Shown here: in pieces, positions 1-64,000 of the stretch
Layout of the letters: each line of letters begins with the position of its first letter
Numbering within the stretch: the first letter of the stretch is position 1
DNA from: a virus
Virus record (IMG/VR): IMGVR_UViG_3300021964_000022
Location: 32,001 to 96,000 of that record
Direction: 5' to 3' (one strand)
Length of the DNA: 64,000 bases
Made by a program: the position numbers and the translations under genes
Notes under the pieces: model-generated
Seen by the model: the letters and a program-made list of their open reading frames with translations, nothing else
Database searches by the model: none
What the model was told of the DNA's origin: nothing

Positions 1-553
1 TGTGTTTGAATGGATACTTAAATTTTTCACCTTGTCCACTTTCAATATAGATAGCATTTATTTTGCTGTTTCTATTTCCAGTTTCTCCAATTGGTTCACT
101 ATGCTTGACAACTAGTCTTGCATTACCTACGTTTTGGTAACTAGTTTGACTAGTTCCATACATCTTAGATTCGCTCATTTGTTTATCTCCGGACTTTTCT
201 TTTGATAGATATGCAAAGTCTCTTTTGTCTAAATTTGATTTAGTAATATCTCTTGTATCAAATGTTAACATTCTTTTTCTTGCAAACTGTCTTAATTCTT
301 TCATGAAGCCAAACCAACCTTTTCTTTGTATTGATTCGTCCTCAGAAAATAAGTTATTATTGAATAGCATTGTTAATGCTTCTTCGTCGAGTGTAATATT
401 AACTTTTCTATCTGGTGCAACTTCAAACTCAAAAAATCTTGCTGAGCTTGGGTCATTTACTATTGTGCTTTCAGAATCGCCAAGGGTGACTTTTGGATAT
501 CTACCCCTGATCTTATTGAAAAGTTCATCTGCTATTATCTCTAACTTCTTCAT
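1..553 (-). CDS. Conserved phage hypothetical protein downstream of terminase (5' part; runs off the window start)
   Basis: Not in the ORF track. I translated an open frame from ATG at 553 to the window edge: MKKLEIIADELFNKIRGRYPKVTLGD...WFGFMKELRQFARKRMLTFDTRDI...IYIESGQGEKFKYPFKH. ATAAATA lies 5 nt upstream of the ATG. Confidence 0.85.
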   Translation of the reverse strand, partial: MKKLEIIADELFNKIRGRYPKVTLGDSESTIVNDPSSARFFEFEVAPDRKVNITLDEEALTMLFNNNLFSEDESIQRKGWFGFMKELRQFARKRMLTFDTRDITKSNLDKRDFAYLSKEKSGDKQMSESKMYGTSQTSYQNVGNARLVVKHSEPIGETGNRNSKINAIYIESGQGEKFKYPFKH

Positions 554-558
554 ATTAG

Positions 559-566
559 TATTTATC
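559..566 (-). promoter_or_regulatory. T4-like late promoter (GATAAATA), 5 nt before ATG 553
   Basis: Minus strand reads GATAAATA-CTAAT-ATG; T4 late consensus is TATAAATA. Confidence 0.7.
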
Positions 567-2142
567 AATAACCGCTAATAAAAATAGGCATAGGCGGTTC
601 GTAGTCCTCTTCGTCTGATGCTTGGTTGAATGTATTATATATACGTGGATCCCAGTCTTTAAGGACCGCCATCATTCTAATAGCAAGTAATGTTGCACTG
701 ATAAGGTCATCAGTTTGTCCTGATTTGGCTTGATAACTACTACCACTTGCAACAAAGCCTTTAAGTTCGCCTATTAATACTTTACTGTTAATAGTCATTT
801 TATCATTTTCAATCATTGTTTTCATTCTACTACATGCTGTAATTTTAGTACTGTGTGTAGTATTAAATCCTTTACGGAATTTGCGTACATGTCCTTTACG
901 CATTGGTTCACTTACAAATAGTCCGGGTATATTTTCTTCACCAAAGTCCTGTATTACAAGTAAACATGCTTCGCCTATACCGTTATTTTCTACACTCCAA
1001 TATATATTATTAGTTGAATTAGTTTCGTTTTGTATGTACGTACATATATCTGTAAGAATTCGTATTTGTGCAGGAATAGCAGTAGTGTTATGTCTCCATT
1101 CTGCTACTTGTGTGTAACTAGGTAATTCATATACCTGTATTGCGGCATAGTCACCTCCTGTACCCATACTAGGATCAAGTGCAACTGCATATGTGTATTC
1201 TGCTGTTGGCTTTTTATACCATCGAGTTTGTCCCATATTGAGTATAGGATTACCACCATCCATAGTAGCAAGTTTAATACTATTAATAAGTGTTTCGTCG
1301 AATACTAGGAATTCACAACCGTATTCACGTCTAAATCTTTCTTCACCGATACGTCCAATTTCTGCATTTTTCCATTCTTCATCTCTATCTGGGTGTTCAT
1401 CCCAAGTAGCAATAAATGAATGAAATCCGTTTGAGCCTAGTTCTTGTTCATTACCGTTTGCATCAAACTTATCTTCTGCTTGTTTCCAAATAGTAGCAAA
1501 CGTATCTTCGTCTGAGTTTGGTGTGCTTGTAAGAATAGCACGACCACCTGTTGCAAGTGTAGGTGATATTGAAGTCCAAAATTCATCTGCTATATTAGGT
1601 TGCACAAATGCAAACTCGTCACAGTATAGTAAAGAAATACTCATACCACGTCCTGTATTGCCTGTAGTGGTTGCACTTACAATACGTGATCCGTTTTCAA
1701 ATTCAATTGAACCTTTGTTATAGTTTGTAACTCCTGCTCTAATATGATCAGCACACATTTCATAACCGTATCTAATACGTTGCATAATTTCTTGTGCGCC
1801 TGTGTATTTGTGTGCGGCAATTAGAATAGTTTGATCTGGAACAAACATAGCATACCATAATAAGTAAATTGCGGCACAGGTAGTCTTACCTGTTTGCCTT
1901 GGCATCATGTTGATATTAAATCTATAACTGTGGTAACTATCCATTAATCCTAATTGATATTCATAAGGATCAAATAATAATTTACCTTGTACTGGGTGTT
2001 GTATAAAAGCAAAGTGTTCTGCAAAATATAGATATCCTTTATCAGGATCCATGCATGACATGAGCTCTTGAACTTGTAGTTCACTGAACGATTCTTTTTT
2101 ATTTGCTTTTTTGGTTAATACACCGTCTAAACTTTTACTCAT
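565..2142 (-). CDS. terL: Terminase large subunit (T4 gp17-like)
   Basis: Walker A MPRQTGKT, Walker B LLYCDE, coupling motif TST, RNase H-like nuclease ALDPSMG..DY and DDLISA. The likely start is MSKSLDG at 2142, overlapping the upstream stop, rather than 2199. Confidence 0.95.
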   Translation of the reverse strand: MSKSLDGVLTKKANKKESFSELQVQELMSCMDPDKGYLYFAEHFAFIQHPVQGKLLFDPYEYQLGLMDSYHSYRFNINMMPRQTGKTTCAAIYLLWYAMFVPDQTILIAAHKYTGAQEIMQRIRYGYEMCADHIRAGVTNYNKGSIEFENGSRIVSATTTGNTGRGMSISLLYCDEFAFVQPNIADEFWTSISPTLATGGRAILTSTPNSDEDTFATIWKQAEDKFDANGNEQELGSNGFHSFIATWDEHPDRDEEWKNAEIGRIGEERFRREYGCEFLVFDETLINSIKLATMDGGNPILNMGQTRWYKKPTAEYTYAVALDPSMGTGGDYAAIQVYELPSYTQVAEWRHNTTAIPAQIRILTDICTYIQNETNSTNNIYWSVENNGIGEACLLVIQDFGEENIPGLFVSEPMRKGHVRKFRKGFNTTHSTKITACSRMKTMIENDKMTINSKVLIGELKGFVASGSSYQAKSGQTDDLISATLLAIRMMAVLKDWDPRIYNTFNQASDEEDYEPPMPIFISGY

Positions 2143-2704
2143 ATTTCTCGAAGTCGAAAAAGAACGAAATTGTTGTACGTTTATCAAATGAAAAGTCATT
2201 ACTTGGACTATGTAACATTCTACCGCTATAACAAACCATTCTATTTGGAACTGCTCCTACTTCCATATCAGGTTCATTTTCCCATTGGGTTCTAAAAAAT
2301 GCTGTGCCGCCTGTTGACGTTTGATCAAAATACAATACGCCTGCGCCATCGGTATTATCAACATGTGGATGATGATATCTAGTATTCTTTTTTGATTTTA
2401 AAACTTCTTCTGTAATACTGTATCTAGCAAATGCATGGAAATTAATTAAAGGCTGTCCGATTACATTTTGTACATGTTGTTCTAACATTGTGCTAGTTTC
2501 TTTATCAAATTCGTGTATGTGCTTTGTTTCGTAGCAAGGAAACGCTTGTAATCTATTTCCGTAGTATACTCCATATGGTTGATATATAGCATCATACTCG
2601 TAAGATTCTACTTTCTCTTGTAGTGATTCAAAAACATCGGCGGGTAAGAAACTGTGGTTTATATAGACTCCACCTTCTTTTATCATATCTATTACTTTTA
2701 ACAT
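2135..2704 (-). CDS. 2OG-Fe(II) oxygenase-like protein
   Basis: HxD (PHVD), GVLY, GGTAFF, NRMVCY..RMLHS and a terminal R, matching the double-stranded beta-helix oxygenase pattern. Confidence 0.75.
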   Translation of the reverse strand: MLKVIDMIKEGGVYINHSFLPADVFESLQEKVESYEYDAIYQPYGVYYGNRLQAFPCYETKHIHEFDKETSTMLEQHVQNVIGQPLINFHAFARYSITEEVLKSKKNTRYHHPHVDNTDGAGVLYFDQTSTGGTAFFRTQWENEPDMEVGAVPNRMVCYSGRMLHSPSNDFSFDKRTTISFFFDFEKYE

Positions 2705-2709
2705 AGTAA

Positions 2710-2716
2710 TATTTAT
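2710..2716 (-). promoter_or_regulatory. Late promoter ATAAATA, 5 nt before ATG 2704
   Basis: ATAAATA-TTACT-ATG, immediately after the terminator at 2719-2745. Confidence 0.7.
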
Positions 2717-2718
2717 TG

Positions 2719-2745
2719 AAAAAAATAGGGCCCGGAGGCCCTATT
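2719..2745 (-). terminator. Rho-independent terminator with C(UCCG)G tetraloop
   Basis: Minus strand AATAGGGCC-TCCG-GGCCCTATT followed by a T run, downstream of ORF 2764-3627. Confidence 0.9.
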
Positions 2746-2763
2746 GAAACTTGTTAGGAAATG

Positions 2764-3627
2764 TTAGTGACTACCGCAACTACTTGCGTATAATTTTTCT
2801 AACTTATCTTTGTCACAGCCTTTGTATTTGTCCATTATTTCTTTTTTAGACATTCCGTCGTCTGCACATTTTTTCATTTCTTTACCTGTAGGTAATTGAA
2901 TTTCTTTTTCTTGGACTGATTCTTTTTTAGCTTTTTTATCTTTAATAGCTTTTTTCATAGGCTCTTTTTTGTCGCCATCTTTGTCCATGTCTAAGAAATC
3001 TGGTTTTGATTTCTTTTCTTTTAATGCTTTCCACAAACTTTCTTTAATAGATTCTAATGCTGGATCTTTAACTCTTAAAGCCTTACGAGGCTTTTGACCA
3101 TTTAGTCCACCTGAGATATCTTTAGTCATATACTTTGTATCTCTGTATTCTTCGTCTGGTGAGTTATCCCATTCTTCAGATGCTTTTTCATCTTCGTCGC
3201 TGTCGTCCATGTCTGGCATTTCATCTTCGTCGCCATCATCTGTAACTGCTTCGTCTTTTGGTCCGTCTACAATATCTCTAAATTTTTCAATATCCATACG
3301 CATTGGATTTGCATCCATATCCATACTTGGCATCTTGCTTACTTCTTGTGCGCCGCCTAAGCCTGCATTTTTCATCATATCTAATAAATCTTCTACGTGT
3401 TCTTTGCCGCTTGCATTCATGTTAACATTTACAGATACTGGATTACCTTTATCCATTTCTGGAGCAGGCATGCTTGGTGCCGATGTTGGCATTGGCATTC
3501 CACCTTCGTCTATTCTGTTTATTGATTCTAAAATAGTTTTCATTCCATTTGAATCTCCTGATGCTGTACTAGGCTTATTACCTGAAGCCGCATCATTCAT
3601 ATTTGTTAGTATTTTTTTCATATCCAT
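2764..3627 (-). CDS. Acidic/Lys-rich hypothetical protein, possible internal head or prohead core protein
   Basis: Low-complexity D/E/K/M-rich sequence with KPDFLDMDKDGDKKEPMKKA and several (I/L)xE sites. Confidence 0.6.
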   Translation of the reverse strand: MDMKKILTNMNDAASGNKPSTASGDSNGMKTILESINRIDEGGMPMPTSAPSMPAPEMDKGNPVSVNVNMNASGKEHVEDLLDMMKNAGLGGAQEVSKMPSMDMDANPMRMDIEKFRDIVDGPKDEAVTDDGDEDEMPDMDDSDEDEKASEEWDNSPDEEYRDTKYMTKDISGGLNGQKPRKALRVKDPALESIKESLWKALKEKKSKPDFLDMDKDGDKKEPMKKAIKDKKAKKESVQEKEIQLPTGKEMKKCADDGMSKKEIMDKYKGCDKDKLEKLYASSCGSH

Positions 3628-3629
3628 GA

Positions 3630-4193
3630 TTAACTCCCTATTGCACTCTTATTGTTGCCGTTTTCAGATATGTCACTCGACTCACCTTTGGGTGTGCCTG
3701 CTATTGGATCAATTTCACGCTCACTACGTGCTTTCTCCAATTCAGCTAAAAGAGACATTGTTCTGTTGCTTCCAACATGATCCTGTGCTTTGGGATCTGC
3801 GGATTCCAATTCTTCGGTTTCCAATTTACTTTGGTAAACTTTTTGACCGTCTAATTCTTCTTGATACATTTCTTGCATATCTGCTGTATTTCTAACAAGT
3901 ATCATACCCTCTACACAATCACAACATTGTGCAATGTAATCTTTTAATACTTGAGATGTTGTTGGGTATTCTAGCTCAGCTTCAAAATATGTTACTGATT
4001 GATTTTGTATGTTTGGAAAGTCTAATGGACGTTCCTGTATAGGTGTTTTTTTGCCTGGGCTTAAACTTTTAAGACCATATTTTTGCAAGCAAGATTCTAG
4101 CTGATCTGTAAAACCTTCAGATTGCTCTCCTGCAATACCTATTTTAAATTCGTATATTTTTTTACTTTGTTGTATGTATTGTTCTAGTAACAT
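3630..4193 (-). CDS. Conserved phage hypothetical protein
   Basis: 187-aa ORF preceded by ATAAATA (4217-4223) and an AAGGA ribosome-binding site. Confidence 0.75.
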   Translation of the reverse strand: MLLEQYIQQSKKIYEFKIGIAGEQSEGFTDQLESCLQKYGLKSLSPGKKTPIQERPLDFPNIQNQSVTYFEAELEYPTTSQVLKDYIAQCCDCVEGMILVRNTADMQEMYQEELDGQKVYQSKLETEELESADPKAQDHVGSNRTMSLLAELEKARSEREIDPIAGTPKGESSDISENGNNKSAIGS

Positions 4194-4215
4194 GATATAT
4201 TCCTTAGCACTTATG

Positions 4216-4713
4216 TTATTTATCTTTATCCAGACCTTTTAACTTCTCTAAGAGGCTGTTACGATCAGTGACAACATAGCCTTCTCCGTTAACTATTCCG
4301 CCCTCATCTACTTCATCTTTGTCTAGTTTTTGTTTTTTAAGTTGTAGTTCAATCATTTTGAGCTTTTTGTCCATCTTAGCAACTTTAGCATCTAAACTTG
4401 TTTTAAGCATGCCGCCAGCAACTTCAAATACACGCCCGCTATAACGACTTTCTACATTCATACCAAGATCCATTAAATCTTCATATGCACTCATTGCTTT
4501 GTCTGCAACTTCGTTAAGCTCTTTATCTGCCATTTCGCCTAAGCCTTTAACTGCTGGCAATGCGGCTTCAATTTTGTCAAATTCAGCAATATCTCTAAAA
4601 GTAGATTCTTGCGTTTCGACTACTTCATGCTTTATTTTATCTTCCTTCTGAGCGTCTTTTAGTATCTGTTTACTATCAGGCAAATCAAGAAGTTCTTCTA
4701 ATTTTTTAGTCAT
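4216..4713 (-). CDS. Putative terminase small subunit (T4 gp16-like)
   Basis: Helical 165-aa protein. GRVFEVAGGMLK resembles the gp16 PRAYEVxGQLxK motif, followed by a coiled coil and a C-terminal DRNSLLEKLK. Close to terL; ATAAATA at 4738-4744. Confidence 0.5.
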   Translation of the reverse strand: MTKKLEELLDLPDSKQILKDAQKEDKIKHEVVETQESTFRDIAEFDKIEAALPAVKGLGEMADKELNEVADKAMSAYEDLMDLGMNVESRYSGRVFEVAGGMLKTSLDAKVAKMDKKLKMIELQLKKQKLDKDEVDEGGIVNGEGYVVTDRNSLLEKLKGLDKDK

Positions 4714-4750
4714 TATATGCTCACTTAATGTTATATGTATTTATCTAGCA

Positions 4751-5188
4751 TTACTTCCGCTTACCGTTATGGAAGATATCTTTCTCAGTAATAATACGAA
4801 AAAATATGCCTTTTTGTTTACACCATGCTCTAGCGGCTTCCCACTTTGCTTGGTTAAGTGCATAGTGAGCTTGATTAACCCTACTATTACCTAAACTTTC
4901 CTTTACTGCTTGATTGTCTGGTTTAACTTCAATAATTTCAACTTTGTTTTTACCTTTTTGATCTGTATATTGTATAAAAAAATCTGGAACATATATTGTA
5001 TGTTTGCCTGTGAATGGATTTCTGTAAGGTATACGTACTGCTTCACTAGCCCAACGTGCAATACTAGGACTTTCGTCACAAAATTTCATAAAGGCAAATT
5101 CCCAACTACTTCTATAAGTTGGTGTTTTTGTTCCTACATATTTTTCTGGATTTTTCGGGGCAAATTTTCCCTGTGCAAAACGGCCCAT
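4751..5188 (-). CDS. gp4: Head completion nuclease (T4 gp4-like, TnsA-type)
   Basis: KY.G....YRSSWE, W.SE...IPY, Y.PDF, EVKP, N.AKWEAA and F.IITE motifs. Confidence 0.9.
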   Translation of the reverse strand: MGRFAQGKFAPKNPEKYVGTKTPTYRSSWEFAFMKFCDESPSIARWASEAVRIPYRNPFTGKHTIYVPDFFIQYTDQKGKNKVEIIEVKPDNQAVKESLGNSRVNQAHYALNQAKWEAARAWCKQKGIFFRIITEKDIFHNGKRK

Positions 5189-5568
5189 TAGTAAAGGATA
5201 TTTCTTGCTTCGGTTCTATCAGCAACTTGATCAACTTTATAACCTATAGTACTGATTTTTTCTCTGTTGTAATTCATTATTTCTGTTACAACTGAACTTA
5301 ACTGTATTGAGTTTAATCCTTTTAGAGTGTCTAATAGTTCAAATACTTTTACACCATCTATTTTTGCTTGTTGCATTAATACTGCTGAAATACTTTGTGC
5401 CGCAGATTCTTCAAAGTCTCTCGCTTGAAAGAAACCAAGTACAGCATCTACTTCATTTGCTGGAAATGATAAAGGTGCTGAAAAATATTGATTGAAAAAT
5501 TGTTTTGTTTTTTCTGCATTATCAGTTGATGTACTTTTTGGTAAATTTAGTTTTAATGGTTCGGTCAT
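5188..5568 (-). CDS. Hypothetical virion-associated protein
   Basis: 126-aa ORF coupled to the gp4-like gene by a 1-nt overlap. Confidence 0.7.
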   Translation of the reverse strand: MTEPLKLNLPKSTSTDNAEKTKQFFNQYFSAPLSFPANEVDAVLGFFQARDFEESAAQSISAVLMQQAKIDGVKVFELLDTLKGLNSIQLSSVVTEIMNYNREKISTIGYKVDQVADRTEARNILY

Positions 5569-5572
5569 TTTA

Positions 5573-6937
5573 TTACCTTATATTTTTCAATGCATTTACA
5601 GCTGAATCATTTGCATTTTGTTTTGCGTTATCTGATAAATTATCATATGCACTTGATATGTCTTGAGGATCTGGAGATCCTCCATTTTGTAAATGTGTCT
5701 TCATAAATGTTGTTGCTTTGGCTAGTGAGCTTGTTGCATTAGGTGTTCCAGTTACACTAGTAGTTATATCTGATAGACTCTTTCCTTGTAGAAGTGCGGA
5801 TCCGCCTACTAATGCTCCTGCAATAGCAAGATCTTTTAGTCCACCATTGCCGCCGCTTTTAGAAAATACACTATTAGAAACTCCACTAACATCAATGCCT
5901 CCAACTGCTCCTATAGCATCTTTTAATATTCCAAATCCTTCTTGTCTTAGACCGCCTTTACCTATTGCTTTAGCATTTGTAACTGTATTTTTTGCTTTTA
6001 ATACAGTACCTAGTAATGCTCCAGGATTAGCAAATGCATCTCCGGATATAATATCGTTTAGTACATCAGATCCTCCTGCTAATACTCCGCCAGAACCAAA
6101 TACACTAGTACTACCTCCGCCTGCTAGTGAATTAGGACTAGGTGTAGTGTCGTAATGTTCTTGTGCAAATCCTCTAGGTGCAGATCCTTCAGCAACTGGA
6201 CCTCTTGTATAAAATACTGTTTCGTAATCAATTGACATAACACTTTGTACAAAATCACTTACAGATTGATCCATACTATCATGTTGCCATTTACTAATAA
6301 TAGGATTAATAAGTGTAAATGCTGTATAACGTTTTCTTGATAATTGGTATATTACAATACTTCTAAAAAACGGTTCAAAACTATCATTATCAAAACCATA
6401 TCTAAATTTATTATATTCTTCGCCGCCAAAGGCATTGCCTTTATTATATGGCGAAGCACTGTCGCTGGCTTGTTTGTAACCTTTTACGTTTGCAAGTGGA
6501 TTTCCTGCACTATCTACTTCAGCATAGTTACCATCTTTAAAATAGTATCTATAGTATGCTTCCCACATTGCTGTTGTAACACCAAAATTATCATCATGGA
6601 ATGTTACAGTTACTGGATCGTAGTCAATACGTTTTTGTACAACTTTCTTTTTATTGTATTGATGCTTAATATCAACATCGACACTAAACTTCGGAAGGTC
6701 AACTGCTTTTACAAGCATGTTTAATTCGTTCTGATGTTTTTCAGTAAGTTGTGGTATTACTGAACTTGCTTTTGGGTTTATATTAAACGTAACATGATAA
6801 AGAAACTTTTGTTTAGGTGCGAGTCTAAAACTGTCACCTACATACAATCTACTTGCATGTTGAAAGTCTGCTAAGTTACCCTTTGGGTTACTAGCGCCAC
6901 TAATTACGTTATCTAAAAATGATCTATTACTTGCCAT
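5573..6937 (-). CDS. Tail tube-fold baseplate protein (gp48/gp54-like) with Gly-rich C-terminus
   Basis: N-terminal half has tube-like motifs (VKAVDLPKF, QYNKK, YDPVTVTFHDD, W..YY); adjacent to the tail tube gene. Confidence 0.6.
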   Translation of the reverse strand: MASNRSFLDNVISGASNPKGNLADFQHASRLYVGDSFRLAPKQKFLYHVTFNINPKASSVIPQLTEKHQNELNMLVKAVDLPKFSVDVDIKHQYNKKKVVQKRIDYDPVTVTFHDDNFGVTTAMWEAYYRYYFKDGNYAEVDSAGNPLANVKGYKQASDSASPYNKGNAFGGEEYNKFRYGFDNDSFEPFFRSIVIYQLSRKRYTAFTLINPIISKWQHDSMDQSVSDFVQSVMSIDYETVFYTRGPVAEGSAPRGFAQEHYDTTPSPNSLAGGGSTSVFGSGGVLAGGSDVLNDIISGDAFANPGALLGTVLKAKNTVTNAKAIGKGGLRQEGFGILKDAIGAVGGIDVSGVSNSVFSKSGGNGGLKDLAIAGALVGGSALLQGKSLSDITTSVTGTPNATSSLAKATTFMKTHLQNGGSPDPQDISSAYDNLSDNAKQNANDSAVNALKNIR

Positions 6938-6942
6938 ACTAA

Positions 6943-6950
6943 TATTTATC
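6943..6950 (-). promoter_or_regulatory. Late promoter GATAAATA, 5 nt before ATG 6937
   Basis: GATAAATA-TTAGT-ATG. Confidence 0.7.
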
Positions 6951-6975
6951 CTTTGATATTAAGTATGTAGATAAT

Positions 6976-6999
6976 AAAAAAGGGAGCCGTAGCTCCCTT
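6976..6999 (-). terminator. Rho-independent terminator with C(UACG)G tetraloop after the tail tube gene
   Basis: Minus strand AAGGGAGC-TACG-GCTCCCTT-TTTT. Confidence 0.9.
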
Positions 7000-7025
7000 A
7001 AATATTGTTAAACACTCTCTAATTT

Positions 7026-7655
7026 TTAAAGACCGCCAGCGCCAGTTGCTAGAGTATTAACTGTACGACCGATTGCTGTTCCAATTCCACTACCTTGTGG
7101 TGATTGTATTGCGTTATCGTATCTTATGCTCAACTGTACAGTTACTGGTTCTGATGAGCTGTATGCTAAAGTATTGTAGTTCGCACTTTCAATGAAACAT
7201 CCATATAGTTCAAATGTTTCTAGTACTGTTACAGCGTTAGCACCGTTACCACCATCGGTAACTTCTATTCTTGTAACAAACTTATAGTCTGTACCAGACG
7301 CCGCAGATGACTGTTCGAAAAAATCGAACTGTTTCTGTAGTTGTTCGCCAACTAGTTTTTGTACGTTGTTACTTACATCATCACGTAGTGTTAATGTAAT
7401 TGCTTCCCAAGTATGTTTACCTGCATAGTAAACTTTTGAGTTGTAAACGTCCAATGTCATATTTTCAAATGACAAGTTGGGTCTTGTTACATCTTGTACT
7501 TGCTTCGTTAGTTCTGTTGTCGGTGTAGAAACTCCAAATCCTTCTAGAAATACTCTAAAGCGGTATTGTAATTTCGGCATCAACAGGCCTTGATTGGATG
7601 CAGAAGCGTTGCTATCCAAAGGCACAGTTAGTTTTGAGAGTGTTGAAATTGCCAT
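7026..7655 (-). CDS. gp19: Tail tube protein (gp19-like)
   Basis: PKLQYRFRV, VTRPN.SFE, YYAGKHTWE.ITL..RDD, LYGCF and IRYDNA; directly downstream of the sheath. AGGAG RBS; ATAAATA at 7677-7683. Confidence 0.85.
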   Translation of the reverse strand: MAISTLSKLTVPLDSNASASNQGLLMPKLQYRFRVFLEGFGVSTPTTELTKQVQDVTRPNLSFENMTLDVYNSKVYYAGKHTWEAITLTLRDDVSNNVQKLVGEQLQKQFDFFEQSSAASGTDYKFVTRIEVTDGGNGANAVTVLETFELYGCFIESANYNTLAYSSSEPVTVQLSIRYDNAIQSPQGSGIGTAIGRTVNTLATGAGGL

Positions 7656-7687
7656 GTTATATGCTCCTGTTATATATATTTATCAAC

Positions 7688-10600
7688 TTATAGACCTGCT
7701 ATTTCGCCAGTATTTTTCAAGCGTAGTGGTATGTAGATAAATTCAACTGCTTTCACAGGTTCTATTGCAATATCTACATGCAACTCATTACGATCAATTC
7801 TATTTGGTGTGTTGTTTGATTCATCACACACAACTAGGAAATCGTAAAGTGCTCTTTGACCGACTAATTCTAATAGTAGTGCATCTACTTGCTGTTTCAT
7901 TTCGTCTCTAGTGATTTTGTCATTAGGTTCAAAAATGAACGGCTTAGCAAGTTTGTTTAACTGTGAACGTAAGTAAATTACAAGTCTTGAAACGTTAATT
8001 CTATCTAATGAACTAGCATTTCTTGCACGAGTCTTTTGTCCAAAGTTAACAAGTCCTGCACCTGTTAAGAACGTAATTGGGTTAATGTTAAGTGAGTATA
8101 ATGTATCACGTTGACCTTCGTTCAACGCTACACTTACAAATTCGCCTTCTGCGTCAATGTAACCTGCCGCACTTGCGTTTGTAATTCCACCACGTCTTGT
8201 TCCTGCTGGAGCAAACCATGGAAACGATACTTGATCACTTAATGCAAACGTTCTTAGTATACCATGTGATGCTGGAACAACTACGTTGTTACCTGCGTTA
8301 TCACTTGTAAATAAGCTAGGATAAAATACACCTAAGTATTCATCTCTAGACACTAGTCCATTATCATTATCTTCAACTGCTAGAGCAACGTTGTTACCCC
8401 AGTCGTTAAGTGATGTTGCATCTGGTGTTAGTCTCATTGGACTGTCACCTACGATAAATGCTGTTAAACCTCTATCATTGTTAAGTGCAATCATTTCACC
8501 AATTAGTTCTGGATAGTTTGGAGTTGCCATTACGTTAAACAGTCTAGACTCATCGTCTCTAATGTCTTGGTTGCTGTTAACAAGAGCTTGTAGTGCTTGT
8601 ACAACAACTTTACGCTGTGCTTTACGTCCAAATGTACCTGAACCGTCTTCTTGGTTAGCTGATTCTGTTACCCAACGATGTGTGTAGTATGCGTCCATTG
8701 ACTCGTCGTTAAAACGTTCGTTGTCATTTGCAGTGTTAACATAGTTTCTTACAAATTTCTTAACGTTAAATCCGCTTCTACGTAAGTTCCATAACAACAT
8801 ACCTTTTGGATATAGTGCTGGATCCGGTGCATCAAAATCTAAGAAGTTACTTGCCATTAAGTCTGCAATACTTGCCGCTGTTGCACTATTAGCACCATTT
8901 GTGCCATAACGTGCGTCTGCAAAAAGAATTCCATCTTCTGTAGTTTGATCGCCTTCGTCTACCAAGTTCCATTTAGCAGTTGCCGCATTATACTTGTAGA
9001 TAGTTGGATAGTTTTCAATGTCTGCTGTATCAATCCAAAGATCGCCTGTTTTTAGTGCTGTACCATCTGACTGTTTAGTTGGTTCAGTTGCTGAAACAAG
9101 TGGTCCTGCTGGATCTGTTTTCTCAGCCGCATCTGAATTGTATACTGGGCTAGTTGCGTCTTGGTAACCTACCCAAGTACTACCATTGTGTATCATGATA
9201 TCTACTTCGTCAACAATTGAGTTGTACCATAGTGTACCATTTGCCGCTAGTGCATTTGGTGCATCTTCTGATGCTGTATAACTTAATACTTTCCAGTTAG
9301 TTGCTACAAAATCAAATGTACTATCACCTGATGGTGCTGAGTACAAATTAGGTGTACCTGTATTTGAATCAACAAATGCACTAAATCCTAAAGTTGTTAG
9401 GAAAGTTGCTGTGTTAATTAATCTAAAGTCACCTGCTTTTGAGTGTGCAATTACAACTCTGTTTTGTGCATCAACACTTGCTGTAACGTTAGTTAATCCA
9501 GCTCCGTTAATGCCCTCAGCGATTGTCTCTGCATCGCCTGATGTTCCATCTAATGTAAGTGTAACTGTTTTTGTTGCACTTAAAGTTGACGAACCTACAG
9601 TTGTTTCTGCGATTCCAAATTGATGTGGACCACTAGCAAACATACCTGTAGTTACTGCTGAACTTGTAATTGTTGTTGGACTTGCACTTATTCTTCTAAA
9701 GATTTTAAAATCAAACAAGCTAGTTGAACTTTCGCCTATGTTGGTTTGTGCGTACAATGTACCAACTGCTAGGTTTTGTCCACCACCTGTTTTATCAAGT
9801 GTATTAAGTGCAGTCATATTGTCAGCGTACATTGGTACTGGAGAATCTACCCAAAGTTTAGTAGTATCGTTCCATACCTTTGCACGAACCTTTGCACCTA
9901 AGTTTGGATCAGTTGTCTTAAACCAAATTGAACCAGTTGGGCGTGATTGAGTATCAGTTGTTTTGAACTCAGGCACACTTGTATGTGGTGCAATACTTAG
10001 TGCTGGTGCATAATATGAACCTGCTGTTAGTCCTAAAGTAGTAAGTGGAGTACCAGTATCATTTGATAGTGTTAGGTTTGCACCTGAACTGTCATCTGCT
10101 TCTGTTCCATTACTAAAAAGTGTAATCTTATTATCTTGTACTTTGGCTGTAATACCTGTAGTAGCTGTAACAACATTAATGTCTGCAACAACTTGTGTTA
10201 GCGTAGTACCTGTGAATGCAACTCTTGTTGAGTTAATATCAATTGCATCGCCTATTGTAAATGTTGCACTTGCTGAAGCAACGCTTCCTTGTATTGTTGG
10301 CCAGCTATTTGCCCAAGCACTTGAGCCAACTTTAACCCATGCATTATCTGCATTTTTGTAATACAGTCTATTCCAAGTTGTAGTTGCTACTAGTACATAA
10401 TCGCCTATTGCTCCTATACTTGGTTTTGGATTAGATGTTGCATCGCCGCCTACTAATTTTGATTTATCAGTAATTACTGTAGGTACTTTATTTGTAAAAG
10501 TTTGTCCGCCAGTTGTTGTAATGCCATTACCATTCCACTCAAAAATTCCATATCTTGAAATCTGTGTGTCTAGCCAGTAAGTGCCATCTGCTGGATTTGC

Positions 10601-10981
10601 ACTTGGTGCATTCGCTGATGGATTAAGTTGACCTGTGTCAACATCTGCTCTTACTACATATGCTCTGCTCGCTACGCCTAAGTATGAGTAAGCCGCTTGT
10701 AGTCCATATTCATTAAGCTCTCCGCCATGAACTGGATTGTTATTTGAATCAATTTGAAAGCTAGGGTCGCCAAATAAATCTGTTAGCTCACGCTGTGAAG
10801 TAACCAAGAAAGGTTTTCCAGCATTTGCTTTTGTAGTCGCTGTAGCAGTGCCTGTTCCTGCACCGTTTGTTTTGTCTTGTCCAGATACTACAAAGATCAT
10901 TGGAACTGTTCCCGGCTCTGCAGGGGTGTAGAAACTTTCGTCTATTACACTAACCTGTACACCTGGTGATACTAATGCCAT
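7688..10981 (-). CDS. gp18: Contractile tail sheath protein (gp18-like) with large central insertions
   Basis: N-terminal MALVSPGVQVSVIDES; C-terminal PWFAPAG.RRG, RD.LY...INPI, G.KT, DRINV.RL, FEPND..TR and VVCDESNNTP..IDRNEL.VDI.I.PVKA.EFI. Confidence 0.97.
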   Translation of the reverse strand: MALVSPGVQVSVIDESFYTPAEPGTVPMIFVVSGQDKTNGAGTGTATATTKANAGKPFLVTSQRELTDLFGDPSFQIDSNNNPVHGGELNEYGLQAAYSYLGVASRAYVVRADVDTGQLNPSANAPSANPADGTYWLDTQISRYGIFEWNGNGITTTGGQTFTNKVPTVITDKSKLVGGDATSNPKPSIGAIGDYVLVATTTWNRLYYKNADNAWVKVGSSAWANSWPTIQGSVASASATFTIGDAIDINSTRVAFTGTTLTQVVADINVVTATTGITAKVQDNKITLFSNGTEADDSSGANLTLSNDTGTPLTTLGLTAGSYYAPALSIAPHTSVPEFKTTDTQSRPTGSIWFKTTDPNLGAKVRAKVWNDTTKLWVDSPVPMYADNMTALNTLDKTGGGQNLAVGTLYAQTNIGESSTSLFDFKIFRRISASPTTITSSAVTTGMFASGPHQFGIAETTVGSSTLSATKTVTLTLDGTSGDAETIAEGINGAGLTNVTASVDAQNRVVIAHSKAGDFRLINTATFLTTLGFSAFVDSNTGTPNLYSAPSGDSTFDFVATNWKVLSYTASEDAPNALAANGTLWYNSIVDEVDIMIHNGSTWVGYQDATSPVYNSDAAEKTDPAGPLVSATEPTKQSDGTALKTGDLWIDTADIENYPTIYKYNAATAKWNLVDEGDQTTEDGILFADARYGTNGANSATAASIADLMASNFLDFDAPDPALYPKGMLLWNLRRSGFNVKKFVRNYVNTANDNERFNDESMDAYYTHRWVTESANQEDGSGTFGRKAQRKVVVQALQALVNSNQDIRDDESRLFNVMATPNYPELIGEMIALNNDRGLTAFIVGDSPMRLTPDATSLNDWGNNVALAVEDNDNGLVSRDEYLGVFYPSLFTSDNAGNNVVVPASHGILRTFALSDQVSFPWFAPAGTRRGGITNASAAGYIDAEGEFVSVALNEGQRDTLYSLNINPITFLTGAGLVNFGQKTRARNASSLDRINVSRLVIYLRSQLNKLAKPFIFEPNDKITRDEMKQQVDALLLELVGQRALYDFLVVCDESNNTPNRIDRNELHVDIAIEPVKAVEFIYIPLRLKNTGEIAGL

Positions 10982-11015
10982 TATATTTCTCCTGTACGCA
11001 TTTTGTTATTACATG

Positions 11016-11023
11016 TATTTATA
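11016..11023 (-). promoter_or_regulatory. Exact T4 late promoter TATAAATA for the sheath/tube unit
   Basis: Minus-strand TATAAATA about 35 nt upstream of the sheath ATG, with an AGGAG RBS in between. Confidence 0.8.
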
Positions 11024-11098
11024 CGTTGTATGATAAAAAGTCCTATAATACACCTAATAAAAGGGGCCAAAAAGGTTGCCTTTTGATTAAATACATGT

Positions 11099-11437
11099 AT
11101 GAGACCACTATGTCAATGCGGTTTTAGACCTGCCGCTGTAAACTATAAAAAAGGTAAGAAAACTTACTATCGTAGGCAATGCGAAGTGTGCCTACATCAC
11201 GGTAAAATAAAATACGGTATACCTAGATGGATACAAGCAGGTTATAAAAAACAATCAATATGCGAAAAATGTGGATTTAAGTCTACTAGTGAAAAACAAT
11301 TAGATGTATTCCATATAGATGGTGATATGAATAATTGTAGACACAATAATTTAAAAACAGTGTGTGCTAATTGCCAACGGGTGTTGTATCAAGAAGGCGT
11401 GAAGTGGAAGCAAGGTGACCTTGTACCAGACTTTTAA
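11099..11437 (+). CDS. Zn-finger/HNH-family protein
   Basis: CQC, CEVC, CEKC, LDVFHIDGD..N....NL...CANC. Preceded by TTAAATA-CATGT-ATG. Confidence 0.75.
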   Translation: MRPLCQCGFRPAAVNYKKGKKTYYRRQCEVCLHHGKIKYGIPRWIQAGYKKQSICEKCGFKSTSEKQLDVFHIDGDMNNCRHNNLKTVCANCQRVLYQEGVKWKQGDLVPDF

Positions 11438-11993
11438 GCTGATCTATAGTACCATTGTTATCAACAACATAATTAAAATCTACGTTTGCCCATTTCCATT
11501 CTGAAGGATGTGCTTCTTTAGGTTCAACACCAATGTCTTGATACATACGGAACCATACAGGATCTGGACCTCTGCGTATGCGCCAAACTTCGCCGTGTAT
11601 ACTTTTAATCATATTTGCTTCATTGTCAAACCGTACATCAGGTATTACAAAGTTTGTGTTAGGATTATCAACAATATGCTTCTTAACTAAACTAACCCAT
11701 ATTCCGTCATAGAATCCATTACGCATACATTCTGTACCGAATAATTGTAATATTGATCTAGGAGTAACAGTTGTACCTGTTTCAGAAGACCAAAACTCAT
11801 CTTTGCGTTCTCGCCAAACTCTACTACTATCTGTATCGCCTTCGAGCATTTCTCGATCCCAACCAAATACAGTAGCTACACCGTCTTTAAGTTTATCTGC
11901 AAAAGATAGTTTTTGATATCCGTATTGTTCTACAAGTATGTCTGCAACTGTTCCTTTACCGCTACCGATTAACCCACATATACCTATGATCAT
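11367..11993 (-). CDS. Deoxynucleoside monophosphate kinase (T4 gp1-like)
   Basis: MIIGICGLIGSGKGT P-loop, SFAD.LKD, TPR.ILQLFGTE.MR, VIPDVRF.NE, HPSE and NNGT. Confidence 0.92.
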   Translation of the reverse strand: MIIGICGLIGSGKGTVADILVEQYGYQKLSFADKLKDGVATVFGWDREMLEGDTDSSRVWRERKDEFWSSETGTTVTPRSILQLFGTECMRNGFYDGIWVSLVKKHIVDNPNTNFVIPDVRFDNEANMIKSIHGEVWRIRRGPDPVWFRMYQDIGVEPKEAHPSEWKWANVDFNYVVDNNGTIDQLKSLVQGHLASTSRLLDTTPVGN

Positions 11994-12018
11994 AAAAATT
12001 CCTTATTGTTAAACTTAC

Positions 12019-12047
12019 ATTATACAATAGATTTATTCGAATGTCAA
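12019..12047 (-). promoter_or_regulatory. Perfect sigma70 consensus (early) promoter for the dNMP kinase gene
   Basis: Minus strand TTGACA-17 nt-TATAAT (TTGACA 12047-12042, TATAAT 12024-12019), then AAGGA RBS and ATG 11993. Confidence 0.88.
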
Positions 12048-12054
12048 GTGTTTT

Positions 12055-12813
12055 TTAACCGATTGTGAATCCGTAGCCAACGCCGCCGGCAACTTGTAGT
12101 GCCACATCAGCTTCAAGTTTTTCCATTTCAGCTTGTGCTTCAGCTTTGAGTGCGTCACCATTAAGTGCTGAACCGCCTTGTGGACCAGCAATAGTAGCAA
12201 ATTTGCTACGTGCTTCACCTAGCATAAACTTACATCCTGCAAGTGTATAATCTTTAATCCACTGTACAGCTAGGTAATCTTTTAATAATTCTTCATCTGG
12301 TCTGTAGTTATACGCATAAAGTAATAGTTCTTCTTCTGCTCTAGGTCTTTGAAGCATAGTAAGTTTCTTTGTTGTAGTATTCCAATTAAATTCAATAAAG
12401 CTACCAAACATTCTACCTACTAGTTCTTGATAACTTGCAAATTGATTATATGTAGCAAGTCCGCCTGTATTACTACTTGCTAACAAATATGTATTTGTGT
12501 ATGCTAAATTGAAAGGTTCAAACAGTGTGCCGCCATCGCCGCCGCCTGTACGTGAACCAACTGATCTTCGAAATATTTTTCGTACTTCAATAACTTCATT
12601 TGGTAAGGTGTATTCGTTTTGGTCAATTACTGTTGGAAGAAATAGATATGATTCTTCTACACTATTATCAGACTTTTGACGGAACTTTGTGAGTGCCTTT
12701 GTCAATGCTGTTTCATAATGTATAGGATCTAGTTCAACATCAACCATTCCTCCTCCGAGAAACGCCTCAACGTAGTCAAATACTTCTTTTTTTTGTGTTT
12801 TTAAGTCGGCCAT
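12055..12813 (-). CDS. gp13: Neck protein (T4 gp13-like)
   Basis: LG...VDVELD, W.KDY.LA..K..LGEARSKF..I.GP.GG..LNG..LK.EA. The likely start is MADLKTQ at 12813, with an AAGGA RBS. Confidence 0.85.
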   Translation of the reverse strand: MADLKTQKKEVFDYVEAFLGGGMVDVELDPIHYETALTKALTKFRQKSDNSVEESYLFLPTVIDQNEYTLPNEVIEVRKIFRRSVGSRTGGGDGGTLFEPFNLAYTNTYLLASSNTGGLATYNQFASYQELVGRMFGSFIEFNWNTTTKKLTMLQRPRAEEELLLYAYNYRPDEELLKDYLAVQWIKDYTLAGCKFMLGEARSKFATIAGPQGGSALNGDALKAEAQAEMEKLEADVALQVAGGVGYGFTIG

Positions 12814-12833
12814 AGCTCTTCCTTTTGATATAG

Positions 12834-12854
12834 TATTTATCGTTACGATAAATA
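12834..12854. promoter_or_regulatory. Back-to-back divergent late promoters forming a perfect inverted repeat
   Basis: TATTTATCGT-T-ACGATAAATA gives GATAAATA on each strand, facing gp13 (minus) and gp14 (plus). Confidence 0.8.
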
Positions 12855-12859
12855 TGTGT

Positions 12860-14023
12860 ATGCCAAGACTATCATTATATAAACCAGAAAAGGGCAAAGA
12901 TTACAACTTCCTAGACAAAACTATAACAGAAATGTTTACAGTTGGAGGAACAGACGTATTTTTGCACAAATATTTAGGACCTAAAAACCCTGATGAAGCA
13001 GATGCTACCGCAGGTACGCCTCGGTATGATGCTGTCAAAGAAACCAACATTCAGGATATGATATTTCTTGAAAACAGAGATCGAAAATACGACCCAGATG
13101 TGTATACACTTCGTGGTATTTACAATGTTCAAGATGTTGATTTCGATCTAAGTGCATTTGGATTATTTTTACAAAATGACACGTTGTTTATGACTGTACC
13201 AATTAATTACAGTGTAAGAGCAATTGGTAGAAAAATTATGCCAGGTGACGTTATAGAATTACCTCACATGAAAGACGAATATGCGGCGAACGATTACAAT
13301 GTTGCATTGAAAAGATTTTATGTTGTAGAAGATATAAACAGAGCAAGTGAAGGATTTTCACCTACATGGTACCCTCACTTGTATAGACTAAAATTAAAAC
13401 AGATTGTTGACAGTCAAGAATATAAAGAAATACTTGACTTACCTGCTGAAGAAGGTAGTAGTCAAAGTTTACGTGACGTGCTTAGTACATATGAAAAAGA
13501 AATGCAAATTAATAATGCTGTACTTGCTCAAGCAGAAGCTGATGCTCCAAAATCAGGTTACGATACATCACATTTATATACACTACAAGTCGACGATAGC
13601 GGGCGTCCGGAAGTAGTTACAACTGATATTACAGATGTTGATGCCAGCGTTGATACAACAAACTTCGATGCAAGTAGACTAGATCAAACTCCAGAACGTG
13701 AAGGATACACTGGTTACCTTATTGGTGACGGTATTGCACCTAACGGAGAAGCATTTGGACACGGAATTAGTTTTCCAACTTCAAGTGTTAAAGGCGATTA
13801 TTTTTTAAGAACTGACTATATGCCAAATAGATTATTTAGATACGACAGTCAAAGATGGGTTAAGATGGAAGATGCAGTACGTATGACAATGTCAAATACA
13901 GATACACGTAAAACACAAAAAACTGACTTTATCAATAATACCGCAACTAATACTATTAGCGGTGAGCAGGTTGAAGAAAGACAAAGTTTAAGTAAGGCGT
14001 TAAAGCCTAAGGCGGATAATTAA
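12860..14023 (+). CDS. gp14: Neck/head-closure protein (T4 gp14-like)
   Basis: IQD..FLENRDRKYD, DLS.FGLFL..D and PGDVIELP; located between gp13 and gp15. The likely start is MPRLSLY at 12860, 5 nt after ATAAATA. Confidence 0.7.
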   Translation: MPRLSLYKPEKGKDYNFLDKTITEMFTVGGTDVFLHKYLGPKNPDEADATAGTPRYDAVKETNIQDMIFLENRDRKYDPDVYTLRGIYNVQDVDFDLSAFGLFLQNDTLFMTVPINYSVRAIGRKIMPGDVIELPHMKDEYAANDYNVALKRFYVVEDINRASEGFSPTWYPHLYRLKLKQIVDSQEYKEILDLPAEEGSSQSLRDVLSTYEKEMQINNAVLAQAEADAPKSGYDTSHLYTLQVDDSGRPEVVTTDITDVDASVDTTNFDASRLDQTPEREGYTGYLIGDGIAPNGEAFGHGISFPTSSVKGDYFLRTDYMPNRLFRYDSQRWVKMEDAVRMTMSNTDTRKTQKTDFINNTATNTISGEQVEERQSLSKALKPKADN

Positions 14024-15471
14024 TGCAACATTTTTATGATGGACAAATAAGAAGGTATCTTACTCAAATAATTAGACTTATGAGTAATTTCTCATACAAA
14101 GACGGTGACGGTAAACTTACACAAGTTCCTACAATGTATGGAGATATTACAAGGCAAGTTGCAAGTATTATACGTGACAATAGTGAAAACAAAATTCCAA
14201 GTGCTCCACGTATTGGTGTGTACATTCAAGACCTTGCAATAGACAGAGATCGTACTGCTGATCCAACGTATACAAGTAAAGTACATATTAGAGAACGTGG
14301 TTATGATAGCAACAATAACGAATATTTAAATACGCAAGGCAAGAATTATACTGTTGAACGACTAATGCCTACACCATATAATCTAACAGTTAAAGCAGAT
14401 ATTTGGTCAACTAATACAGATCAAAAATTACAAATTATGGAACAGATTTTAATGCTGTTCAACCCAAGTTTAGAAATACAAACAACAGACAACTACATTG
14501 ACTGGACAAGTTTAACTGTTGTAAATTTAGATAGTGTTACATTTAGTAGTAGGAGTATTCCAGTTGGAACAGAGTCTGAAATTGATGTTGGGTCATTAGT
14601 ATTTTCAACTCCGATTTACTTGTCGCCACCTGTAAAAGTTAAAAAGATGGGTGTTATTACTAATATTGTGATGAGTATATTCGATGAAAGTAACGGAACA
14701 ATTAATTTAGGCAATTCAGGACCAAGCCTAAATGCATACAATGATAGTGCTAGTTTAGAATCAGGAAGTAAAATAGTTGAAAAAGCCGATGGTACAAAAG
14801 AACCTACTACAACTAAAAAATCTAACGAAGAAACTTTAGTATCAAATACATATCAAAACTATGATCTTATTGTATTAGGTAATATTGCAACACTTGGACG
14901 CAAAGGTCAGACTGGTGTTGAGGAATGGGCTAACTACTTCAAAGCAGTACCAGGAATGTATAATGCTGGAGTAACACAACTACAATTAAAACGCACAGAC
15001 ATTGCATCAAGTGTAAACGGTACAGTTGCTATTAACGCAAGTGACCCTACACAATTAATAGTTAATTGGGACGCAGATACAATTCCTAGTAATACAGTTA
15101 TTGAAGGACCAACAAAAACTTCTGGTACAATCGATTACATTATCGATCCTATGAAATTTAATCCGGCACAGTCTAAAGCAAACGGCATTAGATTATTAAT
15201 ACTAAGTGACATTGGTGCAAAAGATAATACTGATGGACCAGATGCATGGAAAAATGACAATAATACTGATTTTATTGCAGGTGCTAATGATATAATTGAA
15301 TGGAATGGCACTGCATGGGAAGTAATATTTGATGCTAGTGCTAACAAATCTGATAACGTTGTATATACGACAAACTTAAATACCGGTGTACAATACAAGT
15401 ACGCTAACGAAGAATGGGTACTGAGCTTCGAAGGTGAATACCAAAACGGAACCTGGCGTATAGTACTCTAA
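14023..15471 (+). CDS. gp15: Tail sheath stabilizer/terminator (T4 gp15-like) with C-terminal extension
   Basis: MQHFYDGQIRRY, VP.MYG, P.PYNL.....IW..N..QKLQIMEQIL..FNP. Confidence 0.8.
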   Translation: MQHFYDGQIRRYLTQIIRLMSNFSYKDGDGKLTQVPTMYGDITRQVASIIRDNSENKIPSAPRIGVYIQDLAIDRDRTADPTYTSKVHIRERGYDSNNNEYLNTQGKNYTVERLMPTPYNLTVKADIWSTNTDQKLQIMEQILMLFNPSLEIQTTDNYIDWTSLTVVNLDSVTFSSRSIPVGTESEIDVGSLVFSTPIYLSPPVKVKKMGVITNIVMSIFDESNGTINLGNSGPSLNAYNDSASLESGSKIVEKADGTKEPTTTKKSNEETLVSNTYQNYDLIVLGNIATLGRKGQTGVEEWANYFKAVPGMYNAGVTQLQLKRTDIASSVNGTVAINASDPTQLIVNWDADTIPSNTVIEGPTKTSGTIDYIIDPMKFNPAQSKANGIRLLILSDIGAKDNTDGPDAWKNDNNTDFIAGANDIIEWNGTAWEVIFDASANKSDNVVYTTNLNTGVQYKYANEEWVLSFEGEYQNGTWRIVL

Positions 15472-15484
15472 AATAAGTACTAGC

Positions 15485-15925
15485 ATGCCAGATATATCAT
15501 GTAGTGGATCGTTAATTTATTCTTTAGAAACTAAACGTTTCTTAATGCTTCATAGAACAAAAACAAAACAAAACAATGTTTGGGGCCTTGTAGGCGGAAA
15601 AGGCAAAACAGCCGAAACCCCTTGGAAGACACTTGAACGTGAGATCAATGAAGAACTAGGATTCAATCCAGAGATTATAAAATCTATACCTTTAGAAACT
15701 TTTGTATCAAATGATGAAAGGTTTAATTTTCATACATATTTGTGTGTTGTTAAAAAAGAATTTATACCAATACTCAACGACGAACATGATGGTTATGCAT
15801 GGGTAAGTTTTGGCAAGTGGCCAAAGCCGTTGCATCTAGGCTTACGCAATACTTTGCAAAGCAAACAAAACATTACAAAATTACAAACAGTATTTGAATT
15901 AATAACGATATTAGAAAATGAATAA
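15485..15925 (+). CDS. NUDIX hydrolase
   Basis: Nudix box WGLVGGK....ETPW..LEREINEELG and LNDEH.GYAW. Preceded by ATAAGTA-CTAGC-ATG. Confidence 0.9.
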   Translation: MPDISCSGSLIYSLETKRFLMLHRTKTKQNNVWGLVGGKGKTAETPWKTLEREINEELGFNPEIIKSIPLETFVSNDERFNFHTYLCVVKKEFIPILNDEHDGYAWVSFGKWPKPLHLGLRNTLQSKQNITKLQTVFELITILENE

Positions 15926-17081
15926 AGTATTAGTGATCGGCGATGTCATTATTGACAAATATATTTACGGTACGTCTACACGTATCAGCCCAGAAGCACC
16001 TGTACCTGTAATAACTTACATTGATGAAAAAGAAACAAGAGGCGGTGCAGGACTTGTATATGAAAATTTAAAAAGTTTAGGTGTTGATGTTGATATGTTT
16101 GAAACACCTGGAGACATTAGTGTTAAAACTAGAATAATCTGTGACGGACATTATATTACACGTATCGACGATGATGCATCGGCAAAAGGAATGGAAGTAC
16201 TAAAACAAGTACAAGAAACTGATTTTTCACAGTACGACTATGTTGTACTAAGTGACTACAACAAAGGTGTGTTAGATGAAGCAAAAGATATTATTGCACA
16301 CATTAACAAGTATAATTGTAAAGTAATTGTTGATCCAAAAGAAAATGCTTGGTTCTACGAAAATGCTTGGTTAGTAAAACCTAACTACAACGAATTCCAT
16401 GATTTAGGATTTAATGAATGGCAGGGTAATATTATTACAACTAATGCCGGTGAAGAAGTTATTGCACACATTGATGGTAAAAACTATGAGATCCCAGTTG
16501 ACAATTTAGAAGTAGCAGACGTAACAGGAGCCGGTGATTGTTTTCTAGCTGGGTTTGTTTATGCACTTACACAAGGATATGATTACGAAACTTGTTTAAA
16601 AATTGCTGTAAAAGGATCGTCTGAAAGTGTAAAACATAGTGGTACATATATCCTTACAAAACATGATGTCGAACATACAACAGTGTTTACAAATGGTTGT
16701 TTTGACATAATACACAAAGGACATATTGAATTATTGAAATACGCTTCAACACTAGGACATGAATTAATTGTAGGTTTAAACAGTGATGCAAGTGTTAAAA
16801 AATTAAAAGGTGCAACTAGACCTTACAATGATGAAAAAACAAGATACGAAACTCTTTTTTCTTTACCATTTGTTAAAAAAGTGGTTGTATTTGATGACGA
16901 AACACCGTATAATATAATAAAACAAATTAAGCCTAAGTACATTGTAAAAGGCGGAGATTATACTATAGAAGAAGTTGTAGGACACGATTTAGCAGAAGTT
17001 AGACTATTTCCTACAGTTGAAGGCTACAGTTCAAGTTATACAATAGAGAGAATGAATGAAAATATTAGTAACAGGACATAA
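15918..17081 (+). CDS. hldE: Bifunctional heptose-7-phosphate kinase / heptose-1-phosphate adenylyltransferase
   Basis: PfkB kinase motifs VIGD.I.DKY.YG...RISPEAPVPV, SDYNKG, VDPK, DVTGAGD; C-terminal FTNGCFDIIHKGH, VGLNSDASV..LKG..RP and KGGDY. Confidence 0.93.
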   Translation: MNKVLVIGDVIIDKYIYGTSTRISPEAPVPVITYIDEKETRGGAGLVYENLKSLGVDVDMFETPGDISVKTRIICDGHYITRIDDDASAKGMEVLKQVQETDFSQYDYVVLSDYNKGVLDEAKDIIAHINKYNCKVIVDPKENAWFYENAWLVKPNYNEFHDLGFNEWQGNIITTNAGEEVIAHIDGKNYEIPVDNLEVADVTGAGDCFLAGFVYALTQGYDYETCLKIAVKGSSESVKHSGTYILTKHDVEHTTVFTNGCFDIIHKGHIELLKYASTLGHELIVGLNSDASVKKLKGATRPYNDEKTRYETLFSLPFVKKVVVFDDETPYNIIKQIKPKYIVKGGDYTIEEVVGHDLAEVRLFPTVEGYSSSYTIERMNENISNRT

Positions 17082-17892
17082 AGGATTTATAGGCCAAAAC
17101 TTAGTCTATTATTTTTTAGGTAAAGGTCATAAGGTTGACGGATTTGATTGGGTACCAAACATTATACCCGATGTTACTCGCTATGATTGGATAATACATC
17201 TAGGTGCTATAAGTGATACTACTGAAAAAGATGTAGATAAAGTTTGGGAACAAAATTTTGAATTTACAAGTAGACTAATACAAGTATGTGACCAATTTGG
17301 AGTTAATCTACAACTAGCAAGTACTAATGCAGTATACGGTCCTGGATTTGACGGCTTTAGAGAAGATTCAAAATGTTTGCCGCAGACACCTTATGCATGG
17401 AGCAAATACTTAATTGACAAGAGTATAAAAGATGTCGGAGTAGAAAATTTTTCAAATTTAGTGCAATCATTTAGATATACAAATGTATACGGTCCTGGTG
17501 AAGGACACAAGAAAAACCAAATGAGCATGATTAGTAAATGGCAAGACCAAGCCGCTCGCAACGGTAGTATTGTTGTGTTCGAAGATAGTGATACCTTTCA
17601 TAGAGATTTAATTTGCGTATACGATGTTTGTAAAATACATGAAGCAATGATGGAAAAAGATGTAAGCGGTGTATTTAACTGTGGAACTGGAAAAGCAGTT
17701 AATCTAGAAGAAACTGCTCAAATGCTTGCAAAGAAAATGAATGCTACAGTAATACACGAACCTATGCCAGTAACATTACGTCCCCAGTATCAACCATATA
17801 CAGAAGCAGATATGACACTAATACAAGAACATATTAAACTACCTAAATTTTGGTCAGTAGAGGAGTACTTAAATGATACAGGTGTTCGATGA
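17056..17892 (+). CDS. hldD: ADP-L-glycero-D-manno-heptose 6-epimerase-like SDR
   Basis: VTG..GFIG, IHLGAIS.TTE.D, YAWSK (YxxxK), RY.NVYGPGE.HK..M.S, RD.I.V.DV, FN.GTG and YQ.YT.AD. Confidence 0.88.
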   Translation: MKILVTGHKGFIGQNLVYYFLGKGHKVDGFDWVPNIIPDVTRYDWIIHLGAISDTTEKDVDKVWEQNFEFTSRLIQVCDQFGVNLQLASTNAVYGPGFDGFREDSKCLPQTPYAWSKYLIDKSIKDVGVENFSNLVQSFRYTNVYGPGEGHKKNQMSMISKWQDQAARNGSIVVFEDSDTFHRDLICVYDVCKIHEAMMEKDVSGVFNCGTGKAVNLEETAQMLAKKMNATVIHEPMPVTLRPQYQPYTEADMTLIQEHIKLPKFWSVEEYLNDTGVR

Positions 17893-18379
17893 TGTATTAG
17901 ATTATAATAGCTTTGAACATGCACAAGTTGCTGTTATGGAACAAACTCCATTTAAGTTTGGTTGGCGTGATAGACGTACTACCGACGAAGTTTATCTGCA
18001 CAGTAGACTAGATTTAGAAGCACTAAACGAACTTAACATATTGCCACATTTAACACATGAAAGGTATAAAAATTTTATAAAGCCTACATTATTTGACTTT
18101 GCTATTGTAAATTGTGACAATATAGGCAGTGTACATTATAGTCATACACACAAAGATACTAATGTATTTTTATTATATCTTAACGAAACATGGAATCAAG
18201 AATGGGGCGGAGAAACTTTATTCTTTGATCAGGAATCAGGTAAAGAAATTGAATTTGCGTGTACTCCTAAACCAAATAGAGCTATTTGGTTCGACGGTGA
18301 AATACCACATAGTATTAGAGCGCCAATAATAAACAAATGGAGATTTAGTATCTCATTATTTTTTAGGAAAGAACAATGA
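17873..18379 (+). CDS. 2OG-Fe(II) oxygenase
   Basis: HTH, LLYLN..W...WGGET.F, PNRAIWFDG.IPH and R.SI. Confidence 0.85.
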   Translation: MIQVFDDVLDYNSFEHAQVAVMEQTPFKFGWRDRRTTDEVYLHSRLDLEALNELNILPHLTHERYKNFIKPTLFDFAIVNCDNIGSVHYSHTHKDTNVFLLYLNETWNQEWGGETLFFDQESGKEIEFACTPKPNRAIWFDGEIPHSIRAPIINKWRFSISLFFRKEQ

Positions 18380-18786
18380 CACAGTTGACAGGTAAAGTAG
18401 ATAAAGGTTGGGGCTTTGAATTAATTTGGGCGACCAATGACAAATATTGTGGAAAAATTATGGTATTTGAAAAAGTTGGCAGTAAGTTTAGTTTACATTT
18501 TCATAAAGAAAAAGACGAAACTTGGTTTGTAAATAATGGAAGATTTTTATTAAAATGGATTGATACATCTAATGCACAACTAAATGAACTAGAACTAAAA
18601 GAAGGCGATACATGGCACAATCCTCCATTACAACCGCATCAATTAATTGCACTAGAAGCCGGAAGTAGTGTTACAGAAGTTAGTACTGCGGACAGTGTTG
18701 AAGATAATTATAGAATTGTTAGAGGAGATTCACAGTCAGTTGAAAACACTCCTACTCCAGAAGAACCAAAAAGCGAAACAGAATAA
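18376..18786 (+). CDS. Cupin (sugar isomerase-like)
   Basis: KGWG.E, YCGK, SLHFHKEKDETW.V, PHQL and EVST.D..EDNYR...GD. Confidence 0.8.
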   Translation: MTQLTGKVDKGWGFELIWATNDKYCGKIMVFEKVGSKFSLHFHKEKDETWFVNNGRFLLKWIDTSNAQLNELELKEGDTWHNPPLQPHQLIALEAGSSVTEVSTADSVEDNYRIVRGDSQSVENTPTPEEPKSETE

Positions 18787-18801
18787 TTAAAATTTAGATA
18801 T

Positions 18802-18832
18802 AAAAAAAGGAGCAATAAATGCTCCTTTTTTT
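18802..18832. terminator. Bidirectional rho-independent terminator
   Basis: AAAAAAAGGAGCA-ATAAA-TGCTCCTTTTTTT between convergent genes. Confidence 0.92.
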
Positions 18833-18851
18833 GTGATTCTGTAAAGAAGTA

Positions 18852-21800
18852 TTAAGCCTGAGCTTCACCCCATTTAATAATAATATTAGCATTAACTGCC
18901 GCACCTGAAGTTTTATAAACATTCACTGCTAGTACATCTGGTCCATTCGGGAATGTACCTCTACCACCTAGTGTAGTGTTTGTTAATTCTTTTAACTGTC
19001 CTAGATCAAGATCTGATCTTTCACCTGGCGTAGCAATAAATGAAAATACTGTTTCACCTGGCTGTGCATACGGAGGTTGTCTAAACACAAAGTTAAATGC
19101 ATCACCTGGACTAACTGTACCTGTTGCGGCATTGTTAAACGATACTCTGTAGTAGTTAACAAATTCACCCGGTACATCCGGATCACCAAATAGTAACGGT
19201 CCTTCTACACCAGACACATATGTTGATGCTGGAAACGCAATATCACCTTGGTCAGTTGGTGGATCATTAAGTTCTGTACCAGATTTTGCGCCACTTGCTG
19301 TCCATGATGCTTCAGTAAACAACGCAAAGTTTCTGTTATCAGAATCTCCGCCAAAAGCAAATGTAATGTTTTGGTTATCTACTAGGTTACTTGTTGAAGT
19401 TGTACTAAATCTTACAAATACATATGATCCTTGGTTTGTTATCTGAGTAATTGTTGTACCGTTTGCAAATTTTGAATCGTCAACTTCACTACCTACTACT
19501 AAGTTTTTGTCTAAGAAACTTGGGTAGAAGTAAGCATAGTTTCTACGTCTATTAGACTGGAATGTATTCATCTGTGCGTTGACTTGTGTTCTTGGAATGA
19601 TTGTTGCTGTTGCAGTAGTTGATGTATCTCCTGAACTCCATACAACCGAACCACCTGATGCAACTTGTGCGAAACTTGGCTGTCCACCTTGTGCTAGTCC
19701 TGACAGTCCCTGCCAACCAACATCTGCTGGATTCAATGGATAGTTTTGTGGATTAAGAATACCTTCAACAACAATACCGCCTAAGATACTATTTCCACTA
19801 CCGTCTTCACCATCTGATGTAATCTCCATAGACTGCATAAGCAACTGAGCTCTGTTTAGTAGTTCTCTGTCACCTAAGTCGCCAACAATAGCGTTTGAAA
19901 CACTAGGTGCTAGTCGTAATAAGAATGCTGTTTGTCTTGTAGTACTAATAGCCAATCCTGTTTCTGTATATGAGAAGATATATCCTCTATCATCATCAAA
20001 ATTACCATCTGTAATAAACGCTGAACCCCAGTGTGATATAAGTGGTGTAATAGTATTACTTACAAGTACAACACCTGTTTTCTTATCGTGTGTTGTTGCT
20101 GGACCTGCTGTGTACTGTCTTTGGGCACCAGCTTGGAAGTTAAACATACTTACTGCTCTAGTCAATCCTGTTAATCTATTTTGTGCATAATCTACACTAC
20201 TAAATGCAATTAGTTCGTTATCAATATAAACTGTTCCACTAGTTGGGAAGAAACGTGCATCATCTAACGGAACATATGCAGTATTGTCTGACATATTTTC
20301 TGATAGTTTTCCTGGAGGTCCTTCGTTAGTAACTTCATAACGTACAGGTAAGTTACCTGAACGCATAAATGCTTCTGTGTTTACGTTTGAGTTACGCATT
20401 CTGTGTGCAAACACAAAGTTACCATCTGCACCACGTAGCATCCAATCAATAAAACCAGCACCATACCAACTGTACTGAATTCCAATCATCTGCATGTATG
20501 CAATGTCAATTTTATATCCGCTTGGTCCTGTACCATCTAATCTATCTAAGTTGAATTCATCTTGTTTAACTTTTTTATCAGTTACCAAACATACCTTTGC
20601 CGCTAATACAGCATTTACACCTCTGTAATCTGGTGTAACTGTACATTGAGTTTGACTGTTAACATGACTTACAACGTGTGTCATTCCTCTGATAACAATT
20701 CTATCACCTGCTTTTAGCTGATCTCTAAACTTAGTACCAGTTCCTGTAATAAGGTTTGCATCAGGAGCAATAGCAATAGTTCCTGCAATTTGTTTTGTAC
20801 TTGTACGCTGTGCTACTGTAATATTAGAACCATCGTATTCCCAATAAATTCCGTTTTGATCATCAAAGATACCTGAACGCACAGTTGCACCGTGCCAACC
20901 TGTTACAGCAACCTGAGCCGCAAATCCTAGTGTAGCTTCTATACTTCCTAAACGTCTTACACCTAGAACTTTAAATGTTCTTTCGTTTACAACTTGCGTA
21001 ACTGTGTAATTACCATTATAACCTTCTGTCTCTACACCTATAAGTCTAACTTTACCGCCAACCTGCATTCCGTGATCGTTATCATCACATGTTACAGTGA
21101 TTGTTGATCCAACTTCTGTTCCGTTTGAAGTAACACTTGCAATGTCATAACTTGGAGCAAATAGTGCACCAGTTGTGTACATAATACCTTTACCTGATTG
21201 GTATCTAATATATTTCTTACTTTGACGTATTGCTTGTGCGCCGTGTTGTGGTCCGCCTGTTCCTAACTGAACACCACCATCATATGGTCTGTGAATAAAG
21301 AAACTGTCTGGACGTAAGTAGATGTTAGCTAGAATACTATCGTTACCTGTAGTTGTTATAGCACCAGGTGCTCTTGCTGGGTATCTAATAGTATTAACTG
21401 TTGGAACTTGTGTTGCAATAAATGCGCCACTTGCTAATGAGTGATTGTTAGTTCCACCACCTTCTCCATCATCGGAGCTCACTGTTACAATAAATGTCGC
21501 GCCTGGAACAACTCCGTGTGCGTTAGTAAATGTTGCTTCTAATGTTGCTAATGCTTCGAATGGAATCTCTTCAGCCGCTGTAATTGGAGCAGTTGTAAAT
21601 TCTGACATTGTAACTGAGTTAACTAATGATAAACTATCACCTGCAATACTTGTACCTGTTACTGATCCAGTTGAAATTGCACCAGTTGACACACCGGTTA
21701 CAGTTACTACGGCATCATTTGCTGGACTTGCGCCACCTAAATCAGTACCTAAAATAGTAATAGTATTACCCACTCTATAGTTTGTACCGCCAGTTACATT

Positions 21801-24800
21801 AACTGCTACTGAAGCGTATGCGGAACCTGTTCTTGTAATATCTAAACTTGCGCCTGATCCGTTGTTTGCAACGTTTGTACCTGATACTCCCGTAAACACA
21901 CTAGCTAATGTGCTAGGTGTACCAACTGAACTTATTGCTTCAACTTCACCTAAGTTACCTGCTGTAGTTACAGTTATGGTTATATCATTAGCCGGAGTTG
22001 ATCCGCCTAATTGACTTCCTTCAATAACAAATGTTTGACCTAGGTGGTAATCTGTTCCAGCAGTAGCAATAGTTACTGTGTATGCCGCACCATCATTTTC
22101 AATATCAAATGTTGCACCTGAGCCTGCTAAGTCACTACCACTTTTACCAAAGAAGCCGCCTGAATCTGCCGCTGTTGCTTGTGATGATACATCAGCGCCT
22201 TCTATTCTAAATCCTATTACTTCACCACTTGCACCTACATCGTTAATTCTTAAAACTAAGTTATTTGTTGGCGCTGTACCACCTAAATCAGCACCTGAAC
22301 AAGTAATTGTGTCTGCTGTTGTATAACCTGTACCAGCCGCTGAAATATTTACACTGTAAATACCACTTGATGCTGTAACACCAAATTCAAAGCCCGAACC
22401 TGAACCACCAGTGTAACTTAATTCACTGCTGTTAAAGTTATATGATCTATCTTCTGGCGGTGGAGTACCTATTGACCAGTCGCCTGTATCAATAGCTGTA
22501 CCTGTAATATTTCCTGAGCCGTCTACACTTGTTACTTTAAATACTAAATCGTTACCGCCAGCACTTTGATTACCGTCTACACCAGTTCCTGGTAATATAC
22601 TGCTACCTAAGACTCTAATTCTATCATTAACAGCATAACCTGCACTGCCGTTCGGTGAATTTAGTGTAACAGTAGCATATGCACCGTCTGCATAAGTAAT
22701 GTCTATCTGTGGTAACGTACTACCGCCTGCGTTTGTATATGTTGTAGTTGGATTATTATATGTAATCGCACCGTCTAGTGCTGTACCTGAGATAGTTACT
22801 GCTGTAATACCTCCACTACCGTCAACTGTTGAAACTGTAATTGTTGCATCATTAGCAGGAGTTGTGCCGCCTGTGTTTGCTCCAGATACTAATATCTGAT
22901 CGCCTGTAACATATCCGCTACCTGCTTGATCAATACTGTCAACACTATAAACTGCGCCAGCCTTGCTTACCGTAAATTCTGCGTTAATACCTGCGGCCGC
23001 TGTTGTTGTTCCTGAAACTGCTGTATAAGTTTGTTGGCTTTGTGTTAGTGCCGCTGTAAATTCGCCACTCATAGTTACAGTATTTCCTGTAACGTCTGTT
23101 ACGAAAATACCATCACCTGTACCATTATTTGCCGCTAGTCCGACTACAATACCTGTAGTACTTGATACATCAAATGTAGTATCACCTATACTAATAGGTG
23201 CAGTAGTTATCGGTACTAATGCATTTCCGTTTGGAGTACTTGAAACACCAGTTACCTGTGCGCCTTCTGGAATATCAGCATAAACAATCGGTGCGCCAAT
23301 TTCTGGAACATCACCTGTAAATGCTAATCTATTTTCACCAGTCTGAGCCGCTAAACTAAGTGTCATAGTACCCGCAGTACCGTTACTTACAACAGTAACA
23401 GCTGGGTTACCAACTGCCGCTCCTGTATAAAAATCACCTTTACGTAATTGTGTATAAGTTGTTGAAAGAACATCACCGTTAGTTGTACCAACTTTTGCTT
23501 TTGCAAAAAATGTAAATGTATTATTTGTAGGAACAGTAGTAATAACAAAACTACCTTCTGCTCTACTTGCGCCGACTACACTGTCTTCAAGAGCTTTAAT
23601 TGTAATTGGAGTACCAGGAGTAAATCCGTGTGAACCCTGTGTAGTAACTGTAATTAAACTTGCACCAATTCCATCTGTGCCAGCTGAAGCGTCTGTAACA
23701 ACTGATTGTACTTCTGTATCAGTGCCTGGAATTTCGTATATACTCGGATAACCACGCTGTGTACCAATAGCTGACCATTTAGTAGGCTGTAGTCCATATT
23801 CAAAGTCAGCGTCAAGCATTGACAATGGAGGAGCAATACGCATACGCTCAATAGCATCAGTACCAAAATCGTATGGTCTTGTTCTAATTTCTGGAGTTTC
23901 TACATAAATTTGTACATCATCTGTAGTTTCATGTGCCGATGTATTGTACTTAAGATTAAGTGTAACAACACCGTCTGTCATCTGTAGATATTTTTTAAAG
24001 TCATCATCAGCATCTCTGTTTGCAGATGTAAAGTCGTATTTTAGTGTATAACCACTACTGTCTCGAGGTATGTCATCTGTTTTAAGTGCTAGTGTTGCTC
24101 CTTTAGCAGGGTCGCTAAAGTTATAAATTATTTCGTTACGTGTACTATTTGTAATTAAAAGTATATCACTTAAATCATAATTACCTTCAAATCTAATATG
24201 ACCTAAACCTTTGTTTTCTAAAGTAGGTAAACTACTTAGACCATTTGTAATAACATCAATTACTATTCCAGAAAGTGTACTAATTCTAGTTGCACCATTT
24301 CCTTCTGCTGTTTTAGAAACATCAATAGTTTGAGCTATTTCTGATTGATATGGCGTAGCTTGTGCAGTATTTGTTAAGATGTTGTTGTTAATTAAGTTTC
24401 TTGTAAATTCTTTTGCACGTATTTCTGGAAGTCTGTCGCCATCAACCTGAGCTACACTTCCTTCCCAATATGTGCTTGCTATTCTATATGTTTCTTCATT
24501 ACCATTATATCGTAAATCATGTAACCACGCTGTAAGGTTAAAGCCTGTATCACGTTCACACTTTTCTTGGTTATATGAGTATGCCGCTTCTGGAGTAACT
24601 TCAGAAATAATAGTTGTTTGGTTTGAATCAATAGCATTATAAGCAGTTGTTAAACTTGCACTTACCCAACCAATACTAGGTGTTGTTCTTGTTATACTAT
24701 CAATTGATCCTGCTGTTGTAATTTCGTTTGCTGTATATTGAATTAATGTATTCCAATTAATATTACCAATAGTAACAATATCAGAACCGCCATCTTCGTC

Positions 24801-25619
24801 TTGAGCAACGTTGTTACCTGTTTGCGGAGTTACTGTATTACCTTGAATAATTTCTAAACCAATTGTTTTAAGATGTGCTATTGCCGCAAGCATTGCTGTT
24901 TGGTATTCTTCTCTACCAACTTCACTGTATGTTACCATACCTTTTGCCGCGTCCCAACTTGCCGCAGTTCCGCCATATATAATATCGTAAGTAGCGGCCA
25001 TTGTTAAAATTTTAATATCGTTTTCAAATAAATCTTGATCGTAACCTAGTGTAGGATAGTTAACATTTACATATGCACTGACATCGTTTACAATAAAGTT
25101 TAAGTTAGCGTTAAGCTGATTTTTTGCTGATACATTGTCAACGTTTGCACTAGTTGGATCTGTCCATGTAACTGTATCTGCACTTAGATAACCGTTTTGT
25201 GCAACGTCAATTACTTCATTCCATGCCGCGTTTAATCTTGCTACGGCTGTTGCATCTGCTTTTACACCACTTAGGTCAGCAAATCTTGCTTTAGCATTAA
25301 CAAGAGTATTGACAACAGTATTACTAATGTCGATAGAATATTGCTCCATAGTACCTTGGAATATTGCATTATAATTTGTTCCGAACGCCATATCATATTG
25401 TGTAGCGTCTGTAATGTATCCTAAGTCTCTAATACACTTTGCTCGATTAAATAAGAAGTCTGTGTTTCCGTTATCAACTTGTGCTTGTATCCAAGCCGCT
25501 ACCTCTTTCTTTAAAAAGTTGTAGTTTTGATTAATTAAACTCCAAGCATTTGGATAAGCATTGTCGTCTATCCCTAGTCCAGGTCTAAACACATAATTTT
25601 CTATCTTTTTCTTTGCCAT
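18852..25619 (-). CDS. Very large virion structural (tail/baseplate-associated) protein, 2255 aa
   Basis: G/T/S/A-rich beta composition, internal repeats (G..LGG..PAND..ITV), N-terminal KC.RD helical repeats, located in the late structural unit. Confidence 0.75.
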   Translation of the reverse strand: MAKKKIENYVFRPGLGIDDNAYPNAWSLINQNYNFLKKEVAAWIQAQVDNGNTDFLFNRAKCIRDLGYITDATQYDMAFGTNYNAIFQGTMEQYSIDISNTVVNTLVNAKARFADLSGVKADATAVARLNAAWNEVIDVAQNGYLSADTVTWTDPTSANVDNVSAKNQLNANLNFIVNDVSAYVNVNYPTLGYDQDLFENDIKILTMAATYDIIYGGTAASWDAAKGMVTYSEVGREEYQTAMLAAIAHLKTIGLEIIQGNTVTPQTGNNVAQDEDGGSDIVTIGNINWNTLIQYTANEITTAGSIDSITRTTPSIGWVSASLTTAYNAIDSNQTTIISEVTPEAAYSYNQEKCERDTGFNLTAWLHDLRYNGNEETYRIASTYWEGSVAQVDGDRLPEIRAKEFTRNLINNNILTNTAQATPYQSEIAQTIDVSKTAEGNGATRISTLSGIVIDVITNGLSSLPTLENKGLGHIRFEGNYDLSDILLITNSTRNEIIYNFSDPAKGATLALKTDDIPRDSSGYTLKYDFTSANRDADDDFKKYLQMTDGVVTLNLKYNTSAHETTDDVQIYVETPEIRTRPYDFGTDAIERMRIAPPLSMLDADFEYGLQPTKWSAIGTQRGYPSIYEIPGTDTEVQSVVTDASAGTDGIGASLITVTTQGSHGFTPGTPITIKALEDSVVGASRAEGSFVITTVPTNNTFTFFAKAKVGTTNGDVLSTTYTQLRKGDFYTGAAVGNPAVTVVSNGTAGTMTLSLAAQTGENRLAFTGDVPEIGAPIVYADIPEGAQVTGVSSTPNGNALVPITTAPISIGDTTFDVSSTTGIVVGLAANNGTGDGIFVTDVTGNTVTMSGEFTAALTQSQQTYTAVSGTTTAAAGINAEFTVSKAGAVYSVDSIDQAGSGYVTGDQILVSGANTGGTTPANDATITVSTVDGSGGITAVTISGTALDGAITYNNPTTTYTNAGGSTLPQIDITYADGAYATVTLNSPNGSAGYAVNDRIRVLGSSILPGTGVDGNQSAGGNDLVFKVTSVDGSGNITGTAIDTGDWSIGTPPPEDRSYNFNSSELSYTGGSGSGFEFGVTASSGIYSVNISAAGTGYTTADTITCSGADLGGTAPTNNLVLRINDVGASGEVIGFRIEGADVSSQATAADSGGFFGKSGSDLAGSGATFDIENDGAAYTVTIATAGTDYHLGQTFVIEGSQLGGSTPANDITITVTTAGNLGEVEAISSVGTPSTLASVFTGVSGTNVANNGSGASLDITRTGSAYASVAVNVTGGTNYRVGNTITILGTDLGGASPANDAVVTVTGVSTGAISTGSVTGTSIAGDSLSLVNSVTMSEFTTAPITAAEEIPFEALATLEATFTNAHGVVPGATFIVTVSSDDGEGGGTNNHSLASGAFIATQVPTVNTIRYPARAPGAITTTGNDSILANIYLRPDSFFIHRPYDGGVQLGTGGPQHGAQAIRQSKKYIRYQSGKGIMYTTGALFAPSYDIASVTSNGTEVGSTITVTCDDNDHGMQVGGKVRLIGVETEGYNGNYTVTQVVNERTFKVLGVRRLGSIEATLGFAAQVAVTGWHGATVRSGIFDDQNGIYWEYDGSNITVAQRTSTKQIAGTIAIAPDANLITGTGTKFRDQLKAGDRIVIRGMTHVVSHVNSQTQCTVTPDYRGVNAVLAAKVCLVTDKKVKQDEFNLDRLDGTGPSGYKIDIAYMQMIGIQYSWYGAGFIDWMLRGADGNFVFAHRMRNSNVNTEAFMRSGNLPVRYEVTNEGPPGKLSENMSDNTAYVPLDDARFFPTSGTVYIDNELIAFSSVDYAQNRLTGLTRAVSMFNFQAGAQRQYTAGPATTHDKKTGVVLVSNTITPLISHWGSAFITDGNFDDDRGYIFSYTETGLAISTTRQTAFLLRLAPSVSNAIVGDLGDRELLNRAQLLMQSMEITSDGEDGSGNSILGGIVVEGILNPQNYPLNPADVGWQGLSGLAQGGQPSFAQVASGGSVVWSSGDTSTTATATIIPRTQVNAQMNTFQSNRRRNYAYFYPSFLDKNLVVGSEVDDSKFANGTTITQITNQGSYVFVRFSTTSTSNLVDNQNITFAFGGDSDNRNFALFTEASWTASGAKSGTELNDPPTDQGDIAFPASTYVSGVEGPLLFGDPDVPGEFVNYYRVSFNNAATGTVSPGDAFNFVFRQPPYAQPGETVFSFIATPGERSDLDLGQLKELTNTTLGGRGTFPNGPDVLAVNVYKTSGAAVNANIIIKWGEAQA
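21680..22900 (-). repeat. At least four degenerate intragenic Ig-like repeats (G..LGG..PAND..ITV..V...G)
   Basis: SGANTGGTTPANDATITV, SGADLGGTAPTNNLVLRI, EGSQLGGSTPANDITITV and LGTDLGGASPANDAVVTV. Boundaries are approximate. Confidence 0.7.
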
Positions 25620-25625
25620 TCTTTT

Positions 25626-26186
25626 TTATACTCCAAGTGCTATTGATAAAGCTATAGCTTGACTGTCTACGTAACTTTTAGTAGTTACGTGATTGTTTAT
25701 TGTAGGTGCTACTGAAACTGAAGGAACGTTAGTAAATGTAATTCCTCCATTAAAAGTTGCTCCGTCTGCATTTAATACTGCCGCTGTACTGTCGCCTGCT
25801 GGAACAATATCAAGTTCATAAAACTTTGCTTGTCCAGGCGTAGTCTGACCAATATCCATATTATCTATAGATCCAGTATTTGTACTTGCTACAGTAACTA
25901 TACCGTTAGCAACACTTAAATTTGATACACTACTTTGTGTAACATTAAAGGATGTGTTTACAGATAAGTCTGCAATATTTTCAAAAGGATTAACAGCTTC
26001 GCCGCCACCGCCGCCATCATCATCGCCGCCATCGTCAACGGCTCCAACAAAAGGAACACCGTTTAGCAAAATTTGTTTGACGTTTAGTATTTCACTAGTA
26101 AGTCTTCCGTTAATGTCAACAGTAAACTTAGGACTTTCAAATCCTTGTTCTGACTTAAACTTTTTTGTATTTACTACTGCCGCCAT
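25626..26186 (-). CDS. Small virion/fibre-associated protein
   Basis: Acidic Gly linker DDGGDDDGGGGGE and C-terminal TTKSYVD..AIALSIALG, a pattern common in phage fibre proteins. Confidence 0.6.
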   Translation of the reverse strand: MAAVVNTKKFKSEQGFESPKFTVDINGRLTSEILNVKQILLNGVPFVGAVDDGGDDDGGGGGEAVNPFENIADLSVNTSFNVTQSSVSNLSVANGIVTVASTNTGSIDNMDIGQTTPGQAKFYELDIVPAGDSTAAVLNADGATFNGGITFTNVPSVSVAPTINNHVTTKSYVDSQAIALSIALGV

Positions 26187-26195
26187 TATCTATCC

Positions 26196-27692
26196 TTAAA
26201 TACTTGCTATGTCTTTGATCACAATATTTCCACGCATTGCTGAGTGTACTGTACACTGATAAGCATATGTTCCGGTTGTACTTGCTGGAATTTTCCAGTA
26301 AAGTGTGCCGTCTGTTTTTCCTTGTGCTGAACTTCCTGTAGTTATATTGCCACTACCGTCAACATGTACAAGTCCAGTATTGTATGCAATACCACCACTT
26401 GTTTCAATTTGGAATGGATGATTACCTAAAGAAGAATCATTCAAATCAAATGCAATAGTAGTTCCGCTTATTGCGTAAACACTAGGATCTTGATTTGCTC
26501 CGTATTGATCAAACAAGTAACCTGATGAGCCAGCCGCTGTAACTGTTAATCTAGTTATTGCAGGAAATGCTACTTGGTCAATTTTAATTTCGTTGTTATC
26601 TATTAAATTATCTGATCCGTCAAAATGTGCTAGTGCGCCTGTTGCAGGAGTTGTAATATTAGTATCACTTAGGCCAGCTAATGTTGGTGCCGCACCTGAA
26701 TACGCAATTTCAATTGTGTCTCCAGTAACAGTGGTTGTAATATTTGAGCCACCTTGTATTGTTAGTGTGTCAGTTGTTGTATCAGCTTCTGCAATACCGC
26801 TGTCACCTTGTACAAAACTAAATGCATTCTGGTTAGCTTCTCCGGAAAGTGCATCACCTGCATAGTTAATAGTAAGAGTATCTCCTACAACAGTTGTACT
26901 AATATTTGTACCGCCTGCTATAGTAAGTGAGTCTGTTGCACTATTTGCAGTTGTAGTTCCATTGTCGCCGTTAAATGTTTCGAATAAATTTTGTGTGCCG
27001 CCAGATGCTACTGTTGTAAAACTAAAGTTGCCTGCGCCATCTGTTTGTAATACTTGATTAGCTGTACCGTCAACAATTGATAAATCAGTTAACACTGCTG
27101 GAATAGTAGGCTTGTTTGAAAAGTTGTTCCAGTTTAAATAATATGAACCGTCTTGACCATCAAGTGTATCAGCGTCTGTTCCGCCTCCGCCAGTTGTTAC
27201 GTCAGTACCTGGTGCCCATTTTGCTCCATCCCATTTAAGAACTGCTCCAGTGAATGGCGTTACTGAAGTTGTGTCTACGTCTGTTAAAGAGTCAATGCCA
27301 CCATTATAAGCTACTGATGCTAATGGATCTGTATAGTTTGGAATTGCGCCGCCGCTTGTATCTAAAAGCAATTTTCTCCATTGATTACTATGTGCAACAA
27401 CAACATTACCTGTTTGGTGTACATGTAGTATTGCTCCATGATAATCTGCTGGATTAATTGCATTCAGTGCCGCTGTTGATTCACAAAGTAAACTTATTTT
27501 GTTAACTTTATTTGATACAGGAGGAACATCAAGTTCTAGAGTTGAATTGACCAAATCTTTTAAACTAGTTCCGTCACCTAGCGAATCGTATATTTCGTTT
27601 GTGTTTGCGTTTATTTTGGTAGCACCTGCTCTGATGTTATCTCCGGTTCCATCATTAGCGGCTGTACCTATATTAATTATGCTTTTTGCCAT
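26196..27692 (-). CDS. Baseplate/tail fibre protein with gp9/gp10-type N-terminus and C-terminal cupredoxin-like domain
   Basis: INIGT.ANDGTGD..R....KIN.N..EIY, VLKWDG..W, ADTLDG.DGSYYL, QVLQTDG.GNFSF; C-terminal HPFQI...YQCTVHSAMRG. Confidence 0.75.
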   Translation of the reverse strand: MAKSIINIGTAANDGTGDNIRAGATKINANTNEIYDSLGDGTSLKDLVNSTLELDVPPVSNKVNKISLLCESTAALNAINPADYHGAILHVHQTGNVVVAHSNQWRKLLLDTSGGAIPNYTDPLASVAYNGGIDSLTDVDTTSVTPFTGAVLKWDGAKWAPGTDVTTGGGGTDADTLDGQDGSYYLNWNNFSNKPTIPAVLTDLSIVDGTANQVLQTDGAGNFSFTTVASGGTQNLFETFNGDNGTTTANSATDSLTIAGGTNISTTVVGDTLTINYAGDALSGEANQNAFSFVQGDSGIAEADTTTDTLTIQGGSNITTTVTGDTIEIAYSGAAPTLAGLSDTNITTPATGALAHFDGSDNLIDNNEIKIDQVAFPAITRLTVTAAGSSGYLFDQYGANQDPSVYAISGTTIAFDLNDSSLGNHPFQIETSGGIAYNTGLVHVDGSGNITTGSSAQGKTDGTLYWKIPASTTGTYAYQCTVHSAMRGNIVIKDIASI

Positions 27693-27695
27693 TTC

Positions 27696-28205
27696 TTATG
27701 TCCTATCAAATGTTACTGTTGAATTATCAAATGTTCCACCAGTCTCATCAAATGTATTTATGCTTCCTGAGTCAGTACTCACATCAGCAACGGCACTTGG
27801 TGATACCAGTTGATGTATAGTCTCTGCGTATGTAGCATGAAAGATTAACTTTGCCCCTGCGTAAATATTGCTTGCTGGATTAACAATAACTTTACATATA
27901 GTTTGATCTACTGTTACACTGATGTTAATTAAATCGTTTGTTAGTGAAGAACGTCCATAAACATTGTAACTTGCTAAGTCTGGTCTTGCAACAACTGAAA
28001 GTTGAAGTATTTCTTTATTATTACTATCAAACTCTACTGTTATTTGGTATATTGCACTACTTATTTGACCAACATGGAATTGATCCATGATAGTATTAGT
28101 GTGTACACCCAACCAGTTACCTCTATAAGAGAAGTTACTTCTCGAAGGAAGGCTTATGGATTCATTAACACCCTTTTTAAATAGATTTGTTACGGTCTTG
28201 TTCAT
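27696..28205 (-). CDS. Hypothetical virion protein
   Basis: 169 aa; GATAAATA (28222-28229) and an AAGGAG RBS; first gene of a structural unit. Confidence 0.65.
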   Translation of the reverse strand: MNKTVTNLFKKGVNESISLPSRSNFSYRGNWLGVHTNTIMDQFHVGQISSAIYQITVEFDSNNKEILQLSVVARPDLASYNVYGRSSLTNDLINISVTVDQTICKVIVNPASNIYAGAKLIFHATYAETIHQLVSPSAVADVSTDSGSINTFDETGGTFDNSTVTFDRT

Positions 28206-28224
28206 ATGGAGCTCCTTACTGTAT

Positions 28225-28797
28225 TTATCCAGTAAGCGCCGTTAAGCTCTCTGCGAATTCATAAAGGTTTTCGTACACTTCAGTTTGTTTTTTAAGATCT
28301 TTGTTTGCAAAAGTGTTAAGTTTCTCTAGGGTTTCAAGGCCGTAACCTGTTTTAACAAGTACTGGCTTTGCTTTCGCCTTTACAGCCGCCTTTAAGTCCG
28401 ATATTTTATCTCCTACGTATAATCCGTTCTTCCAATTTACACCAATCTGTGTTTCAGCACGACGAAACATTCCTATATTAGGTTTAGCATATATGTCATC
28501 TTTTAAATTAGTTGTACTATAATACAATCCGTTAATACTGCTACAACCTACTTGTCCAAATAATCTTAGCATGTGTTCGTGAACTATATCAACATCCTCT
28601 GCCGTCATGTTTCCCTTAGTGATACCTGCTTGATTAGTCAATATTACTACATCGTAACCCTTATCCCTAATCATTTTAACTGCTTCTAAGCTACCTGGAA
28701 TAGGTTCAAATTGTTCTGGTTTTGTTACATACGTTCCGATATCTTTATTAATTGTTCCGTCTCTATCTAATCCAATTACTGGTGGTGTTTTAGTCAT
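28225..28797 (-). CDS. gmhB: D-glycero-D-manno-heptose 1,7-bisphosphate phosphatase (HAD IIIA)
   Basis: LDRDGTIN, ILTNQAG, KPNIGM, YVGD..SD..AA and LVKTGYG. Confidence 0.88.
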   Translation of the reverse strand: MTKTPPVIGLDRDGTINKDIGTYVTKPEQFEPIPGSLEAVKMIRDKGYDVVILTNQAGITKGNMTAEDVDIVHEHMLRLFGQVGCSSINGLYYSTTNLKDDIYAKPNIGMFRRAETQIGVNWKNGLYVGDKISDLKAAVKAKAKPVLVKTGYGLETLEKLNTFANKDLKKQTEVYENLYEFAESLTALTG

Positions 28798-29665
28798 CTG
28801 ACCATCCTATCTTATCTGTGTTTAATTCTATCCATCCAAGTTTACTTAAAACTGGTAGGTAGTTCTCTGTTATTTTAGTTTGATAATGTTCTGCTAATTC
28901 TATTGCCTTTTCATTTAATTCAGTTTCACCTAGCAGAGGTAAAATATATTCTTCTAAGTATTTTAAATACTCAAACGGTAAAGGATGCATCTCGGCTCGA
29001 GCTTCTTCTAAAGTATCTCCCATATTTGCTAACGTCATTGGGCGACTGTCAACATATTTTTCCGGATCTTTAGGATTATATCCGTTCCAATCCATAATTG
29101 CAGGAGCATCAGAAGTTAAATAATTTTTATATTGATTAAGAACTCCGTTTACACTGCTCGGAGTAAGTGGCTCAGTGTAGTCGAGTTTACTATTTTTATC
29201 AGTTAAATTATTATAATGATCTGCATAAGCAAATTTTATATATTTACAACCTTTTTGTTTTAAAAATATTTCTATACTTGCAATCATAGCACAGTCTCTC
29301 ATTACACAATGTACTTGATCTGCCCATTGGTACTGATCTCTATAATCAAAATTATTTAATGTCATTGGTTCGTGTTTTAATTGGCCGTGATATAAATTTC
29401 CTGCATTATGCCAGCCCGTTCCTTCGATCCACCTATCATCTCGTAGCATACTTGTCCATTGTACTATAATGATATCGTCTTTTGTAAAATTATAAATCGA
29501 ATCTGCTTCAAATATTCTAGTAAAAATATATTGATTACCGGCACCTGACTTCCCCCAGTTCTCTGATTTTTCAAGTTTATCTCCAAAATGCCAAATTAAT
29601 AAGTCGGCCCATGTAGGATAAAAAAATTGTGTTAAACTACACCCGAAGGTAAAAAGTCTAGCCAT
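28790..29665 (-). CDS. Hypothetical protein, SGNH-like
   Basis: LFTFGCS.T...W.D, N.G.SGAGN, IIVQWT...R.D and a C-terminal HP. Confidence 0.5.
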   Translation of the reverse strand: MARLFTFGCSLTQFFYPTWADLLIWHFGDKLEKSENWGKSGAGNQYIFTRIFEADSIYNFTKDDIIIVQWTSMLRDDRWIEGTGWHNAGNLYHGQLKHEPMTLNNFDYRDQYQWADQVHCVMRDCAMIASIEIFLKQKGCKYIKFAYADHYNNLTDKNSKLDYTEPLTPSSVNGVLNQYKNYLTSDAPAIMDWNGYNPKDPEKYVDSRPMTLANMGDTLEEARAEMHPLPFEYLKYLEEYILPLLGETELNEKAIELAEHYQTKITENYLPVLSKLGWIELNTDKIGWSDD

Positions 29666-31130
29666 TTAAAAGCCTTACTAAACGTATAATTTCTTTGTGA
29701 GGTATTGTTCTATAGTTGCTTCGACTGTATTCTGAATCATTTACTACCCGTTGTGCAAGTTCTTTTTGGCTTTGTGGTAACATTTCATATTGTTCTTTAA
29801 TTTTTTCAATATTAAATAGTCCTAACCCGTGCATTACTAAAATATAATGCATCTTATCAAACAATTTGTAGTCACTTGTACTATCAAAGTCTCCGGTAGT
29901 TGGTAATCTATTTTTCCATTGCGTTAAATTTTCTTCTAGGTTAGGAGGAAGAGGAACATTTTTTTGGTCTTTCCAAAAATCACTGTCGTCTCTATCTGTA
30001 ATATAATGTAAAGCAATAAAATCTCTAATGTCATTGAGTATGCTTGTAACTTCTTTATTGTACTTGTTAACAGTAACTTCGTTATAGTTTAAAATTCTGT
30101 CAGTAAGTAAAAAACTTTGTTGAATGCTTGTTCCGATACTAGTTGCCTCGAGAGGTTCTACAAAACTTGCACTTAATCCAATGGCAACACAATTTTTAAT
30201 CCAAGGATTTTTAACTGCACCAGGATCAAAACTAATTTCTTTGCGGACATCAATACCTTCCCCAAGCATTTGCTCAACTTCACGTTGTGCTTCATCGGCA
30301 TTTATATAGTTACTGTCAAAAATATAACCGTTGCCTTTCCTTCCCCAGACAGGTATCCTAAACATCCAACCATATTTCATTGCTTGTGCCAATGTCCACA
30401 TAGGGTAAGTGTCTTCGTCTGGTGTTTGGAATACTATAGCCCGGTTCATTTTTAAATACTTGCTATAACTTTCCCACTCTGCACCTAACGTGTTTAATAA
30501 CATACGTTTGAACCCAGTACAGTCAATAAAAAAGTCTGCTTCGTATGTATTTTCTTTACTGCTTATACTTTTTATACCATTTTCATCAGTAACTACATCT
30601 TCTATTATATCATCTACAATCTTTATACCTATACTCTGTGCTTTTTCATGTAGGTATTCATTTAGCTTTGCGGTATTAAAATGGAATTGAGCAACAGGAA
30701 ACTCTGCAAGTATTTCTTCAACGTCATTTGTCCAAAAAATATTACCAGTCCAACTTTCATCTTCAACTAGATCCTTAGGAGCTCGACCATCGCCGATTAA
30801 TTTACCATAAAGTACAGGGTAATCATGTGCTAGTATATTATAGGCTCCTTCAACTGTTTGTAAATAGTCGTTCTTTGACCAGTCCTTAAACATTATGCCT
30901 GCTTTGAATGTTGCATCACTCTTTGTAAGCATCTCTGCTTTATTGAATCCCATATACTCCATAAATTCTTTCCAATGTTCAGTAGATCCTTCACCTACAC
31001 CTATTGTTCCTATTTTACTAGATTCAACAATTTGGATTGATATACTCGGATAGGCCTTTTTTAAAATAAGTGCGGCAACAAATCCAGCTGTCCCGCCTCC
31101 TACTACACATATATTTTTTGGTAATTTCAA
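29658..31130 (-). CDS. Flavin-dependent tryptophan halogenase-like protein
   Basis: VVGGGTAG, IGVGEGS, ATFKAGI (catalytic-Lys region), FIDCTGF, GWMFRIP and GLS..FVEPLEATSI. The likely start is TTG at 31130, with a GGAG RBS and ATAAATA at 31150-31156. Confidence 0.88.
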   Translation of the reverse strand: MKLPKNICVVGGGTAGFVAALILKKAYPSISIQIVESSKIGTIGVGEGSTEHWKEFMEYMGFNKAEMLTKSDATFKAGIMFKDWSKNDYLQTVEGAYNILAHDYPVLYGKLIGDGRAPKDLVEDESWTGNIFWTNDVEEILAEFPVAQFHFNTAKLNEYLHEKAQSIGIKIVDDIIEDVVTDENGIKSISSKENTYEADFFIDCTGFKRMLLNTLGAEWESYSKYLKMNRAIVFQTPDEDTYPMWTLAQAMKYGWMFRIPVWGRKGNGYIFDSNYINADEAQREVEQMLGEGIDVRKEISFDPGAVKNPWIKNCVAIGLSASFVEPLEATSIGTSIQQSFLLTDRILNYNEVTVNKYNKEVTSILNDIRDFIALHYITDRDDSDFWKDQKNVPLPPNLEENLTQWKNRLPTTGDFDSTSDYKLFDKMHYILVMHGLGLFNIEKIKEQYEMLPQSQKELAQRVVNDSEYSRSNYRTIPHKEIIRLVRLLNG

Positions 31131-31203
31131 GTTATTCTCCGTTGTGTAATATTTATTGGCCTCAGACCTAATAATTGTAGAGTCTGAATCTCGTAAATAC
31201 ATT

Positions 31204-31818
31204 ATGCACAATTTAACCATAGACAGTAGTCCAATAATAGAATGTAATGTTGACAAAATACAAGTACAGGATCATAGTGACATTAAAGATCAACTAATGC
31301 ACATTGTACACGACTTGTATAAGAGCAATGTCAACTATAACACAGCAAATCATAGCAGTGTTTGGTCAAGTCCTAACGGATTACAAAGTATACACAGTTT
31401 TAATCGTATTGCAAGCGGTCCTGAAATACAAACATATGCTAATCTTATGGTTGATCGATATAAAATTAAAAGTAATAGACAGATTGCTATTACAGACATG
31501 TGGATTACTATAATTCCGCCGGGAGGGATGACTGTTCCTAAGAATAGAATTAAAAGTTTAGTAACAGGTATCTATTTTCTTAATGCTCCGGCAGAGAATG
31601 CCAGTATAAATTTTAGAAAACCAATTGATACACACTGGTACGACAAAGTTTATGATCCTTTTAACCGTACTCACTATAATTGTCCTGAAGAATTATTACA
31701 AATGCAAGAAGGATATATGTACTTCTACCCTAGTTACATAGAATCTCATCAAACTACTAATGTGAGTGAGCACGAAAGGGTGTGTATTGAATTTATTTTA
31801 GATTCTGTAGACAAATGA
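31204..31818 (+). CDS. TIGR02466-type 2OG-Fe(II) oxygenase-like protein, apparently lacking the HxH iron ligands
   Basis: MWITIIPPGG...KNR.KS..TGIYF, I.F, FYPSY..SH....N....R..I.F. The likely start is ATG 31204, 4 nt after GTAAATA. Confidence 0.65.
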   Translation: MHNLTIDSSPIIECNVDKIQVQDHSDIKDQLMHIVHDLYKSNVNYNTANHSSVWSSPNGLQSIHSFNRIASGPEIQTYANLMVDRYKIKSNRQIAITDMWITIIPPGGMTVPKNRIKSLVTGIYFLNAPAENASINFRKPIDTHWYDKVYDPFNRTHYNCPEELLQMQEGYMYFYPSYIESHQTTNVSEHERVCIEFILDSVDK

Positions 31819-32249
31819 AACATATAGATAAATTATTTGACGATAATAATCAACATAAGTTTAGTTTTTTGCTATTAGCAAAGGATTTAGTTGATCACGA
31901 CACTATAATTTACTTAGAACATAAATTGAAAGACAAAATAAACGTAGTAAGTATCAAAAGTAGTAAATACAGTCACGATGAGCTACAGTATGCTATTAGT
32001 AGGAGTGATTTTATAGTTACAGGACTAGGAAAAACTTTAGATATTGCAATTAATGAAGATAAAAAAATATTAGTTGATGTGAATTCAAATAAAGTTTCAA
32101 AATCTTATCCTAATACTGTAGATTTTTTTGATCCTTACAGAAATGAAGAAACAAAACCGTTTTATAAAGATAAAGAATTAAAGTTGTTGCTTAAAGAAGT
32201 ATATAACCAACTAGATAGGTACGAAATAGATTATGTCAACTTTATGTAG
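31815..32249 (+). CDS. Hypothetical protein
   Basis: 144-aa ORF overlapping both neighbours. Confidence 0.6.
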   Translation: MKHIDKLFDDNNQHKFSFLLLAKDLVDHDTIIYLEHKLKDKINVVSIKSSKYSHDELQYAISRSDFIVTGLGKTLDIAINEDKKILVDVNSNKVSKSYPNTVDFFDPYRNEETKPFYKDKELKLLLKEVYNQLDRYEIDYVNFM

Positions 32250-33174
32250 TGCATTTTGGAAACATACAAACATAAGACCAGGTGGCCGAGTATATCCGTG
32301 TTGTCGGTTTAAACATCCTATTGGAAAAACTAACGGAGATATCGAAAACGTATTACACAGTCCTGAATACCAAGAACTTCGTGATTTAAGTGCTTCGGGC
32401 GAATATATAAGTGGATGCGAAAAGTGCTATTATGAAGAAAGTATTCAACATAGAAGTTTACGTCAAGAATTTAATGAAAAATACAACACTGATTCAGTCG
32501 GATTAGAATATTTAGAAATAGGTATTGATAATCTTTGCAATCTAACTTGCGACGGATGTAATAGTGAGTTTAGTACTAGTTGGAGAGCTAAAGAAATACG
32601 TGAAAATGGTAAAGCAAAATATGATTATATGACTATTGACACTATTACTAGTATTCCTAGTACTGTAAATAAAATTTTATTCCTAGGTGGCGAGCCATTA
32701 AGTACAACACGACATTTAGAATTACTAAAATTAGTAAAGGATCCGAAAAAAGTTGATGTTGTATACAATACTAACGCAATGTATATGCCTAATAGTGAAT
32801 TGGAAGTAATTTGGAAGTTATTTAAATCAGTTATGTTTATTGTAAGTATTGACGGAGTAGGTAAGGTTGCTGAAAAAGTAAGATCAGGAACAGTATGGAC
32901 TAAAGTAAGACGATTTATAGATTATGTAGTTAATAAAAACTATAAATTAGAATTTAATACTGTTATGCACTTAAATAACTATCAGGATATTGAAAATATT
33001 ACAGAGTATGTACGTAAATTTAATGCTGACTGGTATATCAATGTACTTACATATCCAGAATTGTTGGATATTAAGAATTTACCAATTGCTGAGAAAGAAA
33101 TTATTAAGAAAAAAGCAGTAGATTTGGATTTACCAACTAAAGACTTTATTGTTAATCATTTGAATACCAACTAA
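32233..33174 (+). CDS. Radical SAM protein with N-terminal SPASM/twitch-like Cys cluster
   Basis: C..FW.H..I.P.G.V.PCC...C.KCY..E; CNLTCDGC (CxxxCxxC), LGGEP, YNTN and VSIDG. Confidence 0.88.
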   Translation: MSTLCSAFWKHTNIRPGGRVYPCCRFKHPIGKTNGDIENVLHSPEYQELRDLSASGEYISGCEKCYYEESIQHRSLRQEFNEKYNTDSVGLEYLEIGIDNLCNLTCDGCNSEFSTSWRAKEIRENGKAKYDYMTIDTITSIPSTVNKILFLGGEPLSTTRHLELLKLVKDPKKVDVVYNTNAMYMPNSELEVIWKLFKSVMFIVSIDGVGKVAEKVRSGTVWTKVRRFIDYVVNKNYKLEFNTVMHLNNYQDIENITEYVRKFNADWYINVLTYPELLDIKNLPIAEKEIIKKKAVDLDLPTKDFIVNHLNTN

Positions 33175-34339
33175 TTAAATCATTTGCTAGTTTATTAGGT
33201 GCTGGCATGCTGTTTATTACTTTATATGTTTGATAATTATGATGTAATATAGGCATTAGATCATTATATATATTTTTTAGTTCGTTTATATTATATGAAT
33301 TTAATTTATCTATTTCTTTTAGACACATCGACAAACGTTTTTCGTCATCAACTTCATTATCATAGCTTTCATCAATAATAGAACTAAATGTTATAAATCC
33401 TAAATTTTGTAGTAAGCTAAGTGTTCCAGGTAGACCAATTATTACAAAAGGATGCCCATAAAGGAAACACTTTAATACTTTTTCAGTAAACATTTGTCGT
33501 TGTTCGCCTCTAGAAAAATCACCTTCAGTTATAATACTAAAGTAACTTTGTTGGAAATAATTTTCAAGTGTTGGCATATTAACTTTAATTGCATGATGCT
33601 GACTTTCCTCTACATCTAGCTGTAACGGTAAGCAAGACAATCTATCCTTTTGTTCTTGTGTAAGTTCTAATTTATCAAGATCAGGATCAAGAAATCGTCT
33701 TAGATTTTTTTCATCTTCAGACCATTGTTTCTTTGAATTGTTTATAAGAGCTTTATATTCTCCTAACATACAACTTAAGAAAGTATGTTTTGCTATGTCA
33801 TTTTTCAATAAATGATCAACTGTAAGTATTCTATGATATCTTTCTTGTCTGTTAACACACATAAACTTTTTATCTCGTAATTGTGCGTTAACTGCCCATT
33901 CGTGTTCTTGTATATCTATATTATCGTAACTATTAAGATGAAGATGTATATTAAAATATTGAAAGTTATCTGAATGCCCAAATACTTGTTTACATATGTC
34001 ATTCATTTTCATATTACTAGATAATATTCTCCAATGCTTTACACATTTACTTTGCGTAAGTGCATCTTTAAACATTTGCATAAACTCTTTGTCTGCTAGT
34101 CCTTCATAACTATCATCTAATATTAAAAATAATTCACTATCTTTAAAACGTTCTAACATTAATGGCATTTGTTGTAGCATATATGCGTTATTGCCCACAA
34201 ATTCAAAGAACAATATCATTTTAGGATGTACAACAAAGTTTTCTTGGTCGATATCAAAGCCTAGTATGCCTTCATATTTGTTTACAAGTGTTTCGTATGT
34301 TCGTGCGCCGCCCTGTAAGAAAGCTGATGGTATTTTCAT
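33152..34339 (-). CDS. Hypothetical protein, possibly glycosyltransferase-related
   Basis: KKF.C.NR..R.HR, SYFSIITE, FTEK.LK.....HPF..IG, L..LGF.TF..IIDESYD; the TEK motif recalls the GT10 family. Confidence 0.5.
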   Translation of the reverse strand: MKIPSAFLQGGARTYETLVNKYEGILGFDIDQENFVVHPKMILFFEFVGNNAYMLQQMPLMLERFKDSELFLILDDSYEGLADKEFMQMFKDALTQSKCVKHWRILSSNMKMNDICKQVFGHSDNFQYFNIHLHLNSYDNIDIQEHEWAVNAQLRDKKFMCVNRQERYHRILTVDHLLKNDIAKHTFLSCMLGEYKALINNSKKQWSEDEKNLRRFLDPDLDKLELTQEQKDRLSCLPLQLDVEESQHHAIKVNMPTLENYFQQSYFSIITEGDFSRGEQRQMFTEKVLKCFLYGHPFVIIGLPGTLSLLQNLGFITFSSIIDESYDNEVDDEKRLSMCLKEIDKLNSYNINELKNIYNDLMPILHHNYQTYKVINSMPAPNKLANDLISWYSND

Positions 34340-35208
34340 AATTTTTCTACTCTGTGTTTTACTATTGCATCTTGTTGTGGCTTTAGTTGAGGGTTAGCTG
34401 GGCACATTGCACAAATAGAATTTGGTTTTCGTATATTATCTATAAACTCTTCTAATTGTGTTTCTTCAAAGTCTATTCCTAGACCTTTATATTTTAAATA
34501 AGGTGCCCAGTCGTCATCACCTAATTGAAAACTTTTTGTTAAATGTGTTTCTAACATACTAATCGGAGGACATTTGTACAAACGATTTTTATATATTATA
34601 GGATATACATTTGCCATACAATTAGCATAGCTTTCATCTGGTTTATTATCTGTCCAAGGTTTAAGTATTCCGTTTATATTTTGTCTATAATCATACCAGC
34701 CACCGTCTGTAGGATCAGTAGTTTCAAACGTAACATCTTTATATTTCCAAATGTTTGGTGCTGTTTGATAAAATCCGTAATGTTTAAAAATATATTTCTT
34801 AATATTACGATCAATAATATTTCTTATTTCAGGATCTTTATTATGATATGTTAAACTAACTTTAGCATTACCTAACTCTAATAATAATTCTATTAGCTTA
34901 GGTCTTTTTGGAAACAATAATCCATTTGTGTATATTTCAATAGTTGCATGATCAAAGTGTTTACGTGTACTACGAATAATATCGTAAATGTAAGGGTGTA
35001 ATAAAGGCTCTCCACCTATAAGTGTGAAGTTATCTGGGTCTAAATGTTTAGACCAAAAGGACATATTCTTATCGATATCATCATAACTTTCTGTCCAGTT
35101 ATGATTATAATCAATAAAACGATCACAACCAGGGCAAGCTAAGTCGCAACTGGTTGTGATCATCCATTCTAAAAATGGAAGCCAATGTCCTCTGTTATTA
35201 TCACGCAT
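34336..35208 (-). CDS. Radical SAM protein
   Basis: CDLACPGC, IGGEPLLHP and YTNG; C-terminal C...LYKCP...C.MCP auxiliary cysteines. Confidence 0.88.
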   Translation of the reverse strand: MRDNNRGHWLPFLEWMITTSCDLACPGCDRFIDYNHNWTESYDDIDKNMSFWSKHLDPDNFTLIGGEPLLHPYIYDIIRSTRKHFDHATIEIYTNGLLFPKRPKLIELLLELGNAKVSLTYHNKDPEIRNIIDRNIKKYIFKHYGFYQTAPNIWKYKDVTFETTDPTDGGWYDYRQNINGILKPWTDNKPDESYANCMANVYPIIYKNRLYKCPPISMLETHLTKSFQLGDDDWAPYLKYKGLGIDFEETQLEEFIDNIRKPNSICAMCPANPQLKPQQDAIVKHRVEKL

Positions 35209-36269
35209 TAATTAAAGTAATCTTCTCGTGTTCCTTTACGTTTAGTATCTAACGTAACACAATGAAAACCGCCTGACAAAGTACGTGCTTGACGCATAGG
35301 TAATCCGATTGATTCAATACCATGCTGGTCTAATACTTTACGAAGTTCGTGTTGGTTCTCATCACAAATAACAAGTTCCTCATTAACACTCATAAAGTTT
35401 AAGCCAATGTACTTACTGCAAGGTGATACACCATTTGCTAAATTAGTACCAATGTCGTGTACTTTGTCACCTGGGAAGAAAATCTTATCCCATGATTCAA
35501 AGATAGGTGGGTACCAATCTTCGTTGATTCTGTCACCATTAAACAATACAAGTCCAGGACGTAGTGGAATAACTGTACTATCAAAATGTGAATAACTATA
35601 AAACTTTTCAGCAAGATGAATACGGTATCCTAAAGGTTCAAGGATAGTTTTTAACCACTGTCCGCCTAATAATGTACCTGAATTACTTACTTGATACAAC
35701 AAATCATTACCTAAACGTACTACATTAGGTGCATCAAATACAATTTCTTTGTTTACAAGTGTAGGAATACTTAGATCTTCAAGTTGATAAATGTCATCAA
35801 GCAATTTAGGACGTGGCGCACTAATCCATTGTGAACCGCCTTCCATTGCTTCGTACAAAAACTCTCTGTATGCTGTTGTTTCATACTGTCTTGCTCTCAT
35901 AGCACCCGGACAATCAATAATAACATTATCTAAAGGCAGTAATAAGTCTCTTGGACAATATGTATACCAACCTGTAGTTTTCCAATCTGGTGATCCAAAC
36001 TCCACGCTGTGATCAATTGATTCAGGGCGTCTTACCTTTACACCTAAGTCTGTTAATACTTTTGCAAAACCGTCAAGGTCTTCATTTGCTTCGTCAATAA
36101 CCCATTTAGGACTAGGACCTTCTAAGTCTTTGATATGTTCATATTTGCAATCTGCAAAACCAAAACTGTGTGTTGATTTATCTACTGTTGGAATACGTGC
36201 ATGATCTGCAATTCCTACAAACACTTCTTCTAGTGGATCCCAGTCATTGTGACTGCTTACTATTGTCAT
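35208..36269 (-). CDS. Amidinotransferase (Gly/inosamine-phosphate amidinotransferase family)
   Basis: SHN.WDPLEEV.VG, GV.VRRP, CPRD, FDA.N..R.G.D, HFDST..PLRPG and GGFHCVTLD (catalytic Cys). Confidence 0.92.
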   Translation of the reverse strand: MTIVSSHNDWDPLEEVFVGIADHARIPTVDKSTHSFGFADCKYEHIKDLEGPSPKWVIDEANEDLDGFAKVLTDLGVKVRRPESIDHSVEFGSPDWKTTGWYTYCPRDLLLPLDNVIIDCPGAMRARQYETTAYREFLYEAMEGGSQWISAPRPKLLDDIYQLEDLSIPTLVNKEIVFDAPNVVRLGNDLLYQVSNSGTLLGGQWLKTILEPLGYRIHLAEKFYSYSHFDSTVIPLRPGLVLFNGDRINEDWYPPIFESWDKIFFPGDKVHDIGTNLANGVSPCSKYIGLNFMSVNEELVICDENQHELRKVLDQHGIESIGLPMRQARTLSGGFHCVTLDTKRKGTREDYFN

Positions 36270-36823
36270 TTGTTCTCCTTTGTCTTCATTGTTATGTTTA
36301 TTACTATTCTTCTATAATTATTGAATGGGTTAGTGCTACTATGTAATTTATTACTTGGAAAAAATACTGCATTACCTTGTTCAAAAATACTTTGATCTAT
36401 TTGGTTTAATTTATTATCAAACATTACAGTTGGACCATCGCTTTTGTTTACATAATAAACTAAACTTGTCCATTCATCATCATGTACGTCAATATGTGGT
36501 GTATTGTAACTGTTTGATGTTGTTGTATCTTGAAATAACATATTTGCTTTTATTCTGCCAAGTTCGCACACTTGAAGTTTTTTATGATATTCAAAAAAAT
36601 GTATTAATGGTCTTACTCCTTCCCATAAATGACTTACAGGCTGTCCTTGATCGTAAAGTAAATGTACAAACTGATGACTGTCTTCAATACCATCTACTTT
36701 GTTTACTTCTTGATAATTTACAGTACTAGGTGTATATATCCATGATACTTTGTCGCCTGTAAATATGTTGTCTAGTTCGTTTACTAATGTTACAGGTAGC
36801 CAGTTTTGTAATTTGTTAAACAT
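36266..36823 (-). CDS. 2OG-Fe(II) oxygenase
   Basis: RIKAN, TPHID, YYVN.SDG.T, F.....HSSTNP and R.VININ. Confidence 0.8.
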   Translation of the reverse strand: MFNKLQNWLPVTLVNELDNIFTGDKVSWIYTPSTVNYQEVNKVDGIEDSHQFVHLLYDQGQPVSHLWEGVRPLIHFFEYHKKLQVCELGRIKANMLFQDTTTSNSYNTPHIDVHDDEWTSLVYYVNKSDGPTVMFDNKLNQIDQSIFEQGNAVFFPSNKLHSSTNPFNNYRRIVINITMKTKENK

Positions 36824-37679
36824 TTATTTTTTGTCCTATAAGGTCTGAAACAGTTACCCTATTGTACTTTCCGCCTCTATTGTTTTCTGCATATTCTTCG
36901 CCGCCTTGTCCAAACATAATACAATCTGTTTCTTCTAAATTGTTTTCTGCACAAACTTGCATATATACATTGCCGTAAGTATTCCAATTATGGTCTATAC
37001 TAAAGTTTTGTACTAGATTGTTAGCAATACTTAACGGTATTCTATTAATCATTTCAACAGAATTGAATACGTCAATACCGTCGTCTTCATCTTTACGCTG
37101 TAAACGCATACCTACACGCAAAAATTCACAACCGTAAAATGCCTTTGAAATTGAAAATGTAATCGTCTCTACTGCACTAAATTTTTTTAAGTTTAAGTTA
37201 ATATTTTTTGTACACGGAAAGTATGCAAAATCTAATAGTACAGGTATATCCATTCCAGCACAATTATATAAAATGTTCTCCATTGGTAGTTGTATACCTG
37301 CATCGCTAAACGGAACACTAATAATAACAGCATCGTTATTATCTAGTTTACTATCTTCTATGTAAGCCCAATCAAAACCATGCTTTAAACAAGCACTGTG
37401 GTACATAAATTCGCCCTTATAAAATCTAAAGCGTTTGGCCTTGTGTTTTAGATAAAAATGGTCAAATGCTTGTGCTGTGCCGCATACAAGACGTTTACTA
37501 GGAAATAGATCTAATCCTTGTAAGTTGTTTAACTTACTACTGTTAATCCAATTATAAAAGTTTTCAGTAAACTCTTGTGGTAAACTGTCATTGTATAGCT
37601 CTGAGCTACAATCTAAATTGCTAATATAATGTTTAAAGTAGTAGTCTACTACAGGTTTAGCGCCTCGTAAATTCATCAT
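36816..37679 (-). CDS. PLP-dependent aminotransferase-fold protein
   Basis: G..QAFD, GEF.YH, IS.PFS..G, LLDFAY and FSISKAFY...LRVG (Schiff-base Lys). Confidence 0.65.
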   Translation of the reverse strand: MMNLRGAKPVVDYYFKHYISNLDCSSELYNDSLPQEFTENFYNWINSSKLNNLQGLDLFPSKRLVCGTAQAFDHFYLKHKAKRFRFYKGEFMYHSACLKHGFDWAYIEDSKLDNNDAVIISVPFSDAGIQLPMENILYNCAGMDIPVLLDFAYFPCTKNINLNLKKFSAVETITFSISKAFYGCEFLRVGMRLQRKDEDDGIDVFNSVEMINRIPLSIANNLVQNFSIDHNWNTYGNVYMQVCAENNLEETDCIMFGQGGEEYAENNRGGKYNRVTVSDLIGQKINV

Positions 37680-38175
37680 AAACTCCAGTTACTTGCATAG
37701 TATACTTTGTGGTCATACCCATATTTCCACTCAAATGCAGTTGATTTCTTCTTATTATTATAGCATCACCACGCTTCCAATGCAAGAAACTTTTTTCATT
37801 TATTTCAAAATAATGTCCACTTTTCCAATCTTCTAAAAAAATATTAACCCTACAACACTTGTACGGGTCGATATTATTTTTATTTGCAAATTGAAAATAA
37901 GTATCTTCGTGATTTGGTAATGTTTGACCTGGAGGTTGTTTCATTATTCCTACGCTATATCTAGGAAATAATGTTTTGCAGAAATTATGTATTTCTTCAG
38001 TAACTTCAAATGCACGATAGTACATACTATTGTCAGTATGATATCCTGCATCAATGTATTTTAAATTTTGTTGTTCAAACTCGTCTGTACGATCTGATAT
38101 AGTTACATTATCTTCATGCACCCATTTAAGATTCTTATAATCAAAGTCTGGTAATTGTAAGTTTATTTTTCCCAT
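37657..38175 (-). CDS. Cupin/2OG-Fe(II) oxygenase-like protein
   Basis: PGQTLPNHED, R..IFLEDWKSGHY, W..GD and HLSGN.G...KYTMQVTG. Confidence 0.65.
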   Translation of the reverse strand: MGKINLQLPDFDYKNLKWVHEDNVTISDRTDEFEQQNLKYIDAGYHTDNSMYYRAFEVTEEIHNFCKTLFPRYSVGIMKQPPGQTLPNHEDTYFQFANKNNIDPYKCCRVNIFLEDWKSGHYFEINEKSFLHWKRGDAIIIRRNQLHLSGNMGMTTKYTMQVTGVYDEFTRR

Positions 38176-38915
38176 GGCTTATCGTATGGAACCTTTTCTT
38201 TATCGTCAAACCAGTATAAACTTCTATGTGGTGGAAATTTATCATCATGTTTAGCGTTACTAACATAGTAAAATAGACGAAGATTTTTTCTACTATGATT
38301 TTGTGGTAACTTCATTGGTTCGGGGTATCCATGATATGCTAAATTATTATAACTCCATACTACTAAGTTACCTGCGTCTGGTACAACTCGACTTACAACT
38401 GTTTTTCTATCAGTGTCATAAAAGTCTAAATTGCCTCCCCAACTTTCTTGCCATTTAGGATTTAAGTAAATTATAACACTTAAACGTCTATGCAATCTAA
38501 GTTGCTCATTCCAATTAAAATCTGTGTGTACTTTTAAACTATCACCTGTAAATGCTTTGCAATATCCTGCTCCTACTAAATGGGGATCGGGTATTAAATC
38601 AACAGTGTCGGTTATTTCTTGTAACCATTTTAAAAATGTTGCTCCGTGTAATGCACTTACAACAGCATCTTGAATAGGCGTATTATCAACATTATTATAT
38701 TCATACATACGACTACCTTTACGTGTAAATTTTTTACAATCCTCTAAAGGAATTTCGTCTAGTTCTTTAGCCATATTTTGTACAAGATCTATAGGTAAAA
38801 AGTTTTTTATTTCTAGTTTACTATATCCTGGATGACTTCTATATTCTTGTTGTAAAGAAAACGTGTCGGAGAAGTTATCTTGGATATGATCCAATATCTG
38901 CTTCTTAATGGTCAT
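38163..38915 (-). CDS. 2OG-Fe(II) oxygenase (prolyl hydroxylase-like)
   Basis: L.PDPHL.GAG, L.VHTDFN, IYLN..W...WGG.L, YHG.P and RK....FYY. Confidence 0.88.
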   Translation of the reverse strand: MTIKKQILDHIQDNFSDTFSLQQEYRSHPGYSKLEIKNFLPIDLVQNMAKELDEIPLEDCKKFTRKGSRMYEYNNVDNTPIQDAVVSALHGATFLKWLQEITDTVDLIPDPHLVGAGYCKAFTGDSLKVHTDFNWNEQLRLHRRLSVIIYLNPKWQESWGGNLDFYDTDRKTVVSRVVPDAGNLVVWSYNNLAYHGYPEPMKLPQNHSRKNLRLFYYVSNAKHDDKFPPHRSLYWFDDKEKVPYDKPWEK

Positions 38916-40715
38916 TTAATTTCTCACACTAATTAATTTTTTATACTCAGGTAAGTATAGGTACTCTATATCACTATCATATAATGTTCTTATCGCATCG
39001 TCAAGTGTTTCTACTAATGGTTCGCCGCCTAAGTTAAAACTTGTATTAAACAAAATAGGTAATCCTGTTTCATTATAAAAATCTTTTATTAAATTATAAT
39101 AATTTTTATTTTGTTCTTCTTTTACTGTTTGTATACGACATGTACCGTCAACGTGTATGATACTAGGAATCTTTTCAGCAATACCAGGTTGACAATTCAT
39201 TGCATACATCATGTGCGGTGTTTCTTCTAATCCACGCATATCAAACCATTCGTGTGCATGTTCGTGTAGTATACTACCAGCAAACGGACGGAAATATTCT
39301 CTACGCTTAACTTTGTTAACATGATCTTTACCATCTTCGTATGATGGGTCAAACAATAAACTACGATTACCTAATGCTCTCGGTCCTGATTCCGAACGTC
39401 CTTGGAACATTGCTACAATATTTTTATTTGTTAATAATTCTATAACATCTTTATTTTCTGCGTCTTTTATTTCTGCATCATATTTTTCTACTACTGATGT
39501 TATTTCCTTATCAGTATAAGAGTACGCAGGGCCTAAATATAAACTATCTGCATATGTACGCTGTTTATCATCTTGCATCATATGATGATAATGTAACATT
39601 GCCGCACCAATACATGTTCCAGCATCGCTTGAAATTGGTTCAACATACAATTTAATACCATGTTCGTTAAGTGTTTCTAAGAAGAAATAGTTTGCTACAC
39701 AGTTTAGTCCATAGCCGCCGCTGAGTACAACGTTTTTATTCCCGGTCATTTCAACTGCATTTAATATAAGTTCTAGTACACGCTGTTGTGATTCTGTTTG
39801 TACTGCATACGCCATATCTCTACGACTTTGTAATGTTGTTAAATCTTCACCATTTTCATAAACTGATTGTTCAGTTTTTAAGGCTTCATATCTGTTTTCA
39901 TTTACAACAGCACCGTTTGGATAAGTTGGAATAATTAAATTTCTATTTGCAGACACCCATTCATTACCGCCATCATCTGTATATACTGGAGGTATACCAT
40001 CGTTTGGTTTGCCGTATGGTGATAGACCCATAGTTTTACCTGCTTCAATTGGTTGCCAGCCGCAGTATTGTGTTACTGCTTCATATGCTTTTACAATTCC
40101 TGCTGTATCGTCAAGTACTAATTCGTGTGTTCCACTTTCGCCTTCACGCTCACTAGGTATATTCATCTTAGCACCCATATAAGGTCCACGACCGCCTTGG
40201 TGCTTCCATATTGTTTTAATATTTGCAGGGTATTCACAATTAAATATTGTTTCTAACTCCCATGTCATTTCAGAGGTATTACCAAAATTCATAGGAATGT
40301 ATGTGCCTGCTCCGTCTACAATAACTGCTGTTGCACTTTTAAATCCTGAGCGATAAAATGCACACGCCGCATGTAGTTTATGGTGTACAAATGCATAATC
40401 TAATACTTGAGGGTGTTCAGTACCTTCGTACTTCCTATCAATTAATCCTAATTTACGAGCAAGTCCAGTGTATATATCGTCACCGCTAAAATCAATTTTA
40501 CCTGCTGTCTCACCTAATGGTTGTGTATGTGCAATTATTAAGTAATCAATTTTATCTGTATAGTCGAGTATTTTAACCATACCTGCTAAAGGTCCGCCAT
40601 CATACTTTTGTCTACTTAATCGTTCTTCTTCTAAACTAAAAATAACTTCACCGTCTTTTAATAGACAAACTGCTCCGTTATGACCTCGTGTTATACCTGC
40701 TATCCATTGTGCCAT
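38916..40715 (-). CDS. Carbamoyltransferase (NodU/CmcH/TobZ family)
   Basis: EEERLSRQK, HH..HA, VDG.G, GKTMGL.PYG, GG..LNCVAN, GRSESGPRALGNRS, RE.FRPFA, HVDGT.R.QTV and NTSFN..GEP. Confidence 0.95.
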   Translation of the reverse strand: MAQWIAGITRGHNGAVCLLKDGEVIFSLEEERLSRQKYDGGPLAGMVKILDYTDKIDYLIIAHTQPLGETAGKIDFSGDDIYTGLARKLGLIDRKYEGTEHPQVLDYAFVHHKLHAACAFYRSGFKSATAVIVDGAGTYIPMNFGNTSEMTWELETIFNCEYPANIKTIWKHQGGRGPYMGAKMNIPSEREGESGTHELVLDDTAGIVKAYEAVTQYCGWQPIEAGKTMGLSPYGKPNDGIPPVYTDDGGNEWVSANRNLIIPTYPNGAVVNENRYEALKTEQSVYENGEDLTTLQSRRDMAYAVQTESQQRVLELILNAVEMTGNKNVVLSGGYGLNCVANYFFLETLNEHGIKLYVEPISSDAGTCIGAAMLHYHHMMQDDKQRTYADSLYLGPAYSYTDKEITSVVEKYDAEIKDAENKDVIELLTNKNIVAMFQGRSESGPRALGNRSLLFDPSYEDGKDHVNKVKRREYFRPFAGSILHEHAHEWFDMRGLEETPHMMYAMNCQPGIAEKIPSIIHVDGTCRIQTVKEEQNKNYYNLIKDFYNETGLPILFNTSFNLGGEPLVETLDDAIRTLYDSDIEYLYLPEYKKLISVRN

Positions 40716-40716
40716 C

Positions 40717-41256
40717 TTAAAACTCTCCTACGTCAAATGTAAAGTCACTTACAAAGACTTTTCGTTGTTGTTGTGTAGGATATGTGCCATGCCATACTCT
40801 ACCATCTAGTATTATTAACTTACCTGCTTCAGGCTTCCATTCTTCATAACTCATTCTATTATCATTATTCAATGTAGCATACAAATATCCTGCATGTGGG
40901 TATTTTTCTTCTTCTATGTAATCATTTAAAAATAACACACAAGTAAATTGCCTACCCGGTGTATGTGAATGCATACCAGCATAACTATGTTTTGGATAAT
41001 CTATCCACCAACTTTTACTATGCTGTATATTTTTATATGGTAAATTTTTAACATGTTTTTTTATATGTTCTTGATAATCATTACTAATTATAGCAGGAAA
41101 TTCCCAATTATGCAAGTGAAAAATTGTACTATCACCACTATCTCTATGACTTTCTGCTTCTATATCAAATAGTTGCATAAAGTCGTTATAATTGTCGTAC
41201 TTACTTTCTATGTAATACGTAGGCAACAAACTATGAGCGTAAGTATCAAAGTCCAT
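40717..41256 (-). CDS. 2OG-Fe(II) oxygenase-like protein
   Basis: W...YP..SYAGMHSH, VLFL, G.LII.DG...HG.YP and R.VFV. Confidence 0.7.
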   Translation of the reverse strand: MDFDTYAHSLLPTYYIESKYDNYNDFMQLFDIEAESHRDSGDSTIFHLHNWEFPAIISNDYQEHIKKHVKNLPYKNIQHSKSWWIDYPKHSYAGMHSHTPGRQFTCVLFLNDYIEEEKYPHAGYLYATLNNDNRMSYEEWKPEAGKLIILDGRVWHGTYPTQQQRKVFVSDFTFDVGEF

Positions 41257-42314
41257 TAACTTCCTGTTCTATTTAAAATTTGTGCTGGTTGTTGTTGTTG
41301 ACTGTGGTCATGATTAGGATTGTCACAACTTTGTGATTGAGGTGCCATCGGAATAAATGTTCCGGTAAATTTTTCACTTTTTCCTAATGCTTTTTTACAA
41401 CTATTAACTACCTTAGAAATATTATCTTTTCCTAATTCCATTACTTCGTCATTTACACGATCTTGCCAATCTTCCATTGTTGTTCTAATGGGACTATATG
41501 TTCTTTTACCTTCGCCAACATCAATAATATCAAATGTATTATCATTAGGATAAGATATGTTGATTGGAAAAGTACTTCCAGTAACAATAGTTGCTGATTT
41601 ACCTAGTGCCTTTGCTAGGTGTTGTCCTAAACTATCACAACCTAAAAAGTGATCTGCAATTTCAATTATACTTGCCCAAGTTCTTGTATCTGGAATCTGT
41701 GGCATAGCTACTGGAGTTTTATTACTGTCATTATCATCTAATGCTACAGGAAATTCACTCATTAATATAACAGCATATTCTTTTTTAAGTTGATTAATTA
41801 TTTCAATAACGTCATTTAGATGAAAGCTTCTACTAGTTGGATCAATTATAAAATCGCCCATGTTTTGTGTACTTCTTCCAAAAGGTTGAAATACCAATAC
41901 TTTATCTAATTTAGTTTTGGCTTTAATTTCTTGTACAATGTTAAATCCATTGACTATTTCTTGTTTATTAAGAATTACTTTAGGATCGCCCATATCTCTT
42001 AAACCTTTGTTATTAATAATAATATCAAATGCTTGTGCAATACTTGCTTGTTGGTTGTAATACTCCCAAACCCTATACGGTTCTGGACTTACACAATCTC
42101 TATGTTTAATATAATCTTCGAATAGATTCTTATGCCAAACGTCATATGCACGTTTATGTAATGTAGGATGTCCTTTATAAAAGTCCATACCACCTTCGCA
42201 TACAATGATAAAATCGTTATCTGGGTTTTCTTCTTCGAATTTTTCAAACGCAGGTATTGATGTGATTACCCGGCCTGCGCCACCATTGATAAAAAATGCT
42301 GTTGATCTAGACAA
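41256..42314 (-). CDS. GT-B glycosyltransferase, GT9 (ADP-heptose heptosyltransferase)-like
   Basis: N-terminal GGAGRVI..IPA (compare GT9 xIGD), R.WASII..ADHFLGCDS..QHLA.ALG....IV.GST (GT9 DSG..HLA.A motif). TTG start with AGGAGG RBS. Confidence 0.65.
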   Translation of the reverse strand: MSRSTAFFINGGAGRVITSIPAFEKFEEENPDNDFIIVCEGGMDFYKGHPTLHKRAYDVWHKNLFEDYIKHRDCVSPEPYRVWEYYNQQASIAQAFDIIINNKGLRDMGDPKVILNKQEIVNGFNIVQEIKAKTKLDKVLVFQPFGRSTQNMGDFIIDPTSRSFHLNDVIEIINQLKKEYAVILMSEFPVALDDNDSNKTPVAMPQIPDTRTWASIIEIADHFLGCDSLGQHLAKALGKSATIVTGSTFPINISYPNDNTFDIIDVGEGKRTYSPIRTTMEDWQDRVNDEVMELGKDNISKVVNSCKKALGKSEKFTGTFIPMAPQSQSCDNPNHDHSQQQQPAQILNRTGS

Positions 42315-42317
42315 AAA

Positions 42318-42360
42318 ACGTCCTCCTATAATATTGTTAAAATATTTATAGTGAGGACGT
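42318..42360 (-). promoter_or_regulatory. RBS-sequestering hairpin containing a TATAAATA late promoter
   Basis: ACGTCCTC (42318-42325) pairs with GAGGACGT (42353-42360), extended inward by CTATA/TATAG and ATATT/AATAT. The AGGAGG RBS is in the 3' arm and TATAAATA (42343-42350) is in the 5' arm. Confidence 0.75.
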
Positions 42361-42391
42361 CTTTAAAATGATAAAAGCGAAATAGGTTTAA

Positions 42392-43117
42392 TTAGTCTTG
42401 ATTGTTTAGTTCAGCATCATCAACCATGTCGTCACCTTTTGGAGCACTTAATGGTGGACGTGGCATCATTTGTATTGCTAAACCTGCATCATGTTCAGCT
42501 AATGCTGTTGGTGCGTCTCTTAATAACTGTCTATAATCAAGCCATTTTTGACGAATTGAATCTGGCATTCCGTCGTCGATAACACCGTCTGCATCTTCGA
42601 GCATTCTATTTCTTAATTTTCTAAATTCATCCCAACTAAAGCTATCTGGTACACCATGTGTATCATGATTCTTTACTGGAATGTTAAACTCACCTGTGTC
42701 AAAATCGTAAGTAATGTTAAACTCATCGTAAATATCACGTGGTTCAAAATCTTGATCTCTTAATGTTTGTACGTTTTCATAACCGTCTGGACTAGTTGCA
42801 AAATCTTGCCATTCGCGTGTTTCGCGTAATTGCAGTGCAGAATGTTTTCCTGCATCATTTGCTATTTCACATAACAGCGGATTTGTTTTACAATCTACAG
42901 TGACTCTAGTTACGTCTAACGCACACGGTCTCTCTAGATCTTCATCTAACCATAAACACCACCCAGTTTCTTTTCCTGATGTGTTATCTATTTCAAATGT
43001 TAAAAATTCTGGACCTTCATATGTCCAAGTTCCTGTCTTACCCGCGGTAAACTGATCTGAGATCCATGCATCCGGAATAGGGTATGTAAACTCTTGTTCT
43101 ATATAATTTACTGGCAT
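42392..43117 (-). CDS. Tail fibre assembly chaperone-like protein
   Basis: C-terminal W..FR..RN..L...D......P......W..YRQ.LRD.P; directly downstream of the Cys-rich fibre genes. GATAAATA at 43141-43148. Confidence 0.75.
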   Translation of the reverse strand: MPVNYIEQEFTYPIPDAWISDQFTAGKTGTWTYEGPEFLTFEIDNTSGKETGWCLWLDEDLERPCALDVTRVTVDCKTNPLLCEIANDAGKHSALQLRETREWQDFATSPDGYENVQTLRDQDFEPRDIYDEFNITYDFDTGEFNIPVKNHDTHGVPDSFSWDEFRKLRNRMLEDADGVIDDGMPDSIRQKWLDYRQLLRDAPTALAEHDAGLAIQMMPRPPLSAPKGDDMVDDAELNNQD

Positions 43118-43152
43118 TTTATTTCATTGCTCCTTATTCGTATTTATCATTA

Positions 43153-43989
43153 TTACATAAATGTAATTCTTACTACACCAGATCCAGCCTGGCCTCCACC
43201 CGCACAACATTTGTGTGCATTGTCGTAATAGCTGTTTTCACCTGACTGTCCGCCACCTGCGGGCCAGTTAACATAACAACCACATACACACCAAGTCTCA
43301 GATGCAGAGTTGAACGAACGTTTACCAATTATTGGTGCCGCTCCAGTCCATTGTCCACGTCTTCTACAGTGGTGATATCCGTTACCAAAACGCATACCTG
43401 AATCACCCATCATGCCCATATCTGCACCCCAGAATCCGCAAATATTACAGTTTGCACAACCCCATGATCTATCATATACGCCCCATGCATCTGAGTTACA
43501 GTTCCACCCACCACATGCTCCTGTTACACAGAAGTTTGATAAGTTGTATCCATTTACATATGAACGACATCCTATACCGCCAGTACAAGTGTGTGATTTT
43601 TCACACGGCCATGCACCGCCTGCACATACTGTATATGTACAACCTGGTTGAGTCGATACTGTTTTTATAGCATAGTTTCCGCCTTGTCCTGATATTGTAT
43701 ACATACAACAGTTAGCACAAGTACCGCCAGCGCCACCGCCGCCGCCGCTCCAAATTTCAAATGTTACTGTTCCAGTATTTGCTGGTACAGTCCAGTTACA
43801 ACACATTCCGTTAGTTTGTCCACAACAATCACCTGCCATAGCACATTGGTGACATTCTAAACCTCTTTGGTTATAGATCCATTGTACACCTAAATTGTGT
43901 CCTGCTCCCGGCTCTAGCTGTGTTGCTGTTATCGATCCGTTGTCGATACTATCAACATCAACTTTTTTATAACTTGCATATGTTGCCAT
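43153..43989 (-). CDS. Cys/Gly-rich fibre-tip/adhesin-like protein, paralog 3
   Basis: WTVP....VTFEIWSGGGGG...GGNY...YT.CAGG...GSGVVRIT glycine-rich domain; 26 Cys by hand count. Confidence 0.7.
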   Translation of the reverse strand: MATYASYKKVDVDSIDNGSITATQLEPGAGHNLGVQWIYNQRGLECHQCAMAGDCCGQTNGMCCNWTVPANTGTVTFEIWSGGGGGAGGTCANCCMYTISGQGGNYAIKTVSTQPGCTYTVCAGGAWPCEKSHTCTGGIGCRSYVNGYNLSNFCVTGACGGWNCNSDAWGVYDRSWGCANCNICGFWGADMGMMGDSGMRFGNGYHHCRRRGQWTGAAPIIGKRSFNSASETWCVCGCYVNWPAGGGQSGENSYYDNAHKCCAGGGQAGSGVVRITFM

Positions 43990-44004
43990 AATATTTCCTC
44001 TTTC

Positions 44005-44850
44005 TTAAGCAAACGTAATTTTTACGATGCCCGATCCGCCTTGTCCTTGTCCACCACCACAACACTTTTCAGCGTTGTCACAGTAGCTTGATAATCCTGT
44101 ACTTGATCCACCTGCAGGCCAGTTAACATAGTAACCGCAACCACACCAGGCTTCTGTTAAACTCATTTGGTGTACCATTCCGCCTAACATAGGCGCTCCA
44201 CCTGTTGAAGTATGGTCTGCACCTTGACAATGACAACCTGAGTGTCCTAGTCTGTTTCCAACAAATCCCATAATTCCAAAATCAGCTCCAAACATACCAC
44301 AAATGTTACAGTTAGCACAGCCATATGATTTATCATATGTACCCCATGCATCACCGTTACACATCCAGCCTCCACAGCCGCCAGTAACACAAAAATTACT
44401 TAGGTTATGTCCGTTAATGTAAGATCTACACCCCATGCCCGCTGAACATGTATGTGATTTATTGCAAGGCCAACTGCCTCCTGCACATACAGTGTACTGA
44501 CATCCTGGAGTTGTACTAATACTTTTCATAGCGTAGTTACCACCGGCACCACCACCTGAGAAACTACAACAGTTACAACATGTTTGTCCTGCGCCGCCTC
44601 CGCCGCCTGACCAAATTTCAAAAACTAATTTACTTACGTTGCTTGGTACTGTCCATAAACAACAACGTCCACATGACTGAGCACAACAACTACCGTTAGC
44701 CGCACATGCTTGACATGCTAGACCTCTATCTGCATAAATGTATTTAATACATGCTTGGTTACCAGCGCCTGGCTGTAACTTAGCACCTGAGATAGAGTTA
44801 TCATCAAATTGTGCTGTTGTTACTTTCTTATAACTTGCGTACGATGCCAT
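44005..44850 (-). CDS. Cys/Gly-rich fibre-tip/adhesin-like protein, paralog 2
   Basis: Same scaffold; 30 Cys by hand count. Confidence 0.7.
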   Translation of the reverse strand: MASYASYKKVTTAQFDDNSISGAKLQPGAGNQACIKYIYADRGLACQACAANGSCCAQSCGRCCLWTVPSNVSKLVFEIWSGGGGGAGQTCCNCCSFSGGGAGGNYAMKSISTTPGCQYTVCAGGSWPCNKSHTCSAGMGCRSYINGHNLSNFCVTGGCGGWMCNGDAWGTYDKSYGCANCNICGMFGADFGIMGFVGNRLGHSGCHCQGADHTSTGGAPMLGGMVHQMSLTEAWCGCGYYVNWPAGGSSTGLSSYCDNAEKCCGGGQGQGGSGIVKITFA

Positions 44851-44866
44851 TAATTATTCCCCTATC

Positions 44867-45703
44867 CTAAACAAACGTTATCTTTACTATACCAGAACCA
44901 CCTTGGCCTGATCCACCTGCACAGCATTTTTCAGCAGTTTCACAATAAGGTGAAACGCCTGACTGTCCGCCGCCAGCTGGCCAATTAACATAACAACCAC
45001 ATGCACACCATGCTTCAGAAGTTGATACAGCTTGCATTTTACCTATCAATGGCGCCTGACCAGTAAAACTTGTTTGTCCATGACAACGACATGCTGAACC
45101 ACCTGTTCTAAATCCTGTTGTACCCATAATTGTGAAATCTGTTCCGAAACCTCCGCAAATGTTACAGTTTGCACATGTACCTTGATGTCTTGGTCCCCAA
45201 GCATCACCGTTACACATCCAACCACCGCAACCACCTGTTACGCAGAAGTTTGATAGATTATGTCCATTTACATATGAACGACATCCCATACCTGCACTAC
45301 AAGTATGTGCTTTTTCGCATCTCCACGATCCTCCTGCACATATAGTATATGTACAACCAGGTTGTGTTTCAATAGTTTTAGTTGTATAGTTACCACCTGC
45401 TCCGCCAGCACTAAAAGAACAACAGTTACAGCAAGTATGGCCTGCTCCGCCACCTCCGCCACTCCATAATTCAAATGTTACTTTGCCAACGTTTGCTGGT
45501 ACTGTCCAGTTACAACACTTACCATTAGCTTGTTCACAACAGTTACCATTGTTGGCACAGTTATGACATAGTCTACCACGTTCGTTGTAAATCCATTGAA
45601 CACCGTATGCATTTCCAGCACCGGCCTGTAATTTAGCGCCTGTGATAGCGCCTGCCGAAATACTTTCTGCTTTTACTTTTTTATAACTTGCATAAGATGC
45701 CAT
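44867..45703 (-). CDS. Cys/Gly-rich fibre-tip/adhesin-like protein, paralog 1
   Basis: Same scaffold; 29 Cys by hand count. Confidence 0.7.
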   Translation of the reverse strand: MASYASYKKVKAESISAGAITGAKLQAGAGNAYGVQWIYNERGRLCHNCANNGNCCEQANGKCCNWTVPANVGKVTFELWSGGGGGAGHTCCNCCSFSAGGAGGNYTTKTIETQPGCTYTICAGGSWRCEKAHTCSAGMGCRSYVNGHNLSNFCVTGGCGGWMCNGDAWGPRHQGTCANCNICGGFGTDFTIMGTTGFRTGGSACRCHGQTSFTGQAPLIGKMQAVSTSEAWCACGCYVNWPAGGGQSGVSPYCETAEKCCAGGSGQGGSGIVKITFV

Positions 45704-45726
45704 TTACTAATTTCCTCTATATAATA

Positions 45727-46182
45727 TTATACAGACAATAGTCTCCAGCCCTGACTTGATCCACTATATACCATATCGAAGGAAGCACCTTCGGAATCAA
45801 TAGTCATGTCTGAACTATCACCCATTATCTTCTCACCGTTACGTCCAATTGTACATGCATTTGAATCAAAGGTTCTTGCTACATCAAATATTCTAATTGT
45901 GTCGCCTAACGCTGGACTTGATGGCAATGTAATTGTACGTCCGCCACTTGTTGTATCTAAAAAGATTGCTTGTCCTGCTGATGCAGTAGTATTTGAACTT
46001 GTGCTTACAGTTTGGAAAGTACCTACAGGTAACCATGCTGTTCCGTTGTAAAATTCAAGAAAATTTCTGTCAGTGTTGAATCTTAAAAATCCAGCACCTG
46101 CGGTATCTGGTCTTTGGGCAGTGCTACCATAAGCAATAGTATTACCTCCTGGTGCCGCTCCAATTGATATTCTTCTTCCCAT
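45727..46182 (-). CDS. Small tail fibre-associated protein
   Basis: G.TAQRP....G.LRFNT....EFYNG..W module plus DT..G..TITLP.SP..GD.I...D...F......RNG..IMG, similar to gp34-type fibre repeats. Confidence 0.7.
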   Translation of the reverse strand: MGRRISIGAAPGGNTIAYGSTAQRPDTAGAGFLRFNTDRNFLEFYNGTAWLPVGTFQTVSTSSNTTASAGQAIFLDTTSGGRTITLPSSPALGDTIRIFDVARTFDSNACTIGRNGEKIMGDSSDMTIDSEGASFDMVYSGSSQGWRLLSV

Positions 46183-46193
46183 AATACTATCCT

Positions 46194-46517
46194 TTACGCC
46201 GGTAATGTAGTTTCGATACCATATGCAACTGCCGAAACACTTGCTTGACTCGATCTACAAATTAATATTTGGTTTTCACCAATAACCAAACCAGTTCTTT
46301 CTAAGACCCCGTTTGGTGCTAGTGATACATCAAATTCAATATATTCACTATTTGCTGGTGTTCCAGAAGCTCCAATAGCAATTCTAATGCTTGCTGTGTT
46401 TGAGCCTCTATTACATATGTTTATTGATGCTACAGTATACGATCCACCTGGTACAGTATAAACTGAGGTGTTAGTATTAGCTGATAGATCATTTTTTCCT
46501 AGTACGCCATTTGCCAT
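46194..46517 (-). CDS. Small virion protein (distant paralog of 57125-57454)
   Basis: T.VYTVP......A.I.I.N pattern; GATAAATA at 46537-46544 and a GGAG RBS. Confidence 0.65.
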   Translation of the reverse strand: MANGVLGKNDLSANTNTSVYTVPGGSYTVASINICNRGSNTASIRIAIGASGTPANSEYIEFDVSLAPNGVLERTGLVIGENQILICRSSQASVSAVAYGIETTLPA

Positions 46518-46546
46518 TTTATTTTATCTCCATTTGTATTTATCAG

Positions 46547-49500
46547 TTACTTTAAGAAGTATTGTAGTGCTACCGGATCGCCGGATATGCCTCCTGTAAA
46601 GTTCATTTGAGCATTTACGTTTATCGGTACATCAGTTGATGTACTAATTGTATCACCAGTAATATTTACCACACCAGCAGTAATGGCGTTCACGTTAAGT
46701 GAACTAGATCCACCACCAATCTGTGAGTTAATATAAGCAATTATTGCTCTCTGTGTAGGTACAACATTATCTGAGTCTGCACTCATTGTACCATCTGTAG
46801 AAAATTCATTAATTACTGCGCCGCCAGCTCCTAAGCCAACTGCACCTAGTGATAATTCTTGCAGTCCTGCTAGTGAGAATGCGTTAACATTCAAGCTCGC
46901 TTGTCCTGTAGCCTGTTCAACGTTGAACAATCTACCTACTCTAAAGTTACCATCTTGGTCGGTACTTGTGTAGAATACTCTTCCGCCTCCATACTCTTTA
47001 ACTTCGTCAGTTGCGTCTGGCGCTTGTAAAGGTGTATTAGGATAATTTGTATCTGCAAGTCCACCTGTACCAATATCTAGGAAATCGTGTCCTGTCAAAC
47101 GTACCTGTGAATATCTAATTCTTACTTCAATAGTTGAATCATGTGTAGGAGCAGTTTCAATTCCTAAATCAGGGCTAACTTGAAGATTTGCTGTTTGGTT
47201 ACCAACACTACCTAAAAGTTCTCTTACTGCAACAATTTTAAAGAATCTGCTATCTCCGTTAATTGTTAAGTTAGATCCTTCTTGCGGTGTTGCTGTTAAT
47301 CCTTTAACATTTACATATTGTCCTGTTTGGAATAAATCTGCAAAACCATCACCTGTTGTAATTTCAGCACTTGCTGTTTCATAATCAACACCTCTGTTAC
47401 TAAATGTTGGTTGTGTTAAAACACCGTCGCCAAATCTTACTGTATGCGGAACATCTAATGTTGAACTTGGATCTGTTACAGTCATTGTAGGAGCACTTGT
47501 ATATCCACTTCCTGGATTAACAATTCTAAATTCAGTAATTCTTCCATCACTAACTTTAGCTCTTACTAATGCACCTGTACCGCCGCCACCAGTAAATGAA
47601 ACTCTTGGTTCAACAATGTATGCTGTTGTAGCATCAAGTGTTGTTTCAATTGCGTTACTAAAATGGAAAGTATCCCAACCTGCTGTTCCATCTGATTCTT
47701 TTGCTACAGTTGCAACTTTTGTATTTGCATTATAAGTTACAATTCTTGCATACTGTCCAACGCCTTTACCTGCTGTTACAACAACTCTCATTCCAACATA
47801 GTCGCCAGCCGCGGCTGATTCTGTGTTTGAAAGAGTAATTTGTGTAGTAGTTCCAGCCTGTGCTGTGTTTGTACTTGTGTTAAATCCACGTCCACCAAAT
47901 GAATCTGCGTTGCCATTTGCATCGTATGTAGATCCATCATCTGGGTTACGTAGTCTAATTTCATTAATACCACCAGTAACTACGTTTGCCGCACTTACTG
48001 CCGCTCCAAAACCTGCACCACTAAATCCATATGTTGCCGCAGTGTAGTCTTGTCCTGCATGACTATATTCTACATGAATAATAGCTTCTCCGTCAGTTAA
48101 AACATTTGTAATTTGTGCTTCTAATTTTTGGTTATCGATATTTCCTTCGATAGCTACTTCTGTCTCATCAACACCTTCAGCTACTGCACCTTGATCACCG
48201 TATGAACAGTTACCATTAGTACCACGTATCTTACCGCCGTTTTCTGAAAGGTATCCAATATGTCCGTAGTATGAGAACACTGAAACAAGTTCTGCTCTAC
48301 CTAAGTTTGTTACCCATGCACCAATACCATCACTTAGTACTTGTGTAAAGTCGTTAGCAACAATAGAGTCGTTACCGCCATCATGTAGTGATCCGTCAAC
48401 TTTAATACCTACACATGCTGTACCAAAGTTTGTTACACCTTGTACATATGGAGATCTTTTGTTGATCCATACTGCTGTATCTGCTGGTCCCCAGCCCGGA
48501 TCAAGTGATGCATAAGCACCTGCACTTGGACGTTTAGTTCCATATGCGTTGGCTGATCCTAATGTACCTGTCAAACCACTTAGTGTTGCATTACGTACAC
48601 CAGTACCGTCTCTTAGCAAGAACATGTTTTCTAATGCTGAACCGCTAACGCTATTGTGGTAGAATATTCCAGACATTAATGTTTTATAGTTACCTGTGTA
48701 TACTAGATCGTATATAAATGCACTAATATATTCTCTTACATCTCTTTCACAAGCTACTGAGTCAAAATTGTATGCTGGATAGTTAACTTCGATATACTTT
48801 GTTACGTCTCTAGCAATAAAATCTTTATTAAGTTCTAGCAATCTTACTGCCGCCATTACATCTTGATCATCAACTCTTGTATTAGTTCCGCCAAATGCTG
48901 GAGCACTTGAGTCACTTGAAACACCATTAACTTTATAGTCAATATAATCATAAAGTTGTTGTGCAAGATTTGTTAAAGTTGTTGCTGTACCTGCATTTGA
49001 ATGGGGCTTAGTTACATTTTGCGTAAGTGTATTTCCAGTTTGTGCTGTAACTGATGACCCTTGAATAATGTCATCAATAATACTTTGCATATGTAATATA
49101 CCTGCTAAACTGTAAGTAGTGTCACTACTGTCTGTAAGTGAACCTGCTGGCTTAATTCTTGTACTACGTAATTCGTCACCTAGTATAACAGTTAATGCTG
49201 GTACTCTGATTGGAAGTACTTCTTTAAATTCACCTGTCATTACACGTACTGTTTTGTGTATTTCTTGTAGTGCAGGAATAGTATAACCTCCACCTAGTGT
49301 AATTGCATTTTTTGCGTATGTGTTGTAAGTATCAAGTAACGCATAAATTCCTGTTTCAGCTGGTTTTGTTGAATCGGTAATTTGTATTGACTGATCACCT
49401 ACTGGAACACTACGTTCGTCTTGATAATTAGTTGCCGGTGCAGTACTATTAATTACATTTTCTATTAGTGTGTACATGTAATTAAGTGCCGCAACGTTTT

Positions 49501-51349
49501 GTGCTTCGCCACCTACGTTAAACCAATCGCCGTCTGTTTGATTTGCAAATGTTGTTGCAACTCTACGCATATTTGTGTTTCCACCATGCCTTAAGTCTAA
49601 GGCCATTGCATCTACTACAAATCCAATTAGTCTTTCAAACTCTGCTTGGCTAAAGTTAAATCCAATAAAGAACGGAGTAATCTGGTTAACAATTTGTTCT
49701 AAACACCAGTTACCTAATTCTTTTTGTATAAAGCTTCTGTTTATTTCTAAAAGATATGCAGAGTTTGGATTTTTTGGTCCGTTTAATATTTGTTCACATG
49801 CATATCTAACTGTTTTAAATGGTCTGTCAAGTGTTACACCGTATGTAGGTGCTTTACTATCTACACCATTACTTGCAACATAATAAATATCTTCTTGCTT
49901 ACCAAAATCTACCCATTGCGGAATACCTGCACTGCTAACTGAAAGAACTTGACCTTCATCACCAATTGGTAATCTTGCTGGTCCTGATCCACTAAAGTAA
50001 AGTAAATCGCCGTCAGTTGTTAATGCACTTTCTTCAGCACCTGATGCTAGGTTATTCCAATATGTACCTGCTGAATCAACTGATGGTTTATTTCCTGCCG
50101 CTGATGTGTGTGCAAGGATACAAATGTAACTTATTAATCCTTCACGTACTGCATCACCTGCATCGTAGAAAGTAGCATCTGTCCAAGTATTTTTCCATTC
50201 AATACCTTGGTTTAATCTTTCCCAATAAGACGCATTTGGCGGACGGAATCCGCTGTGGTTAGATGTAGCAAGATAAGTATATCCACCTAGTCTAACAACA
50301 TCACCAACTCTGTATTCTTGGTTAGTTGAGTCATCGCCCCAAAGGCCTCTATTTCTAAATCCTGTTGTTAATAATTCCCAAGTTGAATCAATACCTGGTT
50401 GAATATTAAAGTTGTTGCTTGCCGCAACATACATATATCCACCAAAAGTAACAAAGTCACCTGGTTGATAATTTGTATTATAATCCCATGTATCTTCAAA
50501 TTCTAAACCTGGAACAAAAACTGCCCAATTATCTTCGTCAGCTTTTAATGTACCTGTTCCTGAATCATCAGCCGCTACAACTGAAGTATGATAAGTTGTA
50601 CAAATCCAAAGTGTTGCACCGTATTTTACAACGTCATTAATTTTATATCTTGTATTATTTCCCCAAGCGCCTTTGTATTCAAAGCCTTGGTTCATATAAT
50701 CCCATTTAGATTGATCTGCTTCTAAGCCAATTGCATTAGTTGCACCTGAAGTATGACCTTGGTTACAAACATATACAGTTCCGCCATATTTTACAATGTC
50801 TTGACTTTTATATCTTGTGCTAGGAGCCCATGGGCCTTTCCAGTCAACACCTTCTGAGAACAAATCCCAACTTACAATATTAGCTTCAAGTCCTAATGCA
50901 TCAGTAGCCGCGGCAGTGTGACCAGTGTTACAAAAGTAAATGTTTCCGCCATATTTGACCAAGTCGTTTGCTTTGTATGTTTGTCCAGCTAACCATGCGG
51001 AGCGCCATTCGATAGATGTAGCAAACAAATCCCATTTTTCTTGATCGTCTTCTAGAATTGAACCAGCAGTATGTCCTGTGTTACAGATATACAAAATACC
51101 ACCATATGCAACAATATCGTTTTGTTTATAAAAAGTTGCTGTGGTCCAATCGTTTTTCCATTCTTGACCATCACTAAATTTATTCCAGTTACTTTCGTCT
51201 GTGTAAAAATTTGATGTAGATGTGTGTCCCGTAATACAAACGTATGTACGACCACCATATCTGATTATGTCATCTTTTAGGTATGAAGTAGAACCTGTCC
51301 AGTCCCCTTTCCATATAAACCTAATTCTTCCTAATTTAAATTCTGCCAT
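46547..51349 (-). CDS. Large tail/fibre structural protein with N-terminal CBM5/12-like repeats, 1600 aa
   Basis: About 8 repeats of W....Y..ND.V.YGG..Y.C...HT; beta-helix-like region (ANDFTQVLSDGIG); GHDFLDIGTG and STDQDGNFRVG. GATAAATA at 51377-51384. Confidence 0.8.
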   Translation of the reverse strand: MAEFKLGRIRFIWKGDWTGSTSYLKDDIIRYGGRTYVCITGHTSTSNFYTDESNWNKFSDGQEWKNDWTTATFYKQNDIVAYGGILYICNTGHTAGSILEDDQEKWDLFATSIEWRSAWLAGQTYKANDLVKYGGNIYFCNTGHTAAATDALGLEANIVSWDLFSEGVDWKGPWAPSTRYKSQDIVKYGGTVYVCNQGHTSGATNAIGLEADQSKWDYMNQGFEYKGAWGNNTRYKINDVVKYGATLWICTTYHTSVVAADDSGTGTLKADEDNWAVFVPGLEFEDTWDYNTNYQPGDFVTFGGYMYVAASNNFNIQPGIDSTWELLTTGFRNRGLWGDDSTNQEYRVGDVVRLGGYTYLATSNHSGFRPPNASYWERLNQGIEWKNTWTDATFYDAGDAVREGLISYICILAHTSAAGNKPSVDSAGTYWNNLASGAEESALTTDGDLLYFSGSGPARLPIGDEGQVLSVSSAGIPQWVDFGKQEDIYYVASNGVDSKAPTYGVTLDRPFKTVRYACEQILNGPKNPNSAYLLEINRSFIQKELGNWCLEQIVNQITPFFIGFNFSQAEFERLIGFVVDAMALDLRHGGNTNMRRVATTFANQTDGDWFNVGGEAQNVAALNYMYTLIENVINSTAPATNYQDERSVPVGDQSIQITDSTKPAETGIYALLDTYNTYAKNAITLGGGYTIPALQEIHKTVRVMTGEFKEVLPIRVPALTVILGDELRSTRIKPAGSLTDSSDTTYSLAGILHMQSIIDDIIQGSSVTAQTGNTLTQNVTKPHSNAGTATTLTNLAQQLYDYIDYKVNGVSSDSSAPAFGGTNTRVDDQDVMAAVRLLELNKDFIARDVTKYIEVNYPAYNFDSVACERDVREYISAFIYDLVYTGNYKTLMSGIFYHNSVSGSALENMFLLRDGTGVRNATLSGLTGTLGSANAYGTKRPSAGAYASLDPGWGPADTAVWINKRSPYVQGVTNFGTACVGIKVDGSLHDGGNDSIVANDFTQVLSDGIGAWVTNLGRAELVSVFSYYGHIGYLSENGGKIRGTNGNCSYGDQGAVAEGVDETEVAIEGNIDNQKLEAQITNVLTDGEAIIHVEYSHAGQDYTAATYGFSGAGFGAAVSAANVVTGGINEIRLRNPDDGSTYDANGNADSFGGRGFNTSTNTAQAGTTTQITLSNTESAAAGDYVGMRVVVTAGKGVGQYARIVTYNANTKVATVAKESDGTAGWDTFHFSNAIETTLDATTAYIVEPRVSFTGGGGTGALVRAKVSDGRITEFRIVNPGSGYTSAPTMTVTDPSSTLDVPHTVRFGDGVLTQPTFSNRGVDYETASAEITTGDGFADLFQTGQYVNVKGLTATPQEGSNLTINGDSRFFKIVAVRELLGSVGNQTANLQVSPDLGIETAPTHDSTIEVRIRYSQVRLTGHDFLDIGTGGLADTNYPNTPLQAPDATDEVKEYGGGRVFYTSTDQDGNFRVGRLFNVEQATGQASLNVNAFSLAGLQELSLGAVGLGAGGAVINEFSTDGTMSADSDNVVPTQRAIIAYINSQIGGGSSSLNVNAITAGVVNITGDTISTSTDVPINVNAQMNFTGGISGDPVALQYFLK

Positions 51350-51385
51350 TTTATGCTCCGTTTCCCTAGCTTATACTATTTATCC

Positions 51386-54300
51386 TTACCCGTTAAACTC
51401 ATTGCGATCATCCATTCCGTGAATGAAGAAACCGTGTGCCGCCATATCACCATCTGGTGATCCGCTTGTTAAGTTCATCTGGTTGGTTACGTTTATTATA
51501 CCTTCAGTAGTTGATATCTCTTGTCCTTGCACTACTACAACACCTGCTGTAATTGCGTTAGTAAACAATGTTGCACCACCGCCTGTAATTCTATTTTCTA
51601 AGTATGCTTTGATTGCTCTTTGCGTTGGTATTACACTATCGCTATTAGCAGTCATTGTATTATCTGTTGAAAATTCTTTAATTGTTGCTTGAGTACCACC
51701 AACTTGGATACCACCCAATCTCAATTCATCTAATCCACCTAAGTCAAAGAAATCTGCATTAAGTGTTACACCACCTGTTGACTGTGAAACTCTAAATAGT
51801 TCGCCTACTCTAAAGTTACCATCTTGGTCAGTACTTGTGTAGAATACTCTTCCGCCATTATTTTCAACAATTTCATTTGCTTGTCTTGTTTCATTTGCGG
51901 CAGATCTACCAAACTTATATAATGTTGGATAGTTTGTATCTGTAAAGTTACCAGTACCAATATCTAGGAAATCATGTCCTGTAAGTCTACAGCTACTATA
52001 TCTTTCTCTAAATGTAATTGCTTCTTCATGATCCGGAGATGTAGCTACTGCTAATATCGGACTAATTTGAAGTTGAGCACTAAAGTTTGGTGCAGTTCCT
52101 GAACTACTTAATACTTTAACAATTTTATAAAGTGTATCAGGTTGTCCTGCAAAGTTAATGTTTGATCCTGCTTTTGGTACTTTTGTTGCACCTTTAATTT
52201 GAAGTTTATTACCTTTTTGGTATTCATCTGCAAAACCAGTTCCAGTCAATGTAGCAATCATTGTTAAGTAATCTGATCCTCTATTATACATTTCCGGTTG
52301 TGCAAGTACTTTGTCATTTAAGTTTACTACAAGAGTTGGTTCTGTATACTCTTCAGGATCAAATACAACAACACTAGGTTGTGTAGTGTATCCACTACCT
52401 GGATCCATAATAACAAACTCACTAATATTATTGTTTGCAATATTAACTCTTAAATGTGCAGTTTTACCACCTTGTATTCTTTCACCAGTAGCACTTGTAC
52501 CTTTTGTTAAGAATGTTGGTCTGTCTAAATATATTCCACCTGCAACAGATGTTTGGTTAGCATTAGGACTTCCAATTACTGTCCAATGTTTACCTTCATT
52601 ACTGTATGCATTTGTACCTTGAGCACTTGCTACTACAAATACACCACCTGCATATGCTATGGTCCAATCTTCTCTAACGCTGTCGCCTTTGATATCGGAA
52701 TCTTGCCAATTAACAGCATCATCACTATAAAACATTCTATCACTGTTGTCCATTGTTAGTGTCCAAGTATTATTACCATATGCAACATCACTGTACACTT
52801 CTGGTGAACTAGGTGCTGGTAAAGTTCCAGCCGTCCAGCTTGATCCGTCATTTGTTGAATATTCATAATATCCATCTGAACTAAACACAAACCAAATTCC
52901 TTGTCCAAACTCAACGCCTGTCCATGCTCTGCTTGCATTTAATGTTAGTGCTGTCCAACTTGTAGGAGCAACTGTACTATCTCCGCCTGTTCCAATCGTA
53001 CCAATATATGCTGTGTCTGATCCGGTAGCTACAACCATAATTTTATCATCATTAGAACCACCTTGTGCAATACCAGTCCAGTTAAGTGTATCAGGTAAAG
53101 TAGAAGTGTCCCATGATGTTCCATCATTTGAATAATGGAAGTTTGCTGAGCCGCCTGCCGCAAACATCATTAAGTCGCCGCGTTTTCCTCTAGCGTCCCA
53201 TGTATCACTTTCGCTAACGTTAGTTGTTGTCCATGTATCGCCACCGTCTGCTGTAACATAAACATCGTTAGTTCCACTTAATGGATAATAAAACTTTCCT
53301 GCGCCAAACCCAGAAAGTCCAAGTCCTGCTTGAACAACTGTTCCTGTTTGTGTCCATGGAGGACTACTTACTGTAACACGAGGTTCAATTTCGTAGAATG
53401 TACTATCATCTAGTACAAATTGTATTGGTCTACCCGGAATAAGTTGATCCCATCCTGCTGTTCCAGTACTATACCTATAAATTGTTGCAGTATTAGTATC
53501 TTCATCGTATGCTTGTATATAACCGTATTGACCTGCTCCTGCACCGTTTGTAATATAAACTGCCATTCCTGTTAACTGTGCCGAAGTTCTTGCTTCAGCG
53601 TTTGCAATTAATAATGTACTATCTGTGCCGCCTCTAGCATAGTTGCTAATAAACTTATATCCAGCTCCACCTATTTGAGATGAATCACTTGGTACTGTTA
53701 AACGAATATTGCTAATAGCATTATTTCTAAACTCAGTCCAACGTGCATCAATGCCTGTTCCTGGACCAGTATAACTTGCTGTTACAGTTGTATAATCTTG
53801 ACCTGCATGTTCATATGCATAATGAAGTATTTCATTACCATCAGTCATTATTCTATCAATTCTTGCTTCGCCACTTTGGTTATTTACTTGTGCTGAAATT
53901 GGAACTTCGTTTGCATCGAATCCTTCAGCAACACTACCAAATGTTCCGTAAGAGTTGTTACCGTTTGTTGCACGTAATATACCACCATTCTCTGCTAGAT
54001 ATCCAATATGGTTATAATATGTAAACACACTAACAAGTTCTGATTTACCTAAATTAGTTGCCCAATATCCGATACCGTCACTTAATACTTGTGTAAAGTC
54101 GTTAGCAACCATAGATTTATTACCACCGTTGTGTAATGCTCCATCAATTTTCATTCCTACACAAGCAGTACCTATTGTTGTAACACCTTGCACATAAGTT
54201 GATTTATTTCTAACCCAAACACTTTGATCTTCTGGACCAGTGCCCGGATCTAATGAAACATAAGCACCTGCTGTAGTTCTTTTTGTGCCATAATCATTAG

Positions 54301-56737
54301 CATCTGTTAACACTCCAGTTAATCCTTTAAGTGTTAGTCTTCTTAGACCACACCCGTTTCTAGCTAGGAAGAAATTAGATTGTGCGTTACTAGATGGAAC
54401 AATTAATTGTTCTTGAGGTTGTGCTATTCCATGTACATAAGTTTTTTCACCTAGTATAATATCTTGTCCAGTAATTGCTGGACGTATTGTAGTTGAACGT
54501 AATTCGTCTCCAACAATAGCTACATCTTCTGGAATACTAATTGGAAGTATTTCTGCATACTCGCCTGTCATTACACGTATAGTTGCTCCGCCTCTTGCTG
54601 GTGGTGCAACCAGTGTAGGTAGACTACCTAAACCGTTTGTAATTGTATCTGTAATACCTGTAAATAATGTTGTAATTCTAGTAGATACACCTGTTTCCGC
54701 TTCTACGCCTGCTGGAATATTTTGTGTGTATACTAGTCCTAATGCTGTGTGTGCATTTCCTGGAAGAATGAAATTATTAATTAAATCTCTTGCATATTCC
54801 AAAGCCGCTACAGTTTGAGCTTCTTGTCCATCAACTAAACTTACTGCACCATTATAATATGTTTTAGCATGTTCTCTTGAAAATAAGTTTCCACTGTATG
54901 TTAAATCTTGTATCATACCAGCAATAATTATTGCTGTATCTCTTTCGCATTTTGCACTGTCGTATGTAAATCCAGACCATATACCTGCACCGCCTGCAAT
55001 TTGTGCATCGACCCAAGCAACAGTTTCTTGTGCAACATAGTTTTGATTAAGTTGCATTCTGTATGTTGCATTATCGTAATATCTTGTTCTTAGTCCTGAA
55101 CGTGTTGCTTCGTCTGCAAGAATATAGTTACATGCGTATCTAACTGTTCTGAATGGTGCATTTAATGTTCCGCCTACAGTTGGATCATCAACACCGTTTT
55201 CACCGACGTAATAAACTTTGTCAGCAAAATCAATTGTGTCCCATGAAGGTAATCCACTAGTAGATCTTATAATTTGACCTGATTTACCAATTGCTAGTCT
55301 CAGTGTGTCAACTGCTGTTGAATCTTGATCATCAAATGTTTTTAAGTCACCCTTTACAGCTAGTTTATTTGTAAGGGTACCTTGAATCATAATTTTCCAA
55401 TATGTTTCATCTGGTACATCTTGGTCTAAGTCTGGTCTACTAGCAGACGCATCTGATCTGTGGTAGGCTAATGCAACATAACTTGTACCTCTCCAAGTTA
55501 CAATGTCGCCTTCGTAATACTCTACGTTGTCTTCCCATGAATCTCTAAAATCACGTCCGTCGATTAATTTTTCCCAAGTTACAGAAGAACTATCAGGTCT
55601 TACGTTTAAATTATCAACTAATGCAATATAAATATTTCCAGCCCATCTTACAACATCACCTGTTAGGTATTGTACAAAGCTACTGTCTTCACCTTGCATG
55701 TTCCAAGTTTGTCTAAATTTATAACCAGTAAATGTTACATCCCAGTCATCAGTACTTGTGCTAGGTGCGGAAGATACATTATAAGTTTTTGCTTTGTAAG
55801 TATAACCACCATATTGTACAACATCGCCTGGTTGATATCTTTCAGCTGGTTGCCAATTTCCTTCGTATTCTGTTCCTGGTAAGTATATTTCCCAGTTTGC
55901 TGTATCTTCAGCAAAAGTTGTAGATGTGTGTGCAGTAATACATTTGTTTAGATTTGGTCCGCGTCTTACAATGTCATTAACTTTATATTTTGTATTGCCT
56001 TCGTGTAAACTTTTGTATTCGATACCATCTATTAAAATTTCCCATTTGGATTGATCTTGCTCTAATCCAAGAGTAATATTATCAGCAGATGTATGTCCTA
56101 AGATACAACGGTAAGTAATACCACCATATTTTACAAGATCACCTACTCTATATCTTGAACCAATGCTCCATGTGCCTTTCCAAGCATCACTGTCTGCAAT
56201 TACAGCCCAATCACTTTGGTTTGCTTCTAAGCCTGATGCAACAGTACTGGCAGAAATATGTTGATTCAATGCTTTATAAACAATACCGCTATATCTTACA
56301 ATATCATTTCTTTTGTAAAGTGTATTAACGCTCCAAGTTGTTTTCCAGTCTGCATCAGAAACAGCAACAATAATCCATTTATTTTGGTCTGCAACTAATC
56401 CGTCTGTGTCTGAACTAAATGTAGGTGAACTTGTATGTCCTTCGATACATTTGTAAATACCTGAACCATATTTTACAATATTACCTGCAGAATAGTTAGT
56501 TGAAACTGTCCAGTTTCCTCTCCATTCAGAACCGTCTGATTGTAGTTGCCATTTTGGACTTGCTGGTGAAACATCTGAACCTTCTAAGTCATTTTCGAAA
56601 GTTGCTGATGTATGTACTCTTAATGAGACAAACGTTTTACCGTCAACTTCGATCATATCATCTATGTTATAGTCATAGCCTGAAATCCAAGGACCTCTCC
56701 ACGTAAATCTAATTCTACTTAATTTAAAATCTGCCAT
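51386..56737 (-). CDS. Large tail/fibre structural protein, paralog of 46547-51349, with extra BNR/Asp-box-like repeats, 1783 aa
   Basis: Same architecture plus T.DGG.TW, S.DG.SW and STNDG.SW repeats. ATAAATA at 56763-56769. Confidence 0.8.
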   Translation of the reverse strand: MADFKLSRIRFTWRGPWISGYDYNIDDMIEVDGKTFVSLRVHTSATFENDLEGSDVSPASPKWQLQSDGSEWRGNWTVSTNYSAGNIVKYGSGIYKCIEGHTSSPTFSSDTDGLVADQNKWIIVAVSDADWKTTWSVNTLYKRNDIVRYSGIVYKALNQHISASTVASGLEANQSDWAVIADSDAWKGTWSIGSRYRVGDLVKYGGITYRCILGHTSADNITLGLEQDQSKWEILIDGIEYKSLHEGNTKYKVNDIVRRGPNLNKCITAHTSTTFAEDTANWEIYLPGTEYEGNWQPAERYQPGDVVQYGGYTYKAKTYNVSSAPSTSTDDWDVTFTGYKFRQTWNMQGEDSSFVQYLTGDVVRWAGNIYIALVDNLNVRPDSSSVTWEKLIDGRDFRDSWEDNVEYYEGDIVTWRGTSYVALAYHRSDASASRPDLDQDVPDETYWKIMIQGTLTNKLAVKGDLKTFDDQDSTAVDTLRLAIGKSGQIIRSTSGLPSWDTIDFADKVYYVGENGVDDPTVGGTLNAPFRTVRYACNYILADEATRSGLRTRYYDNATYRMQLNQNYVAQETVAWVDAQIAGGAGIWSGFTYDSAKCERDTAIIIAGMIQDLTYSGNLFSREHAKTYYNGAVSLVDGQEAQTVAALEYARDLINNFILPGNAHTALGLVYTQNIPAGVEAETGVSTRITTLFTGITDTITNGLGSLPTLVAPPARGGATIRVMTGEYAEILPISIPEDVAIVGDELRSTTIRPAITGQDIILGEKTYVHGIAQPQEQLIVPSSNAQSNFFLARNGCGLRRLTLKGLTGVLTDANDYGTKRTTAGAYVSLDPGTGPEDQSVWVRNKSTYVQGVTTIGTACVGMKIDGALHNGGNKSMVANDFTQVLSDGIGYWATNLGKSELVSVFTYYNHIGYLAENGGILRATNGNNSYGTFGSVAEGFDANEVPISAQVNNQSGEARIDRIMTDGNEILHYAYEHAGQDYTTVTASYTGPGTGIDARWTEFRNNAISNIRLTVPSDSSQIGGAGYKFISNYARGGTDSTLLIANAEARTSAQLTGMAVYITNGAGAGQYGYIQAYDEDTNTATIYRYSTGTAGWDQLIPGRPIQFVLDDSTFYEIEPRVTVSSPPWTQTGTVVQAGLGLSGFGAGKFYYPLSGTNDVYVTADGGDTWTTTNVSESDTWDARGKRGDLMMFAAGGSANFHYSNDGTSWDTSTLPDTLNWTGIAQGGSNDDKIMVVATGSDTAYIGTIGTGGDSTVAPTSWTALTLNASRAWTGVEFGQGIWFVFSSDGYYEYSTNDGSSWTAGTLPAPSSPEVYSDVAYGNNTWTLTMDNSDRMFYSDDAVNWQDSDIKGDSVREDWTIAYAGGVFVVASAQGTNAYSNEGKHWTVIGSPNANQTSVAGGIYLDRPTFLTKGTSATGERIQGGKTAHLRVNIANNNISEFVIMDPGSGYTTQPSVVVFDPEEYTEPTLVVNLNDKVLAQPEMYNRGSDYLTMIATLTGTGFADEYQKGNKLQIKGATKVPKAGSNINFAGQPDTLYKIVKVLSSSGTAPNFSAQLQISPILAVATSPDHEEAITFRERYSSCRLTGHDFLDIGTGNFTDTNYPTLYKFGRSAANETRQANEIVENNGGRVFYTSTDQDGNFRVGELFRVSQSTGGVTLNADFFDLGGLDELRLGGIQVGGTQATIKEFSTDNTMTANSDSVIPTQRAIKAYLENRITGGGATLFTNAITAGVVVVQGQEISTTEGIINVTNQMNLTSGSPDGDMAAHGFFIHGMDDRNEFNG

Positions 56738-56768
56738 TTTTTTCTAACCTTTATAATATATGTATTTA

Positions 56769-57125
56769 TTAGACACCACTCGGATATGTGTAATCTTCAT
56801 TAACTCTAGCAACTAATTGCCCACTATCGTCAATATAATACAATAAACTCCTGTTATCCCATTTATACTGTTCATAATTAAGGTTCTTATAAACCTTTTG
56901 ATGTTTTACATCTCTACCTTCGAAAAAGTCTTCGCCTTGTTCGAAATCTTCTAAGTTATCAGCTGGATCACCTGGAGTGTTAATTTCAACTGCTTCTCCG
57001 GATTTTAATTGATCTATTTTTACTAGATAAATTTCACCTTGATCTGTTCTTCTTAAACCATAAAAATATCTTGCGTCTGTTTGACTTACAAGTTCACTTA
57101 CACTTTGACCTAAAAAATTACTCAT
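56769..57125 (-). CDS. Hypothetical virion-associated protein
   Basis: 118 aa within the structural unit; YFYGLRRT..G and YYIDD.G.LV.RVN..Y.YP. Confidence 0.7.
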   Translation of the reverse strand: MSNFLGQSVSELVSQTDARYFYGLRRTDQGEIYLVKIDQLKSGEAVEINTPGDPADNLEDFEQGEDFFEGRDVKHQKVYKNLNYEQYKWDNRSLLYYIDDSGQLVARVNEDYTYPSGV

Positions 57126-57454
57126 TATACTATCTCCACCAAACTAGTTATTACGTCTAACGAATCTGTAATATTAGATTCAACAAACAAAGTGTCACCA
57201 GCTTGCATTATTATTTTTTCACCTTTACCGATTGGCTTTAATGTACTATTTGCAGGTATAGGCATCTCTTTAACTAGATATCCAACACTACTTCCGCTAT
57301 CACCAATTAATATACTTGCGGAAACAATACTGTCTGTAATATTAGCAACACTTAAACCGATAACAGTTGTGTTGTTAGCGGGAGGAGTTGTATATACAGC
57401 AACTCGTACAGTTCCTACTTCTTTTGTAATTACATTTTTAAAATTTGTTGCCAT
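57125..57454 (-). CDS. Small virion protein
   Basis: MAT.FKN....VG.....VYT.P....TTVIG...AN...K...IP..S.L......K.....GD. Confidence 0.7.
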   Translation of the reverse strand: MATNFKNVITKEVGTVRVAVYTTPPANNTTVIGLSVANITDSIVSASILIGDSGSSVGYLVKEMPIPANSTLKPIGKGEKIIMQAGDTLFVESNITDSLDVITSLVEIV

Positions 57455-57463
57455 TCTTCTTTC

Positions 57464-60400
57464 CTAAATTGTTAATGCAAGTTTAATTGCTATTTCCTCT
57501 GCATCATTATAAGTAACAGCACCTGTTGCACCAGCTACTGACACCCAGTTATTTGAAACATCGTATATTTCAACTCTGTCTTCAATACTATTGTAACGCA
57601 TCATACCCGTTTCTGGTGTAGGATGTCTGTTTGCGTTAGTACCAACCGGAATAACAAATCCGCCAGTACCTTCAAGTTTAAAGTATCCTGTTCCTTGTTG
57701 ACGTAAAATTGTTGTTTCGCCGTCAATTAAGTTAGTTATAGTACTTCCGTTAAAACTAAAGTTTTCAATACTTATTGTACCTGTACCATTAGCTCTTAAT
57801 TCAAGGTCCTCGTTAGTAGTGATAGTTTCTAATACATTACCATGTACAGCAATATCATCAACTTCTAATCTAACAACATTAAATCTTTGCTCACTAACAT
57901 CAGCTACTAGTGCTCCGCCTGCATAAAAACGTAGTACGTTATCGTTTGCACCTGGAGTTAATTCTGGTGTAATATACGTGTCTCTATCAACATCATATAC
58001 ACCACCTAAGTTAGTCCATGCACCGTCATATGCTTCAAAAACTCCTGCTTCGGTATTGTATCTAATCATACCTGGTTCAGGACTTGCTGGACGTTGAGCA
58101 GTTGTACCTTTTGGTAGAACTAAACTTCCTGTACCTGTTACAGTAACAATCTCCGAACTTGGATCAAGAACTATATCTCCGCTTGCATTACTTATCGTAT
58201 TATTAGCAAATTCTAAGTTATCAATTACAATTTTACCAGTTCCGTTTGCAGATAAATTGATATCACCGTTACTTGAGTTACTTTGAATGTAATTGTCATT
58301 GATTTCTAACGTATCAACAAGCATTTTTCCTACATGGAATTCTGACCAACTTAGTACATCAGTACCTATTGTATATGTGTCATCTGTTGCTGGTATTAAA
58401 TTACTGTCAATTCTGCCGCCAATTTGTATACTATCTGTAGCTTCATCGCCAATTGTAATATTGCCGCCGATTGTAACATTACCTGTAACATCTAAGTTAC
58501 CTGTAACATTTACATTATCTTGTAGATTAATTATTCCTGTACTAGCATCTAAGTTTAAATCTCCTGAAACAGTTTCAACTGTATTACCACTAAATTTAAC
58601 ATTTCCTGTTTGTACTTTTGTACCGTCAATAATTGTTGTATTTGACCCGTCTGTAAAAGTAATACCTTGGTTATTATTGAATAAAAATTCTGCATTAGTA
58701 AAAGATACTTCGCCAGTTGATTGATCTACTCTAAATAAATCGCCAACTCTAAAATCACCTTTATGGTCAACTGTACTGTAATAAACATTAGCACCGTTTG
58801 CTTTTACAACTTCATTAGACTGTACAACTGAACTTACATCATTGCTGTTGTCTTTGCCTGCACCTATATATGCTAAGTTTTGTCCTATTAAGTACATTAC
58901 TACGCCTGGACCGTCTCCGTATACGCCATATTGTCCATACACGTTTGCACTTGCAATACTTCTTATTTCTGCACCAAAGTCACTAAGATCTGAAAGTGTA
59001 ATATTTGTTGCTGTTCCGCCACCACTAAATCTTACATCTTGTACAAATGTATCATCGTCATCCATAATTACACTTCCAACATCTCCGTCAAAATGTAATA
59101 GTAATACTGTGTTTAATGTTCCTGGTAGAGCCGCAGTTGGTGTAGTTAATGATGTTACTCCTGCGCCTTTTTGTATTCTAAATTCGTCAACTTTTGCAGT
59201 TAAGAAATTTGTTAAACTATAATCTGTTCCAAACTTAAATGGTTTCGTTGTGCCAAAATCTGTTGTGTTAGCTGTAGTTGCAACAAGCGTTCCGTCAATA
59301 AACATTCTTAGTGTTCCACTTACTCTGCTTATTGCAATATGATACCAAGCACTGTCATTAAGAACATTTGCTGGATTTACAATATTAGTTGTACCGTTAT
59401 CTAAGTAAAGTTGATTGTCTGCACCTACATATAAATGAAGTGCATTATCTGTTGCACTGCCAGCTCTAAAATCAAACAAAGTTTGAACTGCATCAACTGC
59501 ATCTAAGTTAACAAAAAATTCAATTTGTAAATCGCCAGTGCCAAACCCAAAGTCTGGTTGAGAAATTGTTTCTAAATAATCTGTTGAGCCTAGTAAGTAT
59601 AAAGATTCTGTACCAATTTGACTAATTGCTCCAAGTGCGGCATTTCCTTTAGCACTTACAGTTTTCTTTGCTCTACTAGGTGTAGTTACAAATCCTGTAA
59701 CTTTACCATCTATAAAAAAGTAGTTTCCATCTCTTGAACTAATTGTTCCTGATGCTACACTAGAACCGCCTGCATCGTACAATGTAATTGTTTCACTTGC
59801 ACTAGGATTACCTGTTAGTCCTGAAACTTTTAATCTTGTTTTACCGTTACCTTTTAGGCCAGCGGCACTATCAAATGCATCAATACCTCTATCAGCATAG
59901 TATGAAAAACTGTTTAACCATTCTACTCTTGCACCGTTAGTTGCTCTTAAAACTTTTGCACCCGGACATATAAATGTACAACTATGGAACAGCATTGCCG
60001 CTTCTCTACTTGAAGCAGTTGCAACACTACCGTCTAGATATATACCTGCGCCTGCATCACCTTCGTCATATCCTAGTGGATCGTCGCTTGATGTTACTGT
60101 ACCTTTTGTGATTACACTTACGTTTCTAACGTAAGGTGATCTTTCTGTTACTGTAAAGTTTGGTGCAAATCTAAATGCATAACCTTTGTTGTTACCTGAA
60201 TCAAAATAATAATTTTTAATAGTAACTTCTTCAACAGTTGTTTCACCATTCATATGAAATACGTCTTCGGATTGTGTTGTACTATCTGGAGTAATTGTTA
60301 CACTTCTTAAACTTTGTCCTCTAATTGTAACTCCTGCCGGAACTACTAATGGTAATGTTTCGTTGTAATCACCTGGATAAATGTAAACTGTGTCACCTGC

Positions 60401-61171
60401 TGTTGCAAGTTGTAATGCTTTTCCAATAGTAAAAACAGGATCCTGAGGATGTGTTCCTGTTGCTGTGTCAAGACCTTGACTTGATACGTATAATATATTT
60501 CCTGGTCTAGAAACTAGATCTAAATCGCCAAAGTCAATGTCGTTTGTTTGTAATGTGTCAACATATGTATTGTTTAAGTATGCTGTTGACCAACGCTTAG
60601 TTGCTGTACCTAAACTATATGTGTCGTTTGCATCTGGAATAATATCACTAGCAATCTCTGCATTAAGGATAATATTGTCTGTGTCAGCGTCACCAATTTG
60701 AATATCACCGTCTGCTGATATATTTCCTGTTGCATGAAGGTTACCTGTAATGTTTGTATTACCTTCAATGTTTATTGTTCCAGTTCCGTTTGCACGAATA
60801 TACAAATCTTCGTTTGTATTTTTATTTTCGATAAAACTGTTATTAATTTCTAAATCACCGACTTCAACTCTGTTACCAATTAAAACACTGTCGGCTGTAG
60901 TTACTGTAAATTCTTGTGCGGTTGTCGTAATGGAGTTATTGTTACCGTCAATAGTAACATTACCTACATTAAAAACATTATTTGTAATTTCTAGATCGGA
61001 TACACGAGCAACACCTGCTACGTCTAATGCATATTGAGGATTAGTTGTCCTAACGCCTATGCGACGGTTTGTAACATCTAAATATAAAAGGTCTGTCTCA
61101 AAAGCTAGATCTACACCGTTACGTAATAGATCGGACTTTAAGAGCGGACCGGATATGCGACCAATTGCCAT
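57464..61171 (-). CDS. Large tail structural protein with LamG/ConA-like lectin domain, 1235 aa
   Basis: RIG..T..P...LDV.G, DFGFGTGD.QIEF, WYHIAISR.SG..RMFIDG, DEFRI.KG, T.LLLHFDG; shared DHKGDFRVGDLF.VDQ.TG motif; two RP...GM.RYN modules. Confidence 0.8.
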   Translation of the reverse strand: MAIGRISGPLLKSDLLRNGVDLAFETDLLYLDVTNRRIGVRTTNPQYALDVAGVARVSDLEITNNVFNVGNVTIDGNNNSITTTAQEFTVTTADSVLIGNRVEVGDLEINNSFIENKNTNEDLYIRANGTGTINIEGNTNITGNLHATGNISADGDIQIGDADTDNIILNAEIASDIIPDANDTYSLGTATKRWSTAYLNNTYVDTLQTNDIDFGDLDLVSRPGNILYVSSQGLDTATGTHPQDPVFTIGKALQLATAGDTVYIYPGDYNETLPLVVPAGVTIRGQSLRSVTITPDSTTQSEDVFHMNGETTVEEVTIKNYYFDSGNNKGYAFRFAPNFTVTERSPYVRNVSVITKGTVTSSDDPLGYDEGDAGAGIYLDGSVATASSREAAMLFHSCTFICPGAKVLRATNGARVEWLNSFSYYADRGIDAFDSAAGLKGNGKTRLKVSGLTGNPSASETITLYDAGGSSVASGTISSRDGNYFFIDGKVTGFVTTPSRAKKTVSAKGNAALGAISQIGTESLYLLGSTDYLETISQPDFGFGTGDLQIEFFVNLDAVDAVQTLFDFRAGSATDNALHLYVGADNQLYLDNGTTNIVNPANVLNDSAWYHIAISRVSGTLRMFIDGTLVATTANTTDFGTTKPFKFGTDYSLTNFLTAKVDEFRIQKGAGVTSLTTPTAALPGTLNTVLLLHFDGDVGSVIMDDDDTFVQDVRFSGGGTATNITLSDLSDFGAEIRSIASANVYGQYGVYGDGPGVVMYLIGQNLAYIGAGKDNSNDVSSVVQSNEVVKANGANVYYSTVDHKGDFRVGDLFRVDQSTGEVSFTNAEFLFNNNQGITFTDGSNTTIIDGTKVQTGNVKFSGNTVETVSGDLNLDASTGIINLQDNVNVTGNLDVTGNVTIGGNITIGDEATDSIQIGGRIDSNLIPATDDTYTIGTDVLSWSEFHVGKMLVDTLEINDNYIQSNSSNGDINLSANGTGKIVIDNLEFANNTISNASGDIVLDPSSEIVTVTGTGSLVLPKGTTAQRPASPEPGMIRYNTEAGVFEAYDGAWTNLGGVYDVDRDTYITPELTPGANDNVLRFYAGGALVADVSEQRFNVVRLEVDDIAVHGNVLETITTNEDLELRANGTGTISIENFSFNGSTITNLIDGETTILRQQGTGYFKLEGTGGFVIPVGTNANRHPTPETGMMRYNSIEDRVEIYDVSNNWVSVAGATGAVTYNDAEEIAIKLALTI

Positions 61172-61286
61172 CTTCTCTCCTCAATACGGGGATCCTGTCC
61201 CTCTAGCCCGATTTTCAACATACGTTCTTTGCCGGCTAACCACAGTTTGTCCTGCAGGACTTGGTCCGTCTTATCTGCATTAGTAG
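61172..61286 (-). ncRNA. Candidate structured 5' leader RNA (cis-regulatory)
   Basis: About 50% GC (55/109 by hand) in an AT-rich genome. Nested helices ACGG/CCGU, GUCCUG/CAGGAU and UAGCC/GGCUA lie between a CTAAATA late-like promoter (61287-61293) and a GAGGAG RBS. Confidence 0.5.
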
Positions 61287-61306
61287 TATTTAGCCAAAAG
61301 GTGGAT

Positions 61307-64000
61307 TTAGTCTAGTATAATGTTCCAAAGGAAGCTCAAATCACTGACATCCTCTTCAAGGATTGCTTCAACTTGTCCAGCCGCATTTATCCATTGTGTG
61401 CCGTTATAAGTTTCAAGATATTCGTTTGTTGTACTAAAACGTGTATGGCCAACTTCTGGAGTTGACGGACGTTGTGCATCTGTTCCAAATGGTACAACCA
61501 TACCACTTACGTTGTCAAATTTAACAAATGCTTCGCCATTATCATTTGTTAAATTAAATGAAAATGTTGGTGCATTAGTAGTATCAGTAAGTATACTATC
61601 TCTAAATGTTAAAGTTTCTATATTAGTTGTACCAGTTCCGTTTGAACGTAATATTACATTTTGGTTATCACTTACTGCTGATACAGTATTTCCGTCAATA
61701 TAAAATTGGTTGCCTGAACTAAATCCGTTTGATTCTAATAATGTGCCATTTAGAGTGTGATTAGTAACATTGTTTGTTGTAAACTGGAATTGATTATTTG
61801 ATAGATCTAAGAATGTATTACGGTCTGTATCAAATATTCCTGCAAGAGATACTGCGCCGCCGCCGACTACACCTTCAAAAGAATCATAAACTGTATTATA
61901 TCTTATTGCTCCAGTTGTACTAGGACGCTGTGCATTTGTACCTTTTGATAAAGTAAGGTTACTAGTAGCATCCATTTTTAATGAATTTGTTACTGAAATC
62001 TCTACATCTCTATTTGTTCCGCCAACGTTGTTAGTTACTGTAGTCCAATAATCTAATACAGGTTGTGTTAAAGGAAAATCATATGTTTCATTTTCTATAA
62101 TAGGAATAATAGTAGTATCAGTTGCTTCTAGTATTGCTCTTGTATAGGTACTCCATTTATTTGTAAGCGTACTATCTCCACTTCTCCAAGCCTGTGATCC
62201 TGCATAAGAACTAATACCTAAATACAAGTATTCCACAACAAGTTTGTCATAGCTAATACCTATTGGATCTGTGTACCATGCAAAATCAGGATAACTATAA
62301 CCAGGTAAGCCACCTGCTTGATAGCCTCCTCTAGCAATATCCATTGCCGCCGTAAGCACTGTAGGTCTCGATGTTCCTAAGTCACTATATGCATTTACAT
62401 ATCCTTTTTCAATTATAAAATATCTAAGCAATCTTTCTAATGTAACGTCTCTTAATCCTCCTACACTATCTCCTAAGAAACCGTTCATTTCATTTTCATA
62501 AACACTTGTAGTTCTTAGTTTCCAATTGCCTAAAGCAGATGTAATTGCAGTTTCATCTGCAACATTTCCATAAATTGCAATTCCTTTAAGGCCATCTGAA
62601 AATTCTGCGTATAAAGTACTATTATCAATTACATTGTCGTAATCATTATCAAAATATCCTGCTATTAAATTTGCTGTATGAAACAGTGCATCTCTACTTA
62701 CACTAGCAGTTGCAAATATAGGAATATTATTCCAAACTATACAATATGGAAAATATTGTTTAAGTGATTCAAAACTATTAAAAATAGGAATCACATTTTC
62801 GTCTGTTTCAATAATAGTAAATTCTCCTGTTGGACTAAATCTACCAATAATTTTATTATCTTTTAATTCAACATTTTCAAAATTTACACTACCAGTTCCG
62901 TTAGCTCTAAATTCTAAATTACTGTTTGAGTCTGTTGTTGAAATTGTTGTTGGAGTTAATCTAATATCATTTACATTAACCTGTGAGCCATATCCTGTAC
63001 GCCATGCAAGATCTTCTGTTCCTAATACGTTACCTTCGCTTGAACCAGGTACTAAATTTTGACTAAATGGTGTGTTAAAGTCAATAGTATCTGTAGGATC
63101 ATCTCCGATTGTAATTATACTTCCGTTAATTACACCATTTCCTGTAATATCAAAATTGCCTGTAGTGTTTACATTTCCGTTAAAATTAATTTCGGTTGTA
63201 GCTGACTTTAAATTTAAATCAGCATTAGTACTATAAATTGTATTTCCAGTAACAACAATATTATCTAAACTTAAACGATTACTATCAATAAACACTTCGC
63301 TAGTATCTGTTAATATCCTTACGACAGAGTTACTTGCAAAGATGCTTTCAATATCAAAACTTGTTCTGCCATTCTTTTGATCAACTGAAAATAAATCACC
63401 AACATTAAAATTGCCAGCTTCGTCCTGCGATGTATAATAAACTTTGCCGCTATTTGCTTCTACAACTTTATTTGCATCAATAGTTAATGTATTATCATTA
63501 GAAAGATCTTTTCCTGCACCTATGTATGCAAAATTGCCGTTAATAACATATGCTAAACAATCAGCACCATCTGATTTAATACCATAATTTCCATACACTG
63601 CGGCACTTGCTATACTTCTCAATTCGCCGCCAAATATACGTGTACTATCAGGTAATAAATTACCTACTGTACCTTGTTCAATTAAAATTCCGTGATTAGC
63701 AAAATAACTAAAACTGTTTAACCATTCAACTCTAACACCGTCACGCATGGTCAATGCGTCAACACCAGGAGTAATAAATGTAACTCCATAAAATAACATA
63801 CTAGCTCTTGGACTTGCTTGAGTTACTGCACTTCCGTCCACTAAGCATCCTTTACCTGCATCTCCGCTTCCAAAACCTCTAGGATCACTTGCACTTATAG
63901 CTGTACCTTTTGTTAAAACTGTACAATTTTTAATGTAAGGACTACGTTCCATAATACTTGCATTTTCTTTAAATCTAAATGCATACCCTTTGTCATTACC
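61307..64000 (-). CDS. Large tail structural protein, paralog of 57464-61171 (3' part; start lies beyond the window)
   Basis: The frame stays open upstream of 63952 (GNDKGYAFRFKENASIMERSPY, matching the paralog's GNNKGYAFRFAPNFTVTERSPY). Also RVEWLNSFSY, E.RSIASA.VYG and QDEAGNFNVGDLF. Confidence 0.85.
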   Translation of the reverse strand, partial: GNDKGYAFRFKENASIMERSPYIKNCTVLTKGTAISASDPRGFGSGDAGKGCLVDGSAVTQASPRASMLFYGVTFITPGVDALTMRDGVRVEWLNSFSYFANHGILIEQGTVGNLLPDSTRIFGGELRSIASAAVYGNYGIKSDGADCLAYVINGNFAYIGAGKDLSNDNTLTIDANKVVEANSGKVYYTSQDEAGNFNVGDLFSVDQKNGRTSFDIESIFASNSVVRILTDTSEVFIDSNRLSLDNIVVTGNTIYSTNADLNLKSATTEINFNGNVNTTGNFDITGNGVINGSIITIGDDPTDTIDFNTPFSQNLVPGSSEGNVLGTEDLAWRTGYGSQVNVNDIRLTPTTISTTDSNSNLEFRANGTGSVNFENVELKDNKIIGRFSPTGEFTIIETDENVIPIFNSFESLKQYFPYCIVWNNIPIFATASVSRDALFHTANLIAGYFDNDYDNVIDNSTLYAEFSDGLKGIAIYGNVADETAITSALGNWKLRTTSVYENEMNGFLGDSVGGLRDVTLERLLRYFIIEKGYVNAYSDLGTSRPTVLTAAMDIARGGYQAGGLPGYSYPDFAWYTDPIGISYDKLVVEYLYLGISSYAGSQAWRSGDSTLTNKWSTYTRAILEATDTTIIPIIENETYDFPLTQPVLDYWTTVTNNVGGTNRDVEISVTNSLKMDATSNLTLSKGTNAQRPSTTGAIRYNTVYDSFEGVVGGGAVSLAGIFDTDRNTFLDLSNNQFQFTTNNVTNHTLNGTLLESNGFSSGNQFYIDGNTVSAVSDNQNVILRSNGTGTTNIETLTFRDSILTDTTNAPTFSFNLTNDNGEAFVKFDNVSGMVVPFGTDAQRPSTPEVGHTRFSTTNEYLETYNGTQWINAAGQVEAILEEDVSDLSFLWNIILD

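Follow-up and report, generated by a model that had tools for sequence, protein, structure and literature searches.

Why would a marine phage carry a heptose pathway among the genes that build its tail? The window analyzed here, a stretch of 64,000 nucleotides, belongs to a 110-kb contig of a marine T4-like phage, representing about 30% of a genome. The original prediction placed hldE, hldD, gmhB and a GT9-like glycosyltransferase gene in this window, and profile searches and fold comparison located all four at the same positions. Baseplate and fibre genes in the contig annotation are indeed interleaved with the sugar genes. The best explanation is a conserved, late-transcribed module for glycan tailoring in marine T4-like phages of the cyanomyovirus type, and the gene set suggests that the phage may sugar-coat its own particle.

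The sugar genes start directly 3' of a late structural gene encoding a gp15-like tail sheath stabiliser (14023..15471, plus strand; PF16724, E 1.9e-25), and from this gene through to 18786 neighbouring genes adjoin or overlap one another. A NUDIX hydrolase, possibly a nucleotide-sugar pyrophosphatase (15485..15925, plus; PF00293, E 4.4e-16), accompanies gp15 and HldE in related loci. The HldE-like protein (15918..17081, plus) joins a PfkB heptose-7-phosphate kinase domain to a cytidylyltransferase-like heptose-1-phosphate adenylyltransferase domain and retains intact TGAGD and HKGH motifs (NF008454, E 4.5e-77, 260 bits against a 521-bit cut-off; TIGR02198, 1.2e-50; TIGR02199, 5.5e-44). The HldD-like SDR (17056..17892, plus; TIGR02197, E 9.5e-60), which resembles ADP-glycero-manno-heptose 6-epimerase, keeps its GxxGxxG and YxxxK motifs. 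The GmhB-like HAD-IIIA protein (28225..28797, minus; NF006506, E 2e-39), which resembles heptose 1,7-bisphosphate 7-phosphatase, has the DxDGT, TNQ and GDxxxD motifs; as for HldE and HldD, its matches all score under the NCBIfam equivalog cut-offs. The plus-strand run continues with a prolyl-hydroxylase-like or FlmC-like 2OG-Fe(II) oxygenase (17873..18379; PF13640, E 6e-9; NF052475, 2.9e-14; weak PDB match to prolyl 4-hydroxylases, E 0.0076) and ends with a small metal-binding cupin (18376..18786) whose motifs contain His41, His43, Glu48 and His88. The order gp15-NUDIX-HldE-HldD-cupin-GmhB recurs in related loci (L048-L053, L067-L069 and L071).

In support of the proposal that the phage makes its own heptose donor, enzymes for three of the four steps to ADP-heptose are encoded here. 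The gmhA step is missing, as had been noted for the window, and profile searches (TIGR00441, SIS_2) extended this absence to the whole 110-kb contig, about 30% of the genome. Because of this gap, the identity of the sugar is not secured. The cupin may stand in for the missing sedoheptulose-7-phosphate isomerase. It is present in 28 of 28 loci with HldE and HldD, and its homologues, 73–99% identical, carry the JGI name 'mannose-6-phosphate isomerase-like'; the fold search did not tell cupin functions apart.

Late transcription of the sugar module is proposed from the placement of promoter motifs and the shared operon with gp15; contigs from RNA libraries, which may include DNA, carry no information on timing. 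The motif ATAAATA occurs at 25 sites in the contig, and 15 of them lie 5–40 nt upstream of a same-strand start, where 0.41 would be expected by position alone. Ahead of the GT9-like gene, the T4-type late promoter motif TATAAATA (42343..42350, minus) is followed by 15 nt, AGGAGG, 8 nt and a TTG start. The gmhB unit is headed by a flavin-dependent tryptophan-halogenase-like gene (29658..31130, minus; PF04820, E 1.5e-93), whose refined start, a TTG at 31130 followed by GGGTAG, lies 19 nt downstream of the late-type motif AATAAATA (31150..31157, minus). Between the halogenase and GmhB lies a conserved ORF (orf291; 28790..29665, minus) with no Pfam, PHROG or PDB match, in which an SGNH-like FGCS...GKSGAGN motif can be seen by eye. 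About 20 loci preserve the order halogenase-orf291-GmhB-orf169. The original prediction that late promoters head all of these units stands for the GT9-like gene and the gmhB unit but only partly for hldE and hldD, which have no late motif of their own and lie downstream of gp15 in the overlapping or abutting run. The motif heading that run, at 12848-12854, is atypically spaced, 0–5 nt from the first ATGs.

The presumed heptosyltransferase (41256..42314, minus) belongs to phrog_8954 (2e-146), T4-GC 302 of cyanophages, and has no Pfam or NCBIfam match, including PF01075, by sequence. Its AF2 model (pLDDT 92.7) clearly predicts a GT9-like fold, in agreement with the original prediction. Foldseek matched GT9-like structures at E 3e-10 to 2e-8, and VIA gave Z scores of 23.5 for the uncharacterised Veillonella protein 3tov, 21.0 for WaaF, 19.9 for TibC and 18.9 for WaaC, with the next GT-B at 11.3. 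The same two-Rossmann GT-B fold is thus found, with the best scores, in 3tov and in WaaC and WaaF (CAZy GT9; PDB 2h1f, 1psw). The phage enzyme shares with WaaC and WaaF the D(S/T)G..H motif of the C-terminal donor site (D227/H232, corresponding to D261/H266 of WaaC), has a basic residue, R162, in the position of K192, and is encoded in linkage with genes for ADP-heptose synthesis. Unlike them, it lacks PF01075, has Arg15 in the column of the catalytic Asp13, is acidic rather than basic (pI 5.4, family median 5.9, versus 9.0 for WaaC) and is a virus-only protein encoded among tail-fibre genes, and its likely hosts lack a Kdo/heptose LPS core as substrate.

A closer kinship with TibC and Aah was not supported. 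Structural comparison does not single out TibC over WaaF or WaaC. TibC (BAHT family; PMC4358343) has the GT9-related core in common with it (rmsd 3.2 over 265 residues), but the phage model aligns only from TibC residue 92 and lacks the N-terminal beta-barrel. The phage enzyme also has no four-Cys iron finger, only five scattered Cys with no CxxC pair, and no counterpart of catalytic Asp110, which is replaced by Arg. It is not a BAHT family member, and since barrel and iron finger are absent, a TibC/Aah-type protein heptosyltransferase is ruled out. Both TibC and Aah O-heptosylate a protein encoded next door, from ADP-heptose in the cytoplasm (PMC4358343), and modification of a neighbouring protein in this way serves as our working model for the phage enzyme.

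Apart from scattered MAG contigs that were probably mis-binned, homologues of the transferase turned up on viral contigs alone. In the ESM Atlas, every one of the nearest clusters is viral and carries the automatic name heptosyltransferase, with PF01075 in 22% of the members of one of them. Distant but true family members (hhalign 99.7%) lie between giant structural/tail genes in Vibrio and Aeromonas phages of about 78 kb, and these phages lack heptose genes, HldE included. Vibrio and Aeromonas hosts make ADP-heptose.

The constant partner of the transferase is an O-carbamoyltransferase, a link that the original prediction had not drawn. This NolO/TobZ/GdmN-type enzyme (38916..40715, minus; PF16861, 5e-59; PF02543, 2.2e-24; PDB matches 7xb6, 1.3e-59, GdmN, 1e-45, and TobZ, 7e-43) lies within 3 kb downstream of the transferase in 70 of 70 related loci. 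A small 2OG-Fe(II) oxygenase (40717..41256, minus; phrog_81, 6e-8; PF13640, 1.2e-4, under cut-off) separates the two genes here and occupies this junction in 23 of 80 loci. Directly 3' of the carbamoyltransferase is a prolyl-hydroxylase-like 2OG-Fe(II) oxygenase (38163..38915, minus; PF13640, E 1.1e-15). Upstream, a tail-fibre assembly chaperone-like gene (42392..43117, minus; PF16778, 9e-6; phrog_9740, 8.6e-24; phrog_4912, 1.2e-4) with its own late motif at 43141-43147 is found within 2.5 kb of the transferase in 70 of 73 loci. It is preceded by three tandem Cys/Gly-rich, fibre-tip-like paralogues of about 280 aa (43153..45703, minus; phrog_4205, E 1e-30 to 1e-34), which 58 of 63 loci have upstream of the transferase; P-SSM2 and S-SSM7 carry them too, with the same gene order in the region.

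Co-occurrence of transferase and heptose genes across related phages was confirmed. A heptose gene lies within 10 kb of the transferase in 48 of 52 loci, and all seven cultured cyanophages with the transferase also carry HldE; most loci of conserved order belong to a single phage lineage (at least 56% identity), and the synteny may therefore be inherited rather than a sign of functional coupling. Nor is the heptose pathway tied to virion genes everywhere, because S-T4 and P-TIM68 carry the cassette without the GT9-like gene, in GT-A-rich clusters beside hli genes. These clusters look like polysaccharide synthesis.

From the genes, their linkage and the promoter motifs, we infer a donor, an order of steps and an acceptor. 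The phage HldE-like kinase/adenylyltransferase, GmhB-like phosphatase and HldD-like epimerase would produce ADP-activated glycero-manno-heptose, with the isomerase activity supplied by the always-linked metal cupin or by the host. The virus-only GT9-like enzyme would then transfer the heptose, and the adjacent TobZ/NolO-type enzyme would O-carbamoylate it. The acceptor would most likely be a phage-made structural component, with the upstream Cys/Gly-rich fibre-like proteins as first candidates, and the product would be a heptose-based virion decoration rather than a change to host LPS. That a heptose pathway supplies the GT9-like enzyme and the carbamoyltransferase is quite probable in itself; the full model, virion acceptor included, is the leading reading, at a tentative probability of roughly 40%. 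Heptose and Kdo are both absent from the LPS of marine Synechococcus (PMC4515613). In marine Synechococcus, therefore, the LPS core offers no acceptor of the WaaC type, and any phage in need of heptose has to bring its own pathway.

Relatives of this module are known from cyanomyoviruses, where the heptose genes are already annotated as "LPS genes". The same kinase/nucleotidyltransferase/cupin/epimerase cassette is present in P-SSM2, S-SSM7 and S-SM2 (T4-GCs 304, 305, 307 and 308; PMC3037559), and P-SSM2 and S-SSM7 share the transferase and the carbamoyltransferase (T4-GC 303) in the same order. In contrast to those clusters, the kinase and nucleotidyltransferase are fused here in the order of HldE, the cassette occupies two late units separated by 20 kb, and a GmhB-type phosphatase replaces a small protein annotated 'phosphoheptose isomerase'. 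The function of the cyanophage clusters was left open ('stuffer DNA?') and the T4-GC 302 transferase left hypothetical (PMC3037559). In mycobacteriophages (Che8 and its relatives), capsids are reportedly glycosylated by transferases that the phages themselves encode (Freeman et al. 2023, as cited in PMC11256854). There and in chloroviruses, virus-encoded cytoplasmic enzymes of GT-A/GT2 type decorate the virus's own capsid and tail-tube proteins using host hexose donors. Unlike in those systems, the donor pathway here would be phage-encoded and the sugar a heptose, probably carbamoylated.

A serious rival to virion decoration, though a less probable one, is remodelling of the host envelope, in which heptose, phage Kdo and the contig's glycosyltransferases would build a lipid-linked LPS- or capsule-like glycan on the infected cell. 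Such a glycan could mask receptors, sparing progeny loss on debris, or block superinfection. Heptose genes have traditionally been read as LPS genes (PMC3037559; PMC7029224; PMC7378029), and GT9 enzymes of known function act mostly on LPS cores. Upstream on the same contig are kdsA, kdsB, a GT8 and an NT-PMI fusion, and a pyruvyltransferase-like gene is also present; kdsA, kdsB and the further glycosyltransferases would suit a lipid-linked Kdo/heptose glycan no less than one attached to protein. The S-T4 and P-TIM68 cassettes, which lie away from tail genes, point the same way. Late motifs and co-transcription with gp15, as read from motifs and gene order, would however leave little time for envelope rebuilding, and marine Synechococcus LPS lacks the Kdo/heptose acceptor of WaaC and WaaF. 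The acidic transferase, unlike WaaC, is a poor match for an anionic lipid or DNA acceptor, and it always adjoins fibre and chaperone genes, even in Vibrio phages without sugar genes. No flippase or ligase gene was found among the scanned ORFs, which cover part of the contig.

Less probable again is that the transferase is not a heptosyltransferase, but uses another donor or acceptor chemistry (e.g. a phosphate or carboxylate acceptor) or serves in structure or assembly as a protein that binds sugar nucleotides. Almost every family member has Arg in place of the catalytic Asp of GT9 and TibC, and chemistry or acceptor may therefore differ from those of known heptosyltransferases. The missing PF01075 match, heptose cassettes without the transferase and a GT9-like fold in a non-enzymatic NDH-complex subunit (7wff_a, Z 19.7) are consistent with this. 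Conservation nevertheless argues for catalysis, with 29 invariant or nearly invariant positions that include the donor-site D/H motif; E78, E119 and D158 could serve as alternative bases, and transferase and heptose genes occur together almost everywhere in cyanophage-type loci.

Very unlikely is DNA hypermodification, with heptose placed on a hydroxylated base of phage DNA. Phage clusters for attaching heptose or Kdo to 5hmC also combine a sugar-activation module with a GT-B enzyme, sometimes near structural genes, but they are defined by a C5-methyltransferase with a TET-like oxygenase, or a ThyA-like enzyme, and their glycosyltransferases resemble T4 beta-GT, BshA or MshA, not GT9 (bioRxiv 10.1101/2023.12.21.572611). 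No C5-methyltransferase, TET/JBP or ThyA-like hydroxymethylase, nor a beta-GT-like enzyme, was found in the 110-kb contig, weak evidence because the contig is only a fragment. One distant family member adjoins a dCMP deaminase and helicases, and 2OG-Fe(II) oxygenases flank the transferase here, but they match prolyl-hydroxylase-like families, not TET/JBP, and the transferase is acidic.

The halogenase, radical SAM enzymes, oxygenases, carbamoyltransferase, transferase and heptose genes resemble a biosynthetic cluster, the closest carbamoyltransferases of solved structure (TobZ, GdmN, NovN) modify antibiotics and septacidin is a heptose-containing antibiotic, yet a glycosylated secondary metabolite or modified peptide has only a slim chance, as the genes are spread over structural operons that each carry late motifs, the scanned ORFs yielded neither a scaffold-forming enzyme (NRPS, PKS) nor a precursor peptide, and loci without the radical SAM block still keep the transferase-carbamoyltransferase pair.

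The heptose donor genes were identified by profile matches and catalytic motifs. On the plus strand, a PfkB kinase is fused to a cytidylyltransferase-type nucleotidyltransferase in an HldE-like protein (15918-17081; NF008454, E 4.5e-77, with TIGR02198 and TIGR02199 matching its halves), and both the kinase GAGD motif (VTGAGD) and the adenylyltransferase HxGH motif (HKGH) are intact. NF008454 was its best match, at 260 bits against an equivalog cut-off of 521 bits. The HldD-like SDR epimerase (17056-17892, plus strand; TIGR02197, E 9.5e-60, 202 bits versus a 275-bit cut-off) has the Rossmann motif TGHKGFIG and the YxxxK motif YAWSK. On the minus strand, a GmhB-like HAD-IIIA phosphatase (28225-28797; NF006506, E 2e-39, 135 bits versus a 178-bit cut-off) retains DRDGT (DxDGT), TNQ and GDKISD (GDxxxD). 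Judged from sequence, all three are clear relatives of the named enzymes; their scores below the NCBIfam equivalog cut-offs leave the exact substrate uncertified. The original prediction had placed hldE, hldD, gmhB and a glycosyltransferase gene here, and coordinates, profile matches, motifs and the glycosyltransferase fold agree with it. It had also noted the absence of gmhA from the window, which was confirmed and extended: SIS-type GmhA (TIGR00441, PF13580) had no match in the 110-kb linear IMG/VR contig, about 30% complete by CheckV.

The glycosyltransferase (41256-42314, minus strand) belongs to PHROG 8954, of unknown function, and to cyanophage cluster T4-GC 302, annotated "hypothetical protein". 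No Pfam or NCBIfam profile matched it at E ≤ 0.01. An AlphaFold2 model built from a 75-sequence alignment (pLDDT 92.7, pTM 0.89) was compared with all PDB structures by VIA. The top hits were 3tov (Z 23.5), WaaF (1psw, 21.0), TibC (4rap, 19.9), 7wff_a (19.7) and WaaC (2h1f, 18.9). These five top chains are GT9 or GT9-like (7wff_a being an NDH subunit), and the best other GT-B structure reached Z 11.3. Foldseek concurred (E 3e-10 to 2e-8, probability 1.00). The modelled GT-B fold thus lies nearest to solved structures of CAZy GT9/PF01075, as had been predicted. At the profile level, PDB sequences of WaaF and WaaC were found at E 0.077-0.3, and the hhalign probability against WaaC/WaaF was 35-65%, short of placing the family in GT9/PF01075; in one related viral ESM Atlas cluster, PF01075 was present in 22% of members. 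In the profile comparison, an invariant GCDSxGQH block aligned with the D(S/T)G..H donor-site motif of WaaC/WaaF. Invariant D227 and H232 correspond to WaaC D261 and H266, and near-invariant R162 to the phosphate-binding K192. When the protein is aligned by MAFFT to WaaC, WaaF and WaaU of E. coli, the column of the WaaC catalytic D13 (G-D-V) holds Arg15 (G-R-V). This arginine is nearly invariant in 75 family members and is kept in a Vibrio phage member of 26% identity. The protein is acidic, with a pI of 5.4 (family median 5.9) compared with 9.0 for WaaC.

The predicted kinship with the protein heptosyltransferases TibC and Aah did not extend to membership. That family has an N-terminal beta-barrel (TibC residues 1-97), a catalytic Asp110 and a four-Cys iron finger needed for the dodecamer (PMC4358343). 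The phage protein lacks the barrel: its model residues 1-314 align to TibC 92-391, so that it starts at the GT core. It also lacks the iron finger, with cysteines at 39, 74, 226, 306 and 330 only and no CxxC pair, and the column equivalent to Asp110 is occupied by Arg. Without barrel and iron finger, the transferase is not a TibC-type enzyme. The structural ranking of TibC against WaaC/WaaF was considered as a clue to acceptor type and dropped because the scores are effectively tied; the fold therefore indicates neither a protein nor a glycan acceptor.

The family appears to be confined to viruses. The closest ESM Atlas clusters were viral without exception, and among 185,579 prokaryote genomes scanned, the family turned up only on 14 short MAG contigs. 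Assigned to unrelated phyla, they are probably mis-binned phage DNA and provided neither a cellular homologue nor a host clue. These contigs (L089-L102 among our fetched loci) were assigned to Flavobacteriales, Actinomycetota, Marinimicrobia, "Methanobacteriota", Woesearchaeota and others. By its modelled fold and its distribution, the transferase is a GT9-like, virus-restricted offshoot.

The phage itself resembles cyanomyoviruses. The window spans bases 32001-96000 of the contig and has a GC content of 29-43%. T4-type genes for morphogenesis are present: a sheath stabiliser resembling gp15, a baseplate connector resembling gp9/10 and denV, together with several fibre or baseplate proteins of 1,100-2,250 aa. 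Compared as proteins, the closest cultured relatives are S-SSM7, S-CAM1/3 and P-SSM2, with transferase identities of 44-59%. No psbA match was found within the contig fragment, so the cyanophage assignment comes from these relatives alone. When 15400-19000 was compared with the phage collection as nucleotide sequence, nothing matched, relatives being detectable only by protein comparison. The segment 38900-43200 was found nearly whole (85-100% of sampled words) in estuary, seawater and sediment metagenomes from more than 10 studies (2018-2025), indicating a widespread phage.

Gene linkage was examined by fetching 80 related viral loci and mapping them with the window proteins, counting only loci with enough flank. 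A carbamoyltransferase follows the transferase in all 70 loci, and a chaperone-like gene (PF16778-like, phrog_9740; 42392-43117, minus strand, in the window) precedes it in 70 of 73. Cys/Gly-rich phrog_4205 genes also precede it (58/63), and 48 of 52 loci have at least one heptose gene no farther than 10 kb downstream. This order is shared by P-SSM2 and S-SSM7, whose heptose cassettes are uninterrupted and lie between fibres and the neck genes gp13-15. The two halves, 20 kb apart in the window, face each other in ten of the fetched loci (L048, L049, L051-L053, L067-L069, L071 and, loosely, L038) in the order gp15-NUDIX-HldE-HldD-cupin-GmhB, then carbamoyltransferase-GT. HldE is present in each of the seven cultured cyanophages that carry the transferase. 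Co-occurrence runs from transferase to cassette; the converse fails, as S-T4 and P-TIM68 have the cassette without the transferase, in GT-A-rich clusters beside hli genes. From this linkage, the donor of the transferase is presumed to be ADP-L-glycero-beta-D-manno-heptose. True family members also occur in Vibrio/Aeromonas phages of about 78 kb, which have no HldE; there they are flanked by a structural ORF of 1,952 aa on one side and a tail protein of 1,643 aa on the other. Related-loci searches with the distant family members P0267 and P0184 returned none and one locus, respectively.

The adjoining gene encodes a full-length O-carbamoyltransferase (38916-40715, minus strand; PF02543, PF16861), nearest in the PDB to 7xb6 (1.3e-59), GdmN, NovN and TobZ. 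These four carbamoylate hydroxyls of sugars or aglycones. Its invariable position next to the transferase suggests that the transferred sugar is O-carbamoylated.

The step normally performed by GmhA may be filled in another way. P-SSM2 (PSSM2_311, L001:17312-17656 in our fetched loci) and S-SSM7 (SSSM7_130, L087:22708-23043) encode a "phosphoheptose isomerase" of about 112 aa, which showed no SIS match and only a weak HAD-type LNS2 match. Among 28 loci with HldE and HldD, GmhB was present in 13, this small protein in 13, both in none and neither in 2. Such mutual exclusion suggests that the small protein is probably an alternative phosphatase rather than an isomerase and that its annotation looks wrong. 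The single additional gene found in all 28 of these cassettes encodes a small cupin (18376-18786) with a complete His-His-Glu-His metal site, whose homologues are named "mannose-6-phosphate isomerase-like" by the JGI pipeline. We hypothesize that the cupin would act as an aldose-ketose isomerase on sedoheptulose-7-phosphate, completing the pathway in place of SIS-type GmhA; alternatively, the host may supply GmhA. The fold search does not separate cupin functions: the AF2 model is mediocre (pLDDT 69), small cupins bunched at Z about 10-12 in two PDB searches, and the matches were mixed, including sugar isomerases, KdgF, the CapF cupin, oxalate decarboxylase and CENP-C. Conservation of the cupin is unusually high, its homologues being 73-99% identical among the best 120 database matches, and HldE is merely 33-38% identical to its cyanophage homologues.

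Late promoter motifs were then located across the contig as motif evidence, distinct from expression data. ATAAATA occurs at 25 sites; at 15 of these a start on the same strand follows after 5-40 nt, against 0.41 expected by position, and most of the sites near starts stand in front of baseplate and fibre genes. The transferase has a full T4 late box, TATAAATA, followed by 15 nt, AGGAGG, 8 nt and TTG, and the chaperone-like gene upstream of it has a separate late box. gmhB is the third gene of a unit that opens with the halogenase gene, whose refined start, TTG 31130 (GGGTAG after), lies 19 nt past AATAAATA. hldE and hldD have no late box of their own and continue from gp15 through overlapping or abutting junctions, a pattern simply explained if they are transcribed together with this late structural gene. 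The predicted arrangement in units headed by late-type promoters therefore stood for the transferase and the gmhB unit; for hldE and hldD it stood only by way of the box heading the gp15-hldE-hldD run, which is unusually near the first ATGs. The region is matched nearly base for base by RNA-library contigs from three studies. Because these contigs could contain DNA and are silent on strand, start and timing, they do not count as evidence of late expression. A limited literature search found no time-course transcriptome of a transferase-carrying phage. A scan of 31-47 kb for sigma-70 promoters and terminators found fewer sites than in shuffles and was thus not informative. In the short divergent gap at 12834-12854, two ATAAATA motifs lie 7 nt apart on opposite strands, and the minus-strand gene there probably starts at ATG 12812, not at the listed TTG 12897.

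Herein, our findings give good support to a module in which a phage heptose pathway feeds a GT9-like transferase and then a carbamoyltransferase, all of late type, to which we assign a probability of roughly 0.75. The destination of the sugar is far less secure. The original prediction favored heptosylation of the virion over remodelling of host LPS alone, and a virion component is still the best single reading of the acceptor, although the evidence is circumstantial and we hold it at somewhat less than even odds. This reading draws on the late motif, co-transcription with gp15, the constant place behind fibre- and chaperone-like genes, the acidic transferase, and the family members located between structural and tail genes in Vibrio/Aeromonas phages without HldE. 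Phage glycosyltransferases glycosylate mycobacteriophage capsids, according to Freeman et al. 2023 as cited in PMC11256854. For marine Synechococcus, the one host group whose LPS sugar data were checked, a review statement citing Snyder et al. 2009 describes LPS without heptose and Kdo (PMC4515613). This would remove the classical GT9 acceptor and explain why cyanophages need a pathway of their own.

A host cell-envelope glycan is the strongest competing target. The literature reads cyanophage heptose genes as LPS genes (PMC3037559, PMC7029224, PMC7378029), and S-T4 and P-TIM68 keep the cassette among GT-A genes, without the GT9-like transferase. Upstream of the window, contig 10487-23547 (fetched as L083:10487-11906 and L084:1287-3547) encodes KdsB-like, KdsA-like, GT8, cytidylyltransferase-like/PMI-cupin fusion and pyruvyltransferase-like proteins, which gives the phage a Kdo supply as well; this block has a single ATAAATA motif. 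If the envelope is the target, this would be a lytic phage that adds foreign core sugars to its host at a late stage of infection. Glycosylation of DNA with heptose is an improbable reading: heptose on DNA is now known in other phages (bioRxiv 10.1101/2023.12.21.572611) and, in one distant locus, a dCMP deaminase and helicases adjoin the transferase, though so does a tail tube gene, but C5-methyltransferase (PF00145), TET/JBP (PF12851) and ThyA-like (PF00303) profiles were unmatched in the contig fragment, and the four 2OG-Fe(II) oxygenases of the window (17873-18379, 31156-31818, 38163-38915 and 40717-41256) match prolyl-hydroxylase-like families. A PDB sequence search with the small oxygenase at 40717-41256 gave nothing useful.

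Within the virion reading, a more specific and rather unlikely version is that marine T4-like phages O-glycosylate their receptor-binding fibre proteins with carbamoylated heptose. It would combine a complete phage-borne donor pathway, a virus-only GT9 offshoot with a catalytic Asp-to-Arg change, a metal cupin in place of GmhA and heptose-less picocyanobacterial hosts; the phage would carry the pathway because these hosts make no heptose. If true, it would set two precedents: a virion glycosylation based on heptose, and a virion glycan made from a host-foreign sugar. Virion heptosylation would bear on host range, particle stability, grazing and decay in the sea, and the diversification of receptor-binding proteins, and GT9 would gain a protein-acting or otherwise non-LPS branch with altered catalytic chemistry. 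The heptose genes themselves are long known, having been listed since 2005 as cyanomyovirus "LPS genes" whose use was unknown, with even stuffer DNA proposed (PMC3037559). What is new here is the fold assignment of T4-GC 302/phrog_8954 with its altered catalytic residue and obligatory partners, and the re-reading of the "phosphoheptose isomerase" annotation. An old annotation puzzle is thereby open to direct experiment on cultured phages.

Interspersed with the tail genes at 29658-38915 is a dense set of tailoring enzymes: a tryptophan-halogenase-like gene, two of the four 2OG-Fe(II) oxygenases (31156-31818 and 38163-38915) and a pair of radical SAM proteins, of which the one at 32233-33174 has an N-terminal SPASM domain, are among them. 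Between the halogenase gene and gmhB lies a conserved 291-aa ORF (28790-29665, minus strand) that had no match in Pfam, PHROGs or PDB sequences; its FGCSLT start and GKSGAGN resemble blocks I and II of SGNH hydrolases. Across the three Cys/Gly-rich paralogues (43153-45703, minus strand), joints in metatranscriptome contigs skip 852-876 bases, equal to one unit, which suggests population copy-number variants or assembly collapse of repeats.

Follow-up and report, generated by a model that had tools for sequence, protein, structure and literature searches.

What might a marine T4-like cyanomyovirus make, or modify, with a compact operon of enzymes that resemble those of secondary metabolism? The window that we analysed, 64,000 nts of a 110-kb partial genome record, comes from such a phage, and exactly ten ORFs in its ORF listing, all on the minus strand, fill positions 42314..33152. 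A first-pass annotation had described these genes as tightly coupled, and its coordinates and junctions match exactly: neighbouring ORFs share 1 nt at 41256 and again at 35208, and they abut at 38915/38916. The remaining junctions are overlaps of 4-23 nts or a gap of 1 nt, and intergenic space never exceeds 1 nt. Just upstream are three Cys-rich paralogues, each with 26-30 Cys among its 278-281 aa. The annotation took the ten genes for a single pathway. They are instead two modules joined in the window phage, with two sporadic inserts, o2 and o7. In the proposed order of families, the carbamoyltransferase (TobZ/NodU O-type), the amidinotransferase (StrB1-type), the radical SAM enzyme, the 250-aa oxygenase (P4H-type 2OG) and the PLP enzyme (HisC-like) stand and are strongly supported, as is a GT-B fold for the last gene; the first glycosyltransferase is only a lead, and the same is true of two oxygenases and of the labels "GT9" and "GT10".

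Module 1 consists of o1 (41256..42314, minus strand, 352 aa), which is GT9-like, and o3 (38916..40715, minus strand, 599 aa), a NodU/CmcH/TobZ-type O-carbamoyltransferase, and it is common to the window phage, S-SSM7 and Sf-FS3. A family of unknown function matches o1 (phrog_8954, 2e-146). The heptosyltransferase-like lead comes from a TIGR02201 match with an E-value of 0.059 over residues 212-248, and from an Atlas cluster auto-named ADP-heptose:LPS heptosyltransferase, with PF01075 in 22% of the members of a neighbouring cluster. An hhalign comparison with real GT9 gives a probability of 3.5%, yet it aligns a DSxGxxHxAxAxG stretch. For o3, both Pfam domains exceed their cut-offs (Carbam_trans_C 5e-59, Carbam_trans_N 2e-24), and the PDB matches are 7xb6 (1e-59) and NovN, GdmN and TobZ (1e-42 to 1e-46). 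Homologues of o1 in S-SSM7 and Sf-FS3 occupy the same position with 58-59% identity, and the counterparts of o3 are 67% identical. In both phages the module 1 homologues are grouped with genes for a heptose isomerase, a kinase and an adenylyltransferase; both carry Cys-rich paralogues and neither has module 2, the amidino module. Between o1 and o3 the window phage has o2 (40717..41256, minus strand, 179 aa), which was labelled an oxygenase and resembles 2OG-Fe(II) oxygenases weakly, with 23.4 bits to PF13640, under the cut-off of 27, and 6e-8 to phrog_81. Elsewhere in the window, an HldE-like heptose kinase/adenylyltransferase (PfkB and CTP_transf_like) and a nucleotide-sugar epimerase (Epimerase) are encoded at 15918..17892 on the plus strand (phrog_7878, phrog_540), in one plus-strand unit with gp15-like genes that starts at an ATAAATA at 12848; these two genes are a possible source of ADP-heptose for o1. 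A HAD phosphatase at 28225..28797 on the minus strand, a GmhB-like lead with PNK3P, Hydrolase and HAD Pfam matches of 6e-10 to 4e-8, possibly belongs to the same supply route.

Module 2 opens with o4 (38163..38915, minus strand, 250 aa), a P4H-type 2OG-Fe(II) oxygenase (PF13640, 1e-15, 58.8 bits for a cut-off of 27) that also matches, weakly, models of peptide- and flagellin-modifying oxygenases (YhhC 1e-4, FlmC 3e-5). The "cupin/oxygenase" label of o5 (37657..38175, minus strand, 172 aa) holds, as H89-x-D91...H147 is invariant in 13 sequences of this small cupin/DSBH metal enzyme; it is 28% identical to S-SCSM2R ORF308, annotated "2OG-Fe(II) oxygenase", and PF05118 in 19% of the members of its Atlas neighbour cluster provides an Asp/Asn-hydroxylase-like lead. 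A Pfam search gives no match for o6 (36816..37679, minus strand, 287 aa), and its AF2 model (pLDDT 86.5) has the compact fold type I of HisC (Foldseek 1e-10, TMq 0.63-0.66) and CobD, with an SxSK Lys179 and an Asp150 that are invariant; it has an aminotransferase fold but is not a DegT-type sugar aminotransferase. The second insert, o7 (36266..36823, minus strand, 185 aa), also labelled an oxygenase, scores 24.4 bits to PF13640, again under 27, matches phrog_274 (4e-31, label "DNA endonuclease V") and has no match in a PDB sequence search.

The anchor of module 2 is o8 (35208..36269, minus strand, 353 aa), an L-arginine amidinotransferase that aligns with StrB1 (PDB 1bwd) almost without gaps over residues 2-351 (3e-90); its other matches are SxtG (1e-53), HsvA (1e-52) and AGAT (2e-51). 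The bit scores, 306 to StrB1, 186 to SxtG and 179 to AGAT, settle the typing as StrB1-type rather than AGAT-type. Cys337, His228, Asp230, Asp108, Arg125 and Arg127 are invariant, and position 179 is Asp in 16 of 18 sequences and Glu in two. Next is o9 (34336..35208, minus strand, 290 aa), a radical SAM enzyme, Cys-rich in its C-terminal part (PF04055, 7.8e-12, 46.1 bits, cut-off 29.5), whose translation includes the CxxxCxxC motif as C21-x3-C25-x2-C28 and which is 27% identical to S-SCSM2R ORF306. The last gene, o10 (33152..34339, minus strand, 395 aa), had been called a GT10-like hypothetical. All 90 of its relatives lack a name. Its AF2 model (pLDDT 86.6) confirms a GT-B fold, with Foldseek matches to SenB, BshA and T4 BGT at 4e-5 to 2e-4. 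GT10 itself is not singled out: the VIA-align scores of T4 BGT (Z 12.7, the top match) and GT10 FUT11 (Z 11.4, rmsd 3.9) are effectively tied, and the T4 glycosyltransferase scores, including that of T4 alpha-GT (Z 11.5), are tied with many GT-B families.

To which genes does the conserved unit extend? It comprises module 2 (oxygenase, cupin, PLP enzyme, amidinotransferase, radical SAM enzyme and GT-B enzyme) together with three convergent plus-strand genes at 31156-33174, beyond the coordinates first annotated. Of these, p1 (32233..33174, 313 aa) is itself a module 2 member; it converges with o10, their 3' ends overlapping by 23 nts, and encodes a radical SAM enzyme with SPASM and Radical_SAM domains of the N-terminal twitch type (NF033640 N_Twi_rSAM, 7e-65, 219.6 bits, cut-off 170); p2 (31815..32249, 144 aa) has no match in a family search; and p3 (31156..31818, 220 aa) is a 2OG-Fe(II) oxygenase of the Oxy_5/TIGR02466 type (PF13759 2e-9, TIGR02466 1e-12). 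The real start of p3 is possibly downstream of the TTG at 31156. With o8 peptides we found 63 IMG/VR viral loci, mostly close relatives (78-97% identity) and so not 63 independent observations. In the 55 loci that reach 2.5 kb or more upstream of o8, o6 is always present, o5 is in 54 and o4 in 52; in the 52 that reach 3.5 kb or more downstream, o9 is present in 46, o10 in 45 and p1 in 44. We find p3 in 43/63 loci and p2, at the same position, in 32/63. In 25 loci, and in the window-like ones besides, the genes follow exactly the order o4-o5-o6-o8-o9-o10/p1-p2-p3. The set of o5, o6, o8, o9 and p1 outlasts reshuffling, in distant loci (L059, L060, L064, L003) and in MAG contigs (L067, L068, L071, L072), with p1 retained in L059, L064, L067 and L071. 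The gene order conserved over 63 viral contigs makes the arrangement more than chance, and the random shuffling among relatives that the first-pass annotation had named as evidence against its proposal is not what the core shows. The inserts are sporadic, o2 in 3/63 loci and o7 in 2/63. The annotation had also paired the amidinotransferase with the carbamoyltransferase; the two occur together in just 8/63 viral loci (7/45 among those with at least 3 kb upstream), and the pairing recurs once in a bacterial locus and once in another phage locus.

The promoter proposed at the head of the operon is present: a T4-type late-promoter-like motif, TATAAATA, lies at 42343-42350 on the minus strand, 29 nts upstream of the start of o1. 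The window has 3 copies of TATAAATA for about 11 expected by chance, and 12 of the 19 copies of ATAAATA precede the start of an ORF on their own strand by 6-35 nts, the tail sheath and tail-fibre ORFs among them, against a non-coding share of the window of 1.9%. By its placement, the motif at 42343 behaves like a late promoter, as do the motifs ahead of the sheath and fibre genes. Contigs from RNA libraries overlap parts of the operon, a kind of coverage that cannot demonstrate transcription.

Bacterial and viral gene neighbourhoods support a sugar substrate, as had been proposed. In one bacterial locus (L074), a full DegT/StrS sugar aminotransferase comes immediately after the amidinotransferase, and beyond it lie transketolase halves, two radical SAM genes, a GT9 and a UDP-Glc/GDP-Man dehydrogenase. 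In another (L070), the amidinotransferase is accompanied by a GDP-mannose 4,6-dehydratase, an epimerase and a carbamoyltransferase; the last of these ends about 30 nts ahead of the amidinotransferase match, and the two ORFs as called have a slight overlap. In the arrangement most frequent among the viral loci (L015), the flanking genes encode a GT25, a methyltransferase, a cytidylyltransferase-mannose-6-P-isomerase fusion and a GT8. The S-SCSM2R copy is surrounded by four glycosyltransferases, a DegT-type "AHBA synthase" and a radical SAM gene, and the phage contig L073 has a carbamoyltransferase, an NTP-transferase and a DegT fragment.

Taking each chemical step from the enzyme families, we infer the reaction order, the sugar substrate, the product and the acceptor, and we give a probability of about 0.5 to a route from keto-sugar to amino-sugar to guanidino-sugar, and on to a glycoconjugate. 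A sugar C-OH would be oxidised to a ketone by the twitch-type radical SAM enzyme, in the manner of BtrN-like alcohol dehydrogenation, or by a 2OG oxygenase; the HisC-like PLP enzyme would transaminate the ketone to an amine; o8 would move the amidino group of L-arginine to this amine via a thio-amidine on Cys337, releasing ornithine; and the GT-B enzyme would move the sugar to its acceptor. In module 1, o1 probably uses ADP-heptose, which the phage HldE, epimerase and HAD genes could make, and o3 would then O-carbamoylate a hydroxyl, consuming carbamoyl phosphate and ATP. Taken whole, the operon probably gives a sugar an unusual form that bears both guanidino and carbamoyl groups. Several observations count against this reading: o6 is not of the DegT type, the closest characterised relatives of o8 and o3 serve small-molecule antibiotic pathways, a domain search finds no kinase or nucleotidyltransferase inside the operon, the GT9 and GT10 assignments are leads, and the P4H- and Asp/Asn-hydroxylase-type oxygenases, whose usual substrates are proteins, equally fit direct protein modification.

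Such a modification of side chains, with no sugar involved, would have the oxygenases hydroxylate structural proteins such as collagen-like fibres or the neighbouring Cys/Gly-rich paralogues, the radical SAM/SPASM-twitch enzymes introduce cross-links as in RiPP maturation, and the amidinotransferase convert Lys-type amines to homoarginine-type groups. It draws on the P4H type of o4 with its YhhC and FlmC matches, the Asp/Asn-hydroxylase-type genes of the distant loci L059 and L064 and the same lead for o5, the peptide maturation typical of twitch/SPASM enzymes, and the three Cys-rich paralogues next door. We think it quite unlikely: StrB1-type enzymes are known only with small-molecule substrates, S-SSM7 and Sf-FS3 have the paralogues without module 2, in most module 2 loci no such Cys-rich paralogue shows up within 10 kb (u2 homologues in 7/63), the bacterial homologues are in nucleotide-sugar clusters, and the conserved genes include one for a GT-B enzyme. 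DNA hypermodification for restriction evasion, in which oxygenases or a hydroxymethylase would make 5-hydroxymethyl pyrimidines for the carbamoyltransferase, GT-B, PLP, radical SAM and amidino enzymes to decorate, is suggested by the top match of o10 to T4 beta-glucosyltransferase and by the participation of PLP and radical SAM enzymes in thymidine hypermodification. The T4 matches, however, are tied with many GT-B families, a late-promoter motif is ill-suited to a replication-time function, the bacterial homologues sit in glycan-type clusters, and a PF00303 homologue was not found in the 110-kb partial record. According to PMC8670742, a phage NodU/TobZ-type enzyme does make 5-carbamoyloxymethylcytosine, but in that study the carbamoyltransferases that modify DNA are accompanied by thymidylate-synthase homologues, and those on unmodified contigs are flanked by glycosyltransferases, the pattern that o3 fits; DNA as the target is very improbable.

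A free, diffusible aminocyclitol or guanidino metabolite acting on host, competitors or grazers, after the logic of streptomycin, bluensomycin or saxitoxin, is unlikely, and both it and DNA modification are weaker than the guanidino-sugar route. The best characterised relatives are tailoring enzymes of antibiotics and toxins (StrB1, SxtG; TobZ, NovN, GdmN), phage contig L073 also has genes of the AMP-binding, nitroreductase and halogenase types, and the S-SCSM2R authors term the homologous trio "antibiotic synthesis genes" (PMC12801897). The streptomycin- or saxitoxin-type cluster logic of the first-pass annotation nevertheless lacks its scaffold-forming enzyme: a domain search of the operon finds no inositol-phosphate synthase, sugar-phosphate cyclase, PKS or NRPS, and the 110-kb partial record yields no DHQ-synthase-type cyclase. 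The operon also has no exporter or self-resistance gene, its recurrent neighbours are glycosyltransferases and nucleotide-sugar enzymes, and late expression in a lytic phage gives a secreted product little time. It is also quite unlikely that the operon is an assortment of unconnected auxiliary genes gathered in a hyperplastic island, where every gene would act by itself on host metabolism such as arginine/ornithine or 2-oxoglutarate balance. The operon is composite, with module 1, o2 and o7 variable (8, 3 and 2 of 63 loci), and PMC3037559 describes islands of cyanomyoviruses, known from 2010 onwards, in which carbamoyltransferase, prnA and 2OG oxygenase genes turn up sporadically. A collection of unrelated genes would not be expected to keep its membership, and that of module 2 is kept, with its order, in at least 25 loci and survives both reshuffling and the divide between phage and bacteria.

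For the guanidino-sugar route, the likeliest acceptor is a virion surface protein, because in the window phage a late-promoter motif precedes the unit, which lies among tail-fibre and neck genes; a host envelope glycoconjugate comes second. The candidate targets of the first-pass annotation had been a virion glycan or the adjacent Cys/Gly-rich proteins. In the commonest viral arrangement (L015, L052) the motif is absent within 7.8 kb upstream, so it may be only in window-type phages that the unit is expressed late and its target is in the virion. The core gene set, of which a 2025 paper named three genes in one phage, is carried by many uncultured ocean phages and by almost no cultured ones.

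The window comes from a T4-like cyanomyovirus, with genes for the terminase, the tail sheath, gp15-like and gp10-like proteins and giant fibre proteins, and it sits in a 110-kb IMG/VR record with an estimated completeness of 30%. The first-pass annotation had described ten tightly coupled minus-strand ORFs headed by a promoter motif (o1 to o10, from 42314 down to 33152), and both observations are borne out. The intergenic gaps are at most 1 nt, with junctions at 41256, 38915/38916 and 35208 as claimed, and TATAAATA is found at 42343-42350 on the minus strand, 29 nt upstream of the first operon start, in the way that similar motifs stand before structural genes. ATAAATA has 19 copies in the window versus about 36 expected by chance, and 12 of the 19 precede an ORF start on the same strand by 6-35 nt, in a window with a non-coding share of only 1.9%. 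Given this placement, which includes the starts of the sheath gene and of both giant fibre genes, it is reasonable to read the motif as a T4-type late promoter, and the operon as a candidate T4-type late transcription unit. Contigs from the RNA libraries of two studies (run X18; runs X19 and X20) span parts of the operon; contigs say nothing on transcription, strand or start, DNA carry-over is possible, and they are left out of the expression evidence. At position 41288, within o1, contigs of all three RNA runs carry a 3-nt deletion relative to the window that is absent from DNA run X6 and is probably a strain variant. The 3' ends of o10 and of p1, the nearest of three convergent plus-strand genes (p1 to p3, 31156-33174), overlap by 23 nt at 33152-33174, which leaves no space for a terminator between the two units; a terminator-like site was looked for at these positions and none was found.

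To follow these genes across relatives, we retrieved 63 IMG/VR loci (L004 to L066) using the amidinotransferase o8 as the probe, at 54-97% identity, and mapped the window proteins onto them by tblastn; found through o8 peptides, and including many close relatives, the 63 loci are not independent samples. Upstream of o8, o6 is present in all 55 loci with at least 2.5 kb of sequence, o5 in 54 and o4 in 52; downstream, 52 loci have at least 3.5 kb, and o9, o10 and p1 occur in 46, 45 and 44 of them. Of the 63 loci, 32 contain p2 and 43 contain p3, the two remaining plus-strand genes. The full order o4-o5-o6-o8-o9-o10 / p1-p2-p3 is kept unchanged in 25 loci and in the window-like loci. The other operon genes are sporadic (o1 in 7/63, o3 in 8/63, o2 in 3/63 and o7 in 2/63), and where at least 3 kb is available upstream of o4 (45 loci), only 7 have a carbamoyltransferase. 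Because one set of genes is frequent and the other rare, we regard the operon as the junction of two modules: module 1, with o1 and o3, and module 2, with o4, o5, o6, o8, o9, o10 and p1 to p3, nine genes of which three are on the opposite strand and outside the coordinates of the first-pass annotation. By its gene content across the aligned loci, module 2 is a coherent, strongly conserved nine-gene unit of a hypervariable island. There are also loci in which the order is reshuffled and o5, o6, o8, o9 and p1 are kept, often with o10: these are the viral loci L059, L060 and L064 and the MAG-binned loci L067, L068, L071 and L072. The cyanophage S-SCSM2R groups with these distant reshuffled versions, though it carries a DegT-type PLP fragment for o6 and has no detectable o10 or p1. 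Module 1 has its own position, after Cys/Gly-rich paralogues and a tail-fibre-chaperone-like gene, which is common to the Synechococcus phages S-SSM7 and Sf-FS3; both phages are without the rest of the operon beyond module 1.

The central enzyme of module 2, o8 (35208-36269, minus strand), is a StrB1-type amidinotransferase of the pentein superfamily. Residues 2-351 align with residues 2-346 of StrB1, the L-arginine:inosamine-phosphate amidinotransferase of the streptomycin pathway (PDB 1bwd), almost without gaps, at 306 bits and an E-value of 3e-90, and SxtG (186 bits), HsvA (183 bits) and AGAT (179 bits) score lower, so that the question of StrB1-type versus AGAT-type is answered in favour of StrB1 (306 vs 179 bits). 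The catalytic Cys, His and Asp of o8 align with the GGFHC, HVDST and FDAAN stretches of StrB1. Residues Cys337, His228, Asp230, Asp108, Arg125 and Arg127 are invariant in 18/18 homologues, and position 179 is Asp in 16/18 and Glu in 2/18. Where o8 differs from StrB1 is in being viral, in a setting of glycosyltransferases, radical SAM enzymes and oxygenases without cyclitol-forming enzymes. Measured against the window proteins across L004 to L066, o8 has a median identity of 90%, far above the other members of module 2 (o4 69%, o6 62%, o9 58%, p1 57%, o5 55%, o10 41%, p2 30% and p3 25%). This suggests that o8 is under unusually strong constraint, or that it alone has been recently exchanged.

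Several of the other genes of module 2 have recognisable families. The product of o4 (38163-38915, minus strand) is a P4H-type 2OG oxygenase (Pfam 58.8 bits vs a cut-off of 27), and p3, in the plus-strand pair p2 and p3 (31156-32249), also matches a 2OG oxygenase model (38.1 bits vs 27). For o5 (37657-38175, minus strand), H89-x-D91...H147 is kept in 13 sequences, with an Asp/Asn-hydroxylase as the lead. Two genes are radical SAM: o9 (34336-35208, minus strand; 46.1 bits vs 29.5), with the cysteines C21-x3-C25-x2-C28 in CDLACPGC, and p1 (32233-33174, plus strand; 30.5 bits vs 29.5), with CNLTCDGC and a match to the twitch-domain model NF033640 (219.6 bits vs 170). Although o6 (36816-37679, minus strand) has no Pfam model at threshold, its AlphaFold model (pLDDT 86.5) has the fold of a fold-type-I PLP-dependent aminotransferase, with Foldseek E-values of 1e-10 to 1e-9 to histidinol-phosphate aminotransferase (HisC) and threonine-phosphate decarboxylase (CobD). 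In 12 sequences of o6, Lys179 (in SxSK) and Asp150 do not vary; judging by motif, they are the putative Schiff-base lysine and partner of the pyridine nitrogen. The product of o10 (33152-34339, minus strand; model pLDDT 86.6) has a GT-B glycosyltransferase fold. Its model matches many GT-B families over the whole chain, with both Rossmann-like domains (Z 12.7-10, 255-305 residues aligned): T4 BGT has Z 12.7, several GT4 enzymes 11-12.6, and the GT10 enzymes FUT11 11.4 (rmsd 3.9), H. pylori-type FucT 10.9 and FUT9 10.5. The GT10 matches have the lowest rmsd, yet they are less than about 2 Z units from T4 BGT and the GT4 enzymes. An invariant TEK...HPF stretch in o10 resembles the nucleotide-sugar motif of GT10, and GT10 is a candidate family only; o10 has no sequence-family match, and a profile search brings up 90 relatives, none of which has a name or a Pfam domain. 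Searches of the PDB by sequence and profile gave nothing usable for o10, o6, o1, o5 or o7. The sporadic o7 (36266-36823) matches a 2OG oxygenase at 24.4 bits, under the Pfam cut-off of 27. Together with another ORF at 17873-18379, it matches phrog_274 (4e-31 and 6e-16), which is labelled 'DNA endonuclease V'; the Pfam matches of both are to 2OG-Fe(II) oxygenase models only, and neither has a PDB sequence match. The 'denV' label, which many annotated cyanophages carry (S-SSM7 gene 124 is one case), may be a misnomer for an oxygenase.

In module 1, o3 (38916-40715, minus strand) is a complete two-domain O-carbamoyltransferase of the NodU/CmcH/TobZ family, with a Kae1-like N-terminal domain (Carbam_trans_N 87 bits, cut-off 24) and a YrdC-like C-terminal domain (Carbam_trans_C 199 bits, cut-off 27), in agreement with its PDB matches; its best relatives are those of Sf-FS3 and S-SSM7 (Kyanoviridae), at 67% identity. 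For o1 (41256-42314, minus strand), a GT9 heptosyltransferase is a lead only. It is offered by Atlas clusters; PF01075 (GT9) has no match anywhere in the 110-kb record, the match of o1 to TIGR02201 is weak (E 0.059), and an hhalign alignment to a genuine GT9 has Prob 3.5%, with only a DSxGxxHxAxAxG stretch aligned. Between them, o2 has a weak 2OG oxygenase match (23.4 bits, under the Pfam cut-off of 27) and a match to phrog_81 at 6e-8. A plus-strand unit elsewhere in the window (12848-18786) starts at an ATAAATA and runs from gp14-like and gp15-like genes into genes for a NUDIX hydrolase, HldE, an epimerase, a 2OG oxygenase and a cupin, so that sugar-nucleotide genes apparently share a transcript with neck and tail genes. 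HldE is the heptose kinase/adenylyltransferase, the epimerase acts on nucleotide sugars, and the cupin is labelled 'cysteine dioxygenase'. In S-SSM7 and Sf-FS3, heptose genes share an island with the homologues of o1 and o3. That island, from the tail-fibre paralogues to gp13, is like the window in position, in the genes just upstream of the operon (u1 to u5), in o1 (58-59%) and in o3 (67%); it has in addition 2OG oxygenases, a halogenase and heptose genes, and it differs in being entirely without module 2.

The genes around the operon include a tryptophan-halogenase homologue just past module 2 (29658-31256, minus strand; PF04820, 1.5e-93). An ATAAATA at 31150-31156 falls within this ORF as called from a TTG at 31256, which indicates that the real start is probably downstream of the motif and that the apparent 100-nt overlap with p3 probably only reflects which start was chosen. 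On the other side of the operon, three minus-strand paralogues (43153-45703) have 278-281 aa with 26-30 Cys and 51-54 Gly each, and belong to phrog_4205, of unknown function; S-SSM7 and Sf-FS3 have three or four copies in the same place. Two giant minus-strand proteins of 1600 and 1783 aa (46547-51349 and 51386-56737), each preceded by ATAAATA motifs, have three or four CBM_5_12 repeats each (1e-35 to 6e-40); they are probably fibres that bear lectin-like modules. A 145-aa ORF (4751-5188, minus strand) in the midst of structural and packaging genes has the N-terminal domain of a TnsA-like endonuclease (1.2e-23) and may be a homing-type endonuclease.

The neighbourhoods of the module in other genomes point to sugars. 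The commonest viral arrangement, of which L015 is the type, is away from tail fibres and after a UvsX/RecA-like gene, flanked by a GT25, a methyltransferase, a fusion of cytidylyltransferase and mannose-6-P-isomerase, and a GT8. The copy in S-SCSM2R is surrounded by four glycosyltransferases, a DegT-type 'AHBA synthase' and a radical SAM gene. Three of the 12 GTDB loci are clearly bacterial. In one of them (L074, GC 52%), the amidinotransferase is followed directly by a full DegT/StrS sugar aminotransferase, and further on by transketolase halves, two radical SAM genes, a GT9 and a UDP-Glc/GDP-Man dehydrogenase. Another (L070, GC 63%, on a 240-kb contig) has a GDP-mannose 4,6-dehydratase and an epimerase/reductase; there a carbamoyltransferase match stops about 30 nt ahead of the amidinotransferase match, the ORF calls overlap slightly, and a second carbamoyltransferase and a radical SAM-SPASM gene are next. 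In L068, with UvrC and SpoIID nearby, we find a small island like o5-o8-o6-o10. The Chloroflexota-binned contig L073 comes from a T4-like phage; next to its amidinotransferase it has an NTP-transferase, a B12-radical SAM gene, a 2OG oxygenase, a DegT fragment, a carbamoyltransferase and a halogenase. From L015, S-SCSM2R, L074, L070 and L073 we conclude that nucleotide-sugar enzymes and glycosyltransferases are recurring partners of the module in phages and in bacteria. In a tree of 25 amidinotransferases, the viral copies group in one tight clade with good support, with MAG-binned sequences mixed among the viral contigs, L070 as sister to one such group, and actinobacterial copies outside. Four MAG contigs, L067, L071, L072 and L073, carry bin assignments to Verrucomicrobiales, Puniceispirillum, Synechococcus lacustris and Chloroflexota, yet have phage-like features (T4 RNase H, Mtd_N fibre and DUF2201 genes, and a GC of 28-36%) and amidinotransferases interleaved with those of viral contigs in the tree, which suggests that they are mis-binned phage DNA.

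The module is common in environmental viral contigs and nearly absent from 50,697 deposited phage records. Leaving out possible source samples, near-identical DNA is present in runs of at least 10 estuary, marine and sediment metagenome studies. In a collection of 5.8 billion proteins, o8 has 2370 homologues at E<=1e-20, and the best 120 of these 2370 are at 63-94% identity, nearly all unnamed. Among the deposited records, a collection possibly without those of the window's own phage or very near ones, the sole cyanophage homologue of o8 is that of S-SCSM2R, at 40% identity; relatives at 22-26% are in 12 Campylobacter and 2 Enterococcus phage records. The Campylobacter relatives (H32-H43; e.g., CP220 and CPt10) are full-length, with E-values down to 2e-32, and are annotated as possible glycine amidinotransferases. 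Using tblastn against the deposited phages, o6 has one weak match (Pelagibacter phage Mosig, 24% identity), p1 has two weak ones and o10 has none, and a megablast of the 9.2-kb region against them has no match.

One of the closest described relatives is S-SCSM2R, where ORF305/306/308/309 include an adjoining amidinotransferase (40%), radical SAM gene (27%) and small oxygenase (28%) among glycosyltransferases. It differs from the window in being divergent and reordered, on a long tree branch, with a DegT-type PLP fragment in place of the HisC-like o6, with no o10 or p1 homologue detected, and in lying outside any late tail-fibre operon. These genes are assigned by annotation alone in the accessible part of PMC12801897. 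That part also has a 'glycine amidinotransferase', ORF266, detected in the virion proteome. ORF266 (10354-11247 of the S-SCSM2R locus, L079) is not detectable as an o8 homologue; at a threshold of E 1e-5, a tblastn search with o8 finds a single place in that genome, ORF309. ORF266 adjoins kdsA/kdsB and 2OG oxygenases, and is a gene distinct from the StrB1-like ORF309. Sullivan et al. 2010 (PMC3037559), in the portion available, count the carbamoyltransferase, prnA and 2OG oxygenases among the genes that occur sporadically in cyanophages, and suggest roles for 2OG with no pathway. A literature search, with most subscription journals outside it, found no paper that describes the nine-gene module, reports how widely it occurs or connects it with nucleotide-sugar clusters, and none on a cyanophage carbamoyltransferase with heptose, on an amidinotransferase with nucleotide-sugar, glycosyltransferase or polysaccharide genes, or on guanidino sugars. 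For an inosamine amidinotransferase in phage, it found the S-SCSM2R paper only; the amidinotransferases in PMC11360552 and in a 7-deazaguanine preprint are in unrelated contexts only.

Our main reading, at about even odds, is that the operon is a sugar-tailoring unit which makes a guanidino sugar, by radical SAM or oxygenase oxidation, PLP transamination and StrB1-type amidination, and passes it to a glycoconjugate. In a bolder version, to which we give a probability of roughly 0.2, a widespread but almost uncultured group of marine myoviruses displays this sugar on virion fibre proteins, here together with a carbamoylated heptose. A radical SAM enzyme or an oxygenase would convert a sugar hydroxyl into a ketone, o6 would transaminate the ketone, o8 would turn the amine into a guanidine at the expense of arginine, and o10 would move the sugar onto an acceptor. 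Module 1 would contribute a heptose-type sugar and an O-carbamoyl group, with the phage's own HldE, epimerase and HAD phosphatase as a possible heptose source. Aminoglycoside biosynthesis offers a parallel, in which a twitch radical SAM dehydrogenase of the BtrN type turns an alcohol of a cyclitol or sugar into a ketone and an aminotransferase turns the ketone into an amine. The likeness of p1 to BtrN would be one of reaction logic and of twitch radical SAM class, with the difference that the twitch domain of p1 is N-terminal. As for the acceptor, a virion protein is weakly favoured, with a host envelope glycoconjugate second; it is favoured because the operon and the heptose genes both appear as late units among structural genes, and weakly so because the L015-type loci have no late motif within 7.8 kb upstream. 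Viruses are known to glycosylate their virion proteins, as in the capsid and tail of mycobacteriophages, in chloroviruses and in mimivirus, with glycosyltransferases and sugar genes co-expressed with structural genes. To our knowledge, no cyanophage has been reported to glycosylate its virion, the known virus-encoded virion glycans include no guanidino or carbamoyl sugar, and a guanidino sugar would be of a cationic class not known from any glycan.

Other readings differ in the product. That the product is a free, antibiotic-like metabolite we consider doubtful: the nearest characterised enzymes to o8 and o3 are tailoring relatives of antibiotic or toxin type, and the authors of S-SCSM2R use the label 'antibiotic synthesis genes' (PMC12801897, in the part at hand), but no scaffold, export or resistance gene is found in or around the operon. 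The first-pass annotation had likened the operon to streptomycin/bluensomycin-type or saxitoxin-type clusters. Here its observation of the operon stands and its interpretation only in part; among 19 ORFs scanned in and around the operon there is no inositol-P synthase, sugar-phosphate cyclase, SxtA-like PKS, or export or resistance gene, and PF01761 has no match in the 110-kb record, a partial genome about 30% complete. The pairing of SxtG with SxtI is matched insofar as an amidinotransferase and an O-carbamoyltransferase are in one operon, but SxtG scores 186 vs 306 bits, no SxtA-type enzyme is present, and the pair occurs in 8/63 loci.

Direct modification of protein side chains would fit the P4H-type and Asp/Asn-hydroxylase-type oxygenases, the SPASM/twitch enzymes and the paralogues with 26-30 Cys upstream; we find it unlikely, as it is at odds with the bacterial contexts, and S-SSM7 and Sf-FS3 have the Cys-rich paralogues without module 2. 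We hold a mosaic of unrelated genes to be just as improbable, contradicted as it is by the conservation of module 2. A role in DNA hypermodification is more improbable still. A phage 5hmC carbamoyltransferase has been demonstrated (PMC8670742), which o3, like TobZ, NodU and CmcH, resembles in two-domain architecture and PDB matches, and o10 matches the T4 glucosyltransferase. However, the T4 matches of o10 are ties, and the glycosyltransferase and oxygenases next to o3 are the pattern of the unmodified contigs in the accessible text of PMC8670742, so its neighbourhood is nearer to the non-DNA-modifying group there; PF00303 (thymidylate synthase) has no match in the 110-kb record, a partial genome.

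Returning to the guanidino sugar, the finding belongs with phage islands for sugar and glycan tailoring, and has a well-defined core and possibly a new sugar chemistry. Cyanomyoviruses account for a large part of the mortality of marine Synechococcus and Prochlorococcus, and their hypervariable islands have since 2010 been lists of unexplained 'host-like' genes. If the bolder version is right, cyanophages would have their first case of virion glycosylation, with a sugar chemistry common to some bacteria, a new sugar modification and a small testable set of enzymes, and the published reading as 'antibiotic synthesis genes' (PMC12801897) would be corrected. A guanidino sugar on the virion would alter adsorption, host range or stability, and a glycan with guanidino or carbamoyl groups, whether on the virion or on the infected cell, would matter for how phages adsorb and which hosts they infect in the ocean.

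Follow-up and report, generated by a model that had tools for sequence, protein, structure and literature searches.

The E. coli alpha-operon (rpsM) leader is an S4 translational operator (Rfam Alpha_RBS, RF00140) in which long-range pairing joins an upstream hairpin to bases immediately beyond the start codon. The structure is a nested pseudoknot that leaves the Shine-Dalgarno sequence formally unpaired, and control is exerted by trapping or occluding the 30S subunit. In phages T4, T2, and RB69, the pseudoknot of the gene 32 leader is an autogenous operator, followed by a long unstructured A/U-rich stretch where gp32 polymerizes. The initiation hairpins of T4 genes 25 and 38 lie between a distant Shine-Dalgarno sequence and the AUG, bring both together, and set translation efficiency. 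To our knowledge, very few translational operators of phage late structural genes have been described, and we know of none from the uncultured aquatic giant T4-like phages that are abundant in oceans and lakes.

Here we set beside these systems a leader RNA that precedes one baseplate/fiber-like virion gene in such phages. The comparison of homologous sequences establishes a pseudoknotted fold, its conservation, its fixed position relative to the ribosome-binding site, and its restriction to a single gene, and it makes the leader a candidate for control of translation in cis.

Locus and genome context

The leader lies in a 64,000-nt stretch of DNA, here called the window, from a 110-kb IMG/VR virus record rated 30% complete by CheckV. 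Its genes include a T4-type structural module (terminase, sheath, tube, and baseplate), and its closest cultured sheath proteins are those of the giant phages Phosso and PA5oct (41 to 45% identity). The locus comprises the following features:

61172-61306, minus strand: 135-nt gap, bounded by the stop codon (61307) of the preceding ORF and by the ATG (61171) of a 1235-aa ORF
57464-61171, minus strand: 1235-aa ORF served by the leader, encoding a baseplate-wedge/fiber-like virion protein with a Laminin_G_3 domain
61307-63952, minus strand: upstream fiber-like ORF, open at the window edge

An earlier note on this sequence had correctly located the gap and its raised GC content (0.48, versus 0.32 to 0.39 for the window). 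It had also pointed to the GAGGAG at 61182-61177, to a 12-nt palindrome at 61249-61260, and to a 14-codon upstream ORF (uORF) at 61280-61236 that begins 6 nt past CTAAATA (61293-61287), all of which are present.

The 1235-aa gene product, which begins MAIGRISGPLLK, was identified as a baseplate wedge subunit (PHROG, E value 2.5e-189) with a Laminin_G_3 domain (Pfam, E value 4.7e-17). Residues 1 to 217 had no match in cultured phages except for two short stretches (residues 145 to 226), and a PDB sequence search with the N terminus returned nothing useful. The upstream protein looks paralogous to the 1235-aa protein because both match the same PHROG families. Its ORF is open past the window edge (63952-64000; L286:200-520), and its true start is therefore probably upstream of the ATG at 63952. 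In the next 1.2 kb, we found neither a copy of the leader nor an Rfam match.

Several other minus-strand genes of the window are worth recording. A tryptophan-halogenase-like gene (29658-31256; PHROG E value 2.5e-104) and a Nol-like carbamoyltransferase gene (38916-40715; E value 3.4e-170) lie inside the virion structural module, an unusual location for modification or auxiliary enzymes. Two giant fiber-like proteins of 1600 and 1783 aa (46547-51349 and 51386-56737) each carry five to six CBM_5_12 chitin/carbohydrate-binding modules near the N terminus, which hints at binding to polysaccharide surfaces. Between 43153 and 45703 there are three tandem paralogues of 278 to 281 aa with alike glycine-rich C-terminal coding ends.

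Distribution of the leader

When IMG/VR was queried with residues 1 to 300 of the 1235-aa protein, 296 relatives were retrieved, and a second search, from a distant member, retrieved 289. Conservation of the 160 nt that precede the gene is striking, even among loci whose protein N termini share only 42 to 57% identity, and the hairpin stems in these homologous leaders vary in a compensatory manner. Every locus that extends upstream of the gene carries the leader except L045, a relative of the gene with an ordinary short late leader. About 300 contigs of uncultured aquatic T4-like giant phages each carry a single copy of the leader, and it was found in none of the cultured phages.

Searches with the leader itself pointed to the same gene. 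A scan of IMG/VR for the conserved core pattern returned at least 119 stretches; among the matches listed, the true ones all precede this gene, whose product has the consensus start M-A/S-x-x-G-R-I-S-G-P-L-L-K, and about nine are chance matches in unrelated sequence. In the true matches that were read, the leader always lies between a late-promoter box (NTAAATA) and the Shine-Dalgarno sequence of the gene. A covariance model built from 40 protein-retrieved leaders gave exactly one match per source in 100 sources (862 kb, both strands) and one match in the 110-kb record containing the window.

We also scanned prokaryotic genomes, one for each of about 185,000 species, with a stringent two-part pattern. 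All five matches precede the same phage gene, on contigs of up to 335 kb binned as Neomarinimicrobiota, Dehalococcoidia, Chitinophagales, and Crocinitomicaceae, four unrelated groups. We read these as mis-binned phage contigs, and they therefore name no host. Two contigs of a single "Neomarinimicrobiota" MAG (L281, PBPT01000016.1, 335 kb; L284, PBPT01000082.1, 153 kb) have an identical leader and gene start; both probably derive from giant phages and were binned with bacterial sequence.

Conserved fold

The predicted fold has four parts, a hairpin (P1), an H-type pseudoknot, a second hairpin (P3), and a free Shine-Dalgarno sequence, made up of the following elements in 5' to 3' order of the RNA:

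61253-61279, minus strand: P1, the 5'-terminal hairpin, pairing 61279-61275 with 61257-61253 and 61270-61268 with 61260-61258
61267-61261, minus strand: P1 apical loop GGACCAA (the GACCA loop)
61245-61252, minus strand: single-stranded joiner GGACAAAC, whose AAAC is nearly invariant (alignments A1 and A2)
61242-61244, minus strand: 5' strand of pseudoknot stem S1, UGU, pairing with 61232-61230
61240-61241, minus strand: pseudoknot loop L1, GG, nearly invariant in the alignments
61233-61239, minus strand: 5' strand of P2 (stem S2), UUAGCCG, forming 7 bp with 61210-61203 and leaving one bulged base
61230-61232, minus strand: 3' strand of S1, GCA, directly adjoining P2
61211-61229, minus strand: loop L3, A-rich strands around an optional hairpin P2a (61226-61224/61219-61217)
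61203-61210, minus strand: 3' strand of P2 (C, a bulged G, and GGCUAG)
61189-61201, minus strand: P3 hairpin, GGGA-CAGGA-UCCC
61177-61182, minus strand: Shine-Dalgarno sequence GAGGAG, outside every conserved helix

Folded by itself, the window leader does no better than shuffled sequence (minimum free energy of -32.1 kcal/mol; shuffles averaged -34.1 kcal/mol, for a z score of +0.55, and 137 of 200 were at least as stable), and the evidence for the fold comes from its homologues. In a model-fitted alignment of 100 distinct leaders, 93.5% of the cells pair versus 81.0% in shuffles (0 of 500 as high), and 201 cells are changed on both sides versus 43.5 in shuffles. A structure-blind MAFFT alignment of protein-retrieved leaders gave nearly the same values (93.5% versus 81.9% paired and 83 versus 21 double-changed cells; 0/500). 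Sliding the pair partners drops pairing to 34 to 47%.

Stem S1 was not in the covariance model, yet 100% of its cells are paired in both A1 and A2. Among 63 unbiased distinct leaders, its first pair (61244/61230) is U-A 39 times, A-U 15 times, and C-G 9 times, with zero exceptions and at least 7 independent double-sided changes on the protein tree; its third pair is U.G, C-G, or U-A. P2 covaries at four pairs, with 9 to 12 changes per pair on the tree and 93 to 95% canonical pairing, and mutual information recovered its seventh pair (C-G in 47, A-U in 37, G.U in 9, and G-C in 6). The 3-bp S1 and P2 interleave and abut. Their strands follow the order S1a, S2a, S1b, S2b that defines an H-type pseudoknot, both helices covary, and the two nucleotides that cross the 7-bp stem fit the geometry of such knots.

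RNAalifold treats the region differently. On the raw MAFFT alignment, it returned only a 6-pair local hairpin, which contains the three S1 pairs, and on the model-fitted alignment, it recovered P1 and P3 and preferred a local hairpin of S1 plus GG/CC pairs over P2. This preference arises because RNAalifold cannot model knots, and we retain P2 because covarying pairs lie on both sides of the invariant CC/GG.

The flanking hairpins differ in how freely they vary. In P1, the five outer pairs are 93.8% paired with double-sided changes at all of them; the stem sequence varies freely, while the loop GACC is kept in about 105 of 109 distinct leaders, and the whole hairpin is missing in L064, L134, and L283. 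P3 is 98.4% paired with double-sided changes at all four pairs, including variants with G-C to C-G swaps (GGCA/UGCC and GCGA/UCGC), and a second, unrelated P3 type has a 5-bp CCGUG/CACGG stem. In L3, a long form holds a hairpin with varied stems and a short form replaces the whole loop with a 9- to 10-nt string, such that P2a is absent, single, or double across leaders. As judged by this comparison, the invariant portion of the element is the knot plus P3. In one leader (L163, from IMGVR_UViG_3300021356_000009), the P1 loop CUUGGU is perfectly complementary to the P2a loop ACCAAG, and a loop-loop kiss between P1 and P2a is possible in this single lineage.

The fold drawn in the earlier note, three nested helices, was mostly wrong, as it missed the pseudoknot, P1, and P3. 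Its third helix (61234-38/61204-08) is conserved and forms the core of P2. Its first and second helices are specific to the window, pairing in 56.8% of cells in 100 homologous leaders versus 56.7% in shuffles (243/500). The proposed competition between the palindrome and the second helix did not survive the comparison either: the palindrome is absent from homologues and consists of the 3' strand of P1 plus the next four bases (GGAC), a by-product that does not recur.

The central proposal of that note, an unrecognized cis-regulatory RNA before a large virion gene, is strongly supported by the conservation, the compensatory changes, and the lack of any Rfam match. Two of the checks it had suggested bear on this. 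The homologous leaders are conserved in sequence and structure and show compensatory changes, and the Rfam search gave zero matches, so that the element is uncatalogued there: none of the 4,227 models of Rfam 15 matched anywhere in the window at gathering thresholds, none matched 61100-61400 with lax filters (cmscan, E value of ≤10), and none matched at the element in ten homologous loci. The further proposals, that the leader controls tail protein stoichiometry and that it does so as a protein-binding operator or as a riboswitch, are matters of interpretation, taken up below.

Promoter and predicted transcript start

One further feature precedes P1:

61287-61293, minus strand: late-promoter box CTAAATA, which is ATAAATA in most homologues

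In the homologous leaders printed in our comparison, [A/C]TAAATA stands 6 to 8 nt before the base of P1. Among the 52 occurrences of [ACT]TAAATA in the window, 18 are in sense orientation and ≤130 nt upstream of a start codon, versus about 5% expected. Most of the other boxes are 12 to 41 nt from their start codons, three are at 69, 80, and 109 nt, and the box of the leader itself is 122 nt away. The window thus has what marks a T4-type late promoter, a TATAAATA-like box that recurs in sense orientation upstream of late genes. T4 late promoters have this box at about -10, a geometry that would put the transcript start near 61281, about two bases before P1. With such a start, the element would constitute the whole untranslated region.

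Link to translation initiation

The element is held at a fixed distance from the initiation site. The end of P3 lies 14 to 21 nt from the start codon (mode of 17) in both P3 types, and the Shine-Dalgarno-to-start spacer is 4 to 8 nt in 125 of 125 distinct leaders. In the window, P3 is followed by CGUAUU, then by GAGGAG, and then by the AUG (61171). Constraint at the RNA level continues into the coding region:

61136-61171, minus strand: start codon and codons 2 to 12 of the 1235-aa ORF

Across about 120 diverged homologues, the synonymous sites of codons 4 to 12 are nearly frozen (GGU CGN ... GGU CCG CUC), against the codon preference of the phage. Gly4 is GGT in 120 of 121 sequences and Gly8 in 113 of 121, while invariant Gly columns further downstream use GGT in only 28 to 55%. 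Arg5 is CGN in 120 of 121, its third base being evenly A, T, or C, whereas late genes of the window use AGA for 72% of Arg. CCG accounts for 99 of 116 Pro9 codons and CTC for 86 of 119 Leu10 codons.

Codons 1 to 12 contain two GGUC words, 12 nt apart, and the UUGGUC at 61164-61159 (codons 3 to 5) is complementary to the P1 loop. A duplex between the loop and these codons has a mean predicted energy of -9.3 kcal/mol versus -3.9 kcal/mol with shuffled loops. Its 4-bp core (GACC/GGUC) is invariant and 100% paired, and its flanking pairs are canonical in 83% versus 68% in shuffles and in 43% versus 28%. Loop and codons have changed jointly in some lineages (GACCUA/UAGGUC and GACCG/CGGUC). The lineages that have lost the first GGUC and encode Gly-Arg as GGA AGA are those whose loop lacks GACC (L175) or is inverted (L163, L166, and L188), and in the latter three, the inverted loop, the reverse complement of GACC, matches codons 1 to 3 instead. 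On the other side, about ten lineages have a mismatch at a flanking pair, covariation of the flanking pairs is not significant once phylogeny is allowed for (the tree-aware tests being underpowered), and the P1 loop may possibly pair instead with UGGUY inside the pseudoknot, where the bases are invariant. Because the supporting observations are offset by these mismatches, the underpowered tests, and the alternative UGGUY pairing, we hold the loop-to-codon helix to be likely but unproven.

A mutual-information search for pairing between the leader and third codon positions returned only within-codon correlations. Duplexes between the spacer before the AUG and codons 9 to 11 are more stable in their own combinations than when cross-paired (-7.9 versus -6.4 kcal/mol), with some suggestive changes. 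We keep this helix as a lead, since its register differs between lineages.

Interpretation and alternative explanations

We moderately favor the interpretation that the conserved pseudoknotted leader acts in cis to control the translation of one baseplate/fiber-like virion gene, a view that rests on comparison of sequences. The gap would be the entire 5' untranslated region, about 110 nt, of the late mRNA for this gene, with transcription beginning a few bases past the T4-type late-promoter box. The RNA would open with P1 and its GACCA loop, followed by the H-type pseudoknot, in which S1 is next to P2, a two-G loop crosses P2, and the A-rich loop may hold an extra hairpin. P3 would end 17 nt before the start codon and leave the Shine-Dalgarno sequence unpaired.

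The effect on translation initiation would then be exerted in cis. Simple sequestration is not supported, because the Shine-Dalgarno sequence and the AUG are in no conserved helix. We propose that the ribosome-binding site is closed into the knotted domain by the loop-to-codon pairing or by a bound phage protein, a precedent for such closure being pseudoknot operators, where the 30S subunit is either occluded or trapped. Either way, the output of a low-copy virion protein would be tuned down from a strong late promoter, and the element may be a self-acting, built-in attenuator or the operator of a putative protein partner. The three lineages without P1, together with the short leader of L045, indicate that the element is dispensable.

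A more ambitious version of cis control is conceivable, and we rate it as possible at best: the leader may be a phage riboregulator of a new class, one that responds to a specific trans input (a small molecule, the ribosome itself, or a protein encoded by phage or host) and in which the P1 loop switches between GGU targets in the pseudoknot and in codons 3 to 5. If this were true, uncultured giant phages would gate the synthesis of a host-recognition/baseplate protein late in infection.

The leader may alternatively be a constitutive mRNA stability or processing element, in which the 5' hairpin and the knot shield either the late mRNA or the 3' end of the preceding transcript against host RNases, taking no regulatory input and leaving initiation unaffected. 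We consider this rather unlikely. The start of P1 about 2 nt from the predicted 5' end fits such a role, as 5'-terminal stem-loops stabilize E. coli mRNAs, and so do the free Shine-Dalgarno sequence and the lack of a conserved alternative "off" structure. However, P1 is the part that lineages can dispense with (L064, L134, and L283), and what is conserved is the knot together with its exact distance of 17 nt from the start codon. The conservation of unpaired nucleotides and of the first 12 codons goes far past the needs of a generic stabilizer.

A riboswitch for a metabolite or second messenger, with the pseudoknot as its aptamer, seems improbable to us. The size of the element and its pattern of conservation are aptamer-like, with a compact pseudoknot and many invariant unpaired bases, and two further candidate cis-regulatory RNAs, freshwater-2 and manA, are present in related phages. 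Nonetheless, a metabolite riboswitch is argued against by three observations. Every instance precedes a single structural gene, with no metabolic or transport theme; the matches in the prokaryote collection, in four unrelated groups, occur only on contigs with the same phage gene; and there is no expression platform, neither a U-tract terminator nor a conserved anti-Shine-Dalgarno sequence. In addition, no Rfam aptamer matched at an E value of ≤10.

Still less probable is a promoter-proximal RNA that acts on RNA polymerase, as HK022 put and EAR do in processive antitermination, or a small RNA that acts in trans. The element sits directly downstream of a promoter and heads a series of very long genes, which would suit such a role. 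The fixed spacing of the Shine-Dalgarno sequence and start codon and the constraint that extends into the ORF point instead to the ribosome-binding site, the downstream giant genes have late boxes of their own, and no terminator follows the element.

We give slightly less credence again to a self-cleaving ribozyme or an RNase-guided processing site that separates two paralogous fiber messages. The element does lie between two co-directional late genes, and its topology, a hairpin with a pseudoknotted loop followed by a hairpin, recalls that of pistol ribozymes. The Rfam models for pistol, hatchet, twister-sister, hammerhead, and HDV-like ribozymes gave no match at an E value of ≤10, however, and the promoter box of the element argues that it is the 5' end of a primary transcript. 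The ribozyme, the antitermination RNA, and the pure stabilizer each fit fewer facts than translational control.

The uORF attenuator put forward in the earlier note, in which translation of the 14-codon frame would control the main ORF, can be dismissed: its AUG, part of the conserved base of P1, is found in 40 of 60 leaders, near +2 of the predicted transcript, and is missing in the other 20, the length of its frame varies between 1 and more than 37 codons, and beyond MQ the encoded peptides show no conservation. That AUG has no Shine-Dalgarno sequence, and changes at the P1 base are compensatory in the manner of RNA pairs, unlike codons. We likewise reject a protein-coding leader, as there is no conserved frame; the recurrent peptide LEGQDPR is the translation of conserved P2-P3 bases, and a start codon is missing in most leaders. 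By this comparison, the uORF and the palindrome are both by-products of the leader RNA.

Significance and comparison with known systems

If translational control is the correct reading, the leader marks one fiber/baseplate paralogue as needing special control of dosage or timing, and a ligand or protein partner, if one exists, would represent a new regulatory circuit of virion assembly. The covariance model provides a handle with which this phage group and gene can be found in metagenomes. Its compactness and clear covariation recommend the leader for structure probing and crystallography.

Our literature search found nothing specific to this leader, and the comparison with catalogued RNAs covered the models of Rfam 15. 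A 2023 survey (PMC10690425) lists 8,495 unnamed candidates from IMG/VR and cites the gene 32 leader pseudoknot of T4, T2, and RB69. The candidates of 2023 and the uncultured aquatic phage RNAs freshwater-2 (RF02980) and manA (RF01745) are the same kind of object as the leader and were discovered by the same route. Related loci carry freshwater-2 and manA at other positions, and the leader itself matches neither. We observed freshwater-2 at L067:537-607, L111:5652-5727, and L166:4242-4309, with scores of 49 to 58 bits (gathering score of 49.9), and a subthreshold manA match on one contig (L166:3969-4171). These RNAs lie upstream of other small genes, and the phage group therefore uses several structured leaders.

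The described systems closest to the leader share parts of its design. Like T4 genes 25 and 38, the gene studied here is a T4-type baseplate/tail-fiber assembly gene with RNA structure in its initiation region, but the spacing between Shine-Dalgarno sequence and AUG is normal (4 to 8 nt) and the structure lies upstream of both. In the gene 32 leader, as in the leader described here, an H-type pseudoknot precedes the Shine-Dalgarno sequence and lies close to the 5' end of a T4-type phage mRNA. The sequences are unrelated, however, and the knot described here abuts the Shine-Dalgarno sequence, keeps a fixed 17-nt distance to the start codon, and serves a late virion gene. The alpha-operon leader is similar in having a leader hairpin with a long-range partner just past the start codon, which in the phage is a candidate pairing, and a Shine-Dalgarno sequence that is formally unpaired. 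It differs in that there is no sequence or model match between the two (cmscan, E value of ≤10), in that it serves a ribosomal-protein operon rather than a phage late structural gene, and in that the hairpin of the phage leader is set apart from the Shine-Dalgarno sequence by P3 and a separate H-type pseudoknot.
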